From contig CM059430.1 of NCBI GenBank assembly GCA_030390025.1, forward strand, positions 41,540,001-41,604,000: 64,000 nt of DNA. Reading direction: 5' to 3'. Shown here in pieces: positions 1 through 64,000 of the stretch. The notes beneath the pieces were generated by a model, which worked only from the letters and a program-made list of their open reading frames with translations, was not told where the DNA came from and ran no database searches. The position numbers and the translations under genes were made by a program. Within the stretch, counting starts at the first letter, position 1, and the number at the start of each line of letters is the position of its first letter. Origin of the DNA: Squalus acanthias. Its lineage: Eukaryota.

Positions 1-261
1 AATCCAATGCAAATGTAAAAAAAAAATCTTTACATTCTCATAACAGAGAAAATAAATCTGTGTTTTCAACATTACATTTTAATTAACAGTATAAGTTGCT
101 GAGCAGTAGTTGTTACATTTTAGAACTAACCTTATCCAGAGTTGATCAGTTACTTACATCAGTGTTTACAGCACTAGGATGTTGATATACAGTAGCAAGA
201 GAAATCATAACTAAGCTAGCATGACTGATTAGGTCTCAAAATAAAAAGGTTGTACTCTATA

Positions 262-963
262 TAAAGCTGGGTGGGAATGTAAGTTGTGAGGAGGATGCAA
301 GGAGGCTTCAAGGGGATATAGACAGGCTAAGTGAGTGGGCAAGAACATGACAAATGGAATATAATGTGGAGAAATGTGAAGTTATCCACTTTGGTAGGAA
401 AATAGAAAAGCAGAGTAATTTTTAAATGGTGAGCGATTGGGAAATGTTGGTGTGCAGAGGGACCTGGGTGTCCTTGTATATGAATCACTGAAAGTTAACA
501 TGCAGGTACATCAAGCAATTAGGAAAGCAAATGGTATGTTGGCCTTTATTACAAAAGGATTTGAGTATAAGAGTAAATACGTCTTACTGCAATTATATAG
601 GGCCCTGGTGAGACCACACCTGGGGTATTGTGTACAGTTTTGGTCTCCTTACCTAAAGGAAGGATATACAGTACTTGCCATAGAGGGAGTGCAACGAAGG
701 TTCACCAGACTGGTTCCTGGGATGGGGAGATTGTCCTATGAGGAGAGATTGAGTAGACTAAGCCGATATTCTCTAGAGTGTCGAAGAATGAGAGGTGATC
801 TCATTGAAACATAGAAAATTCTTACAATGCTTGACAGGGTAGATGCAGGGAGGATGTTTCCCCTGGCTGGGGAGTCTAGAACCAGGGGTCAGAGTCTCAG
901 AATAAGGGGTCAGCCATTTAGGACTGAGATGAGGAGAAATTTCTTATGTTCTTATGTTCTTAT
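262..963 (+). mobile_element. CR1-clade LINE 3' fragment (RT C-terminus), with internal deletion joined to the tail
   Basis: ORF 437-814 (LYRALVRPHLGYCVQFWSP...RRMRGDLIET) is the typical CR1 ORF2 end; terminates in (TTCTTATG)n repeats at ~941-963. Confidence 0.9.
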
Positions 964-1012
964 ACCTATTTTGTTGCAATGCTCTTTTAAATAACCAGAG
1001 ACATTTTAAGAG

Positions 1013-1558
1013 CATAAGAAATCAGAGCAGGAGTAGGCCATTTGGCCCTTCGAGCTGGCCCTGCCATTCAATAAGATCATAGCTAATCTTCTACCTCAAC
1101 TCCACCTTCCTGCACTATCCCCATATCTCTTGATTCCCTTAGTGTCCAAAAACCTATCGATCTCTGTCTTGAATATACTCAACGACCGAGCATCCAGAGC
1201 TCTCTGGGATAGAGAATTCCAAAGATGCACAACCCTTTGAGTGAAGAAATTTCTCCTCATCTCAGTCCTAAATGGCCGACCCCTTATTCTGAGACTGTGA
1301 CCCCTGGTTCTAGACTCCCCAGCCAGGGGAAACATCCTCCCTGCTTCTACCCTGTCAAGCCCTGTAGGAATTTTGTATGTTTCAATGAGATCGCCTCTCA
1401 TTCTTCTAAACACTAGGAAATATAGGCCTAGTCTACTCAATCTCTCCTCGTAGGACAATTCCCCCCATCCCTGGAATCAATCTAGTGAACCTTTGTTGCA
1501 CTCCCTCTAAGGCAATATATCCTTCCTTAGGTAAGGAGACCAAAACTGTACACAGTAC
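1013..1558 (-). mobile_element. CR1-clade LINE 3' fragment with 3' UTR
   Basis: ORF 1096-1458 (RGDLIETYK...RRNFFTQRVVHLWNSL); cataagaa tail at the left end. Confidence 0.9.
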
Positions 1559-1889
1559 AATTTGCTACTGCATATCTTCAACTTAGAACTGTAAGCCATT
1601 GTATGTAGTTACACATTAGACATCTGTAAGAACTTAACCAGGCTAAAAGCAAATAAAATTCTCTTTGCCATTTAAAAGATCATTAAGCGTACGGGAGTTT
1701 GAAGATTGATCAGGCCATTTATAATTCACAAGTTTAGATTAACTTTTTATAAAGTCAGCCAAATCTTTGATTAAAGAGCTTGGAGTAAATCAACTACTGC
1801 TTAGTTTACATTTCTTAGCAAATACATTAAGGCAGGCTGTATGTGGAAATTATGAGTTACTCTGGAGTATTCTTTTATTTTTTCACCGA

Positions 1890-2232
1890 TTTTTCTTCCC
1901 TCTCCTTAAGGCTTGAAACCTTTGTTGGGTTTCCAGTGTTCATGTGTGAGCTTTGATAGTGAGTTTCAGCAATCAAATTGACTGTGGGGTATCATAGCCG
2001 AGCTTGATTACGCCCTCACTTGATGTCCACACATGCAGTTCCAGCAAGGGTTGCTGGATAGCAATCCGTTGTGGGGACCTTGGCTCCACTCCCTAACTCA
2101 GGGCACTAAAGCCAATTCCAGCACGCTTACTGCTGCCGGGTTGAGATCAGCAGAGATTGGGGATTGAACCTGCGATCCTTCTGGTCTGTATGGCTCAGCT
2201 AATTATTGGTTAAACTCACCAAGCCACCAGTG
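1890..2232 (-). mobile_element. Old tRNA-headed SINE (AmnSINE2-like)
   Basis: B-box-like GGTTCAATCC on the minus strand (plus ggattgaacc ~2162); body resembles the copy at 13665-14048. Family name from recalled consensus. Confidence 0.5.
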
Positions 2233-2603
2233 GAACCACAATTTGACTATTTCAGTAAATGTAAACTTTTTTTGTCCATGCAATGTCACAATCATTAGAA
2301 ACACAGGGGCAAGTTCACTACCGTTTATTTTTCTACCATCAGGAAATCAGTATTAAAGACTTTAACTGCAGTAACCACACATGAACATTAAAACTGAATA
2401 GCTACAATTGTTCAAAATAAATGCAAGTATTAGTTTGTATGTCAACGAATTGGATATATTATTCAATAAAGGTATCTATTAATATTACGTATGGTTGCAT
2501 TTTTTGGTCCAAGAAGTTATAGTCAACATCATTCAAAGCCATGTCTAATCCCTGCTGGAAATAAAAGGTTGTTTCCAGACAATTATATTTAAGTTCCACC
2601 TAC

Positions 2604-2855
2604 CACAGTCAAACCGTTGCTGAGGAGTCCACCATCTTGGTCCATAATACTTCTGGATATTGTGATGGAAGGCAGGTCCAGGCTTTGTGGGGGGAAATGG
2701 GGTGTGAATTCATTTCCTTGTGAGGGCAATGGATCATTAAGGCCTTGAAAAGCTGACACCACATCTGTTAGTCCCAGAGTGGGGTCTGTTTCTGGCGGTG
2801 GAGTTATGGGTGGAATCTCAAACTCCTCGTCCCCAAGGCTTGGAGTGTGGAATGT
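2604..2855 (-). CDS. TOX3: TOX3-like HMG-box transcription factor, internal coding exon (exon 3 equivalent), 252 nt, phase 0/0
   Basis: Translates [84 protein letters not shown], recognisably the TOX3/TOX4 N-terminal region. Acceptor is tgttctctcttcag (plus 2856-2858 ctg); donor is GTG|gtaggt. Family is certain; TOX3 versus TOX4 is less so. Confidence 0.9.
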
Positions 2856-3689
2856 CTGAAGAGAGAACAGATTGGAAACAATCAGCATGCAATAGTTCAG
2901 TACAAGATTTCAAAGACAAATAATAAAAGTAAAGCCTCGAGGCAGATTTAGTATTCCCTGACACAACAGAACACAGTTACATTATTACTCCAGCAGCACT
3001 ATCAATTAGTAAAAGGTAAAAGTTCTCATCGCTGACTGAAATCATTGCACATCAGAAGCTGCATCAAAGTGCACTTGTCTGCAGTGAGACTTAACACAGC
3101 TCAGAACAAAATCTCTTTATGATATAATGGCTGCTCTTCAGCTGGCAAGTGATCTATTTGGACAAGCAAAATGAGCATGATTCCTTATCTGCAGGTTTAA
3201 ATACCTGTTAAGTGATACTATTCAACAAAATCTTAGGTTATCAAGGCATTTGAACATACAAGTGATATGACACTAATGCTTCATTCTAGTGGCTACCAAA
3301 TTAGCTAGACTATTATTATCTGTGCTTAGTGGCCTTTTGTAGATGAATTCAACATATATCACTGATCCTACTCAGGAAGTTTACAAAACAGTACTGTAAA
3401 ATTCATTGTTTATGCATTCTGGTGATGGGTGAGCCACATTCTACCTGCACTGATGAGCAATGCTGATATATGATTGCAGCTGCTCTTTATGCAATCAAAT
3501 GTAACAGCTCTGTTGTCATGTCATACACTTACTAGGCCTGGTCACTGGAGTTCACAACTGCTGAAAACTGTTTGTTATTCACAAAGCACCAAAGCAAACA
3601 ATGGTGCCATTGCATCAGACAAAACCATGGCAATGCACATGGGGTGGGATGTTACTGCGGAGATTTGTAAGGAATAAAACAACAGAAGG

Positions 3690-4905
3690 TAGGGATTGCA
3701 GAGTAAACAGGTTAGACTTTTGAGAAGGAAAGGGGGAGAGGGATGCACAAGAGGCCAGAGTCAGAGGAACGAAGGGCTTGATGGGGGTTGTACTGCTGAA
3801 GAAGAGTACAAAAATAGGGAGCGTGAAGCCATGGAGGGATTTAGACATATGGGCCCAGAATTTGCGGTGGGTAATGATGGTGACCCACCAGCATTCGCTG
3901 TCATTACCCCTCTGAAACTGACCACAACTTCAGGATGTAGCACATGCGCATCTAAACGTGGAAATCCTGAAGGTGCGGTCAGCCACTCACTGCTCCGACA
4001 CAGGTTGCGCTGTGGACGCTTCCCCCCCCGCGCCCCCCTCCTCATCTCATAGCCGGCAATCAGTGTAATCAGTGAAACTAGTGAAACTGACGAAAACTTG
4101 GGCTTTTCTGTAGTAATATCGCTGTTAAATACCCCATTAAATGTTAAGCCTTGTTGGATTAGGTGTAACTGGGTTCTTAACAGTATATTGACTGGTAAAC
4201 AAACGTTCTGGCCCTGAAAAACTAATTTTATATTTGTGAGATGTCACATTTCTCCATTATGATAAAAATTTAAATTTTTCCATTATGATAATTTTTTTTA
4301 AACTTTAAAAAAGAATTTAAAAGTTTGTTCATGATATTTCAGCTTCTACCTTATCCCCATGTGAGATTCCCAATCTTTGTTTTGCTCTCTGTAACTTTTT
4401 TTTAAAAGTCTGGATAAAAGCAGCTTCTCATTTCCTGGTTTCCTGTCTGTGAGTATTCTGCAATGTGATTGGCTGCTTAGACAGCTTGTTGACGTCACTG
4501 CAGCATCGCACTAGGAATTCCCATTACAAAGCGTGAAGCGCCTTTGCTTCACCGCTGACCGCAAATTACGAGCCATGGGTGTGAATGTTAAATTTGAGGC
4601 ATTGGGAGACTAAGAGTCAAAATAGGGCAGCAAGGGCAGGGCGATAGGCGAGTGGGTCTTGGTGGGGGATAGGATATCGGCAGCAGAGTTTTGGCTGAGC
4701 TGAAGTTCATGGGATGTTTAAGGTGGTGGTTGGGAAGCGGATGGGAAGCTAACTAGGGGAGCATTGGAATAGTTGTGTTTGGCTGTCACAAAGGCATGGA
4801 TTAGGGTTTTAGCAGCAGATGGACTGAGATAGGGGTGAAGCTGGATGTTGTTATGGTGGTGCAAATAGGTAGACTTTGTGATGGAGGGGATATCAACTCA
4901 GAAGC
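3690..4905 (-). mobile_element. Degenerate L2 LINE fragment split by a MITE
   Basis: gccatggagggattt...gtgaatgttaaatttgagg and cagcagagttttgg align by eye with the L2 copy at 58750-58900. Confidence 0.6.
3852..4574. mobile_element. PIF/Harbinger-type MITE
   Basis: TIRs GGCCCAGAATTTGCGG / CCGCAAATTACGAGCC, 3-bp TSD ATG (3849-3851, 4575-4577), AT-rich core; TIRs resemble those of 50461-51214. Confidence 0.75.
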
Positions 4906-7805
4906 AATTAGCTCAATTCACTTGGTGCAGTATAAATACACCCATTCAAATCTGGAATCTGATACTATTCTCGGCAGTAAATTAAGTACATTTGCACACT
5001 GCCTTTGTACATAATTCATGCACAGAATACAATTACATTTACTGTTAGCTGTTTTTTATGCACCTCTTACAATAACACCGAACAATTCACAGTTAATGGA
5101 AAATCTTATCTGCTACTAAACATAATCACCGCTCAAGTTGTTAATGATTATAAGAAATTAATAACTGCTTGAAAAGTGTCAAAAATTCACTGAAGGAAAA
5201 AGAAAGCTCTGCTTGCATACAGAAGCTGTCAGCTGTCATTATTTCTCCTAAACCAAAAATGATAAGGTGCCAGACTGATAGTGTCTATGAGAACACACTA
5301 CAAATATCAGCACAGTGTAGCTTCTATTAGTGTCACTTCAGATAAAAATAACTGCTTGGCTTGTTTAAATCTGCATTTGAAAACATTTGCTTGTGATTAA
5401 AGTTTAATTGCTCTAAATTAATAATGTAGACACAAGAGCATGTACCTTAGACATTCGATTCTGATGGCTGTATATAAACAGTGCAGATGCGTCTTGTTGA
5501 TACAGGAATGACAATTATTATTTTGCAAAGCCTTGACCTATTGCAAATGTGTTCTGTATTAAAAATGAACTATAATGTTTGATTTAAGATCTGGAACCCA
5601 GAATGGGCCTACAATCAGTATTAATCTGTCACTGAATCTATTTACTGTACTGGGTTTTATAGATATTAAAATGAACAGAGTAGCCGAATAGGATTTTACA
5701 TAGATAAGCCATTTGTCTGTCATTGTGGATTAAAGCAAAATGCTATCACTAGTTAACATTTCTTCAAAATTATATGTAGACTAACTTCAAAATCTGGTAG
5801 AGAAACATGCCCAGAATGCCAATGCTAGTCTGAATATGAAATGACAGCAGCTCAAAAGGTGCGTAGGCAGAGCTGCACTGATGAATTGATTGTGTTGAGA
5901 ACAATGGATACCCGAGAGTGATTACAAGGCAGTAATCTTATCATGGGCTTTACATGATGTCATGAACTGCAGGCATGAAGCTCAAGTGGTTGTTAGCCAT
6001 CATATGATGATGTGCTATTATATATTGAACCTTATGGAGTGGCTTTATGCAGTTTGAAGTCAGTTTCTGTGCCTGGGAGGGCTGTTGGTGCTGATATTGA
6101 TAGTCAATGTGCTCCACTTGATGGTGTGCAGTGAAGTTTACACTCATAGATTAATGATTCTTATGTCATTATTACAAGTTTGCCGAGAGATAGTCTGCAT
6201 CAGATAATCAGAAAATTTATGGCTGGTATATATTATAATTATTGAGTAGGCAATAATGAATAAGAAAGCATTGAATTATCAGTGGCCTTACAACCTACAC
6301 GATTGCTTTGGAGCATGGCAAAGAAGAATGTGAATATCCCAATGTCTCACACCTTCAAGTGTGTTACTACCAGTCTGTCCTCTACCCTGTTCACTGAGCT
6401 CTTGGTAAAAATGATGACTGTTTTAAAATTCAAAAATTCGAACCTGTCTAAACCTTTAGCTACAGAGCTAAATGCTTTCCACACAGTTTTAAACTCAGAA
6501 TGACATTTGTACCACAAGTGGAATAATCATTGTGCAAAGGCAGACCGAGGACTGGATTCAAATTCAAAAATCAATGCTGTGAGTGAATATATCAGGGGTT
6601 TTAAGATGCTGTGTGGTGGTCAATAGCTGGTGAAGCACTTGCACAAATGAAACAGCCTTCCTAACGCACTATTGATAAGCAAACATTTACCACAAAATAC
6701 TGCACCATCAAAATGAGAGCAGTCACCATGCTGGTAAGTGAAACAATTTTCCACTTTGGGCAGTATCAGCTGCCCCATGTAAGGTATAACAGAGGTTAGA
6801 TGTAAAATGCAGCTCCTTATGGCCTCTCCCAACATTGTGCCTTAACCTCACCTTCAGAAGACAACCCAATATTGCACCAGTGCAAACTTAAGTACAAATT
6901 TGCAAACATAAAAGGAAACACTGCAACATCTGCCTTTCTCATTCCAAGAACACTCACCTCTTCCTTTGCTGTCTTGACACCACACACCAACACCTCTTCT
7001 CTTCTCACATCCTCGCAATTAAACAACCACCAACCACTCCTACGACTGCTTCCTCAATTCACATTACACACACTTGGCTTTGCGTTCACCACCTCCACAT
7101 CCTCATTCCATCTTGCTTCTTCTCCACCTCTCAGCACATGCACTATATGCACAATCCGTACACATCTACACTTATCTTTTCAATAGCCACTCACTAACTC
7201 TCGCCTTCTATTTCTGTAGGACAAAACAGCACATAATGCTAAGGAGAGGACCAAGACCTGGGGAGGACCATCATAGTCCTCATCCAAGCAGAGCACAAAG
7301 CTCTAGAGATTAGTGGCCTGGGCAAAGCCATGGGTATCGGGGAAGGCGAGGTTGGGGGCTTATCTGAGCAAGGTGTCTGCATATTACTTGTAACCCTTCA
7401 TTCACTTTAACAACTATTCAGCAAGCTTCACAATTTCAAGCTGCATTTTCAAAATGTTTACCTGCTAATGCTCAGCCTCTCAGTGCCATCCTAACTCTTG
7501 AACATTTACTCTTTCCTTTAGACCCTTCTCAGCACCTGGACGCTGCAGAAGACATCTCAGAGAAGAGCAATCGTCCTGAAGATGCAAGATCGTGCATTCC
7601 AACTCTCCCAAGCACCAGCACAGACACTGGCACTCTGCACGGGTTAAATAGTGAGCCACAGGGTTCTGCATGTGGTGAATCACCCCCAACACGTGTGTAA
7701 CAGCAGGTATTGGCACAGGGACAGCCCAGGAGAGAGCTTGTTGGAGGGCAATGTCATCTCCAGCTCTGCTGAGTAGGACAGAAATGTGGACTCTCACAAG
7801 CAGTT

Positions 7806-8120
7806 ATTGCAACCCTCCGAGATCTCAGCACTCCTCCAATCATGGCCTCTTGCGCATCCCCGATTTTCATTGCTCCACCATTGGTGGTCTTGTCTTCAGC
7901 TGCCTAGGCCATAAGCTCTGGAATTCCCTCCCTAAATCTCACTGCCTCTTTACCTCTCTCTCCTTCTTTAAGACGCTCCTTAAAATCTTCCTCTTTGACC
8001 AAGCTTTTGGTCACCTGTCCTAATATCTCCTTATGTAGTTCGGTGTCAAATTTTGTTCGAAGCGCCTTGGGATGTTTTACTATGTTAGAGGTGCTATATA
8101 AACACAAGTTGTTATTGTGG
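7806..8120 (+). mobile_element. L2 LINE 3' end
   Basis: KLWNSLPKS...FKTLLKIFLFDQAF followed by gtgctatataaacacaagttgttattg; reverse complement of the 58388-58700 region. Confidence 0.8.
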
Positions 8121-8542
8121 TATTTAGAAGGCCTGTCAAAGAGATTCAGCACTACGGCTGAAAGTGTGGAGGAGTCCACTTCCAGACTGTGTGGTGGCAT
8201 CTCGCATGGCACCAACAATCTGCAGTCTACCTTGGAGAGTGCGGCCACTCATCCCTCACATCTTTTGCTACAAGGTACTGAGGTGGTCCTCCTTCTTCTG
8301 CTGCTTCTTTGCCTTCCCCCTGGTCTTTTTCGTCCAATGAGAACTGCAGCTGTAGCTCTGTCTCCTCCAAATGGAGACTCTTTGTGGGGCACATTGAAGG
8401 GAGCCCCCAGAGCTGTCGAGACACCTGAACCTCTGCTTCAGCAGCCTCATGGTGTACTCAGTATTGATCCTGGTGGTCCAATGGCTTTGAATATGCCTGT
8501 GTTGCTTCTGGGGGGGTGCCTCAACCGATTCAGAAAACTGAG

Positions 8543-10468
8543 TTGTTTTTTTAAATTCGTTTATGGGAGCAGGGCGTCGCTGGCAAGGCCAGCATTGATT
8601 GCCCATCTCTAGTTGCCCTTGAGAAGGTGGTGGTGAGCCGCCTTCTTGAACCGCTGCAGTCCGTGTGGTGAAGGTACTCCCACAGTGCTGTTAGGTAGGG
8701 AGTTCCAGGACTTTGACCCAGCGACGATGAAGGATTGGCAATATACTTCTAAGTCAGGATGGTGTGTGACTTGGAGGAGAACTTGGTGGTGTTCCCATGC
8801 GCCTGCTGCCCTTGTCCTTCTAGGTGGAAGAGGTCGCGGGTTTGGGAGGTGCTGCCGAAGAAGCCTTGGCGAGTTGTTGCAGTGCATCTTGTAGATGGTA
8901 CACACTGCAGCCACGGTACACCGGTGGTGGAGGGAGTGAATGTTTAAGGTGGTGGATGGGGTGCCAATCAAGTGGGCTGCTAGGTCCTGGATGGCGTCGA
9001 GCTTCTTGAGTGTTGTTCGGGCTGCACTCATCCAGGCAAGTGGAGAGTATTCCATCACACTCTTTACTTGTGCCTTGTAGATGGTGGAAAGGCTTTGGGG
9101 AGTCAGGAGGTGAGACACTCGCCGCAGAACAACTAGCCTCTGACCTGCTCTTGTTGCCACAGTATTTATGTGGCTGGTCCAGTTAAGTTTCTGGTTAATG
9201 GTGACCCCCAGGATGTTGATAGTGGGGGACTCGGCGATGGTAATGCCATTGAATGTCAAGGGGAGATGGTTAGACTCTCGCTTGTTGGAGATAGTCATTG
9301 CCTGGCAATTCTGTGACGCGAATGTTACCTGCCACTTATCAGCCCAAGCCTGAACGTCGTCCAGGTCTTGTTGCATGTGGGCATGGACTGCTTCATTATC
9401 TGTGGAGTTGTGAATGGCACTGAACACTGTGCATTCATCAGTGAACATCCCCATTTCTGACCTTATGTTGGAGGGAAGGTCATTGATGAAGCAGCTGAAG
9501 ATGGTTGGGCCCAGGACACCGCCCTGAGGAACTGCTGCAGTGATGTCCTGGGGCTGTGATGATTGACCTTCAACCACCACAACCATCTTCCTTTGTGCTA
9601 GGTATGACTCCAGCCAGTGGAGCATTTTCCCCCTGATTCCCATTGACTTCAGTTTTACTCGGGCTCCTTGATGCCAGACTCGGTCAAATGCTGCCTTGAT
9701 GTCAAGGGCAGTCACTCTCACCTCACCTCTGGAATTCAGCTCCTTTGTCCATGTTTGGACCAAGGCTGTAATGAGGTCGGGAGCCGAGTGGTCTTGGCGG
9801 AACCCAAACTGGGCATTAGTGAGCAGGTTATTGATGAGTAAGTGCCGCTTGATAGCATTGTCGATGACACCTTCCATCACTTTGCTGATGATTGAGAGTA
9901 GACTGATGGGGCGGTAATTGGCCGGGTTGGATTTGTCCTGCTTTTTGTGGACAGGACATACCTGGGCAGTTTTCCACATTGTCGGATAGATGCCAGTGTT
10001 GTAGCTGTACTGGAACAGCTTGGCTCGAGGCGCGGCTAGTTCTGGAGCACAAGTCTTCAGCACGATAGCCGGGATGTTGTCGCAGCCCATAGCCTTTGCT
10101 GTCTCCAGTGCGCTCAGCCGTTTCTTGATATCACGTGGAGTGAATCAAATTGGCTGAAGACTGGCTTCTGTGATGGTGGGGACCTCGGGAGTAGGCCGAT
10201 ATGGATCATCCACTCGGCACTTCTGGCTGAAGATGGTTGCAAACGCTTCAGCCTTGTCTTTTGCACTCACGTGCTGGGCTCCACCATCATTGAGGAGTGG
10301 GATATTCTTGGAGCCTCCTCCTCCCGTTAGTTGTTTAATGGTCCACCACCATTCACAACTGGATGTGGCAGGACTGCAGAGCTTTGATCTGATCTGTTGA
10401 TTGTGGGATCGCTTAGCCCTGTCTATAGCATGCTGCTTCCGCTTTTTAGCATGCATGTAGTCCTATGT
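8543..10468 (-). mobile_element. 5'-truncated CR1-group LINE of a second lineage; 493-aa RT ORF (8609-10090), probably inactive
   Basis: RT motifs YRPISLLS, QFGFR, LDIKAAFDRVWH and VPQGGVLGP are present, but catalytic (Y/F)ADD reads FTDE. Upstream ORF 10145-10456 continues ORF2. Short 3' UTR with an A-rich tail at ~8543-8552. Confidence 0.9.
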
Positions 10469-11162
10469 AAGTACTCTACCATGAACTTATCCACCCGCCC
10501 AACCATTCCCGTCGAGTGCAGTGGGTTGAAATCGGCCCTTCAGCGATGAAGGTTCAAATTGTGTGTGAAGAGCGCAGTGCAAGTCAGAATCATCAAGACA
10601 GCCTGAATCAAAACTAGTGAGAGAAATACATTCAGCTTTAGAAAAAGACAATCTACAGTCCCAAGTAAATGTCTGCTTCTGGTCACATTTACACAACAAA
10701 TATCCCAATTCATGGGTTGGGGGGGGGGCGGTGCGTGGTGCGGGTGGGCATACGGAGAATTTTCTTGGCCCCCACCAAACGACCTGGATGCCGGGATGAG
10801 CACAGGAGTGCGGGCCACCTCAGTAACCCAGGTGGGGCCCAGCTGGGGATCCAGTCCTAGATCCTGGCTTGGACACCCCCGTAACACTTCCAGCACCATG
10901 AACCTTTCTGGCCCCCTTTTAGAAGCAACCAATTGAGCCAGTGTCGCTTACCTGCGTTCCTGTCTCTGGCAGGTGCCCAGGATGCGCCTATGGCGGTATG
11001 GATGCCTGCCGCTGGGAATTAAATCACATGACTCTGAATCTCCTTGCAGGGCATCCGCAGGCAGATTGGAGCCAAAAATCTGCAACAGTTTCATTGGGCT
11101 ATTTCTACTAAGCTTTGTGCAATCCACAGCTTAATCTTCACCATTAATGCCGGTTACAAATC

Positions 11163-12421
11163 AGTTGTTACGCAAGATAAGGGCCCATGGGGTTGGGGGT
11201 GATATATTAGCATGGATAGAGGATTGGTTAATGGACAGAACACAGAGAGTAGGGATAAAAGGGTCATTTTCAGTTTGGCAGGCTGTAACTAGTGGGGTGC
11301 CACATGGATCAGTGCTCGGGCCTCAGCTATTTACAATTTATATTAATGACTTAGATGAAGGGACCGAGTGTAATGTATCCAAGTTTGCTGGCGATACAAA
11401 GCTATGTGGGAAAGTAAGCTGTGAGGAGGACACAAAGAGCCTGCAAAGGGATATAGACAGGTTAAGTGAGTGGGCAATTAAGGTGGCAGATGGAGTATAA
11501 TGTGGGAAAATGTGAGGTTATTCACTTTGGTAGGAAAAATAGAAAAACAGAATATTTTTTAAATGGTAAGAAACTATTAAATGTTGGTGTTCAGAGAGAT
11601 TTAGGTGTCCTCGTACAGGAAACACAGAGTTAGCATGCAGATACTATACATACAGTAAATCAGTGGAACTCTCTGCCCCAGAGAGCTGTGGAGGCTGGGT
11701 CATTGAATATATTTAAGGTGGAGATAGACAAATTTTTGAACAATAAGGGAGTGATGGGTTATGGGGAGCAGGCAGGGAAATGGAGCTGAGCCCAAGATCA
11801 GATTAGCCATGATCTCATTAAATGGCGGCGCAGACTCGTGGGGCCAAATGGCCTACTCCTGCTCCTATTTCTTATGTTCTTATGTGCAGCAATTAGGAAG
11901 GCAAATGGCATGTTGGCCTTTATTGTAAGGGGTTTTGGAGTACAAGAGTAAGGAAGTCTTGCTTTCAGTCTCCTTATCTGAGGAAGGATATACTTGCCTT
12001 AGAGGCAGTGCAATGAAGGTTCTCTCTGGGGTTTAGAAGAATGATAGGTGATCTCATTGAAACATAGAAGATTCTGAGGGGGACTGACAGAGTATATGCT
12101 GAGAAGTTGTTTCCCCTGGCTTAGAGTCTAGAACTAGGCATAGTCTCAGGATAAGGGGTCGGCCATTTAAGACTGAGACAAGCAGAAATTTCTTCACTCA
12201 GAGGATTGTGAATCTTTGGAATTCTCTGCCCCAAACGGCTGTGGATGCTGAATTGTTGAGTTTATTTAAGGCCGAGATAGATAGATTTTTGGACTCTAGG
12301 GGACTCAAGGGATATGGAGATCAGGCAGGAAAGTGGAGCTGAGGTCGAAGATCAGCCATGATCTTATTGAATGACGGAGCAGGCTCAAGGGGCCTACTCC
12401 TGCTCCTAATACTTGTGTTCT
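11163..12421 (+). mobile_element. CR1 LINE fragment with a nested CR1 3'-end insert (~11641-11883)
   Basis: ORF 11147-11500 ([21 protein letters not shown]...KFAGDTKL). An internal ttcttatgttcttat tail at ~11870-11883 interrupts agttagcatgcag...gcaattaggaaggc. Confidence 0.85.
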
Positions 12422-13664
12422 TAAACCAAGTTAGGTGCTTCAGAGAGGTGCAAGCAGGATTGTTACAGGTGGCTCCTAATTGGCCGTTGCAAATTCCTTT
12501 TGCAAACTTTGGAAGCAAAATGGCACATATCCACCATTTTGATTTGAGTTCAGTTCTTTCTACAATTTAAGAGCAACTAACTCTATTTGTTTAAAGAGCA
12601 AAATATACTCCTTAGTGCTCATTAGTTGAGCAATGTACTGACACAGCATGTACTGACTGCAAAATGTCATTTGAATGAGTTAAGGCTTGTTCAGAGTGAC
12701 CTTACACATGACTTGTACAATGCATTGAATGTACATTCAACCAGGAAGTGGTACAATTTTCAAGAAAGTTTAATGGTAAGTTGTAAATGTTTAACTGAGT
12801 GGAAAAACAACAAATATTTCTTGATGAATTTTAAATGATAAAGGTTTTATTCACTTCACTATTTAAAAAAAAATTTCAATGGAATTTTAATAAAACTATG
12901 GCAACGAATGAACTCAGTGGCACGTTTTGATCTTTAAATTATTACATGTAGTGTTGCATAAACTTCAATAAATTAAATTGAAATGGACATTTTCTGTTTA
13001 CTTTATAACCAATTATCATTTCAATGATACATTCAATAGTGGATTGCTGGAGACATCAATTGGTGGAGTTATAAAATTTACATTTCCAAGTTAACCTGGA
13101 ATGCAATGTCATTCCTATTAATTCATTTTGTGAAAACTATGATGTGCTAATCTGAACTCTGAAGTAAAGCACCACCCTTCCAATCTGAGAAAGGGTTGTG
13201 TGGGAATAAAACACCAAATGTCTCACACAATAAATGATCACAGCTGGAACTGGATGGTCTCTGAACAGCTGCTGAAAGAAGAGCTTTGAAAAGTGTTCGG
13301 TAATTCAAATGCACAAAAAAACTACAGAATGAAGAAGCATCATGTTGCTAGTTACAGATAGGGTCTGGACATCATAACGAAGACTTCTGGGACCAAAGCC
13401 AAACCATGTCTTTTGTTCCCTTACAATTTAAGCTATACTAGTAGTTACTATTAATCCTAGCAATTAATCATAGCTTTTTACTCTTATAATTATTGGTTAA
13501 ATTAAAGACTAAACTATAAACCTTCTAGACCTTTACTCAACTCTTCTTATTTTAGTATGAAAGCTCGTGATTAACTGTTTTTTTCAATTCGAACCCCAGT
13601 ATCATTCCTTGGGCAATATATCACATTGCAAAAATGTTGAACTGTTTCTTATTCATTTTTCTAC

Positions 13665-14048
13665 CAGTTTTTTTCCCCCTTTTCCTTTCTCTCCTGAAGT
13701 TGTTGACTCCTGGCTGGAATATGGTTCCAGTTACTGTTCAGCATTTCAACCAAGTGGTCACTGGCACTATGTGACACTTGACTGTGATTTTTCTTTTGAC
13801 TGCAGTGAACATCACAGCTAAGGTTGATTCGATCCTCACTCGACCCCCATACACATGCTCTTTCAGGAGGGACTGTTGGATAGTGAGCAGGAGGGGAAAC
13901 CCTGACTGATTTTTTTCCCCTGCCTAACCTGAGGACAATGAGGCCTCTTGTAGTGCCCCAACTACTGTCACAGCTGTAATCAGCTCACTCAGCACAGGGC
14001 TGTAAGGCTCAGCTACTCAGTAGAAACGTCCTGAGTCACTAGGGGACC
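13665..14048 (-). mobile_element. Old SINE (AmnSINE2-like), second copy
   Basis: Similar to 1890-2232 (catcacagc...ctcact, ggatagtgagcaggag, tgtagtgcccc...actgctg). Confidence 0.45.
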
Positions 14049-14574
14049 CTTACTACTGTTTTATTCAATGATTTCTGTACATATCTAAAACTTAATTTGC
14101 AGATTGTGTATATGATCGGGGTTCCTGTTGTTACTGTACCTTAATTATCAAATTAATTTACTGTAATATCTGCTTTGTTATATTTCTTAGATACAAATTA
14201 TTACCCAATGGAGTGCATGTAAGACCTCAGCCCATTGGCAATGTTGTTTTATGAAGAACTATTAATTGCACAATAAATGTAATGACACCAAACTCTGTCG
14301 TTGCAACAAATTGGTCCTAGCTGAACTTGAGAGAATGGGGGTAGAAATTCTACTCTCCCTTTCGATAGTACTAAAGTGCGACAGGGTGGGACTTCTGCCT
14401 ATTGCTTTGGCCTGCCCCTGACCCTGTCCCAAGTTCAGGGAACAGGATCATTAGAATATTTGGGATGCATGCTGACAACTGTAGTGATGCAAAGGTTTCC
14501 GCCCTGCTAAGGAAGCAGAATTCAGAATGGCACCCTGCCACTTCGAAAGGGAACACACCCGGCCCAAATTGTGC

Positions 14575-15290
14575 CAAAGAAAATTGGTCACAAAACGTTT
14601 ACAGTTCCCCAGAGGAAACTGAGAACCAACGCGGGTAATTGAGCGAGTAACACTAGTGTTATCTACAGGGGAAGCCGTGGACACACATTGGGTGAGGATA
14701 GTTGAGTATCTCTCAGGAATGCTCCTAATGATGATGTTGGCGTCCAAATTTCAGAAAGGAGATTACGCTCATCTTCGATGTGCTTGAAACACAGTGGGAC
14801 AACCATCAGATTCAGAGACTTTGTAAGAAGTGCAGCATTTTCTGATCAAAGAGATCTGTGATCACCCTAAAGACTCAACCTCCAACAGCATGATGCATGT
14901 GGAAGAACAGAAACAGGCCAGTGATTCTGAAATCGTTGCTAGTTCCTTTGCTTTGCATGACAGGAGAAACACACCAAAATATGCCAGATTAGCATTCCTG
15001 GAGGAAGACAGAATCATCTGAGGTTGCAACATGATGAGACAGACAGTCTTTGGAATCAAAAGCAAAGTTTTTGAAAGACTTCTCAGGGAGTCTCCACATC
15101 TACTCCTTGCAATAGACAATCACAGGTATAGTACAAAGGGGAAGGAGAATGAGTATAGCATACTATAACATGTAGCACTAGGGGACCACTCTACATCATG
15201 TAAAGTTAAGCACATTCCACATACATATTCTTGCATTATGCAAAATACTGTAAAGATTCCTTTTAATTCCAAAATAAGGATTGTGTAAAA
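14575..15290 (+). mobile_element. Highly degenerate L1/Tx1-like LINE 3' fragment
   Basis: Frameshifted remnants resembling a Tx1 ORF2 end (NWSQNVYSSPE, a V-E-x-L..EC zinc-knuckle-like segment ~14700, ARLAF). Weak. Confidence 0.3.
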
Positions 15291-15296
15291 TAAGAA

Positions 15297-15765
15297 GGAA
15301 AAAAAAGACTTGTATTTATGTAGCGCCTTTCATGACCACCGGACGTCCCAAAGCGCTTTACAGCCAATTAAGTATTTTTTTTTAAGAAGTAGTCATTGAT
15401 GTAATGTAGGAAACATGGCAGCCAATTTGCACACAGCAAGCTCCCACAAACAGCAATGCGATAATGACCAGATAATCTGTTTTAGATGTTGATTGAAGCA
15501 TAAATTTTGGCTAGGACACCGGGGATAACACCCCTGCTGTTCTTCGAAATAGTGCCATAGGATCTTTTACGTCAAGCTGAGGGAGCAGACGGGGCCTCGT
15601 TTTAATGTCTCATCCATAAGACAGCACCTTCGGCAGTGCAGCACTCCCTCAGTACTGCACTGGAGTGTCAGCCTAGATTTTTGTGCTCAAGTCTCTGGAG
15701 TGGGACTTGAACCCACAACCTTCTGACTCAGAGGTGAGAGTGCTGCCAACTGAGCGACAGCTGAC
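15297..15765 (-). mobile_element. Deu-domain SINE (SacSINE1/AmnSINE1-like): tRNA head, Deu core, L2-derived tail
   Basis: Minus strand has A box TCGCTCAGTTGG and B box GGTTCAAGTCC; Deu-like core gaaatagtgccat.ggatcttttacgtc...cagtgcagcactccctcagtactgcactgg; tail shared with the L2 3' end. Confidence 0.85.
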
Positions 15766-15782
15766 AATAAATTTATAGAGGT

Positions 15783-16242
15783 CATAGGAACAGGTGTAAG
15801 CCATTCAATCCCTCGAGCATGTTCTGCCATTGAATTAGATCATAGCCGATCTGTACCTCAACTCCATTTGATCCATATCCTTTGATACTCTTACCTAATA
15901 AAAATGTCAGTCTCAGTCTTGAAAATTCTAATTGTCCTAGCTTCGACAGCCTTTTGGGGGGAAGAGAGTGCCACATTTTTACTACCCTTTGTGTGAAAAA
16001 GTGCTTCCTGATTTCACTCCTGAATGGCCTAGCTCGAACTTTAAGATTGTGACCCCTTGTTCTGGATTCCCCCAGCAGAGGAAATCGCTTCTCTGTAACT
16101 ACTCTATTAAATCCTTTTATAATTTTAAACAACCCAATTAAATCACCTCTGAACCTGCTGAAGTCAATGAAATACAACCCAAGTTTAAGTGCGGTGCCCA
16201 GAACTGAATGCAATACTCCAGACTGGGTCTGACCAAGGCTTT
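15783..16242 (-). mobile_element. CR1 LINE 3' fragment
   Basis: ORF 15782-16213: RGDLIGLFKIIKG...RKHFFTQRVVKMWHSLP. Confidence 0.85.
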
Positions 16243-16605
16243 ACTCACTTAATGGGGTAGATCTTGACTTTGTGCGATCGTGTAAAACTGGTAATAGCAG
16301 GATGGCACCCTTTCAGGCCGTGCATTCCAGATCATAACAACTCGCTGTGTAATAGAAGCACTTTCTCACTTTCATTTTATGGGACTCTGTTGCAAGTTCA
16401 ACGGTCAAAAGAATGCCAAAGCTTGAAAGGAAGAAGAAGTTGTGTCTGGCGACATGCTGTGCCAGTAAATCCCTCGACAACAAGTTCCACTAGCCCCCAT
16501 TGGTGCGCTTAATGCCCATTTATATTTCAGAAACCAATCCAGTATAAAATCCCACTTCAGAATTTTTCCCATTTAGTCTCCCGGGTAAATTCAGACATCA
16601 GCTGG

Positions 16606-16611
<6 letters not shown>

Positions 16612-16650
<39 letters not shown>
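16612..16650 (+). repeat. (TG)n microsatellite
   Basis: Uninterrupted TG run. Confidence 0.98.
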
Positions 16651-16653
<3 letters not shown>

Positions 16654-17439
16654 TGCTCTCAAGAGTCACAAATATAACTTTAAAGATCTGTGCTTGTGGA
16701 GGACCCAATTGATTTGCATTCATGACTTGGTGTGGGAGAAGTCATCATTGATGGACAATATTTTTTTTTTATGGATAATGCCAAAGAACAAGGATTTTAT
16801 AAAAGGTGCAAAGTAACGCTGTGAAGATATTTTGAAAATTGCTTCAATTATATAAAAACCATCACACAAATATTAACTTTTTTACACCACCCAGCTTATT
16901 TTTATTTAGAACTTAACACAGCCTATTTTCTATTCAAAAGATTTAGATTGGTCATTTCTTCCTATTATTAACTGAAGATAAAATTGTTGCATAAATTCTG
17001 CTTGATGTTACCCACTAAAAATCACTGTTTATTAATTAGCACAAGCCAAGTGGAGTCAGAATAACTCTCTAAACACGTACTGCACAGTACTTACTGCAAC
17101 TGTCACTTGCAAGGCAACAAGCATTTTAGTTTTTAATTAAATATTCCTTCCAACAGTTCGTCTAATTCTTAATACTAATTTTGCTGAAGGCAAAATCTCT
17201 AAATGGTATCAATGATATCAATTACTGCCGTGTAACAGTATATAAAATACGCAAACCAAGCTAATTATATACGGGAAAATGATGCAGCTATGTTCTGGAT
17301 AATACACTTGCATGTTATTGTGGTCTGTTGCTTACACCTGAATGCAGCAGCGGCAACACACTGAAACTGATGCTCAAGAGAACTACATGCCATCAGGATG
17401 CGAGTGGCATGCTGGGGAACCAATGTAGAGCACTTGTCC

Positions 17440-17954
17440 TCAAGAGGACAAAAGTTGGCCAGCGGGAACGCTGGCTCTGGGCTAACGGTGAGTCTGGGAC
17501 GGGAGGGGGGAGCGAGGGGTAGCTGACAGCGGCTTACAGTTTCATGGTGGTGTTAGAAGGAGCACTCCTGCTCCTCCTGGCTCCACATTCAGATAAGTAA
17601 AAAAAAAAATTATGTTTTTGTGACAGCTTCCAGCAGTCCCTTAAAGGACCACTGCTTTGGTTGCTTTAGGCCTGAGAAAACTAACGGCAACATGCACGCC
17701 GCATGCTGAGGTCAGTCACGATCTAATATGGGAAAGGGGCCTGAAACCGGCAGTGGGCTTGGATTTGCGTAGGACATGGGCCTAATGTTGGTTTCAGGTG
17801 TGCACGCTGGATAACTCCAGGGTGCCGTAACCGTCTCTGCATGCAGACCAGTCCCAGCGCGGAATGATCGTGCGCACGCCACATGCCACATTGGACCATT
17901 TAGCGTCCGTTTTTCACCTGTAAATCAGGCACTGCGCGATCCAATTTCTAGGCC
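17440..17954. mobile_element. GC-rich Harbinger-type non-autonomous element fragment
   Basis: Right end ccaatttctaggcc is the near reverse complement of gagcctagaaattgg at the start of the 46765 element. Internal aaggagcactcctgctcctcctgg has an inverted homologue at ~23545-23570. Confidence 0.5.
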
Positions 17955-18033
17955 TGAAATTATAATGCACTGCACTGCAAGACAATGTACTTTAACAGAG
18001 ATAATATAAACAGAGAATAATGAGTGTACTTGC

Positions 18034-18099
18034 CTCATTGCTTGTCAAGAAAGCATGGCTTGGGTCTGCCATATTCATGTAGTTATTATTCCCTGCAAA
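18034..18099 (-). CDS. TOX3: TOX3-like coding exon (exon 2 equivalent), 66 nt, phase 0/0, GC splice donor; absent from the ORF track
   Basis: Minus strand reads ttctattccag|TTTGCAGGGAATAATAACTACATGAATATGGCAGACCCAAGCCATGCTTTCTTGACAAGCAATGAG|gcaagt = FAGNNNYMNMADPSHAFLTSNE. It has the same 22-aa length and NNNYMNMA motif as recalled TOX3 FGNNNNYMNMAEANNAFFAASE, and splices in frame to the 2604-2855 exon. Confidence 0.9.
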
Positions 18100-19377
18100 C
18101 TGGAATAGAAAGAAAAAAGAAGAGGTTTACATAAACAGCTGGTTGACTTAGAAAAGCTGGTAGAGCAAGAGGATCCCCATGCTCCTCCTTACCAGGTTGA
18201 ACTGTAATCACTATTTTGCATTGTTGGCATAAATCCGGATCACAAAACACTTTAAGAGTCATTCAAAATGCTTACAAATGTTGAAGATTAGAAGTGGACG
18301 ATTTATATATAAACTTCGCTTTGTATACTTTGTAACAAATAATCACAACCATTCATTATATAGTTTGGCATCTAAATACTAAAAATGGTTACATTACAAA
18401 TGTGTCTCAGTCGGTGCGCCATTTTGTTTAGTTGCCATTTGGTTTGAAGTTACACCTTTCCTTTACTCTATAATCTAGTCGGCACTTCAACACAATTGGA
18501 TTCTGAATGAGCACCTTGTACTATTTCAGATTTTTGCCTGACACTACTTCTGTTCACAATGCAAAGACCAGAGGAACAAGTTTACCATTAAATTAAATCC
18601 AAGGTTTTAACTCTCACAGCATTTGTGTTATTGACAATACTTCTGATGAAAACCGGGCCTGTAATGGTGGATACTATATTTAGAAACCTTTAAATTGGAC
18701 TGGACCTTGGCACCGCTGCTGATTAACAGTTTACGGTGACTTAATTATTCTAGATGTTGAAATGTAGCCTCAAATAATGTACCATTAAATTCAATGTGAC
18801 TGACACATTGGCATGAGTGATGTTTCATTGGATGGCCACCCAGTGTACAACGTTCACACTAGTTTTTAAGACTACTTTTTAAAGCAACAAAACAGTGAAG
18901 CCATTTCTGTTGGCATCTGCAAGGTGGAATATAGCATCTTCAGGACTACACCAACATGCACTGCCATTTTCACGCTATGTGGAACCAATACAACTTGACA
19001 CCTGTGAAATATTTAATGAGTGAACCCATGAAATTGGTGTAATTTGAGAGCAGGATTATGACTTCAGTAATATGCAAATGAGAAAGATAAGCCGCTTTGC
19101 AATTAAGCAATATTGCGACAACATGGGACTTTTTTTGGCTTGCTGTGACATCATGAGAGTCATAATGGCAAGAATAATATGGTTCAGATTATATTTTGTG
19201 AAACATAATTTTATTTACATATTCAACTGAAAAAAATTAGGGAGGAACCAATAAACATATTTTCAATTGAAGATTAAAGGAGCAACACACTCAATAAAAA
19301 CAAACTTATCGCTTCACTCGGAATGTCCCAAAGCGCTTCATGTACAGTGAATTACTATTACAGTGAACACGTCAGTC

Positions 19378-19827
19378 AAAAAGAAAGACTTGCATTTATA
19401 TAGCGCCCTTCACGACCTCAAATGTCCCAAAGCACTTTACACCCAATTAAGTACTTTTGAAATGTAGTCACGGTTGTGATGTAGGAAACGCGGCCAATTT
19501 GCACACAGCAAGCTCCCACAAACATCAACGCAATAATGACCAGATAATCTGTTTTAGTGATGTTGATTGAGGGATAAATATTGGCCATGACACCAGGGAT
19601 AACTCCCCTGCTCTTTTTCGAAATAGTGTTGTGGGATCTTTTACGTCCACCTGAGAGAGCCTCAGTTTAACGTCTCATCTGAAAGATGGCACCTCCGACA
19701 GTGCAGCACTCCCTCAGCACTGCACTGGAATGTCAGCCTAGATTTTTGTGCTCAAGTCTCTGGAGTGGGACTTGAACCCACAACCTTCTGACTCAGAGGC
19801 GAGTGTGCTACCAACTGAGCCATGGCT
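19378..19827 (-). mobile_element. Deu-domain SINE nested in an older copy of the same family (~19295-20085)
   Basis: Closely matches 15297-15765. The flanks 19295-19375 and 19830-20085 are a more decayed tail and body of the same SINE. Confidence 0.85.
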
Positions 19828-20992
19828 ATCACCTTATGCACAGCAAGACCCCACAAACTGTAATGAGTTGAATGGCCAACTAAATTATTTTTCATGGTGT
19901 TAATTGAGGGAAGAGTATTGGCAGGACACCTTTCTATTCTTACTTGAATAGAAGCATGGTATTTTTAATACCTACCTGAACAGGCATATGTGGCCTAAGT
20001 TAATGTCTCATCCAAAGGTCAGCTTCTCCAGCAGTCAGAACTCCATCAGCACTGCACTGAACTGTTAGCATAGATTAACTGTTCAAGCCCTGGGGCCTGA
20101 AATCCCGATTGGACCACTTAGCTGGTGGAAGTGTGGCAAAACGAGCCCCAAGTCCACTGATGCAGGGAGACCAGGCTCCGTGCCAAACTGCATGGACAGA
20201 GTCTTCTGCATGCTCAGGGCAGGCAGCTGGCACATGTAAGGAGAGCACAACAGTAGTGCCCACCCTGACAGGAGCCCGGAAAATTACAACAGTCCCATGC
20301 CACTCCAATTAACATCAGATTGCAGAATTGGGAGAAATGTTTGCAACCAAAGAACTTTTTTTAAAGTAGTCTTACTATGGTTTTAATTTTAGTACAGAAA
20401 TGTTCCTGTGCTCCTCAGCTCTGAAATTAAAGCACATCTCACAAAATTATGAAGTAGGGTCCATGAATATTTAGGTACCAATGGACACATTTTCCTTCTT
20501 CTGTATGAAGTCAAAGAGTGCTGATTTTACTGAGCACCCATCAACCAAGTTGGCAGGTGCTCCCATGATTCCCTTTGGTGGTTTCATGCTCCTTCAATTT
20601 GTAAATCTCGCCTGTGAGGAACTGATCCGTCAGCACGTACCTGCACTGATGGCCAGATCCAGTCTTCTCAAGCAGCTAACAAGCTGCTTAACTAGTATTT
20701 ATTGTGAAATGGTCGTAAATCCAGCGGAGCTGGGAAGAAATCAGAAGGCGTCAGCTATAGATGAGTGCATTGTTTGTAAACTACAAGTTTTCAGACTGTG
20801 ACCTTGGTGCCCTTATTGATGTTTGATAAGCAGAAATTACCCTTTCAGGGGAAGAGGGTAATCCATTCATCATCAAGGATAGTATAGGATGACCTGGAAT
20901 AAAAACAGAAAATGCAGAAAATACTCAGCAGGTCAGGCAGCATCTGTGGAGAGGGAAACAGAGTTAACGTTTCAGGTCGATGACCTTTCATC

Positions 20993-21029
20993 AGTTCTGA
21001 CGAAAGGTCATCGACCTGAAACGTTAACT
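20993..21029 (+). ncRNA. Minimal type I hammerhead ribozyme motif (family A)
   Basis: AGUU-CUGACGA-A-AGGUC(AUC)GACCU-GAA-ACGU-U^AACU: conserved core, stem II hairpin, palindromic stem III, stem I AGUU/AACU. A mirror core (CUGAUGA...) lies on the minus strand at 20962-20994. Confidence 0.8.
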
Positions 21030-21031
21030 CT

Positions 21032-22464
21032 GGCCGGAATTTTCCAGGGGGTTAGCGGGTGGGTTCGGTGGCGGGTTGGGTGGGAACCTGCCGCCACGCA
21101 CCTTTCCCAGTGTCGGGTCTGTCAATGCTGAGCAGACCCGACTGGCAGCGGCGGGGACCTAATTAAAATGATTCGCATCTAGTTGCCAGATGCTTAACTG
21201 CCTTTTTTCACTTACCTTTTGTCTTTAACTTCATGACCATGGGATCCCCGCTGTGCGCAGACCACGGCTGTCAAACTGAGGCGTGAGTTCAGTGGCCATT
21301 GTTCCAGCTGATTACTTGACAGCTTCAAATGTACAGTAAAAGCTCCCACCTGATTAATATTCACTTTCCTCAGGCAGAAGCGTTTTTCTCAGTCCATTTC
21401 CAGCACAAATTCTGCAGGCTTTCCACTTTCCACTCTCCAAACACTCTCGCCTCATTGGGAGAACTCTCTCACCATTGACAGAATGCTTCTGTCATCTCGA
21501 CTTCACCTGCCATCTATTCCATCAACATGGGTGCCCTTTATACTCTCTCACCTTGGTCCTCAGAATCCGACCACGATCAGCCCCAACACCAACAGCACCA
21601 GGCACACCAGCAGCACCAACAGCAACACCAACCTTCTCTGCAACACCTGATGCTTCACAGGACACAGGGCATCAGCACCCGACCACATTGTTGCCAGGGA
21701 GGCTAGGGATAGGGATGGCCTCACCATGGCCAGATTTACTTCACTTGACGCTGTACACCCTGGCTGCCACATGATGTGCCAGGTTGGCACCACCCCACAC
21801 TAACACCATAAAGCATCCTTACAATGCCCAAGCCATTCCTTTCACATGCATCACCATTGCGGGGGGTACTGTTATATCTCACGATTCACTGCAACTCACA
21901 AAGCCACTTCCAAAGGTGCACGCAAATCTGTCCAAAAATGCAGTGTTGAAAATAAAGATTTCAATGTTTGACACCACATCAGCAGAAACTTTACATGAAC
22001 ATTGGGCAAAACACCCAAGTGGCTACCCTTGTGTGTTGTTAGTTGGTATGATTACACTAGGATGAGGGTGAGTGTGAGGGGTGGCTAGTGAGATGGGGAT
22101 GTGATAATATAGATAGAGGGGGATGGGTGGAGGTGCAAGGTAAGTTGGCATGAGTAAGGATGTGCAGGAGTAGGGTAGGGAAGGCAGGGTGATGGGGATG
22201 TGATGAGAGGCACAGCTGGATGAGGTTGAGTGTAGCTTTGTACTAACGCCATGGTCCCTTTAAGGAAACCGGCTGATGGCGTGTCATGAACTGATGTCAC
22301 CAGACCCACTTCCTCTAATTGGGCCGGGTAACGCGCTGGGTGAGCTTAACAAGCCCAATCAACAGAAAGTCATTTTACACAGCGGGATGGAGCCAGCAGG
22401 GGGGCCACGATCCGCCCCCGACATCACCCGCCACAGACCGGTCAAGGTAAGTAAAATCGCAGCC
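21032..22464 (-). mobile_element. Internally deleted PIF/Harbinger element
   Basis: TIRs GGCCGGAATTTT / AAAATCGCAGCC, 3-bp TSD TCT (21029-21031, 22465-22467); inverted homologue of 29908-31645. Confidence 0.85.
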
Positions 22465-22811
22465 TCTGTTTCTCTCTCCACAGATGCTGCCTGACCTGCT
22501 GAATATTTCCAGCATTTTCTGTTTTTATTTCAGATTTCCAGTATCCGCAGTATTTCGCTTTTGTAATAGGATTGCCTGGATATGGATTGCTAGTGTCAAC
22601 TCCGACTCAGAAACTCCCAAGATTTTGTGAAGACTTCAGGAAACCTTTCACGATTTGAAGCAAGCTGCACAGGTAATGTAAACATGGGTCTGCCAATGCT
22701 GCCTTCCTTAACATGGACTGCAAGAATATATTTGAATATGGCATTTTAAGAAACTGCACAACTTGTGAAGGAAAATGATAGTAATGCAATCACACATGTA
22801 TTTAAACAAAG

Positions 22812-23925
22812 ATTACATAGAATGACATCAGAATTAGAACACGGAAATAGCCCAGCCAGTGTTGGTGCATATCCTCCATATGAGCAACAGTCCTAACCCC
22901 ATGTGCTCACTCTGTTCCCATATCTTTTTATTCCCTTTTCCATCAACCGCCTGTCTAACCCATTCTTAAATGTCAACATGGTCTCTGCTTCATAGATGCA
23001 TGCCACTGCCTCACAGCCCTCTGTTTAAAAAAGTTTCTCCTGTTGTCTCCTACATCTTACACTCAATCTTATATCTATGTCCACCTTTATCTAGACTCTG
23101 TCCCATCTCGTCATAATTTTTAAGCACCTCTACCAACTCACACTGTAACCTCCTCTGTCCTAATGAAAACAGCCTCAATTTTTCAAGTCTTCCTTTTGCA
23201 TTTGTATTTCCTCCTACCAGGCAGGATCCTAGTGGGGGGAGGGGAGGGGTTAATTCCTTCCGCCCGGTGGAAACCGAGCGGAACGGAAGTTAAAACCATG
23301 CCATTGGCTTGAATACCACCCGGTGACTGTTTTAATATTGGGTGGTTGAGGTGTCAGCCTGACTCAGATGGCACCTCATAAATAAATGCAAATCGGGATC
23401 CGATCGCTCAGATATCACCCTGAGGTAATTTTGACGGCCTTCTGGCCGGACCATCTGCCACGGACGTTCCGACCAGTAAAACCTGCCACGGCAGAAGCAA
23501 AGGCTCCAAAAGGTAAGTACAAAACTTCTCTTTGTGGGGTCAGGAGGCGCAGGAGTGCTTCTCCAGGCCCCACAAGGAAAGTTTGCGCCTCTGTTGCCCT
23601 GGGCTCCCCCACCACTACCACCCACTTATCTGAGTTATCTGATTTATATGAGCGCCAGCGAGCGTCCGATAGTCGCGGGGTTCACGCCCGTTTTGGACGG
23701 GTAGCTGGCCAGCAAAATGTTAATGTGGCCTGGTTGTTAAAATCAACAGGCCTCCTACGGCAACTCTAGGGTAGGAGGTTTGGGGTCTCTCCCCTGCTTT
23801 CTCTCTCGGAGTTTAAATCCCCACGAGTGAATCTGCACGGTATCCTCTTTATTCCTTCAAATTCCTTCCTATAGGATGGAGCCCAAAACTGCACACAGTA
23901 CCTCAACTGTGGTCTGACAAAGTAA
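22812..23925 (-). mobile_element. Old CR1 fragments interrupted by a GC-rich MITE-like insert (~23232-23770)
   Basis: FVRPQLRYCVQFWAPSYRK in ORF 23766-23951; ttacatagaa tail at ~22813. Confidence 0.65.
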
Positions 23926-24589
23926 TTCATCGGATGTTGAGATGTTTCCAAGATGATATGTAAATGTGTGTCATTCTTTTCTCATGTGCACTTTAAGCCC
24001 TGCTGTTCACAAATTGACACCAGGCATGACTGGATGTAAATAACTACCTTTCCAAATGTATTCTCCCTGAGGAAAGCTGCATGTGTTTCTCTCCACCTGG
24101 CTTCAACAGTCATTAGCAGGTAGTTAGCAAACCCTTAACCATTTTATTTTCTCTCTCTTTGCTTTTGTCATTTGCCTTTCAACACTTCGCCCATGGGAGC
24201 AATGCTGAAAGTGGCAAGAATTACAATGTTGGCAGTAAATTTACAAAAACAATCAGTAATCCTCACTTCTCTGATTTTGTTGCACTTGAGGAGAATAAAA
24301 ACCTAAACCCATTCTCTGACATCATGGTTTCACAATAGAACAATCCCGAACAACAACAAAGCCATTCACCTTGTGCAGAAAATGATGCAGCCGGTGAAGG
24401 AAGGAGTGCTATTTTAAACAAATTGACAGCGTTTTCCAGCTCTATTGGCAGATTGCTATATGAGCCCCTGTATTTAGGCATCTGATATAAACAATCAAGG
24501 GTACAAATAAAGCTGGAAACAGGCACTGGAAACAAATCTGGGATACTATGGAAGTTGGCAGATCCAAACTATAACAGATGTTTGGTTAT

Positions 24590-25077
24590 TAGGGTTGCCA
24601 ACCGATGTTCCCATTCAAATTTCTGCGCATGTGCGGTTTTTCCCCATTGTAAAGCCGGTAAGCGGCCTACGCGGGACCTCCAGACCGCCGTGCAGCTCAA
24701 CGGGAGCATTGCTGCCAATTCCGATTGGGTGTATTCCTGGAGGTTTCATCACATGACCTCCCACCTCTAAGCGCCCCGCCTCCACACTCCCGCCATTGGT
24801 CCATCCTCCAGGCGCACTGCCTTACCACGCCAATTGGAAAGGGAACAGATTCTTTGTTGCTCAATTGGGATAATCATGACTGTCAGTGAAACAGACTCCG
24901 CCCCCCTCCCCCCCAGCCCCCATCTCCAATATTTTTTAGAACTAATAAGTATTCAAAGAATATGAAAATAATTACAATTTTGTTTAGTGTCACTATGATC
25001 TTTCTCCTGGTTCGTCCTGGAGATTAATCTTCAATTCCTGGAGACTCCAGGGCAATCCTGGAGGGTTGGCGACCCTA
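24590..25077. mobile_element. hAT-superfamily MITE
   Basis: TIRs TAGGGTTGCCAACC / GGTTGGCGACCCTA; imperfect 8-bp TSD TTGGTTAT (24582-24589) / CTGGTTAC (25078-25085). Confidence 0.8.
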
Positions 25078-28007
25078 CTGGTTACGGAAGTGACGTGTAG
25101 ATTTGGTAAGCACTGTATTTGACTCGACTTGTTGTAATCACTAAAACATATATAAATCATCAAATGGTTGATTCCTACAAAAGTCAATTATCGGTTTGCA
25201 TTTTTTTTTACATGGGAATTGGTTCACTTTTGACATGACAGGCACATGGATTCGAAAGCTAATTTCCTGAACTGTATGCACGCGAGGGCCACCATCTTTT
25301 CCCAGGTCCAAAAACAGATGTGGGCCCGGGCGGGAGGTAGGACTATGGCTTGAATTCAGATGTTTAGGCTGCAAATGATGAAAATCAATTGGAATAACCT
25401 TAAAAAATGAAGCGTGAAAATCATATAACACAATAGCAAAGTGGAGGGGGAAAAAAATCAGCTTTCTATTTAAAAAGCAGACTTTGCTTGTCTGGTTTAT
25501 TCCTTTTTAAAGTCTCCAGACAGCTCAGCACAGGTGGCAACTCCAATGATTTTAGTTAAATAAATATAATAATAGAACTATTATCTCACAAAACTAAATA
25601 ATTTAGGAGTAAGAAAGAAGACACAGTGAAATGAAAAGCAAGTTTAAAATCTCTGCTGAACAGTTAGTGTGCGAATGTAATTAGTGGAGAAACTACAGCT
25701 AATCAGCTGTGAATGGTGTCCATTAATTACTGTTTCCCCTGGAGAAATAAGAAGCTCTGTGACAATGTTAACACTACAGTGCACGGATAAGGGTAAAAAT
25801 AGGGCCTCATACCATTTGGTAAAACAGGTGGCTTCATTAGTGCAAGGAATCTGCAGAAAAGCCCTCACCTGAAACGATAGGTCTGCTTTGGACAAACAGT
25901 CATTATCTAAACCAGCAAGCTGCTGAAGCTCTACATGCTCAAAATGACCTTTGACCCAGAAGCACTACAAGAACACCCAGGCTCCTGGGATTAGTTTAAC
26001 CCCCACCTATGGGTGATGGGAAAATATACTCCCAACAGGCATAATTATAGACCTGCACTAATTTATTTTTGAAAGCAGAATCAGACTTCTAAATTATAAT
26101 GTTTCCACAGGAGAAAATACAGTTGGTTAGATTCTGCTCGACTGACTGGCAAATAATTGCCAGCCCTGGCAAGGACAAAGGCTGATAGGGACATCAATTA
26201 AGGATGAACAGTGAGTTATTTTTTTTAAATAATTTTTTCATCATGCTCACAGTCTGCCTGATTGAATGAAATGCCAAATTAAATTAACAGAGATTGCTAA
26301 GCCTGGCGTGCTGGTGGGGAGCTGTGCAGAAACTGGGTCAGCACAGACAATAAACTGTCTGTAATTAAAAGATGAGAAGACTGACTAATGCTACTTCAGC
26401 CTGATTAGTGCAAACAACACAATATGCAGTAAAAAAATCTTTTGGCAATGGCAGGAGGTCCAAAGCATCAGTATTATCCAGAAACACATGCTCAGCCGTC
26501 AGGTGTACTATTGAGACTTAATACAATAATGAATGTCAAATGTTGCCTCATCTTATACTTGTAGATTAAATTCAGCAGTAAAACACAATGTAACATCTAT
26601 CTACAATTGATCAGCTAGCTGGAAACAGAAAAAGGGATTACACGAAAGATTTAGCTCAGCAGGTCGGTTTAGTACACATATGGCACTTTGCAATTTACAT
26701 TATCGAACACTAGCAAATCCTTTGTTTTCTACTGACGCTGAATATTAAGCATGTCAACAAGGAATCGGAGAGAAGTCAAACGCTTTGATCGGAAGAAAAA
26801 ATAAAGTTTTCACTTTTTCCTTCAAAAAACGCTGTAATACTATACTCAATAAATAAACGTGAAAAGTTTTTCAAAAATCAAAAATAAATGTGATCTTGTG
26901 CATTTCAGAAAAGCTATTTTCCCTTTTAGGACCACACTAAAGACTCCCAGCACTCCACCAGTGCCACCATTCTTAACTGGCTGCCAGATGCTGGATAGCA
27001 AACTAGGTTAATTCACCCTCTGATTTTCCCGGCCTGCTTGTAGGGTAGCCCCTTACCTCCATTCTCTGTCTCAACGGCTCAGCAGAGATTGAATGCTCAA
27101 TAAACCTGGAACTAGAGGTGCAAACCCTTGTCTTGCAACAATGTGCTGCAGCACTCGCTCACCCCAGGAAGCGTTTTAATGTCGGTGAAATATCCAAATA
27201 CTTTCACATTTAATAATTCTTTGACTTGAGATTCTATATTGACATAAAGGGCAGTTAAGATTATAATACACACAATTAAAATGCTAAGCAAATCAATATT
27301 TGCATTCCTGTCATTGCAATTCCTGATAATATTTATAAACAACTGATACAACTATGTGGCTGTTAATGGACAAGTCACTGAATGTTATGTTTAAAGATGC
27401 AATGTTCTATTAAGAAACTATTTAATAAAAGACTTTACCATTAAATACATTATTCACCAAATAGCATGTTTGAAATATCCTCGATTTAGGAGATTTTTAC
27501 AATTTTCTGGCAAAGTCCATGATAATGAACAGTGTGTTTTGTTTGATACTGATTTCCACTCGAGCATTGTGCATGGTTGTTCTTAGGATGCATTCAAACT
27601 CTAATTGTCGTGTAAGTATAAACTGGATTTGCTTGGTACCGAAGTAGCAGTTATAGTATAAATGCAGCCTGAATCCAGAGTAAGGGGCCACTTCAGTTTG
27701 GGCCTTCTCAAATAATTTACACTCAACGGGGTGAATCTTGACTTTGTGCTATAGTGTAAAACGGGCTTCAATGGAAATAAAAATTGGGAGCGATGTAAGA
27801 CGGGCTGCCGACTCGCTAACACTCATTTTACACTAAATTATGTGACAAGGCCCAAACAGAAACTGCTTTGCTCAAATGCTAAACTTGAAGATAGAACGCA
27901 CCATAAAATATGCAGGATTTAGTGAAGAGCTGGGTGTGGCATTCACTACTTGTAAACAAAACACGCAAATTAGTATCTTAAACTTTAATGTAAAAATCTG
28001 GTAAATA

Positions 28008-28566
28008 CAGGAAACACTTGTTTAACCGGCACCTAAATATCCGGAATTCTCTCTTAACCGGCAAAAATCATACTCCGAAAACTCCTCTCAAATAACCGGC
28101 AATGTTGCCGAGTCCGAGTCTCCCGCGAACGCCGAGTACTCCGAAAACTCCTCTCAAATAACCGGCAATGTTGCCGAGTCCGAGCCCGAGCCCGCGAACG
28201 CCGAGTTAGTCAGTGGGGGTAGTTCTCCAAAGTGCCACTACTCGGCCTCCTGGCGCTGTCGGAAGTCCGAACACTGCAGTAACAGGAGTCTGATTCTCCC
28301 GCGCTGCCGGGAGTCTCACTTACTGTTAAGTAATTAAAGAGTTATAGATTACCCTCAACTGGCAGTACTGTACTTAATCAAGCATCTTCCACCATCCATT
28401 TAACACAACATTCTGTAGGTGAGTACCCAAATACTGTATACTGCACATTTCTTGATTTTTTTATGTTAAAAATAGCCTCGGTAGATATAACTCTCCGTTA
28501 TCCGGAACTTTCGATCAACCGGCACCACGCCGGTCCCGTCGGTGCCGGATACCAAAGAGTTTCCTG
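28008..28566. mobile_element. Tc1/mariner (pogo/Tigger-like) MITE with an internal 66-bp tandem duplication
   Basis: TA TSD (28006-28007, 28567-28568); TIRs CAGGAAAC...CCGGCACC / GGTGCCGG...GTTTCCTG; same termini as 48875-49206; duplicated unit 28071-28136 / 28137-28205. Confidence 0.85.
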
Positions 28567-28894
28567 TACTGGGGTCAGTCAGTCTCATGCAAAGCACCCC
28601 TTCTCTTACCACCGGGAATCTTAATCTGGTAGCTAGCATTTGCTTGTCTCAGTACTTTGAATAACACAACTTCCATTTTCTCACCCTCCCTCATGTCTCC
28701 ATATACCTTAAGTAACTAATGATTGCACGTGATAGGTCAATAAAACTAAAGATAATTGTAATCCTTTCATTATAACTTAAAGCAGCTTTCTATCTTCTAA
28801 ACAGAAGTGGATTAATGCCTTAAACTTACTTAAATTTCTATTGCTTCTGGGTCATTTCTGCACTCATCCAGCATACAACACTGGAAAATGAAAC

Positions 28895-29513
28895 ATCCTT
28901 GGAGTATAAAAGCAGGAAGTCCTGCTACAACTGTACAGGGTATTGGTGAGACCACACCTTGAGTACTGTGTACAGTTTTGGTCTCCTTATTTAAGGAAGG
29001 ATATACTTGCATTGGAGGCAGTTCAGAGACGATTCACCAGATTAATTCCAGAGATGAGGGGGTTGACTTATGAGGAAAGGTTGAGCAGGCTGGGCCTATA
29101 CTCATTGGAATTTAGAAGTATGAGAGGTGATCTTATTGAAACATATAAGATACTGAGGGGGCTCAACAAGGTAGATGCAGAGAGGATGTTTCCCCTCGTG
29201 AGGAAATCTAGAACTCAGGGGCATAGTTTCAGAATAAAGGGTCGCCCTTTTAGAACTGGGATGAGGAGGAATTTCTTCTCTGAGGGTCGTAAATCTGTGG
29301 AATTCTCTGCCCCAGAGAGCCGTGGAGGTTGGGTCATTAAATACATTTAAGGTGGAGATAGACAGATTTTTGCAAGATAAGGGAGTGAAGGGTTATGGGG
29401 AGTGGGCAGGGAAGTGGCTTTCAGCCCAAGATCAGCCATGATCTTATTGAATGGCGGAGCAGGCTCAAGGGGCCAAGTGGCCTATTCCTGATCCTATTTC
29501 TTATGTTCTTATG
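28895..29513 (+). mobile_element. CR1 LINE 3' fragment
   Basis: ORF 28943-29350 (VRPHLEYCVQFWSPYLRKDILALEAVQRRFTRLIP); ttcttatgttcttatg tail. Confidence 0.9.
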
Positions 29514-29885
29514 TTCCACTTTTGCCAGTCAATAACCCAGTCAAACATTCTCAGGTCAGGGAATGTGCAGGTTAAAGCATCTCTCCAATCTACCCCAACA
29601 ATGAGCTATATTTTCCTCTGTTCGCTAATGTTAGCGAAAGAGTCAGTTTCCCCACTTTAATCATACGTTGAATTTTTATTTACAAATATATTTGAATATA
29701 GTCAATAATGACATTTCAAATATTTTTGGTTCTCTTTTGCACCTAAGTTCACACTGGTCAGATTCAGTACCAGATGAGATTGAGAACCAATCATTTTAAT
29801 AATAATGAGTCGGGTTTTATAGTTGGGAAACGCTTCTGCTTGAGGAGAAAACTAAAAGGATAAATAAATTGCACGTCTCATCAAC

Positions 29886-32012
29886 TTGGCTCAGTGGCAG
29901 TACTTTTGGCCGCGATTTCCCCTACCTCAGCGGGTCCGGTGCGGGCGACGTCGGTGGCGGGTCCCGACCCCGCTGCAGGCTCCAGCCCGCTCTGTGAAAT
30001 TATTTTACGTTGATTGGGCTTGTTAAGCCCGCCTAGCGCGTTTGCCGGCCAATTGAAGGAAGCGGGTCTGATGACGTCATTTGATGATGCGTCATCAGCC
30101 GGTTTCCTTAAATGGACCATGCACAAATTGATTGACAGTTGTGCTGTCAGTGTTCTACAGCATTGAGGTGCTGCAAACACTGATGAGCACTGCACAGAGG
30201 TGCACGGCTGCACCCAGGCTCTCCCATGACACCCTCCATATGCTTATGGAGGGATGCACAGCACACATATCCAATGGGCAGAAGAGACCTCCCCAGGAGA
30301 CCAACGCAGCCTGGTTGCACATTGCACAGGAGGACACAAGCAGGGATGTCGTCAGGGGTCCCTGGCTGCAGTGGCGCAAACCTTTCAATGATCTCAGTAG
30401 ATCACAACACATTACAGCAAACCCACGCTCAACCTCATCCTGCTGTGCCACTCATCACATCCCCATCACTCTGCCTTCCCTACCCTACTTCTGCACATCC
30501 TTACTCACATCAACTAACCTTGCACCTCCACCCATCACTCTCTATCTACATTATCACATCCCCATCTCACTAGCAACCCCTCACACTCACCCTCGTCCTA
30601 GTGCAATCATATCAACTAACAACACACAAGGGTAGCCACTTGGGTGTTTTAGCCAATGTTCATGTGAAGTTTCTGTTAATGTGATGTCAAACATTGAAAC
30701 CTTTATTTTCAACACTTTCCGTTCTTGGACAGATCTGTGTGTACCTTTGGAAGTGGTTTAGTAAGTTGCAGTGAATGGTGAGACATAACGGTACCCCCCG
30801 CAATGGTGATAAGTATGAAAGGAATGGCTTAGGCATTGTAGGGATGCTTTATGGTGTTGGTGTGGGGTGGTGCTAACCTGGCGCATCATGTGGCAGCTAG
30901 GGTGTACAGCGTCACGTGAAGTGAATCTGGCCTTGGTGAGGCCATCCCTGGCATCCTGGGCAGCAATGTGCTCTGGTGCTGATGCCCTGTGTCCTGTGCA
31001 GCATCAGTTGATTGCGGAGAAGGTTGGTGTTGTTGTTGGTGCTGCTGGTCTTGGGGCTGATTGTGGTGGGATTCTGAGGACCAAGGTGAAATAGTTTCAA
31101 GGGCACCAATGCTGCTGTAATAGATGGCAGGTGAACTTGAGATGACAGAAGCCATCTGTTAATGGTGAGAGAGGTTGTTCCAATGAGGTGACACTGTATA
31201 GAGAGTTTGCTCCAAACACTTGCAACATGCATAAAGCTCAATCTGTCTTCCAAATGCAGTAAGCAACAGCTTCAAAGCTTGGAAAGTGAACAGCTGTAAG
31301 ATGGGAGCTTTTAAAGCACATTTTCAGCTGTCAAGTAATGAGATGATCCCATGGTCATCCAACTCCCGACCTCCTTAGCTGACGTGATCCCCGGGCAGCG
31401 TGGACCTCGTAAAATGGTAAGGTGAGCTCAAAATACTTTTTAATAGGCTGTTAACATGGTCAGAATGACCTGAATTGCCTCCCCCGCCATTGCATGTCGG
31501 GTCTGTTCAGCCCTGACAGACCCGACATCTGGAAAAGTTGCGTGGCGGTGGGTTGACAGCAGGGTTCCGTCCTGCTGTCAACATTTTTTTTTCCCACCCA
31601 ACCCGCCACTGAACGCGCCCGTTGACCCTCCGAAAAATTCCCTCCTTAGTCTCGGAGTCAGAAGTATTGCACTGAAGAGAAGGCCTAGCTTACATGCAGG
31701 ATTTCAGCACTGAGGAAGTGTTAGACTGTTGGAGGTGGCGTCTTTTAGATGAGATGTTAAATCGATTATCTGGTCCATCAGATCCCATGGCACCATACAA
31801 AAAAGTATATGGGAGTTTTCCTGGCCAACATTTATTGCTTAACCAACACTGCCAAAAACAGATTAACTGGTCATTCATCTCATTGCTATTTTGAGGCTTT
31901 GCGGTGCATAAATCAGCTGCCATGTTTGACTCAACTGCAATTTTTCATTGGCTATGAAGCACCTTGGGATATCGTGGGGGTGTGAAAGCTGCTATATAAA
32001 TGCAAGCTTTTT
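29886..32012 (+). mobile_element. Decayed Deu-domain SINE split by a Harbinger insertion
   Basis: A box tggctcagtgg at ~29887; the body resumes at ~31650 (gagtcagaag...gatgagatgttaaa) and ends gctatataaatgcaag. Confidence 0.7.
29908..31645 (+). mobile_element. Internally deleted PIF/Harbinger element with Myb/SANT remnant
   Basis: ORF 30132-30635 (AAPRLSHDTLHMLMEG...AAWLHIAQE...WLQWRKPFNDLSRS); TIR-like GGCCGCGATTTCC / AAAAATTCCCTCC; homologous to 21032-22464. Confidence 0.8.
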
Positions 32013-32714
32013 CATGCTGTAAATAAGTTTTAAACATCTATCATTGTGTTTTTAGATACCCAAAAAGGTTTAAAATTTCAAACCAATAATTGTAGTTATT
32101 TTATGTAGGCAGTTATAATGTAACAGCATTGTCTTTTGCAAGAAACGGTAGGGTGACTTGCACTGGAACGGACAGTAATTAACCTTTGAGAATACCAAAG
32201 CGGATCACTTAGTTCGTTACCCAACTAAAATTGATAAAGCACTTTATCCAAGGTTCATGCATTCTGCATTTAAACACTTTCACTGGGACCCATCCACGAA
32301 CTCCTTTAAACATTCATTAATTTGATCATTCAACAATACCCTGATTGTAGAGAAACTAAAAGCAGAGATATTTATTCATAGTATTTTATTACCCTGACAA
32401 TAATGACAATTACAATCCAATATCCATTTATTAAGTTTGAATAATATTTGTTATAATATTATGATTTAATATTTGTTTCCCTGGTTGGTAGTCCAATAGT
32501 AATATATTTATAATAACTGGATAAAATTATAATGTTATATATGTTGCAATTCACTGCTGCTATTGAGCGGCACTTCATCAAGGTGACAGCTAGTTTATGA
32601 ACTATTTTTCAAGCAGTTCCCCTCGAGGACATCTATTAAGTCTTCACTTGGAGCTGTATCTACTCATTCAGCCAACACCGCTGCCTTGCCTCGCCATTCT
32701 CTAGAGTTCCAAGT

Positions 32715-34300
32715 CTAGATTTTCCAATGGGCTTGATCCCCACAAGAAGTGGAGTGGGGTGAGAATGACATCATGAGTGCTGGCCCCGCTGTGATTTCCA
32801 GGGTCAGGATCCTTTTAATAATTATGGCAATCTGCTGGTGTCAGAAGGGCTTCTGACTGGCTGCTTATAACTGGGGGTGTTGGTTGGGGGGGGGGGGAGG
32901 TAACAGCATGTTGCTGCAGGCTTTTAAAGTCTGCAGCAGCTTAAAGGACCAGACATTATCAATGCTGTTTTGGCTGCAATAACAATTTATCATTGTCCAA
33001 ATTTCAGAGTGTCAGCTACAGGGCACAGACTGCACCATCCCACAGCCCCCCCCCACCCCCACCCCCACCGCTTTGCGGATTAGGACCAGGCCCACTTTGG
33101 AATGGACAGACAGAGTCCCCGTTGGAGAACTGCTCAGGGCTATTGAAAGAAGGTGATTAAGGCAACAGGTCATTGAGTACCAACATAACCACCTCATACA
33201 CGGCATTCAATGCCAGGGAAAGTTTAATGACCTTACTGGATCAAGCAAGGTAAGAGTCAGCCACATCTTCCAAGAATACTAATTTATCCTTATGTGGCTC
33301 GGTGTCAATTTTTTTTGTCTTAAAATACTCCTATGCAGCACCTTGGGACGTTTTACTACGTTAAAGGTGCTATATAAATACAAGTTGTTGTTGTTGTTAT
33401 TGTTGTTGAATAGTGTTTTAAGCATCTCTTCCACTTACACTGGCCTCCCCTTCACGCTCTGTTAAAGTGCTTAAATTGCTTACCATCAATGCCCATAAGG
33501 TGCTCTTAGCCCTAGGCTTTACCTGGACCAGTTCCTTCACTCACATCCTTATATGCATTTCCCCTCAAATGCCCCACATGGAATATATTTAATTCTTCCA
33601 TTCACCTGTTATCACATCCATTATGGACTGCATGCTGACACCTGGGTATTACAGCATGTCATTGGAACAAAAGGTAATGCTGACTTTTTGCATTCTTTTT
33701 CCGAGGACAAAACAGCCCATTAGCAAGGGGAAATCAGTTTCTTATGGCATTCTGCTTCTCCTCCTATTATACTCTACACCAATTGTCAATGAACTGTATT
33801 ATGAAACCATCATGTTACTCCATATACTAAAAGTAACATCTGAACTCAAATTCTCAGGAAGCCGTTCTTTCCTCTTTTTCTCCTCTAGATGTGCTATAGC
33901 AAAAGAAAGAAGCAGAGCCCTTGGCAATGCCAGCACACTCTCCATCCTTCTAGCCAGGAGACATCATACCATCCTTTCTGATTTCTGCACATATGGCAGA
34001 AAAGATATAGGACCAAGCTTCCCAAACAGCAGCACAAAAAGTACAGCCTGCAGTTAGTCCATCTCACTAAGAGGAGCACTAGATTAGGGTCAAGAGTTCA
34101 TACTTCACACATTAGCACCAAGGGAAAGCACAGACGTGCATACACACTATGGTTTGCTGCTGATCTGGCTGATCCCTTGGTGCCTTTGGATACCTTTTAC
34201 CTCCGGGGCAAGGGATCTGGCAAAGTAAGAATAATCAACAAAAACATGTACCAGTTAAATGGCACAGGTTGCAATGTATAGCCTGTCAACCTATTCCACA
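32715..34300 (+). mobile_element. Old Harbinger Myb-gene remnant, with an L2 3' tail inserted at ~33285-33410
   Basis: caatgccagggaaagtttaatgacctt...aag|gtaag (QCQGKFNDL, donor ~33250) and gacaaaacagcccat (~33707) parallel the exon structure at 47087-47600. Edges approximate. Confidence 0.5.
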
Positions 34301-35259
34301 TTTACTGTTTGCCAAGACCAAACCTTGATACAACCTTACAGCTTTCTCTTTGTGTCTCATGAATATTCCTACCTCAGCACAGCACACAGTCAAGGTGCAA
34401 CATACAATAAAAGTCTTGCATCTTCCAAGGGCTTCAGATTGGACACATGGCTGCAATCAGTGACCCCGAATCTTTGGGAAATGCAGCAGTGCGGTGACAT
34501 TGAGCATGTCATGGTATTCAATGGCAAAGGAAGCAAGAGTGCGAGCCGGGCTGACCAATGCATCAGTAACGTTTGTGATTTGTACGTAGCCAGCAAGTAC
34601 CGGATATTGCATTGTTTGGCAGGACTCAGCCATAGGCACAACAACCGAGAGCATGGTTATCTTGCCAACCACTGTGCGATTAAGCTCAGTCCTGTTGATC
34701 TGGAGCAAGCTGAGGCAGTTGCCTTCTCTGTACTTGGCAGGTAGGTGTGCTGATGACTGCAGAATGATCTGGGGCCTGATGATCTCCCTGCCATGCCTGC
34801 TTTCCTCTAATACCATCTCTACCATGGGATGGAAGTGCTTTAAAAGCAAACTTACCCCATTAAAAACTTCAGAAATATGAAAAAAAAGCACTGCACTAAA
34901 ATGTACTGTAAACATTATAAAAAACCCTTCCAAAGAGTTTGAGTACCCATGGGCCTTCGTTTCTGCCTATTCAAAATGGACAAAGGAAAATTAGTAAATC
35001 TGGCACAAATCCCAGTAAACTGTGAGTGATGTTCATTTAAATATTTCTACATCAAATGTGAGGGTTTAAAAAGGCTGGCGCATGAAGTAGGAGCAAGCAC
35101 TTCAGCCCACTAGTATAGAAGAGCTTGGAATTTCAGCTCTGAAAGAAATTGGTGTATGCTCTCCGTGAAAGGTCAACCTATTTATGTTACTACAGCTGGC
35201 AGCCAAGAAGAGAAAATGCAGGCTCTGGACATTGGCAGAGCAATGTTGTATTCTGTGAT

Positions 35260-35329
35260 CATGATGCGGAGATGCCGGTGTTGGACTGGGGAGGTGTGAT
35301 TTCAAATAAAACTGTTGGACTATAACCTG
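35260..35329. mobile_element. Penelope-like mini-element, family B (70 bp, internally inverted)
   Basis: Perfect 12-bp TSD GTATTCTGTGAT (35248-35259, 35330-35341); its two arms match opposite strands of 46626-46735. Confidence 0.8.
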
Positions 35330-37340
35330 GTATTCTGTGATAGCATCGAAGGATTCTACCCAGTCAGGTCTTCCTAACTGTGGTATAGTAACCTATATTA
35401 CATTAAGGAAACCTGTAGGCAAATGAGAACAGCAGATTAGTCCCCCTCGTGTGCGGATTGTGATTCTCTGTCTGAGCTCCCTCCATATATTTATATCATA
35501 TCTTTCTCCTTGTTTGGATATGCTACACCAGACAGCTCAAATGAGGAAAATTGTGGAATTCTTTAAAGAATTTTTCATTTCAGTTAGTTAGCAATCATAC
35601 TCAGCATAGTTTATGTATCTATCACATTTCTATTACACTGTGGCAAAAAGCCAGGCAACCATATCACCCTGAGTTTGAGTAAAGCCGTATTGGCTATATG
35701 CTGAAAAAAATAGTTGCCTGATAGCCAAGTAGCTTAAACCAGGCTTGTAATCTACACCAGATCTTATTGTTAGTAGATGCTGAGGTTCATATCAGCTTGT
35801 GTGTTCTGTGTTGTTACCAATTTACATTTTATCACTCGTCTTTGGTTGAAATAAACCCAGAGTTCTGGAAAGGGTAAGTATACTATGTAAAGTTATATCC
35901 TGAGTTATGCCATTCAATTGCAAAATCTATTTTTCATTTTTCGTCAATTTTAGGTTTCCAATGCAGCTTTCATATACTCAGATGTTCCCATCCTACCTTT
36001 GGGAAGTACCACACATTCTCTGGCTGACTCACTGTACAGGGAATCACAATGTAAACGTACATCTTACCAGTCCATACTGCAGTACAAAACCTTAACAAGT
36101 TTCATTCCTGGCCTGCCGGACACAAGTGTAACTTTGATATCATCAGCGAGCGACGCAACCGCTAAAACTGAGTGATAAAAAGACAGGGTGCATCTCAAAG
36201 TATTTCAATATTATTCGAGCAATCATTATTCCAGGACAGGCTGCTGCAGCACACTGCATAACCTCACACAATCTAGGCTTGTAGATTAGTTGGCCCAAAC
36301 AATAACACGGTTTTCAGAACGAAAAAGTTGATATTGTATAATACTCTATTTATATGCAACAGATCTGCCGTAATGATCTGCTGGGACCAGTCATCTGAAC
36401 GTGCTTCAAATTGAGTCCTGGGTCAACAAAGTTGTAAATTCTTGCCTCAGTTCAGATGGAAGTCAGTTGCATGCCACCCAATCAGCATTAAAATGCCACA
36501 GAACAATTTTAAGAGACTGAATATCCATTCTGTGAGTGGGGTTATTTCAATTAAATGGACCATCTTTCTATATTAAAAATTTAAGGAGCTCGAACTTCCA
36601 CAACAGAGTGATCTGGTTCTAAATCCAGCTTGGTGCAATACTTTTATTCCGTGTCAAGCTGAACACTGGTAAACGTAACTCACCATGAGCCCAAAGACGA
36701 ATGTTTTTTTTCCAAGGGCAGTCTGAATGCAGAATAAGTCTGCACAGCTGTTTGCTAATAACCATTGTTTCATGTCAGAACCACTTTTTATTCTTTGGCA
36801 AACTGTCTGACTGAATTGCAAATTTCAACCATCAATCACAGGGCTTTGTATAAATCCCTCTTAAACAAACTTCTCAACTCCTTCTTTTATCCTGAGACTT
36901 TACAGTGGATAATATGGGAAAATCTGCAGAAAGATGCTGCTGGAGCGCTTCAAGGAACTGGAGAAGAAAATCCAGAATTATTTTTCATCAGTGAGATTCT
37001 AAAAAGGAACTTTATACTTAATCCAAGTGTCAAAGAATGAATTTTAAGCAAACAGAATTTATGCTGCTGAGCTACATTATCATTTATTTTAAATTATTAC
37101 AACAGAATTTTCTTCTTGGAAAAAATGAGCACATCTTAAAAGCGTATGAGGGGAAATTCTGCAATCGCACGAACCCAGCAGGGCAACCATGCTCGCAGAA
37201 AGTGCAGGCCAAGGATAGGGTTGCAACATTGTAGCTCCCAATTCTCTGACCCAACACCCCGGGAGTCTGGAATTGCGGAATTGTTGCAAGAAATAGTATA
37301 CTGCTAACAGAAATCAATAGCACAATCAACAGAATGACAG

Positions 37341-37425
37341 CAGTTTTGACAAAGGATCCACAACCTGAAACGTTAATTCATCTGCCTGACCTGTTGAGTG
37401 GTTCCAGAATGTTCTGTTTTTGGAA
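37341..37425 (+). mobile_element. Degenerate family A Penelope-like fragment with eroded hammerhead
   Basis: cagttttgacaaagg...acctgaaacgttaa...tgcctgacctgttgagt...ttctgttttt matches 20992-21030 / 22480-22530, but the CUGANGA core is mutated. Confidence 0.6.
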
Positions 37426-38154
37426 TAACAAAATGACTACTTAAGTTGGAGCTGAGGCCTGTTGCTGAGGAAGAGTAAAGAGAGACTTTCTTTGCAGCCA
37501 ATTGTGTCATACTCAATTCAGGAATCAAATGCTAGCTTAAGGGACCAAGTTTCAATAGTTTCCTCGATGGTAATCTTGAAGATTCAATGTACCCCCAAAA
37601 CTTGTGGGCTGGTATCATGTTGCGGCCCCATCACCTAATGATTGTTACAGGTTTGCAGCATAATGTGGCTCACTCCAGACTCCTATTACAGCAATGTACA
37701 TACACAAAGCAGATCTTCAGGACGAGGGTGCTGGTCAATGTACTGCTTTTTTTGTAAGACGTGTTTGATTGGCATGTGACAGCTATAACAGTCCAACCTA
37801 CGCTGGACTGTTTGGCAAGTAAAGTGGATGGGGAGAAGTCAGGTGTGCTGGATGGGCTGCTCTCTGTCTCTCTTTGGGTAACCATGCATAGACACTGACT
37901 TAGGGAATGCTATTGTGCAACCATCATGTTTCTCAGCTTGGATCTTCTCCAGCATTGGCAAGGTTTCGACATCAACATCAACTGGAGAGATATCTATCAA
38001 TCTTAAGGACAAGGAATCCTGTTCTGCTTGAATAGTGATGTGATCTGCAAATGTATCTAAGTGCACAGCACTAACCCTTAGCCATTTTAATAGGCAACAG
38101 AGTTTTAACGCACAGCAATAAGAGCCCTGAAACTTAAAATCAATCACTCTATTT

Positions 38155-38265
38155 GGGCCAGGGTTTTCTGCTTGTGTGCTCATCAGCCTTCAATTTTGCC
38201 CACTTTCATTTTAGTCGAGAGAAAATTCATTGGCTGGTGAGCGTGCAAGTGGAAAACCCTGGCTT
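38155..38265. mobile_element. Small palindromic MITE
   Basis: Perfect 12-bp inverted repeat GCCAGGGTTTTC (38157-38168) / GAAAACCCTGGC (38252-38263). Confidence 0.55.
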
Positions 38266-40371
38266 TGATGTTGAAAAATAAAAGAATAACTAACGTATGA
38301 CTTTCAGATTTGCACATGTAAGGAGGAGCAGGAATTCAATGAGGATGAGAGACACTCTATGAAAAAGCTAATGTCGGGCAGTGGTTCGCACCTTAATGTG
38401 AAAATATTATTCTAACCCTGCAACATGGAGGGAAACAGCATTAACTTGAGGGCTCATCTATTGGCCGCACATATTGGGAAATTGGACCAAGGTGCGCTCA
38501 CAATCTCTCAACTGACGGAGGCAGCAGGCAGGGCTCCTTGTCGCAAGCACGAGCGCAGAAAATTACCCCATTCATTTTAACTCAGGCTTGCCACTGATGG
38601 GGAAAATTAGTATTCATCCATTAGCAAGTTGGTAACTACATCCAACAATGCTTGATGCTAACATTGAGTACCAAAAGTGGGAAAAATATTACAATGCCCA
38701 CTTTAGCATCCTTCACCTCGATGAATACAAAATTCCTCAGGGGGCAAAAAAATCCTGAATTGTGCAGCATAGAATTATTTTCCTTTAAAGTACATCAAAT
38801 TTAATCATAGGCAAATTTACATTTTGTCATATAATAGCATAAAATCTGTATAATTCAAATATTATTACATTGGTCTCAGAGCCAATTATATTTTACAAGT
38901 AAAGATAATTAAAATAACTTGGAAAGTTTCCAAATACAAGTAAAGTAGATGCTGCCATTCTACTTTAATAATTCAATTATTCGTACACTCTGTAATGCAT
39001 TAGTCTTAACAAGAAATACTCCACTGAGGCAGATTTTTCCAAGTTCATTCCAACCCTGTTACTGGTTAATGTTTGCACAACTGTAACTAAGCATTACAAA
39101 CCAGTTGTTCAATCTATATAAATTTGAGAAACACATATTGTCGAGCAATGACTCATACATCAGTCTATTATATGCTACAGGGCTGACTATATTAAAACAA
39201 ATCACTTTGCCTGCAGCTGAAGAATAGAAGCAATATACAGATCAGAGGTTATTGTCTAATTTAAATCTTGGCTGTTTTCCCAGTACCAGACTCCACTTTG
39301 TGCCCATGCTGCTTGCTTTTACTGCCAGTGATGCTCTGCCTGTGCTGAAACTGCTTTGGGTGTTTTCCAAAAATATGTCTACAAAATGCCAATCAACAAG
39401 TTGCTAAAGATTAACAATATGACTGTAGCAAATTAATTTGAACCACTGAAACATCTGTCCTATATGTTTGCTCTAAAAACCCTATACACCTGTTTCTCAA
39501 TTGCTTCGATCTGTCAGTCAATGTTGATTCAGCTTGCTAGTTTAATGTAAATACATTTAGGTAAGTGCTGGAAGTGTGCTTATCCACATTGCAATATAGT
39601 TTTTACTGCATTAGCCATTAGACAAACCTTTAGCGACTGGGTTGGCTGCAGTATTTATTGCCTCTGCTGTGCTACATGATTACAGAGACTTTAAAAGATC
39701 TAAGAATCAGCCGTAGGTCCCTCTAAGGTCGCAATCGTGAAAGCGTCCTGACACTATCAAAGATGAAACCACTATGAAATAGGTCACGGTCTAGGACTAC
39801 TTGACTAGTGGGTTGTTTTAAACTGTAGTGAGAATAACCAATTACAAATTTGATTTTGTAGCACTTGGACAAAAAAAAACTATTCTTAAATCCTCTGAAG
39901 ATGACTGAATGTTGTTCCAAGATATGATGGCTTCTTTTTCCAGTGGTAGAATGTGATCCAGTCATGCACTGTGAATAGATATCATGCATGATGTCAAGCA
40001 CCAAAGAAATAACCAAGCACCATGCTACTAAATCCTTTGGATTTTCTGTGGATCTTTAATATCACTACTAGGATTACATCTTTTATATGGTTATGAAGTA
40101 TGAAGTTCCATCAGTTACCTTGATCCTTTGCACTGATATTCAAGTGTCTAAACAACTAAGTGAAGAAGACATAAGTGTTGTTTTAAAACCAGAGTTGTAC
40201 CATTTTGACTGATTTTTATAGGAAGAATGCTTTGAGCACAAACTTGACAGTGATGAATGAAGCCGTGATGCTATGTCAGAGTTCCTATCACACTTTCAAT
40301 AACCTGGGCTGAATGCCCACCATGTCTCTCTCGTACTGAGATTTTCTTCATTCATCTTCATTAGGCAGACA

Positions 40372-42075
40372 TTTGACCTGGCTGGTAACATCCTTATCAG
40401 GTTTGGGCCAACAGGGAACTCTTCCTCCTCCTAACAATGTTTTTGGTCTCACTGATGGGATCAGTGCGATTTTATACTACAGCCCAAAAAGTCAATCTTG
40501 CACAGGAAAATTAATAACAACATAATCCACTAGAACAGTCAAAGGCTCCATGTCCTAGCGGCAAAGCAAGAACAGTTTATATATAAAAAACTGATTCCTG
40601 CTTTAACAAAAATCACAACGCAATATAGATTATATACCATTTGGAGATGAACAATTTAATTGGTTTGTTTTAGTACTTCTTAAAAACCATGCTGCTGCAC
40701 AGAATTGAAGTGTTATGTCCTCCAGTGCGTGGCCTATTAAAGGGACATTGTTGTCCCACCGGGAAGGGTGAAAAGGTGAGTAATTATAGTAACAGCTTAG
40801 AACAGCTTAAACAGTTACCAACAGGGATGGAAGCATCCAAGTAAACCCTGTGGATCTCCAAAATGATTTCAATAATGGTATTCTTGAACAGTAAACAGTG
40901 ACCATAGTCTACTGCTATCCTGCGGACTGTAAATAGTCCTTTAAAGATTCCACTTGATAACTGGCATCATAAAATGCTACAGTATCATTACTATACTAGC
41001 TTATTGATAACAGTAAATTCTTTAAGTGTACTGTAGGACAACATAGGTGACAAATGTTGTTCATATTTGCTGATACTTCACCAGAATAAATCTATATTTA
41101 GGCTCGAAGAGAGTGTATATTAGATTACATTTAATTTTGTTTTTGTTTTGTCTGCAGAATTGAGCAGCTTTCATGTCTAATCCACAAATTAAATCGAAAT
41201 AATACATGGAACATGATAAGAATTTTAGCGAATAAAGATGTAAGTTATAGGTAGATTTACAATAATTAGAATTTAATGCAAACTAAGAGGTCCTCCAGAA
41301 TCGCAGTGCGATAGTGAAAAGACTGACAGTTGAGCCACATGTAAAATTATTTACTGTTCTTAAAGCCTCAAATAATAATTATACAAGTCTTAAAAGTTAA
41401 ATATTTAAGAAGTGCCAATAACAATTAACAAAAAGGAAAGGGACAAAATACAGTGCACTGCTTACTTAATGAGTCATCATTCACTAATTTAATCCTCTCT
41501 GAGGTAATTAGGTTTACCAAGATCTCATTTTCCAATATTGGTAGATGAACAATGAAGATTTGCCAGCTCAGATAAAGAGTAGTTCAGAGACAAAGGGATC
41601 ACGGGGATCATTGTTAACTTCAATGGAATGAAAATTGGGCGGGTTCTACAGTACTCAAGATAACAGATGGAACTTCATACTTCACAGTCAGGTTATTGCC
41701 CAAGCGGGGAGGTTGAAAATGACCCCCCACATGTTTTCTTTGTTATCTCTTTTCTCGATGATATTTTACAAGTGGTAGTTTCTGTCAGCAAAAGCACTGC
41801 AAAGGTTCTTGGCAAGGTTAGGTCCATTTGACAGGCCTTTGACCCGGTTAGTCATATCCTTATCAGGATTAGGCCAACAGGGAACACTTCTTCCCATTCA
41901 TTTTTTTTTCGATCTCGTCGATGGGATCAGTGTGATTTGATGCTACCATCCAATGAAGTCAATCTTGCACAGAAAAATTAATAACATAATCCATTGGCTC
42001 CATGTGCTAGTAACAGAGCAAGAACAGTTGATACATAAGTAAATCGTTTTGGCTTTAACTAAAATCAGAAAGCAT
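40372..42075 (+). repeat. Diverged ~250-bp direct duplication (40372-40622 and 41838-42075)
   Basis: Collinear shared blocks: atccttatcagg, ggccaacagggaac, gatgggatcagtg, aagtcaatcttgcacag, aaattaataaca, ggctccatgt, gcaagaacagtt, ctttaac.aaaatca. Confidence 0.85.
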
Positions 42076-42254
42076 TTTATATTAAATTCATTTAGAAAAG
42101 AAAAATAGCAAAGCCATATCAGTTACCAGCATGAACTCTAAAATTGCTCCTGATAGGCAAAGCAATGATTTCCTCTGTGAACAATTTGTACAGTAGCTAC
42201 TTTTTCTTTCTATAAATAGACAAAAAGAGACTTGCACTGTCAAACTTACTTAAT

Positions 42255-43285
42255 AGATTAGCGGGTGACATAAAAGGGATCCAAAAGTCTTTTATAAACA
42301 TATAAATAATAAAGAATTAGTCAAAGGAAGGGTGGGCTAATTAGGGACCAAAAAAGAGATCTTCTTGTGGACACAGAGGGCATGGCTGAGGTACTAAATG
42401 AGTACTTTGCATCTGTCTTCACTAATGTCACAGTAAAGGAGGAAGTGATAGAGAAATTGGATAGGATAAAAATAGATAAAAAGGAGGTACTTAAAGATTG
42501 GCAGCGTTCAAAGTCGAAAAGTCACCTGGCCCGGATGGGGTGCATCCTAGGTTGCTAGGGAAGTAAGGGTGGGGATAGTGTAGGAACAGAGAGAACTGGG
42601 GGGGTGTATGTACACAAATTCGTGAAGGACAAGTTGAGAAGGCTGTTAAAAAAGGATATGGGATCTTGGCTTTATAAACAGGACCATAGAGTACAAAGGC
42701 AAGGAAGTTATGCTAAAACTTCATAAAACACTGGTTAGGCCTCCGCTGGAGTACTGTGTCCAATTCTGAACACCACACTTTAGGAAGGATGTCAGGGGCT
42801 TGGAGAGGGTACAGAGGAGATTTACGAGAATACTACCAGGGATGAGGGATTTCAGTTATGTGGAGAGACGAGAGAAGCTGGGATTGTTCTCCTTAGAGCA
42901 GAGAAGGTTAAGGGGAGATTTAATAGAGGGGTTCAAAATCATCAAGAGTTTTGAGAGAGTAAATAAGGAGAAACTGTTTCTACTGAAGAGTGGGCTGGTA
43001 ACCAGAGGACACAGATTTAAGGTCATTGCCAAAAGAGCCAGAGGTAAGGAGAATTTTTTTTTACGCAGCGATTTATTATGATCTGGAATGCACTGCCTGA
43101 AAGGGTGGTGGAAGCAGATTCAATAGTAACATTCAAAAGGGAATTGGATAAATACTCGAAGGGGAAAATTTGCAGGGCTATAGGGAAAGGGCAGGGGAAT
43201 AGAACTAATTGGATAACTCTTTCAAAGAGCTGGCACAGGAACAATGGGTCAAATGGCCTCCTTCTGTGCTGTGTCATTCTATGAA
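42255..43285 (+). mobile_element. CR1 LINE fragment with internal deletions
   Basis: ORFs MAEVLNEYFASVFT, ERVQRRFTRILPGM and IWNALPERVVEADS. Confidence 0.85.
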
Positions 43286-43484
43286 AGATGGAACTAAGGG
43301 CACAACTTGGTGCTTCACCAATTAAAACAAATTACCAATGATAGTTGTCATACAAAGAGGATAAAAACAGGACTTGACTGGGTCCTGAAGCTGAATGATG
43401 TCTGATAGAATCACTCTTCTTATTGTTATTGAATTCTTATGTTCTAAACTATAAATAATCCACCAAAATAACCTTTGACTTTTT

Positions 43485-44770
43485 ACATAGAATGTACAGC
43501 ACAGAAACAGGCCATTCGGCCCAACTGGTCTATGGAGGTGTTACATAGGATTACATAGGATATATGGCACAGAAACAGGCCATTTGGCCCAACCAGTCCA
43601 TGCCGACGTTTGTGCTCCACATGAGCCTCCTCCTGTCTTTTCTCATCTAACTCTATCAGCATAACCCTCTATTCCCTTCTCCCTCATATGCTTATCTAGC
43701 CTCCCCTTAAATGCATCTATACTATTTGCCTCAACTACTCCCTGTGGTAGCGAGTTCCACATTCTCACCACCCTATGGGTAAAGAAGTTTCTTCTGAATT
43801 CCCTATTTGATTTGTTGGTGACTATCTTATATTGATGGTCTCTAGTTATGCTCTTCCCCACAAGTGGAAACATTCTCTCTGTATCTACTCTATCAAAACC
43901 TTTCAGAATTTTAAAGACCTCTATTAGGTCATCCCTCAGCCTTCTATTTTCAAGCGAAAAGAGACCCAGCCTGTTCATCCTTTTCTGATAGGTATACCCT
44001 CACATTTCTGGTATCATCCTTGTCAATCTTCTCTGCACCCTCTCCAGTGCCTCTATAGCCTTTCTATAATATGATGACCAGAATTGTACGCAGTACTCCA
44101 AGTGTGGTCTAACCAAGGTTCGATACAGGTTTAGCATAATTTCACTACTTTTCAATTCTATCCCTCTAGAAATAAACCCTAGTGCTTGGTTTGCTTTTTT
44201 TATGGCCTTGTTAACCTGTGTCGCTACTTTTAGTGATTTGTGTATTTGGATTCACAGATCCCTTTGCTCCTCTACCCCACCTAGACTCGCACCCTCCAAG
44301 TAATAAGTGACTTCGCTATTCTTACTTCCAAAATGTAATACCTCACATTTATCTGTGTTGAACTTCATTTGCCAATGATATGCCCATTCTGCAAGTTTAT
44401 TAATGTCCTCCTGTAATTTGTTGCAGTCCTCCTCAGTATTGACTATCCCCCCCAATTTGGTGTCATCCGCAAATTTAGAAATTGTGTTTTTGATTCCAAA
44501 GTCGAAATCGTTAATATAAATTGTGAACAACAGTGGTCCCAGCACTGATCCTTGTGGAACACCACTACCCACCTTCTGCCACTGTGAATAGCTACCCTTT
44601 ACCTCTACTCTCTGCTTTCTGTCTTGAATCCAGCTAGCTATCCAATCTGTTATTGTTTATGCTCCACACAAGCCTCCTCCCATCCCTTTCATCTAACCCT
44701 ATCAGCATAACCTTCTATTCCTTTCTCCCTCATGTGTTTATCTAGCCTCTGCTTAAATGCATCTAAGGCT
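43485..44770 (-). mobile_element. CR1 (~43543-44650) nested inside another CR1 3' end
   Basis: ORF 44252-44572 (SGVPQGSVLGP...KFADDTKL) and ORF 43643-43978. Host sequence ctatggaggtgtt|...|tgtttatgctccacac resumes at ~44654. Confidence 0.85.
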
Positions 44771-46625
44771 ATTGAAGTAAATTGTTAAAAATGGAAGAAA
44801 CCTTTACCAAAAATGATTTTTGATTTTCAGAATTAAAGTGTGTCACATTGCAAATAATCCAACAGAGAAAATCATAAGTGGCATCATCAATACCAGTATT
44901 GTAAGCCTGCAGAGATATTTAAAGAGCCCTGCCTTTCAAAAATAATAGGTTTCTGCTTTGCTCACTTCAGTCAAGTGTTGCAAAGCAAGGGATGCTGTGC
45001 ATCAAAGCCAGCTTGTAACATGGCACTGTCTCAACGCCAGGGCAGTTCCATTCCTTCTGGCAATGCATGCTGGAGGATTATGACTACATGCCCTGCCTGC
45101 TTGGATTATAGAGCTACGCCACGTTCCACAGAATTACAGCTCATTAATAAAGCAGACATTGTTCAAATAAAGCAAAAAATTAGAATAATTAATGAATGCA
45201 ATGAACCTTTTCATTTCTGCAGGACCCCTAGGGGCCTTTTCCACCCCCACAGTGCCACTCTAAATTCTCAGGTGCAGGTACTGTAAGCAGAGGCCAGTTT
45301 GAAATTGGTATTTCAGCACTTCTCAGTGTAATAAGATTAGAAACACTTCAGTTTACTGAAAAGATCATTCAAACAATTCAGTAAGAATAGTATTTTTTTA
45401 AATAAAGGCTGACTTAGTCAAATAAATGGTGTGTCTAATTCAGCTACATGCTGGCACATTTAGTGACTGTCTTTCCGCATAATGCAACCAATTGTAACAC
45501 CTGCCGCAGGAAAAATGTGCAAACTAGCGGGTGTCCCGTGGCATTGCTCACCATAAGTCAGACGATATATTTGTGGTCTTACTTGTCTCCGCACTGCAGC
45601 TTCTCTCTTCTTCTGATTGTAGGGGGAGAAATTTCCTCCATGCTCACAATCAGGTGGGATTGTGGCGGAGAATGAGACAATATTCAGGTGACAAAAGCCC
45701 TGCAAGATAGCGGCAGGCCCCAGTGCCAGTAAAGGTCCACGCAAACACCTGAAGGCCCTGGTCTTGGCGCAAGGGCTCCCTCTTTATGGCAGGAATGCTG
45801 CCAGGAGCCCACCGAGCATCACAAATGAGCCCTTCTCCAGGAAAATGGGTCGGGATTGGTGTGTATTTGGAAGGGTGGGCAGACCTGCCCTGCTGGACGA
45901 GGAGAGCCCTGCCCTGTGTCGCTGTTGGTTCTCTCTTCTTTACCTTATTTGGCATTATCTTTTTTTTTAAACTGTTCTGGGAGACTTTTGGGGGGATTTC
46001 TTTGTCTGGGAGGTGGTAGGGGAGGATAGCGAAAGGATAAAGGACAGGAAGGAACAGATGATTGGGGTATTTCGGGCAGGAAGTGGTAGGAGTGAGAGGG
46101 AAAAGGTGAGTGCTGGGTGTTGTTAGGGCTAGAGGAGGGAAGATGACGAGAGCTGGGTTGAGGGAGGCTATCTGCCTGGGACAGGAGTCAGGGTGGGAGC
46201 GGGAACAGCTGGAGTGGGGCCCGAAAAGCAGCAAGGCCCCAGGTGAGCAGACTAGGCAGAAGGCCAGTGGGGCTGGAGAATTTTTTTAAGAAGGTACATA
46301 TACAATTACATTTAAACTTAAAGAAATAGAGAAAATAATTTTAAAAATAAAACTTATCTGCAGGAAAGGGTGGACCTGGGTGACTTACGCCACAGCGCCA
46401 TCAGTGTTGGCAGGCCTGCAATTGTGTGCTGAAAGCTCAAAGCACTTTTAATGACTTCTAGTGTTATAGGGTGCATAAAAGGTCAGTGATCAAGTGAACA
46501 GCAGCAACAACAACAACTTGCATTTATATAGCACCTTTATATAGGGGTGAGACCATGAATGGATTTGAGCACAAGGATCAGAATTTTAAATTTGAGGTTA
46601 TATATGCTGTGCCGATTTGTATTTC

Positions 46626-46735
46626 TTCACTTCACCTGACGAAGGATTTCAAATAAAACTGTTGGACTATAACCTGGTGTTGTGCGACTTCTCACTTTTG
46701 TCCACCCCAGTCCAACACCGGCATCTCCGCATCAT
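46626..46735 (+). mobile_element. Penelope-like mini-element, family B; hammerhead internally deleted
   Basis: ttcacCTGACGAagg^atttcaaataaaactgttggactataacctgg...gcatctccgcatcat; stems II and III are missing relative to 54412-54450. Confidence 0.75.
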
Positions 46736-47086
46736 AGCTACAGGTAAGTGTATCATCAAACTGTAGAGCCTAGAAATTGGTTTGCCCCCAAAAACGGGGG
46801 CAGGGATTGCGATGTGCGATTAACTTGCGCTCGTTTGGAGGAATGCAGGCAGCATGCGAACTTCGTGCTGCCTGCTCATTTCCATGATTATGGCTTTCAG
46901 CCCAGCGTTGAACGCGCCAGTGAATGGCTGAATACTCAGCGGGGGGACCAAGTTTGTGCGAGGTGAGCACCAATTAAAGCTAGCCTGCACTGCTTAAAGG
47001 CAGTCTGCACCTCTTAAAGGGGAGGTGCATTCTGCCTGCAGCAGCTCATTGAACTGGCAAGGATAGACAGTGAAAAACAATTAACG

Positions 47087-47323
47087 ATGGCACAACAGAG
47101 GAGAGAGTATGCACCAAAGTTCTTGGATGCAGCACTGAAGGTCTTGGAGCAGGAGGTGGATAGGAGGAGAGAGGTTTTCTTTCCACAGGCCAGGAGGCCC
47201 TCCAAGCAACAGTGCAAAGTGCAGTGGGAGTACATAGCTACTGTGGTGAATGCCAGCAGTGTAGCCTCAAGGACGTGGACGCAGTGCAGGAAGAAGTTTA
47301 ATGACCTCACACAAGTGGTCAAG
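47087..47323 (+). pseudogene. Harbinger Myb/SANT (MSANTD-type) DNA-binding domain exon
   Basis: MAQQRREYAPKFLDAALKVLEQEVDRRREVFF...WEYIATVVNASSVASRTWTQCRKKFNDLTQVVK; the expected donor reads atcagt instead of gtcagt. Confidence 0.85.
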
Positions 47324-48874
47324 ATCAGTGAATTTATCTTCAAATGCCATATCCCACCATCTGTACCACTAGCCTCAGACACTGCTCAATGCATCACTCA
47401 CCTACAAACAATCTCTACCAATAATGACTCATACCTCACATTCATACCTTCACCTCACTCTCACATACTTACCACTTCTGCAAGCCTCACACCCATATCT
47501 CACAGCTTGCACACACTGAAACCTATTCAACCATGACAGGCACATCACCCAAACACATTGCACCACACTCACTGACAAACTTCTCTCTCTCTTGCAGGAC
47601 AAGGTGGCTTAAAGCCAGCGCCAGCAGTACCTAACCGGCAGGGGACAGGCTCACCTGATAACCTCACCCCCATGGAGGAGATGGTGCTGGCAATTCTTGG
47701 GAGGGGCATCGCTGAGCCCGTGGCCAGCGACGGGGCTTAAAGAATATAAGATGCCGGTATCCTCATACGTAATCCTCCTTCTCACATCCCACTTCGTCCT
47801 CGCCCCACAATCTCTTCTGATTTACAAGCTGCACATGGTGTAAGCGTGCACCTGTTGCTTTTAACCCCCTCCCCTCTCCACAACCCTAACCTTGTGCCTT
47901 TCTCATTTCAGAGACCCAAGAAATCCAACCTGCCCAGCTAATGGTATAAGAAGAGGGAGAGGAGAGTGATGAAGAAGAAAAACCATCAATCGATCAGACA
48001 CTCGCAGCCACCAGCTCAGATAAGAACATAAGAATTAGGAGCAGGAGTAGGCCATACGGCGCCTCGAGCCTGCTCCGCCATTCAGTAAGATTATGGCTGA
48101 TCTTCAACCACAACTCCACTTTCCCGCCCGATCCTCATATCTCTTGATTCACCTAGAGTCCAAACATCTATCTCAGCCTTGAATAAACTCAACGATTCAG
48201 CATCCACAGCCATTTGGGGTAGAGAATTCCAAAGACTCACAACCCTCTGAGTGAAGAAATGCCTCCTCATCTCAGTCTTAACTGGCCGACCCCTTATCCT
48301 GAGACTATGCCCCCAGTTCTAGACTCTCCAGCCAGGGGAACCAACCTCTCAGCATCTACCCTGTCAATCCCCCTCAGAATCTAATATGTTTCAATGAGAT
48401 CAACTCTCAATCTTCTAAACTCCAGAGAGTATAGGCCCAATCTAATCAATCTCTCCTCATTGGACAACCCTCTCATCCCAGGAATCAATCTAGTGAACCT
48501 TGGTTGCACCGCCTCTAAGGCAGGTATATCCTTCCTCAGATAAGGGGACCATAACTGTGCGCAGTACTCTAGGTGTGGTCTCACCAAAGCCCTATACAAT
48601 TGTGCCAAGACTTCCTTATTCTTGTACTCCAACCCCCTTTCAATAAAGGCCAACATGCCATTTGCCTTCCTAATTGCTTGCTGTACCTGCATGCTAACTC
48701 TCTGTGTTTCCTGTATGAGGACATCTAAATCTCTCTGAACACCAACATTTAATAGTTTCTCACCATTTAAAAAATATTCTGTTTTTCTATTCTTCCTACC
48801 AAAGTGAATAACCTCACATTTCCCCACATTATACTCCATCTGCCACCTTATTGCCCACTCACTTAACCTGTCTA

Positions 48875-49206
48875 CAGGAAACTTTCGTTTATCCGGCACC
48901 CAAATATCCGGAATTCTCGCTTAACCGGCAAAAATCAGGTAAGTTTTATTGTACAGACAAGACCCCGATTCTGACCTTTCGCCCCCACGAAAGGGGGGTC
49001 AAAGTTCTTCCGACTCGGACCTGTCACAGCCACGGAGGAAAAAGCCGGAGTCTCGTTTACTTTCCCTCTCCGGGTCCCAATTGTTAAGCCTGTGGCCGTG
49101 TACGGGGCTCTCGTACCTTGGTAAGTATAGCTCTCTGTAATCCGGCACTTTCGATCAACCGGCACCACGCCGGTCCCGTCGGTGCCGGATAAACGAAAGT
49201 TTCCTG
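48875..49206. mobile_element. pogo/Tigger-like MITE (young)
   Basis: Perfect 26-bp TIR CAGGAAACTTTCGTTTATCCGGCACC and TA TSD; removal restores CR1 ctgtcTAtatccctttgca (compare 11441-11460). Confidence 0.92.
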
Positions 49207-49228
49207 TATATCCCTTTGCAGACTCTTT

Positions 49229-50026
49229 GGGCTGGATTTTGTCAATGGGGACGTGATGGAGGCGGGACTCCCACTTTTTGGGTTGTAGTCCCGCCAACCC
49301 ACTGTATTTTCCCTTGATTGACCTTGTTAAGCCCGCCAATCAAGGGTCCCTTGGATACAGGTGACGTCAGCCATTGAAATTTCATCTGTCAAGAGCTTTT
49401 GACAGATGAAATTTCAGCATTTGACAGCTCTGTGAAGCTGTCAAACACTGACAATATGATTTCTAACTTGAGTCCCTGTACTTAGACTGAGTTAGAAATC
49501 AATCCAGCACAGAAAGCAGACTGCAGCTTTTGACAGCTCCGCGGCCATTCTGCTTTCTATGCCGGTGAGCTGAGGGACTCCCGAGAACTGAAGGAAGGAA
49601 GCCTGCAGGACAAAGTTAAGGTAAGTAAAAGTTCTTAAAAAACTTTACACACGTCAAACACACTTACCTCTGCACTCATGCACCCATCACTCACCTGCAC
49701 ACCGGACATCTCGACCCCTCCAAACCGACGGTCCGCCTCGCTAAATCGGTGTGGTTCGGACCTGTCGGGAAGCCCACACTTCAGGGCTAAAAATAGGGAT
49801 TAGGCAAAAAACTGCCTGTTAACTACCTGTTAACAGGCAGTTTATTGGCACTAATCCCCTTCCCGCCTCAGGGAGGCGGGTCCCAGCACAAGTCGGGTAC
49901 CCGCCTCCTGGGAAACTGGCATGGAGGCGGGTTGGGGGCGGGATGGGTTCGGGACCCCCGAATCTGCTATTTTCCCACCCCACATGCCTCCAAACCCGCC
50001 TCCACGGGTCAATGAAAATTGAGCCC
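49229..50026. mobile_element. PIF/Harbinger-type MITE with internal hairpins
   Basis: TIRs GGGCTGGATTTT / AAAATTGAGCCC, 3-bp TSD TTT; removal restores the CR1 sequence. Confidence 0.85.
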
Positions 50027-50460
50027 TTTGTGTTCTCCTCACAGCTTACTATCCCACCTAGCTTTGTGTCGTCAGCAAACTTGGATACATTACACTCAGT
50101 CCCTTCATCTAAGTCATTGATATAAATTGTAAATAGCTGAGGCCCAAGCACTGATCCTTGTGTCACCCCACTAGTTACAGCCTGCCAAACTGAAAATTAC
50201 CCTTTTATCCCTACTCTCTTTTCTGTCTGTTAACCAATCCTCTATCCATGCTAATATATTACTCCCAACCCCATGAACCCTTATCTTGTGTAACAACCTT
50301 TTATGTGGCACCTTATCGAATGCCTTTTGGAAATCCAAATATACTACATTCACTGGTTCCCCTTTATCTACCCTGCTAGTTACATCCTCAAAAAACTCTA
50401 ATAAATGTGTTAAACACGATTTCCTTTTCATACAACCATGTTGACTCTGCCTAATCATTA

Positions 50461-51214
50461 TGGGCCGTAATTTGCGACCCCTTTGGGTGTGTATGAGGTG
50501 CACATGTGCCCGTAGGGGCCGCGCAAGTTCCAGGTTTAGGAATGCGAAGCGCATGTGCTAAAACCCAGAACTTGCGATCTGTCAAGAATCTTCTTGACAG
50601 ATGATCCGCATCCCCGGGAAAAGGGCCTCCGCTGGCAGAGAGTTGCGCTATTTGCCCAACTTCTGCCCAGCGAACGCCCGTGAAATTCTTACGCCTGGTA
50701 AAAGCAGGCATAAGGCCTGCTTTTACCAGTGTATGAGTTTTAATAAATAGAAAAATAAAATGTTATCACTCATTTAAATATTAAAAACCCTGTCCAATAA
50801 GGTACATTTATTTTTAGCCCCGTTTAAGCATATTTTAAAAAATTTCAAAAAATTAATTTTTGTTAAAAATATTTAATTAAATGGCATTTTAATTAATTTT
50901 AAATATGTAATTTTTAAAAAACTTATTTCATGTGTTCGTGTATTTTTTAAGTGATCTCCATTCATACTTGCAGAATCCCCATAAGTATGAAGGGGGATTC
51001 CCCTTCTTTCATTGGTTGGGCCGGCCCACGTGATCCCAGGGGCACCTGCAAACCGCCTGTGCCCCTGGGATACGTGGGCCTCTACCCGTGGGTACCCGGA
51101 GAGGCCCAGGAGCGCGAGTCTCCAGACCTCCCGGACCACCAGGTAAATTCGCAGATTTTTTGCAGGTCGGAGGCAACCGCCCGCAGGAAGACCCCGACCG
51201 CAAATTTTGGGCCA
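50461..51214. mobile_element. PIF/Harbinger-type MITE
   Basis: TIRs TGGGCCGTAATTTGCG / CGCAAATTTTGGGCCA, canonical TTA TSD (50458-50460, 51215-51217). Confidence 0.88.
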
Positions 51215-53099
51215 TTATGATTTTCTAAATGCCCTGTTACCACTTCCTTAATAATGGATTCCAGCATTTTCCTGACAACTGATATCAGGTTAACTGGCCT
51301 GTAGTTCCCTGTTTTCTCTCTCTCTCCTTTCTTGAATAGCGGGATTACATTTGCTACCTTCCAATTCTCTGGGACCATTCTAGAATCTAGGGAATTTTGG
51401 AAGAACACAACTAATGCATCCACTATCTCTGCAGCCACCTCTTTTAGAATCCTAGGATGTAGGCCCTCAGGTCCAGGGGATTTGTCAGCTTTCAGTCCCA
51501 TTAGTTTCTCAAGTACTTTTTCTCTACAGATCTTAATTACTTTAAGTTCCTCACTCTCATTAGCCCCTTGGTTCCCCACTATTTTAGAAGGTAGCTTAGA
51601 GGTGGGATCTGCACGTGGTGAGTCACCGGGCACGAGTGGGCTGGAGCCGGGGCAGGGGGAAAGGGTACCGAATGTGCCAGCTCTCCGGAGGGCAAGGTTG
51701 CATGCGAGTTCTGCTGCAGAGTACTCAGACGAGGACTTCGATGGGGCAGCCTACAGAGGAACGCTGATGGGTATGCACAATGAAGTGATTGGTGCATTGG
51801 CAGGCCTGCCAGAAAGCCTGAGTGCAATGTCAAGGTGCATGGAGGTGCCCAGCACCAACCTTGCACAGGGCTTTGTGCAGAGCTTGGAGCCCATGATTTC
51901 CAGCGTGGAAGGGGTGGGCAGATCCATTAGCGCACTTGTGGACCCAACCATGATGCAGCATCTGATGTCTCAGCTTCCATTGGAGCATAAGCAGAAGCCA
52001 CCCAATATCTGAGTGCTGCTGTGGAAGCTCAGACTGAAGTCACGCAAGCTCAGACTGGTCTCATGCAAGCTCAGACTGCTGCCAGCATGGAAAGGGGCTT
52101 GCAGCGTGTCACAGCAGTCCAGCAATCTGTCCTCCAACAGATGGCTAGAAATGCTGAGGAGTGGCAGTGGCTCCATGGAGCAAGAACCTGCTGTCCTCTC
52201 TCAGGATGACAGCATTCGTCCTCCCACCACTGCCACTCCGCCAGTGCCCTTGTTGTTGCCTGTCAACCAGCCCAGCCTGCTGCCACCTATGCCGAGGCGG
52301 TGTAGTCCACAGCTGGGCCTTCTAGGCTCAGAGGTGCTCGAGGTCGTCCTGCAAGGCCATCTGCAGTCTCCCCCACTGAAAGTCAGCAGCCTTCCACCAG
52401 CCATGCTGCAGCCACTGGGGTAGCACTTCATAGGAACACTAGGGGTGGTTAGTTGACTTTGTTATGTAATATTGGATGGATTGATGTTTGAAGTTGGATT
52501 GGAATGTTTCTTTTGTGGTGGCTTTTATTTCAGCATTGTGCCCAAGAGGACACTGTGATGGTCAGTAACAGAGGGAAGGAAAGGTGCAGGACTATTGTTG
52601 AATGGGGAATTGGGGTTGCATTCACTGGTACCACAGTCAGATGATTTGATCACTGACAGAAAGGGGCTGTCTGAGTTGCCTCCTCCCTTCCACTTCCTCC
52701 TCTTTGGCTTCCTCCTCCTCCTGCTCCTCCTCCTCCTCCTCCTCAGCTGGTTGCCGTATGCCTGGTGGCAAGGTCGGTTTCCTCATAATAGCGAGGTTGG
52801 GGAGCATATAGCAGACCACGACGAATTCTGGGACACGTTCTGGTGAGTACTGCGGGGCTCCTCCAGAGCGGTCCAGGCAGCGGAAGCATTGTTTAAGGAC
52901 GCCAATGGTCTGCTTGATCAGATTCCGTGTGGCAGCATGACTCTCATTGTATGCATGCTGCCCACGTGTGGTTGGGTTGCGGAGCAGAGTCATGAGCCAG
53001 GTGGGTCAACGGATAGCGTTTGTCGCCCAGTAGCCACCCTCTGGTTTGTTGTGGTGGCTCAAAGACTGAGGTAACAGCGGACTGGCGCAGAATAAAGTG

Positions 53100-53558
53100 A
53101 TCGGACACCCCCCCCCCACCGACCCTTCCGATCTCCTTCACGAGGCCTCCGATCTCACCTCCCACCCACCGATCCTTCCGATCTCCCCGCTGCTCTGACC
53201 CCCGAGCTTCCTTGTGGCCTCCAGACTTCGCTCACCCCCTGCTCTCTGATGTTGCCTGGCTCAGGACTCCGATCTTACCCCCCAGCTCCAGCCTCCTCGA
53301 CATCCCCCGGCTCAGGACTCCGATTATCCTCCCCCCCCTCCCCCCACCCCAGCCTCCTGATCCCTCCCTCTCTCCTCTCTGCTCCTTGTGCCGAAGGCCT
53401 ACCCCCCCCGACAGCCAGCCAGCCTCTCAATCTGGCAGGTAAACGGAGACAAAAATTTTAGTCAGGTCCTGTCTTTAAATTCTTCCGGGTTTCCCAACCT
53501 CAATCCAGCGCCCCCCCCACCAACGCTCCCTCCCCACTTCAGAGTTAATATCCAGCCC
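53100..53558. mobile_element. Harbinger-MITE right arm with C-rich short tandem motifs
   Basis: Ends aatatccagccc (reverse complement GGGCTGGATATT, like the 49229 TIR); repeated ccttccgatctcc and ggctcaggactccgat. Confidence 0.5.
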
Positions 53559-53620
53559 TCCATTTCCAGATTATCTTTCAATGAAACATGCGGCCCACAT
53601 ATAAGATACCTAAAGATTTT

Positions 53621-53855
53621 ACATAAGAACATAAGAAATAGGAGCAGGAATAGGCCACTTGGCCCCTCGAGCCTGCTCCGCCATTCAATAAGATCATGGC
53701 TGATCTTGGGCTCAAAGCCACTTCCCCGCCCGCTCCCCATAACCCTTCACTCCCTTATCTTGCAAAAGTCTGTCTATCTCCACCTTAAATGTATTTAATG
53801 ACCCAGCCTCCACAGCTCTCTGGGGCAGAGAATTCCACAAATTTACGACCCTCTG
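53621..53855 (-). mobile_element. CR1 3' UTR fragment
   Basis: acataagaacataagaa tail; reverse complement of 29280-29510. Confidence 0.88.
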
Positions 53856-54323
53856 TTACATGTTAGCTTACACTTTCATTTAGTTTTTCTGACGGAGAAA
53901 AATGAAGACTGCTCTTCAAAACAGTACCAGGTATTTCTTGGGAATCTCATGAGATTTCAGTGGTCACATGACCAAACCTTTGATAAATACTTGTCAGTTG
54001 GTACAATGTACATCAATGATCATCTACACAGTGCCAAGAGTTTCATTCAAAAGAAGTAAAGTTTGATCGGGAGTTATGTGACGTAAATGATTTGTTGTGA
54101 CAACAAAAAGGTTACTCTAGAAATCAAATCTGATTTAATTGTATTTGCAAAAGAAATACCTTTATCTACCCGAACCATATTTTCACCTTCTCTCTTTATC
54201 TGCTGTTATATACCCATTTAACACCTTGTAAATTTGTCCTACTTTCCTCATTTGCTTATTCTTTCTTGATTAGACTGATCAGTGTCACAAGGCAAGCTTC
54301 TATCCTTGTTGCAGTATAGGTTT

Positions 54324-54452
54324 TGATGTGGAGATGCCGGCGTTGGACTGGGGTGGACAAAAATGAGAAGTCGCACAACACCAGGTTATAGTCCAACAGA
54401 TTTATTTAATTTTACAAGCTTTCGGAGCGGTTCGCTCCTTCCTCAGGTAAGT
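54324..54452 (-). mobile_element. Penelope-like mini-element, family B, with complete hammerhead motif
   Basis: Reverse complement of 46626-46735 but with the full ribozyme core; may extend to ~54500. Confidence 0.8.
54412..54450 (-). ncRNA. Minimal type I hammerhead ribozyme motif (family B), sense to the TOX3-like pre-mRNA
   Basis: UUAC-CUGAGGA-A-GGAGCG(AAC)CGCUCC-GAA-AGCU-U^GUAA: all core nucleotides, 6-bp stem II, palindromic stem III, stem I UUAC/GUAA; predicted cleavage between 54416 and 54415. Confidence 0.85.
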
Positions 54453-54499
54453 TAGCAGTGAGAGAATCTCCCAGAATTCACAATTTAAACACAGACAAA

Positions 54500-57080
54500 A
54501 TCTATTCAAATCTTGTCCAGGTGGCTGGTTTTAGGTGGCAGATCCCATAAGGATATCGGGGTCGTGGAAGAGGGCAGCACTGCAGAATAGGAGCCTTCAC
54601 TCGACCTGACATTTGCAGACACCAGTTCAGAGACTGACATCCCGCGTAGTTCAGAGGGGAGGCAAGTGGGGGGGGGGGGGGTGGTGGTCGGCACGTGGAC
54701 ATAACCCAGGACGTGGGTGCAGGAGCAAGGGCAGGGGGATAGGATGGCCCAGGAAATAGCTTGCCAGAGGGACAGCTTGCATCCTAGCCCTGCTGCACAG
54801 GGTTCAGATGAAGCTAGCGAGGGCCTACCATACATAAGCAGGTTGATGGCAATCCACAGGGCCTTTCCAAGTGCACTGGGCTGCCTGCCAGCTAGCTTGC
54901 CTACAATATCGGAGATCACAGGGGAGTCCAGCTCCACCTTGTGTGCTATCTTCACGCACGGAATCGAGACCATGCAGTCAACCATGGAGCAGGTGGTCAG
55001 CTCTTTGAGCACTGCAGGAGGATGTACAGTGATGGAGCCTCTAGTGACAGCTCAGACTGCTGCCATCTTGGATCTGGCTTACAATGCCTGAAGGAGAGCG
55101 TGGTTCTGGGCTTGGAGAGCCTCCCAGCACGCCTGCACTCTGTTCTCACACAGAGCAGTGGGATGCTGTGGCTCAGTGCTGGAGGGTGGCATTAGCTCCA
55201 TGAGAGAGGCACATATTATCCTCTCTCAGGATGACAGCAGCTCTGCTCCCCCGCCAGCCTCTCAACCAGTGCCCTTGTTGGTGTCAGACAGCTAGCTGGC
55301 CCGAACTGCCCCAGCTGAATCAGAGTTCCTGCATTCTGCAGCTGGGTCGTCAGCAGCCAGAGCCCCTCGAGGTCCCCCTCCACGGACATCTCAAGTGCCC
55401 GCAGCGGAAGTTTAGCAGCCTTCCACCTCCCAAGCTGTAGGACCTTGTAGCAGCACTAGGAAAGGGCACCAACCATCAAGACAGGTCCCTAGGGCTTTGC
55501 ACAAGGGTGATTTGTAGAAAGGCATCAATCATGTAAGCGTCTGTGAAATCAAGAATGGAGTCTGTTGGAAGTATAAATGTTTTGTTTTGGTTTAGCTGTT
55601 GCTCTTCATAATCTTAGTGATGTGACAGGAACACACAAGTTGTTCAGTTTTGAGGGCATTGATATGGTGGGTGTCAGGACTGGGTCGAATGGAAGGAAGG
55701 AGTGTTGGTGCTCTGGGCAGGGGAAGGATTGTTATGGGGAATCTCTCTTCAATAATTTGCTGCCTTACAGCTCTGGCAGCTCGCTGTACTGCTGCGTGCT
55801 CTTCTTCTGCATCGTAAGGCTCCTCATCTCCATCTTCCTCCTCCACTGGCAGCTCCAAGGCAATTTCCCTTTGTATGACATGACTGTGGGATATGCAGCA
55901 AGCAATGCCAAATCTTAAGACTTGCTCTCGGCTGTATTGAAGGTCTCCTCCCGAGTTGTCCAGACAGCGGAACCGTTGTTTCAGAATGCCAATGCTTTGC
56001 TCAATCAGAACCCTTGTTGCTGCACGGCTCTCATTATATGGCTCCACATCTGTGCCCGGGTTCCTGACCAAGAGTCATGAGCCAGCTGCTGCGGGGTTAG
56101 CCATTGTCCCACAGTATCCAGCCTGCTACCTGATGATCTGGGTGGGACAGAGGGGGTATTGAGGACTGACGCAGTATGAAAGCGTCATGAATACCGCCAG
56201 AAAGCCGGGCGCAGACCTGCATGAATCGCTGCCTGTGGTCACAAACAAGGTGAGCATTGCCCTTCCTGCTCAAAAACAGAGCTGGTTCGTGATGAGGAGC
56301 GAGCAAGGCCGCGTGTGTGCAGTCTATGATGATCGGTTCCTGAATACCCACGTGCTATAATGCCTCCCCCGCCCTTGTCTCCTTTACCTTCTTCCTGCAG
56401 CCTGTGCAGGTCTTTGCTCCCTTCCTTGTTGCTGCTCCTCCTCCTGATTTGAGAGCCTCAATGTTAAGCCCAGCAGCATTCCCAAGTTCAGTAATTCAGA
56501 ACAAGGAAATCCTGTGAAACAGTTTGTGCCCTCCAAATACTCACTTTGTAAAAGTATTAAAACAGAAACAGTAGCCAAGCCAGCCAAAAATTTGCTCAAA
56601 AGCACCCCAGAAGCCTAAAACAGCAAATCAGAGACTTACCTTAATTGAAGTGAAAAGTCGCACAACACCAGGTTATAGTCCAACAGCTTTATTTGAAATC
56701 ACAAGCTATAACCTGGTGTTGTGCGACTTCTCACTTTTGTCCACCCCAGTCCAACACCGGCATCTCCGCATCATTACCTTAATTGAGGGGAGGATCCCTT
56801 GAAATGCCGCTTGTGAAAGCTGCTTGCCAGCTTTACCGTCATGACATGCTGGGTGGGTTAAGCAAGTGACATTTCAGGCGTGCATGGACACCAATTTCAG
56901 AAAAGGGCCCTGATTCAGGCACAGGGCTCTTATTATCATATTTAAATGACGCCTGCACTTGTTGCAGGCAGCCACCTTGGGCGTCTATCAAGCACTCAAA
57001 GCGGCGCACTGCTGAATCTGACTTCGCTGCGCCCATTTTGGACCCCGAAGGTACGCGAGACGCATTGCAATTTCTCCCCC
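54500..57080. mobile_element. PIF/Harbinger relic: Myb-gene 3' exon (+) and frameshifted HARBI1-like DDE transposase (-, ~55760-56351)
   Basis: IIDCTH, LVCDH, GGIHDAFILRQS, GWILWDNG and YNESRAATRVLIEQSIGILKQRFRCLDNSGG motifs; 54590-55460 parallels 47990-48020 / 51590-52440; TIR-like gcaatttctcccc at ~57067-57080. Confidence 0.85.
56649..56773. mobile_element. Penelope-like mini-element, family B (125 bp, internally inverted)
   Basis: Perfect 13-bp TSD TTACCTTAATTGA (56636-56648, 56774-56786); inverted arms agtcgcacaacaccaggttatag / ctataacctggtgttgtgcgact. Confidence 0.88.
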
Positions 57081-58387
57081 TCTAAGTGCCCTTCACCCTC
57101 TATTCAGCACGTACTACAGCAAGGAATAGAATTCTCCTGCTGGAGAATAAAAGTACCGTTCAATATCAGATGCTGGCTTTGACCATCACATAGCAGGACA
57201 GCTTAGTCCTGGCAAAGGAATATACCAGTTAGTGCAGTAAACAACAGAAATCTACAAATATTGCACAATGGATATCATCATTATTTCTGGGGGGGGGGGG
57301 GGAAATCCAGAGACGTACTACCATTGCTAATTCTTATTTTTGAAAGATTTTAACAGAAAATCTGGAATAAAAGGTTTATGGAGATGACAGAAACTCATAA
57401 TTCATTGTACATTGTATCACGTGTGCTCTGAGAAGCAGTTGCTTTGGATACCGTGTGGCACACAGCAGTCCCTCATTTAGAGCAATAACAAGAAGCTGAA
57501 TCTTTGTACGATTTGGCTTCTTTTTTTCCCCACTACAAATAACGTGATTCTTAAAAACCTGTCTTAAATGAAGGTGACCTTCTTGGGGCTATTCCCAACG
57601 TCAGCATCAAAAGATGAAGTCAAAAAGGTAAAACCCTGGCTGCATTGATGCCGACTTCCCCTTCCCGCATCCGAGACTGCACATTCTACAAATTAAGCAT
57701 TTCAACCAATGGACAAAACTGCAAATCTGCAGGAGCCACTTCAAAAAACTCCTCTGTAGTATACTTGAAATGTACAAACATTATCCTACCACTTGCAAGG
57801 GTTGGATTTGACTCCAGTCCAAAAAGTCTTTTTTCTGCTGTCAAAACTGAAGTAACTTTGCATGACCAAGCCCAGTTCCTTATAGTCCACAGCACAGAAT
57901 CGCTCATTAATTGGCAGTAAATTAATAAATTCACAGAATGGGCCATGATATACTGGGGCCGATGCGGGTGGCCTGCAGTGATGTATGATATTGTTGTGTC
58001 AGCTGACAGTAGATTTAAATCAAGTAGAATATTTGCCTTTCTCCAGCATGGACATCTTCAATAAACATAAAATGCATGATAATTGAATATACAATCTAAA
58101 AATGAAAATTAAACAGCAACCTCTTTATTCGCAGTTGTTAATTTTATAGCCCAGGAGAAATTCTAAAGTCACGCTCAGGGCACCAAGTCATAACTCTCAC
58201 CCAAACTTTAAATGCACGTTTACAGCATAAAATGATTTAGCTGGTGACCCCGAAACATACAACTCATCTCATCAATGTCACTGTCTGAATTAGATGATCA
58301 AATTCTACTCATCCTCCCCCTTAATTTGTTTCTATATTTCTGTTGTGGAGCTACTCACAATGAATTACAATAGAGTGAAGCTTTGTT

Positions 58388-59190
58388 TACAACAACAACT
58401 TACATCTATATAGCGCCCTTAACATAATAAAACGTCCCAAGGCACTTCACAGGAGCGTCATCAAAAAACAAAATTTGACACAGACATATAAGGAGATGTT
58501 AGGGCAGATAACCAAAAGCTTGGTCAAAGAGGTAGGTTTTAAGGAGCGCTTTAAAAGGAGGAAAGAGAGGTAGAGAGGCGGAGAAATTTAGGGAAGGAAT
58601 TCCAGAGCTTAGGGCCGAGGCAGCTGAAGGCACCGGCGCTAATGGTGGAGCGATTAAAATCAGGGATGTTCAAGAAGCGAGAATTGGCCGAGCGCAGATA
58701 TCTTGGGAGATTATAGGGCTAGAGAAGATTACAGAGATAGAGAGGGGTGAGGCCATGGAGGGATTTGAAAACAAGGATGAGAATTTTAAAATCGAAGCAT
58801 TGCTTAACTGGGAGCCAATGTAGGTCAGCGAGCACAGGGGAGATGGGGGAGCGGGACTTGGTGTGAGTTAGGACATGGGCAGCAGAGTTTTGGATGACCT
58901 CAAGTTTATAGAGGGTAGGATTAGGGACACCGGCCAGGAGTGCGTTGGAATAGTCAAGTCTAGAGGCAACAAAGGCATGGATGAGGGTTTCGGCAGCATA
59001 GAAGCTGAGGCATGGGCGGAGATGGGCGATGTTACGGAGGTGGAAATGGGCGGTCTTGGTGATTGAATGGATATAAGGTAGGAAACTCAACTCGTGATCA
59101 AATATGACACCAAGGTTACGAACCAACTTGGTCAGCCTCAGACAGTTGCCAGGGAAAGGGATGGAATCAGTGGCAAGGAAACAGAGTGAA
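58388..59190 (-). mobile_element. L2 LINE 3' fragment
   Basis: ORF 58719-59126 (VRNLGVIFD...SRLDYSNALLAG...LHWLPV...KILILVFKSLHGL) is an L2 ORF2 C-terminus; (caa)n tail at ~58390. Confidence 0.9.
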
Positions 59191-60019
59191 AATATTGCTC
59201 TGTCCCAATTTCATTAAAAAATATCTGAACACTACTGACACTCAAGATGGTAAGAATGTCCAAATGTTGTGTGAGCTTTACCCCAATATCATTTCTGGTC
59301 AACTTCAAGGTTTGCAATCCTGTTTGGAGCTTCCTTTTTTTCCTTCCTAAGCCAAAATGTGATTTTCGTTTCTCAAGTTGTTTTTCATCAATTCTTCCTG
59401 CAGTGCTTATTTTATTATTACATCGAGTTTCTGAGACAACTCATTTATTTAACTTTCTGCAACACATAATTCTTCTTCTAATGTGCTTTTCTCTTCAGCT
59501 GCCTTGAGTAATGTGTTGCCTTTACTCTGTAAATGTTGATCTAGTTTTGCCTTCTGTGTCTGTCTGTAAATTAATGTCCACAGGCAGCTCAATCAGCCAG
59601 CTCCTGATATAGTGACATTTTGTCAGGATAGACGATATTTCATTATATAAGAGCTCACTGTATAAAACTGCACCTGAACTTAAATAGATTATTCTTTTTC
59701 TCACAACTCCAGAAGCACTAAAGAGCAATAGTTGCCACTAAACCTTTTCATTTTTCTTGATTAGATTTTAACTTGAATTTATAAAATATTGTCAGCTCCA
59801 GGCATGTCTAATCTCATCATTTCTGTCACCCTTCAAATAAAGTCCAAGTTCTTAATTTTCATCATACAATAACCCACTGGGCAACAAACTTTAAATCAAC
59901 TGTTGTTGCGTAGGTACAGTTCAATAAAGAGATCTTTAAAATCATGGCTTTAGAAACATCCAGTTGAGCTGTAGAAGTATCTGAGGTTCTTTTCCTATTA
60001 TGAGGGTGAGAAATATAGT

Positions 60020-60641
60020 AGCCCTGAAAATCAATAGGCCTTTGATCCCAGCTTAGTTGCCGGGAACAGCCTGCCGGTGACCTCCTGCACTGAACCCACT
60101 GAAGTATGTGGGGTCAGGGGCAGGTCACCTCGTTTCCAATGCCACTCGGGGCACATCTCAGGCATCTTATGGAGAGGGAAGACCAGGAATCCTGGCATGG
60201 GGTACTTCTCCAGAGGTTAGGGGGTTGCCGAGGCCCCCTGGAAAGATCTGCCAGTAATGCCAATCGGCCATCTTTATAAGGGTTTCAAAAAAAATGACTA
60301 CATGACCCAGGCCTGGACCCCCCCAGGTGGGCTCTGCTTGTGCCAGTGGGCAAGCCGGCATGCCTTTGTTTTCTCGGCATCATGGCCCACTGGCAGGATC
60401 GCTGGCTGGGTACATGGAAACACCCAGTCTGGTAGTCCCACCCCACAGCCGTGCCCCATCTGACGTGGTGGGCCATGCTTGGGCAGGCGGAGGCTTCCCT
60501 CCAAACAAGACCCCACAGAAACTGCCAAGGAAAGCCGGGACCTGACCTATCTCTGTCTTGGCCTAATTTGCGATCATTCTGCTTCTCTCCCACCAGACTC
60601 ATGGTGGGTGTGCACTGGAAGGACTGGAGATTTTTGGCCCC
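60020..60641. mobile_element. GC-rich MITE-like element
   Basis: GC-rich island in AT-rich flanks ending gagatttttggcccc, resembling the GGG/GGC-starting TIRs elsewhere; left end uncertain. Confidence 0.35.
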
Positions 60642-63600
60642 AGTGTATAAATGTTCTCTTTCAGTATTAATTCAGTGAAAATGATTAAAGTCCATCAACC
60701 GCATGATCTTCCACTATGCGAGTTCCCAATCACAGTTATAATGCTTGGTTAGGAACATCGGGAGTTCCAACCACATATCTACAACAAAGGAGAGCTTCCG
60801 CTGGCCGTTCTTGAGCACCTCTTCATGGCCAAATTCAGAACAACACTGGCAGAGGCCTGCACCCTCACAACTGGGAATAATGCAGTTCCTGGTGAAATCC
60901 ATGTAAAAAGGAGGGAGAAAACTGAAAAGTCAGACTTTCAGCTTTAGAAAACTATATTTTATTAGGACTCCCTGCTAAACTAGCACCAGTTTGTGAATGT
61001 GTTTATTGGTTTATGTAAAACATTAAATTACAGGATCACATAAAACTTGGTTTTGTGTGTTTAGAAAGGCAGTTAAGGGATTTGCAAAGATAATTTGTAA
61101 TATGTAATCAGATAAGTTGTAGACTATTAATACTGTATGTGCTTAGCATTTGAAGCATCTTATAAGAACATCTTTATTTAAACTGTTGCCTCCATCCCCA
61201 CTAAATCCAACAGTTGACGCAAAACACCTGCATTCACGTTAAATCCTTTTATTAATACTATGATGTGATTAACATACCAAAGCATCTTGATATTACAACA
61301 TGGCTCTAAATGCTATTTCTTAGCTGAAATAATGGTCTTTAGTTCTAATATACATGGATTGAGTTGAAAGAGCTGCAAACTTCATAAATGTATCGGTTAT
61401 ATTAATGACTTTGTTTGTTTGATCATTGCACCTTCATCTTCCGTTGGAAGGGGGGAAAAGAGTCACTTTTCATCTCTTTTTATATGGTGAAACCAACAAG
61501 CTGGGTATTTTTGAAAACCCTGGTGAATATGTGAAAATAGCATAGTCATTCAGAAATTAAATCTGAATATCACCTCCCGAACAGAAATTTCCAGATACCC
61601 CACTTTTTACTGATTATGGTCTATAAATTTGATGTATGCAATGAAAAAAAGATATAGCATATCTATTACTTGCCTGACTGCAAATGTAATTGTCTAGCTT
61701 GTTCAATCCATTATGAAATGAACAAAGTGCTGCAATTCATATTGTTTTTGTTGAACTTTTTTTTTTCAGAATTTTGTTTTTTAAATGCTGAGGGAATGGA
61801 TCATACACTTTAGGCTAGACGCAGACTATTTGCAATACTTGCAGACCAATGCTTAATGCATTCATATCACTTTTCTATGCTATTTTAACCCAAGTATTAA
61901 GCCATTTATTAAGTTATTTTAAGTAGGTCATGCCTCTGTTAAAATAACAGACTGAGGAATGTTATATGAATGTGTCACCCGTTCGTCCACTTTTATTGCA
62001 AACAGTAATTTCTAACCTTTACTATTATTAGATACCATTACTTATATCAAAAATCTTAAGTTAAGCACATTTCCCTTATAGGAAGCAATTAATAATAAAT
62101 AACATTAAAAATTAAAGGTTTTATGCAGATTAAGATAACAGGGTGTTTAAATTACATTTAAAATAACACATACCATATTCTTTAGAATGAGCATATGACA
62201 AAATGTCCTGCAGGATAACCTGATCAGGAAGGTCATTGTGTACTGCAGGATAACATTTAGGATTTATATTGTTTTACACTGTTGAATAAGGTTCTGGAGA
62301 GTAATTTCATATTTAACCTTTCAAAGCGTACAGGGTGAATGATGGAAGTTGCTGTTGCCTTTGGAGTCCGTAAACTCAAGTCAAGATGTTCAAGCGGCAC
62401 GAAAGTTTATTTACTACTCCTTACCACATCTGCCTACAAGCCTCCAATGGTGCAACAATAGTCACTCTGACATTCCTCAGGAGCATTCAGAATTCAGAAA
62501 ACATAATCCGCATTGTCTTCAGATTTCTAGCACTGCGCCAGTGCAGAAAGCTAAATCCAGGTTAACGAGAGCTAAATGGGAATGGAAACTAAATCACACA
62601 AAAGCGCAAGTACTTTGTTAGACATGGCAATCCGATTTCTTCACCATTCCCAAACATCAAATTTAAATGGTTAATTAAATCGACACCAGTTACAGCAAAT
62701 GGAAACATGTCTGCTGACCCATGTGACTTCTTTAAAAAAAAAGACTGCATTTGTTATCATTAAGCATTTAAAATTATATTAATACAGTAACCATTAGAAA
62801 ACAAATCTTTGGTCAGGCAGCCAGTGTAGAATGAACGAGTAAGGTGGTAACTGGGTCTGTAGGCGGTTGAGGCTCAATCCTTTGTCAATAGTAACCTGAG
62901 AAGATAACAGATGCAATGATTTGTAAAAGATAATGGCCGCCTCAATAGCTGGATACCGAGACATGGCACACTGAAAAGAGAACTGGGAATACAAACCAGG
63001 GCACTGTTACAAAACACTGCCTTTATGAAACATGATACCTAGGCCTGGCAGTACTGTAAATACAAATCATTTACTGTACCATATGTCCAGGGCTTTAAAA
63101 GTCAATGCCAGTCGCCTAGGAGGATTTGAACCACTTTCAATCACAAAGAAACAAGCTGTGTTCCGCTCTGTACTCTGGGTAGCAAAGCATTTATGCTCAG
63201 TGTCACTATAGAAGGCAGTAGTGTTTTTTCAATTAACTGGCAACACAATACAGCAGCCAGCACCAATCTAAATGTACTTTAGAGTTTTGCCCATTTATTA
63301 CCTTTTCTAATGCATACAGCATAACAGTAGAACACAGTCTCAGCCTTCTGACAAGAAAAACAAAACTCACCATAGAACTAAGTACAAGGACATTTTAATA
63401 ATATAACTATTTTTTTCCATACATTTTTGCAACATAGCTGAACGTATTAATTCTGTAGAAATGCTTTCGATAGAATGCCAGTAATTTTCCTGTCTAATGC
63501 CCTGTTTATATTGTGGTCCCCATAGAGACTACATTCAGTTTGAATCAGGATGATCTGAACTGTATACAATATCCTAGGGTTTATATTGGCAGCTGCCCAG

Positions 63601-63767
63601 ATTCAGTTCAGGTACCGGGCATTGTTAAATTACCAGCCAAACACATGTGCTGAACCTTACTTTCATGCAGAAAATGGTTACGGTGTTTGGACCTGCCATT
63701 TATACCAGCCTGATTTGAACCTCCTTATTCAGTCCAAATCACTCTGAGATCAACAAGCTGAAGCCTT

Positions 63768-63954
63768 GGAGGTAAATTTAACCTAATGCGCCCAGCGGGA
63801 AATGGACGGGATTGGGTCGCATGCCATCTTGACGCCCGGCCCATTTTACTCTCCATTGAAGTCAGTGGAGAGTAAACTCAGGTGGGCTGTCCAACCAGCA
63901 TTCGACCCGATCCCGTCAGTTTCTCACTGCGCAGGTTAGGTTAAAATTATCCCC
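63768..63954. mobile_element. Fully palindromic MITE (Harbinger/Chompy-like)
   Basis: TIRs GGAGGTAAATTTAACCTAA / TTAGGTTAAAATTATCCCC; central palindrome ttactctccattgaagtcagtggagagtaa. Confidence 0.75.
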
Positions 63955-64000
63955 TTTACTCTGAATTACAAGTGAAATCAATTACTCTATCAGTTGTATA

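What the first reader, a model, noticed from the sequence alone, without database searches (positions are those of the whole stretch)
35248..56786. Family of 70-130 bp ribozyme-associated mini-retroelements whose junctions fall near the predicted cleavage site
Seen: four copies (35260-35329, 46626-46735, 54324-54452, 56649-56773) share the same terminus (...GCATCTCC(G/A)CATCA). Two have perfect 12-13 bp TSDs and an internal inversion. In the 35260 copy the second arm starts at (t)GTGATTTCAAATAAA, within 1 nt of the predicted cleavage product 5' end. In the 56649 copy the inverted arm stops at AGCTT^GTGATTTC, 3-5 nt from it. Inference: self-cleavage may define the 5' end of the RNA template for these tiny non-coding, retrozyme-like insertions, mobilised in trans by a Penelope RT/GIY-YIG protein that is not encoded in this window.
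Basis: partly seen in the sequence, partly recalled or inferred. Interest (0 to 1): 0.75.

Follow-up and report, generated by a model that had tools for sequence, protein, structure and literature searches.

The report
Penelope stubs ending at capped RNA start
These tiny repeats are truncated, often folded-back end pieces of a protein-coding Penelope-like jumping gene in a shark-type genome, and they mostly run through the ribozyme's predicted cut site and stop about 35 bases further on, likely at the capped start of the element's RNA, so self-cleavage probably does not set their length.

Summary
The four copies and both TSDs are real, but two copies are longer than reported (46599-46734; 54324-54514). 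They are 5'-truncated ends of an autonomous Penelope-like element (892-aa RT/GIY-YIG ORF, Neptune/Nematis-type linker, 336-bp pLTRs) found elsewhere in this genome; one is 100% identical to it over 191 bp. The minimal hammerhead is real (compensatory pairs in stems I and II). The cleavage model fails its own test: 251 of 256 sampled arms that reach the predicted cut cross it. Ends pile up instead 30-45 nt upstream (7-fold rate), at an initiator-like A 30-32 nt below a TATA box. Genome-wide, purine-preceded junctions at that A number 2,934 against 435 one base upstream, and 81 of the first 100 carry a G the element lacks there, as expected from copying an mRNA cap. Best reading: run-off cDNAs primed at the 5' pLTR's ATG-proximal start on capped, uncut sense RNA. 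Against: one subfamily shows no G excess; a small excess at the cut remains (220 vs 60 and 97); no RNA ends could be read. This scan noted the same clustering in other genomes; the TATA/Inr/cap-G link was not among those notes.

The parts
35248..35259 (.). Left TSD (12 bp) of copy 1
   Evidence: identical to 35330-35341
35260..35294 (-). Copy 1 direct arm: last 35 nt of the pLTR ending in the ORF's ATG; subfamily A terminus
35295..35329 (+). Copy 1 inverted arm, from the predicted cut (-1/0) to about 58 nt before the element end (shorter than the usual 33-41); the target resembles the element there (9 of 12 nt)
35330..35341 (.). Right TSD of copy 1
46599..46734 (+). Copy 2: pLTR end from the TATA box (46599-46606) through the initiator-like A (46629) and hammerhead C3 (46636) to the terminus; 22-nt deletion after 46644-46646 (GA microhomology) removes the cut site; no TSD found
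   Evidence: alignment to long copies L151, L068
54324..54514 (-). Copy 3: 191-bp 5'-truncated end of the autonomous subfamily-B element, 100% identical to the 3' pLTR of L032; no TSD of 7 bp or more found
54412..54450 (-). Intact minimal type-I hammerhead in copy 3 (stem I 4 bp, core, stem II, palindromic AGCU); predicted cut between 54416 and 54415
   Evidence: numbering after PMC4209133
56636..56648 (.). Left TSD (13 bp) of copy 4
56649..56707 (-). Copy 4 inverted arm: from the second start site (lacks the ~35-40 nt tail) to 5 nt upstream of the predicted cut
56706..56773 (+). Copy 4 direct arm, joined to the inverted arm by a 2-nt microhomology
56774..56786 (.). Right TSD of copy 4

Best explanation
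The four copies are 5'-truncated, partly inverted ends of an autonomous Penelope-like retroelement, and the family's commonest short size likely arises because its reverse transcriptase primes at the ATG-proximal start site in the 5' pLTR of a capped, uncut sense RNA and runs off the RNA's 5' end about 130 nt later. Shown: the full element (pLTR-ORF-pLTR); direct arms ending at the ATG; inverted arms starting 33-41 nt earlier; TSDs with a 12-bp mode; arms crossing the hammerhead cut; 5' ends piling up at an initiator-like A 30-32 nt below a TATA box, with an extra G in front of it. Inferred: that this A is the Pol II start; that the G copies the m7G cap; that both target strands are nicked about 12 bp apart and each primes a cDNA at one of the two start sites; that the two cDNA 3' ends are joined by microhomology; and that the stubs are dead on arrival.
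For: Autonomous copy L032: 336-bp pLTRs 98.8% alike, 892-aa ORF with RVT_1, GIY-YIG-type motif and CX4CxxC linker. ORF 3' end lies within 1.45 kb upstream in 10 of 95 A-type and 25 of 71 B-type copies; A-type L067 runs on into an ORF 94.6% identical to L032's over 500 aa. Breakpoints in 166 copies and 107 inverted arms: 147 of 152 direct and 104 of 104 inverted arms that reach the cut cross it; 72 of 209 at risk end at C3 0 to -13 (0.030/nt vs 0.004 upstream). An Inr-like A and a TATA-like box keep 27-33 nt spacing across subfamilies while shifting 6 nt together relative to the ribozyme (46 of 47 reference copies have both). Genome-wide purine-preceded junctions: 2,934 at the A vs 435 one base upstream. 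G:A before the junction (first 100 listed, counted by eye): 81:19 at the A vs 54:46 one base upstream (p=7e-5); G is 20 of 100 one base downstream; replicate 18:2 in the GAG subfamilies. All 30 loci read were true junctions, on direct and inverted arms. Where the partner arm cannot supply the base it is G in 14 of 15. TSD of 8 bp or more in 99 of 107 vs 1 of 107 shuffled. Literature: two internal RT starts, both strands nicked and extended, ribozyme not needed in vitro (PMC11167929); TATA plus TCACT initiator in a rotifer pLTR (PMC3846280); untemplated 5' G read as cap copying in L1 (PMC9341517).
Against: Subfamily B's predicted initiator A (C3-13) shows only 70 junctions and no G excess (30 G:40 A); its peak is weaker (0.0115 vs 0.0036/nt, p=0.001) and diffuse. 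In 15 of the 29 G junctions read, the partner arm could supply the G, and many others look like jumps back to CCUGA or UGUGA inside the ribozyme, so the G is inferred from microhomology bias. The peak coincides with the 5' edge of stem I, so RNA structure cannot be separated from a start site by position alone. The peak is broad (C3 -3 to -12) and the rate is already raised inside the ribozyme in subfamily A (0.007/nt). D. virilis Penelope uses a TATA-less internal promoter (PMC2377424). None of the four window copies itself ends at the initiator. The sample comes from the first 46 Mb of one contig and needs an exact 30-nt terminus.
Confidence: 0.7

Rival explanations
1. Hammerhead self-cleavage defines the template's 5' end, and the short copies are a retrozyme-like family moved in trans.
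For: Ribozyme conserved with compensatory changes (97.6% of cells paired; U-A/C-G swap in stem I in 11 of 23 variants). Window copy 1 starts at the cut. Five of 152 direct arms stop within 1 nt. Genome-wide 220 junctions at the cut vs 60 at +3 and 97 at -3.
Against: 251 of 256 arms cross the cut; sampled rate there is not above background (p=0.13-0.22). 24 of the first 100 cut junctions are GAA|GTGA, which stem-I complementarity with the partner arm explains, and the three prefix filters are not equally permissive. Copies are dispersed pieces of an ORF-bearing element, not tandem monomers. In vitro, ribozyme mutants did not change insertion and no RNA reads ended at the cut (PMC11167929).
Confidence: 0.05
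2. The RNA continues upstream, but the reverse transcriptase stalls or dissociates as it leaves the folded (possibly dimeric) hammerhead, so cDNAs end at the 5' edge of stem I; the G comes from microhomology and terminal addition.
For: Peak lies at the stem I edge in both subfamilies; raised rate within the ribozyme in subfamily A; subfamily B lacks the G at its initiator-like A; many junctions use ribozyme-internal microhomologies.
Against: A polymerase should stall on entering a structure from its 3' side, yet arms cross stem I's 3' strand and stem II and end after clearing them (inference). The 6.7-fold drop across one base and the G excess confined to that base fit a physical RNA end. Subfamily B has an equally good ribozyme but a four-fold weaker peak.
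Confidence: 0.17
3. A few source copies, or short non-autonomous masters, themselves begin at the initiator A preceded by G, and the peak is inherited from them.
For: One junction (GCTGTG|ACTT) recurs in 4 of 30 loci; subfamily-specific upstream variants exist, such as a TAC duplication in about a quarter of the listing.
Against: The other junctions differ from each other and have their own TSDs; the peak appears across several stem II variants and the G excess in two N7 subfamily groups; a master would still need an RNA starting there.
Confidence: 0.08

Closest known systems
5'-truncated insertion units of canonical endonuclease-positive Penelope-like elements (pLTR, adjacent inverted 5'-truncated copy, 30-40 bp tail; PMC8557442, PMC3846280), Neptune/Nematis type by the CX2-5CxxC linker
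   Same: Single RT plus C-terminal GIY-YIG ORF, pLTR overlapping the ORF start, inverted copy lacking a 33-41 nt tail, variable TSD, minimal hammerhead and TATA/Inr-like motifs in the pLTR.
   Different: Here about half of sampled direct arms are 146 nt or shorter (87 of 166) with a sharp 5' edge and extra G at an initiator-like A; I found no such description in searches. PMC3846280 proposed self-priming on an antisense template; the extra G on both arm types points to sense RNA.
Poseidon PAc of Anolis (in vitro TPRT, PMC11167929)
   Same: Two internal RT start sites explaining the tail, both strands nicked and extended, ribozyme dispensable for insertion.
   Different: PAc starts lie 111-118 nt inside the ORF and its ribozyme overlaps the ATG; here they lie at the ATG and 33-41 nt before it, 92 nt below the cut, and the protein has the Zn-finger-like linker Poseidon lacks.
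Non-LTR retrozymes (tandem type-I hammerhead repeats; definition as read in bioRxiv 10.64898/2026.07.22.740005)
   Same: Short, non-coding, type-I hammerhead-bearing, related to PLE pLTRs.
   Different: Not tandem, not cut-to-cut units, inverted rather than head-to-tail, and identical to the end of an ORF-bearing element.
Full-length L1 insertions with an untemplated 5' G (PMC9341517); retroviral minus-strand strong-stop DNA (recalled, not from a call)
   Same: cDNA runs to the capped RNA 5' end and records the cap as G; strong-stop DNA is likewise a short copy of the RNA leader.
   Different: Here the run-off copy is only the ~130-nt leader and is integrated as such by target priming.

Membership tests
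EN+ Penelope-like element insertion units | Source element with one ORF: RT plus C-terminal GIY-YIG endonuclease | tested here: met
   892-aa ORF in L032, 892-aa ORF in L031; RVT_1 E=2e-8 (Pfam reported no GIY-YIG family for it); motif VYLIRCSKGCSRAWYIG at 791; many relatives carry PF01541
EN+ Penelope-like element insertion units | pLTR direct repeats reaching the ORF start | tested here: met
   336 bp, 98.8% alike, ending at the ATG
EN+ Penelope-like element insertion units | Adjacent inverted 5'-truncated copy lacking a 30-40 bp tail | tested here: met
   107 of 166 copies; 3' ends -26 to -47, 94 of 109 between -33 and -41
EN+ Penelope-like element insertion units | Variable-length TSD | tested here: met
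   99 of 107 at 8 bp or more, mode 12, control 1 of 107
EN+ Penelope-like element insertion units | Minimal type-I hammerhead in the pLTR | tested here: met
   core invariant or nearly so, stems I and II covary; Rfam models do not detect it
Neptune/Nematis clade | CX2-5CxxC linker before the GIY-YIG | tested here: met
   CHGNLCKTC at 753 (criterion from PMC8557442)
Neptune/Nematis clade | RT phylogeny places it in the clade | not tested
   no named reference PLE proteins were at hand; no tree built
Non-LTR retrozymes | Tandem head-to-tail units each with a complete hammerhead | tested here: not met
   window copies are single or inverted; 1 of 4 has a whole ribozyme; sampled short copies are solo or inverted pairs
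Non-LTR retrozymes | Unit ends set by self-cleavage | tested here: not met
   251 of 256 arms cross the cut
Non-LTR retrozymes | Circular or linear monomer RNAs accumulate; RNA self-cleaves | not testable with these tools
   the one raw-read RNA run laid no reads; contigs cannot show ends

The most novel reading that the evidence does not exclude
Tens of thousands of genomic stubs form a fossil record of the Penelope-like life cycle: the RT primes on capped, uncut sense RNA at either pLTR, so priming at the 5' pLTR integrates strong-stop-like copies of the leader that map the transcription start to one base and keep the cap as G. Both arms of an inverted insertion are separate sense-templated cDNAs, in a minority (9 of 109 pairs differ by common subfamily variants) from two different RNAs, as a dimeric RNP would give; the hammerhead is conserved for something other than setting template ends.
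Probability: 0.55. Interest if true: 0.65.

Novelty: new member of a known kind. Interest (0 to 1): 0.45.

Why it matters
The repeats themselves are ordinary debris of a Penelope-like element. Their statistics bear on open questions about this class: what the conserved hammerhead does, whether the template is sense or antisense, and how inverted pLTRs form. It also offers a single-base prediction of the transcription start and cap copying that CAGE or an in vitro assay can check directly. It explains why shark-type genomes can be littered with roughly 130-bp hammerhead-bearing hairpins (14 insertions in 580 kb sampled, about 90,000 by extrapolation) that annotators could mistake for SINEs or retrozymes.

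Tried and rejected
Rfam scan of the window: no hammerhead family hit at E up to 1; minimal PLE hammerheads lack helix III, so this says little. DNA search with the 60-nt A terminus returned nothing because common words are skipped; exact patterns were used instead. RNA: no holder on record as RNA was listed; the one raw-read run laid 0 reads on two stretches at 88% and 80% likeness (no test); contig runs show only presence of related sequence and were not used as evidence. Monomer folds give stems I and II but z-scores of only -0.9 to -1.7, not used as support. The prediction that subfamily B starts at C3-13 with a cap G failed. The idea that the two arms usually come from different subfamilies was rejected: 86 of 109 pairs have the same stem II, 14 differ privately, 9 by common variants (that set mixes selected loci). 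The 8-kb-spaced inverted repeat at 21464-22464/29908-31173 is not this element. Dropped rows: 16 of 64 candidate reference copies were left out as internally rearranged or marginal and 1 lacked landmarks; 2 of 109 inverted hits with intact termini were left out of the arm counts; 95 of the first 100 listed A matches and about 70 of the first 100 B matches were fetched. Supplementary files of the papers were not opened; those of PMC4209133 and PMC11167929 may list shark motifs or 5'-end data.
Full report
Observation. The four copies are at the stated places and share the terminus. Copies 1 and 4 have perfect 12- and 13-bp TSDs and an inverted arm. Two boundaries need correcting. Copy 2 begins at about 46599, at a TATA box, and has lost 22 nt including the cut site. 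Copy 3 is 191 bp long. Only copy 3 keeps a whole ribozyme. Two 30-nt variants of the terminus occur 20,580 and 5,787 times in the 3.7-Gb genome, reversed controls 0. Fifty-eight evenly spaced 10-kb stretches of contigs C1-C6 held 14 insertions (counted by eye), about one per 40 kb.

What they are. Searching the genome with copy 3 gave 40 scored places at 100% identity; all 30 loci read continue upstream in shared sequence, and 3 run on into an ORF whose ATG is the copies' last bases. L032 is a whole element: 336-bp pLTR, 892-aa ORF, second pLTR 98.8% alike. The protein has an RT domain, a GIY-YIG-type motif with two internal cysteines and a CX4CxxC linker, which PMC8557442 (passages read) gives as the mark of Neptune and Nematis rather than Poseidon; no tree was built. 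Its closest named relatives are shark proteins at 80-94% identity. Copy 3 matches L032's 3' pLTR at 100% over 191 bp, and the ORF has no match in the window. The A-type terminus of copies 1, 2 and 4 also has coding sources: L067 continues into an ORF 94.6% identical over 500 aa, and 10 of 95 A-type copies reach the ORF's 3' end. So the stubs are 5'-truncated ends of the autonomous element. Of 166 copies, 107 have an inverted arm whose 3' end lies 26-47 nt (mostly 33-41) before the terminus, and 99 of those 107 have a TSD of 8 bp or more, mode 12, against 1 of 107 in a shuffle. This is the known inverted-pLTR-plus-tail unit (PMC3846280 and PMC8557442, passages), which PMC11167929 (parts 1-2 of 4 read) traces to two internal RT start sites.

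The ribozyme. Twenty-three recurrent variants keep the core and pair at 97.6% of cells; stem I has a U-A/C-G swap (11 vs 12 variants) and stem II a C-G/U-A swap, while slid controls pair at 22-47% (related sequences, so this is support, not a probability). Helix III is the palindrome AGCU, the dimer-type minimal hammerhead of PMC4209133 (parts 1-2 of 4 read), which places the predicted cut at AGCUU^GUGA, 92 nt from the terminus. Cleavage itself was not testable.

I took 95 A-pattern and 71 B-pattern copies in genome order on contig C1, selected only by the exact last 30 nt, and mapped each arm's 5' end against 47 long copies. Of arms that reach the cut, 147 of 152 direct and 104 of 104 inverted cross it. 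Five stop within 1 nt, a rate of 0.0065/nt against 0.0041 upstream (p=0.22) and not above the flanks (p=0.13). Window copy 4 also crosses it. Genome-wide, three-mismatch junction patterns give 220 at the cut, 60 at +3 and 97 at -3. The filters are not equally permissive, and 24 of the first 100 cut junctions are GAA|GTGA, where the partner arm's copy of stem I supplies the match. A residual excess of roughly 1.5-2-fold is my estimate; it may reflect a minor pool of cleaved RNA or microhomology.

Where the ends really are. Seventy-two of 209 arms at risk end in the 14 nt from C3 upstream (0.030/nt vs 0.004; p=1e-27); the effect is 10-fold in A and 3-fold in B. An initiator-like A sits 7 nt (most A) or 13 nt (B and some A) above C3, with a TATA-like box 27-33 nt further up; the two shift together (the YYANWYY and TATA consensus are recalled). 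PMC3846280 notes TATA plus TCACT in a rotifer pLTR, whereas PMC2377424 (passages) found a TATA-less internal promoter in D. virilis. For the commonest A group, purine-preceded junctions number 2,934 at this A and 435 one base upstream; non-A-preceded junctions one base downstream number 2,370. The preceding base, which the element has as C or T, is G in 81 of the first 100, against 54 of 100 upstream (p=7e-5) and 20 of 100 downstream; a second group gives 18 G to 2 A (listings counted by eye). All 30 loci read were true, varied junctions on direct and inverted arms. Among 33 such junctions read, 18 have a base the partner arm could supply (15 G, 3 A) and 15 do not (14 G, 1 A). An untemplated G at a pyrimidine/purine initiator is the accepted sign of cap copying in L1 (PMC9341517, passages).

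Mechanism. The element's RNA likely starts at that A, crosses the ribozyme uncut, and carries the ATG-proximal start sites twice, once in each pLTR. The endonuclease would nick both strands about 12 bp apart; one nick primes at the ATG, the other 33-41 nt upstream. Priming in the 3' pLTR gives long or randomly truncated arms that include the TATA region (window copies 2 and 3 must come from this route). Priming in the 5' pLTR gives about 130 and 95 nt run-off cDNAs ending at the cap, which are joined by microhomology into the common hairpin stub. Copies 1 and 4 are shorter members that stopped before the RNA end. Arms of one insertion mostly match (86 of 109) but 9 differ by common subfamily variants, which hints at two RNAs per event in a minority. 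Stubs lack the TATA box and the ORF-proximal RNA needed for binding in PAc, so they are probably dead (inference from another clade).

Against. Subfamily B shows no G excess at its predicted start (30 G, 40 A). The peak overlaps the 5' edge of stem I, so a structure-linked stop remains a rival. No RNA 5' ends could be read. The fine sample comes from one contig.

Relation to what is known. Membership in the EN+ PLE insertion-unit class is met on every feature tested; non-LTR retrozyme membership (definition from bioRxiv 10.64898/2026.07.22.740005, part 1 of 5 and passages) fails on tandem arrangement and cut-defined ends. Paper searches showed no report of cap-marked run-off stubs in PLEs; the library lacks most subscription papers and I opened no supplements. 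After forming this reading I found that this scan had noted the same stub type, the clustering at the ribozyme's upstream edge and a mild cut-site preference in other genomes; a search of its notes for TATA, initiator and cap returned none. Interest 0.45.

Noticed in passing
window 8609-10144 (-): 511-aa stop-free frame that reads like a LINE reverse transcriptase; family not scanned.
   Followed up: no
window 21464-22464 and 29908-31173: Long inverted repeat arms (78-92% complementary) about 8 kb apart; not this Penelope-like element.
   Followed up: partly
window 54444-54452 (+): The antisense strand of subfamily B reads CAG|GTAAGT, a perfect 5' splice donor (consensus recalled), across the ribozyme's stem I; such insertions could act as cryptic donors.
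   Followed up: no
window 46644-46647: 22-nt deletion with GA microhomology removes stem II's 3' half and the cut site; could be an RT jump across the hairpin or a later deletion.
   Followed up: partly
L258, L263, L270, L276, L147, L152, L172 (two), L176: The two arms of one insertion carry different common stem II variants, several with indels.
   Followed up: partly
L265, L266, L271, L273, L262, L272, L361: Junctions at the initiator A preceded by TG, matching jumps back to the ribozyme's own core or stem I 3' strand.
   Followed up: partly
L031 (G000:C9:128427500-128437499): Two near-full-length copies back to back in opposite directions, one with an intact 892-aa ORF; the family looks very recently active.
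   Followed up: partly
alignment A2: Stem II loop varies from 3 to 9 nt among subfamilies whose downstream 90 nt are nearly constant.
   Followed up: no
window 38154-38266: Weak hairpin match to mir-1468 (36.7 bits, gathering 95), probably chance or a repeat hairpin.
   Followed up: no

Follow-up and report, generated by a model that had tools for sequence, protein, structure and literature searches.

A minimal Penelope-type hammerhead motif, likely inert, in intron 1 of a TOX-family gene of Squalus acanthias

We consider it very probable that the hammerhead motif in intron 1 of a TOX-family gene of S. acanthias is a type I hammerhead motif of the minimal kind (min-HHR) from the pseudo-LTR (pLTR) of a young Penelope-like element (PLE) family, left behind by a recent, 5'-truncated insertion of 191 bp and likely inert at its present site. 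The insertion is identical to the corresponding part of an intact element, the motif occurs in many copies in the genome, the orthologous site is empty in two other organisms, and the intron holds no matching partner for the motif on the same strand. Since the lone copy cannot close helix III, cuts in the pre-mRNA of the host would be rare or would not happen. Positions refer to the window, i.e., the whole stretch of 64,000 nucleotides that was analysed, and are collected in Table 1.

Read on the minus strand, positions 54450-54412 give UUAC CUGAGGA A GGAGCG AAC CGCUCC GAA AGCU U GUAA, with the complete CUGANGA...GAAA...UH core, a helix I within the 4 to 5 bp of min-HHRs, an unpaired base at 9/10.1, the G10.1-C11.1 pair and a palindrome in place of helix III. 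An earlier note on this DNA had described the core, a 6-bp stem II, a 4-bp stem I, the AGCU palindrome and the cut site, all of which we found as stated on rereading the strand. The cut is predicted between 54416 and 54415 because U17 lies at 54416; of 29 related copies, 22 have U and 7 have C at position 17. The pairs of helix II had predicted probabilities of 0.82 to 1.0 in all five contexts folded, and those of helix I ranged from 0.36 to 0.81 in the isolated 39-mer and from 0.09 to 0.67 in longer contexts.

Table 1. Positions of the motif, the insertion, related fragments and the host exons (window coordinates)
Feature	Position	Strand	Remark
Minimal type I hammerhead motif (min-HHR)	54412..54450	-	predicted cut 54416/54415; 309 exact matches genome-wide (control, 0)
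Helix I	54450-54447 with 54415-54412	-	4 Watson-Crick pairs
Core C3-A9, CUGAGGA	54440..54446	-	read from sequence
Unpaired A, next after core	54439	-	A in 28/29 related copies
Helix II, 6 bp, 3-nt loop AAC, G10.1-C11.1 closing pair	54424..54438 (54438-54433 with 54429-54424)	-	G-C in 29/29 related copies
G12 A13 A14, AGCU replacing helix III, U17	54416..54423	-	GAA 54423-54421; AGCU 54420-54417; U17 54416
AATAAA hexamer, 9 nt after predicted cut	54401..54406	-	in 38/38 anchored copies
Penelope-like insertion of 191 bp, truncated at its 5' side (pseudo-LTR 3' part + tail)	54324..54514	-	0/191 mismatches to L031 3' pLTR
Penelope tail, ~36 nt	54324..54359	-	inverted partner copies elsewhere stop about where tail starts
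Head-to-head hammerhead pair, second family (palindrome ACGU)	20970..21021	both	antisense copy intact, sense copy without helix I
Related pLTR fragment, antisense to host, most of hammerhead deleted	46626..46734	+	
Related inverted pLTR fragments without core	56648..56779	.	
Related rearranged pLTR + tail fragments without core	35262..35340	.	
Host exon 1	window-equivalent 71095-70994	-	in frame with exons 2, 3
Host exon 2, 66 nt, GC donor	18034..18099	-	in frame between exons 1 and 3
Host exon 3	2589..2855	-	start fixed at 2855; 3' end approximate
Host intron 1, ~53 kb	18100..64000, on to window-equivalent 70993	-	exon mapping

The insertion ends, at its 3' side, with the A of the start codon of its parent element. 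An intact copy of this parent (L031, ~3 kb) consists of a pLTR (3227-3562), an ORF of ~890 aa and a second pLTR (6265-6599), and each pLTR carries a hammerhead, with the two cores 3037 bp apart. Pfam recognised RVT_1 in the ORF above the cut-off (E 2.3e-8). The endonuclease signature GIY-YIG (PF01541) was matched with E 1.4e-4 when the C-terminal 146 aa served as the query and gave no match at E<=0.01 with the whole protein; the residues VVYLIRC...WYIG are visible by eye, and we count a C-terminal GIY-YIG as present, although its 22.5 bits are 0.1 bit under the Pfam cut-off of 22.6. The family furthermore has the single ORF with reverse transcriptase (RT), the pLTRs, the 5' truncation, the inverted 5' copies and the 30- to 40-bp tail of endonuclease-containing (EN+) PLEs. 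The linker that joins RT to EN reads CHGNLCKTC (CX4CxxC) in L031 and in a further copy, L032, which fits CX2-5CxxC and points to a parent element of the Neptune type. L031 (3227-6599) and L032 (2029-9184) have open frames of 919 codons, L032 being a large inverted double copy, and a search of the PDB with the element ORF gave no match. The family appears to be active, or to have been so until very recently.

When the motif and its surroundings (161 bp) served as the query against the same genome, 1,189 candidates were returned, and the 40 that were scored were all 99-100% identical. The 39-mer itself was counted 309 times exactly and 794 times with one mismatch allowed (reversed controls, 0), and a relaxed pattern matched at 55,604 places (reversed control, 0). 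Thirty fetched loci share a common 3' end with nested 5' truncations; 12 of them have an inverted partner, which stops ~36 nt before the common end. Together, the common end, the tail and the inverted partners make up a Penelope-like signature (10.1101/2021.04.23.441226, partial text).

For a view of variation within the AGCU family, 38 copies were collected by a downstream anchor in ~1.8 Mb. The earlier note had held that a core not conserved across genomic copies would speak against its reading; a recognisable core is kept in 29 of these copies. Among those 29, which were picked for having a core and represent related subfamilies, not independent events, pair 3 of helix I is U-A in 13, C-G in 13 and U-G in 3, pair 3 of helix II is A-U in 18 and G-U in 11, position 7 and loop II vary freely, and G10.1-C11.1 is constant. 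Judged by these variants, the hammerhead structure is kept between active subfamilies, and the conservation of the core shows a putative role for the element, not for the locus in the TOX intron. Single copies lose the motif by point changes in the core and by truncation, and in the older ACGU family only 21 of 67 fragments have a core, the losses including truncations. Three other organisms have related PLE families that cover the ORF in its full length and are for the most part 90-99% alike in the aligned pieces. The run search returned 12 runs (shares, 0.05-0.24); all of them consist of contigs, and their sources are other organisms or the gut metagenome of a fish. Four of these runs, aligned to the intact element, displayed related families and no RNA ends, a result that has no bearing on expression.

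Could a motif this short have arisen by chance? The loose pattern CTGANGA-N5-35-GAAA is found 10 times in the window compared to 6.26 +/- 2.68 times in shuffled sequences, which is not significant, and an Rfam scan of the window at E<=10 gave 14 matches, none of them to a hammerhead and none at the motif. The Rfam miss fits the motif because it has no helix III. A strict descriptor, which demands a helix I of at least 4 bp, a helix II of at least 4 bp and a palindrome besides the core, has 2 matches in the window and none in 300 dinucleotide shuffles. A chance match is refuted by the shuffles, by the placement in the pLTRs of an intact PLE, by the 309 exact copies and by the structure-keeping variation between subfamilies, and we assign it a vanishingly small probability. 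A loose hammerhead-like pattern at 38165-38186, which fails the strict descriptor, lies within a long imperfect hairpin (38154-38266) with a weak Rfam match to a miRNA precursor (36.7 bits versus a gathering score of 95).

The window holds other mobile sequences. In the head-to-head pair at 20970-21021, the sense ACGU copy lost its helix I to the junction of the inversion. A long open LINE reverse-transcriptase frame of 511 aa occupies 8609-10462 on the minus strand, and there are many CR1-like 3' fragments and shorter open frames. The stretches at 55592-56074, 52637-53005, 8268-8690 (minus strand) and 47018-47536 (plus strand) resemble fragments of Harbinger-type nuclease and Myb/SANT-like genes.

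The host gene, possibly TOX3 (a candidate paralogue label suggested by peptide motifs), runs along the minus strand, and the motif lies in its sense strand; the exon mapping bears out what the earlier note had claimed on both points. The motif follows exon 1 by 16.6 kb and precedes exon 2 by 36.3 kb. The gene is placed in the TOX family by an HMG-box exon ~9 kb past the low end of the window (PDB 2co9, TOX; E 3.5e-33); a PDB search with exon 3 gave no match. Exon 2 has a putative GC donor (GAG/GCAAGT, cut at 18034-18033 of the minus strand) that maintains the reading frame into exon 3.

Contigs of two other organisms skip exactly 54324-54514 and join 54323 to 54515 with 6 other letters in between (X10 and X11 from one sample, X12 from the second organism of the same study; one contig each). 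Their match to the flanks has 11-12 substitutions plus gaps in ~420 bases and 1 substitution plus gaps in 106 bases. On this evidence, the insertion is younger than the split from both organisms. No target-site duplication was seen at the insertion, and searches of the same genome with the flanks gave no paralogous empty site; the 3' flank is unique in the genome, and the 5' flank contains an older repeat at ~54567-54673.

Because the same intron site is empty in two other organisms, the insertion is of young age, and a conserved ribozyme of the host is not what it represents. Domestication as an intronic ribozyme that regulates the TOX-family gene, as for the ultraconserved amniote intronic hammerheads or CPEB3, would suit a sense-strand motif in an intron of a developmental transcription-factor gene. 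Domesticated intronic ribozymes are single-copy; the motif is identical to a dispersed mobile family, its 4-nt palindrome gives no stable helix III, and the next exon is 36 kb away. With the orthologous site empty in two organisms, this reading is close to refuted, and we regard it as extremely improbable.

The next question is whether a lone mobile copy could cut the host RNA. The earlier note had classed the motif as a PLE-type minimal hammerhead, of a kind that mostly requires dimerisation through the palindrome for efficient cleavage, and this assignment fits the sequence, the placement in the L031 pLTRs and the published min-HHR model, in which the palindrome mediates dimerisation (PMC4209133, partial text). 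Apart from the motif itself, intron 1 contains no sense core of the same family. A single further core on this strand of the intron, at 20994, belongs to the second family and was ruled out as a partner in cis: its helix I is disrupted, and ACGU cannot fully pair with AGCU. In a nearest-neighbour model, which contains neither tertiary contacts nor protein, the double-hammerhead fold has -19.3 kcal/mol compared to -24.2 kcal/mol for two monomer ensembles, i.e., the dimer is predicted to be 4.9 kcal/mol less stable. As far as PMC4209133 is available in part, cleavage of the single min-HHR of S. mansoni was undetectable, and that of dimers and trimers was low. Of the Xenopus retrozyme dimers in the available part of 10.64898/2026.07.22.740005, 1 of 9 was cleaved and 8 were not. 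Together, the lack of a matching partner, the unfavourable dimer fold and the inactive published monomer argue against the cleavage of the intron by the lone copy that the earlier note had envisaged.

A low but real rate of cutting would be conceivable if the copy acted in trans with RNA of its family or were folded by the element protein, for example in the germ line. The core is intact and in sense orientation, potential AGCU partners are plentiful (the 55,604 matches), and L031 and L032 have intact ORFs. Moreover, the copy retains the segment from the hammerhead to the tail, and the 92 nt from the predicted cut to the end of the insertion resemble the 85-92 nt from the cut to the main start of reverse transcription in PAc, a Poseidon element of Anolis carolinensis whose motif cuts only with the element protein and is dispensable for insertion in vitro (Frangieh 2024, PMC11167929, partial text). 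However, PAc needed RNA up to +172, beyond its tail, whereas the window copy stops at the tail, and RNA-seq ends at the PAc site were looked for and not found (PMC11167929, partial text). Sense solo copies are fewer in introns (see below), but this lean is not tied to the core. Together with the partner and energy data above, these points make such cutting decidedly improbable. Engineered cutting by a hammerhead in the middle of an intron left splicing largely efficient (Dye 2006, Fong 2009), and a fast HDV ribozyme in an intron blocked splicing (both as summarised in PMC2995048, partial text).

The orientation of Penelope ends in introns was counted in 1.6 Mb between same-strand Pfam exon matches of about nine large genes, the gene strand being inferred from those matches. 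Outside the TOX locus, the solo pLTR units of the two families, pooled post hoc, numbered 13 in sense and 28 in antisense orientation (P = 0.028), a lean drawn from 41 units of about nine genes; 25 further pLTR units carry both orientations. Units with a core (5:12, sense to antisense) and without one (8:16) did not differ (Fisher P = 1.0), core-less copies being an imperfect control that perhaps lost the core after fixation. Intact solo copies of the AGCU family were 1 sense and 7 antisense (P = 0.07), and fragments of this family, counted with trimmed BLAST queries, 16:23 (P = 0.34). An untrimmed count of 128:129 was set aside, as its queries overran into adjoining repeats. The strict descriptor found intact motifs 16 times in sense and 24 times in antisense in 1.68 Mb including the TOX locus (P = 0.27), and the pattern that matched at 55,604 places in the genome gave 10 sense and 10 antisense matches in the introns, compared to 12.6 expected per strand. 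CR1 fragments showed no lean (151:129). In sum, sense copies may carry a small cost that has no tie to an intact core.

Other candidates for such a cost are the AATAAA hexamer and an acceptor-like CAG in the tail, where a pyrimidine run precedes a CAG (AG at 54349-54348) that is predicted to resemble a splice acceptor. Other PLEs have an intron in the 5' UTR, and the tail CAG may mark where a corresponding intron ends at its 3' side; the hammerhead would then be an intronic part of the element. In the second family, near 20930-20950 of the minus strand, a pyrimidine run and CAG likewise follow shortly after the hammerhead and close before the ATG. If the insertion acts on its host at all, it could do so through one of these signals, with the hammerhead as a passenger; the hexamer is present in every anchored copy, the pyrimidine run plus CAG in both families, and the roughly 2:1 antisense lean is independent of the core and absent from CR1. 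We nevertheless hold this route to be unlikely, given the 41 units behind the lean, in genes whose strand was inferred from Pfam matches, and the finding that no clear spliced joint at the CAG appeared in four contig runs aligned to the full element, contigs being unable to show its absence.

Our preferred model of a min-HHR left by a truncated Penelope insertion can be drawn as follows. The element protein would have started reverse transcription at the tail, as proposed from the PLE literature, and would have halted after 191 nt, and the cDNA would have been joined to the intron, replacing ~6 bp. Within a complete element, the motif in both pLTRs may process the element's own RNA, either as a dimer or with the element protein. 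The lone copy would cleave the host pre-mRNA at a rate near zero and would then decay neutrally, like older copies.

A more far-reaching idea is that the ~55,000 Penelope hammerheads are latent cut sites in host pre-mRNAs, switched on by element protein or partner RNA, and that the antisense lean is the trace of selection against them. Were this so, sense copies would be transposon-triggered intron nicks, and the conditional sites of RNA cutting in a vertebrate genome would number in the tens of thousands; we consider it highly doubtful. As found, the motif adds a further truncated copy to a class of elements known since 2014 and carries little weight. The very young age of the family and its intact ORFs make it well suited to the question of what the PLE hammerhead does, and the locus is of practical use in that the empty allele is known in relatives.

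Compared to the min-HHRs of PLEs (PMC4209133, partial text), the motif is alike in its type I core, the short helix I of 4-5 bp, the unpaired base before helix II, G10.1-C11.1, the palindrome at 15.2-16.2 in the absence of helix III, the location in both pLTRs, and the state of most copies, which are solitary and truncated with some nearby inverted pairs. Helix II has 6 bp here and 7-8 bp in Schistosoma, and the 55,604 relaxed matches stand against ~2,000-9,000 copies there, numbers obtained by different search methods. Sharks are not named in the text of PMC4209133 and the one supplement that were searched.

With the Neptune EN+ PLEs (10.1101/2021.04.23.441226, partial text), the parent element shares the single ORF with RT followed by a C-terminal GIY-YIG, the CX2-5CxxC linker, direct pLTRs, inverted 5' copies and a 30- to 40-bp tail on one end; the window copy has only the last 191 bp. 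The placement with Neptune is made by the linker and not by a tree, and Nematis elements also carry a (reduced) linker finger. This finger is absent from Penelope/Poseidon. In PAc, the hammerhead is likewise upstream of the tail with similar spacing, and insertions end at the tail boundaries, but the ORF starts inside the hammerhead, whereas here the ATG lies 91 nt after the cut, at the end of the tail (PMC11167929, partial text). The tail is described in the available parts of both papers.

The amniote RECK-type hammerheads and the HDV-like ribozyme of CPEB3, whose half-life is 2-3 min, have in common with the window motif that a self-cleaving-type motif lies in sense in an intron (PMC10919898, partial text). 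They are conserved, whereas the motif described here is multicopy, lineage-specific and without helix III, with an activity that is putative at most. The non-LTR retrozymes of animals are also derived from pLTRs, of type I and present in a chondrichthyan (10.64898/2026.07.22.740005, partial text); they are tandem arrays with at least 2 motifs, whereas the window copy amounts to one truncated end, on its own, of an element that is autonomous. Our literature search, whose coverage stopped short of some supplements, subscription journals and Repbase, retrieved papers on the class and none that treats this family in sharks. The window motif is a further member of the class known since Cervera and De la Pena 2014.
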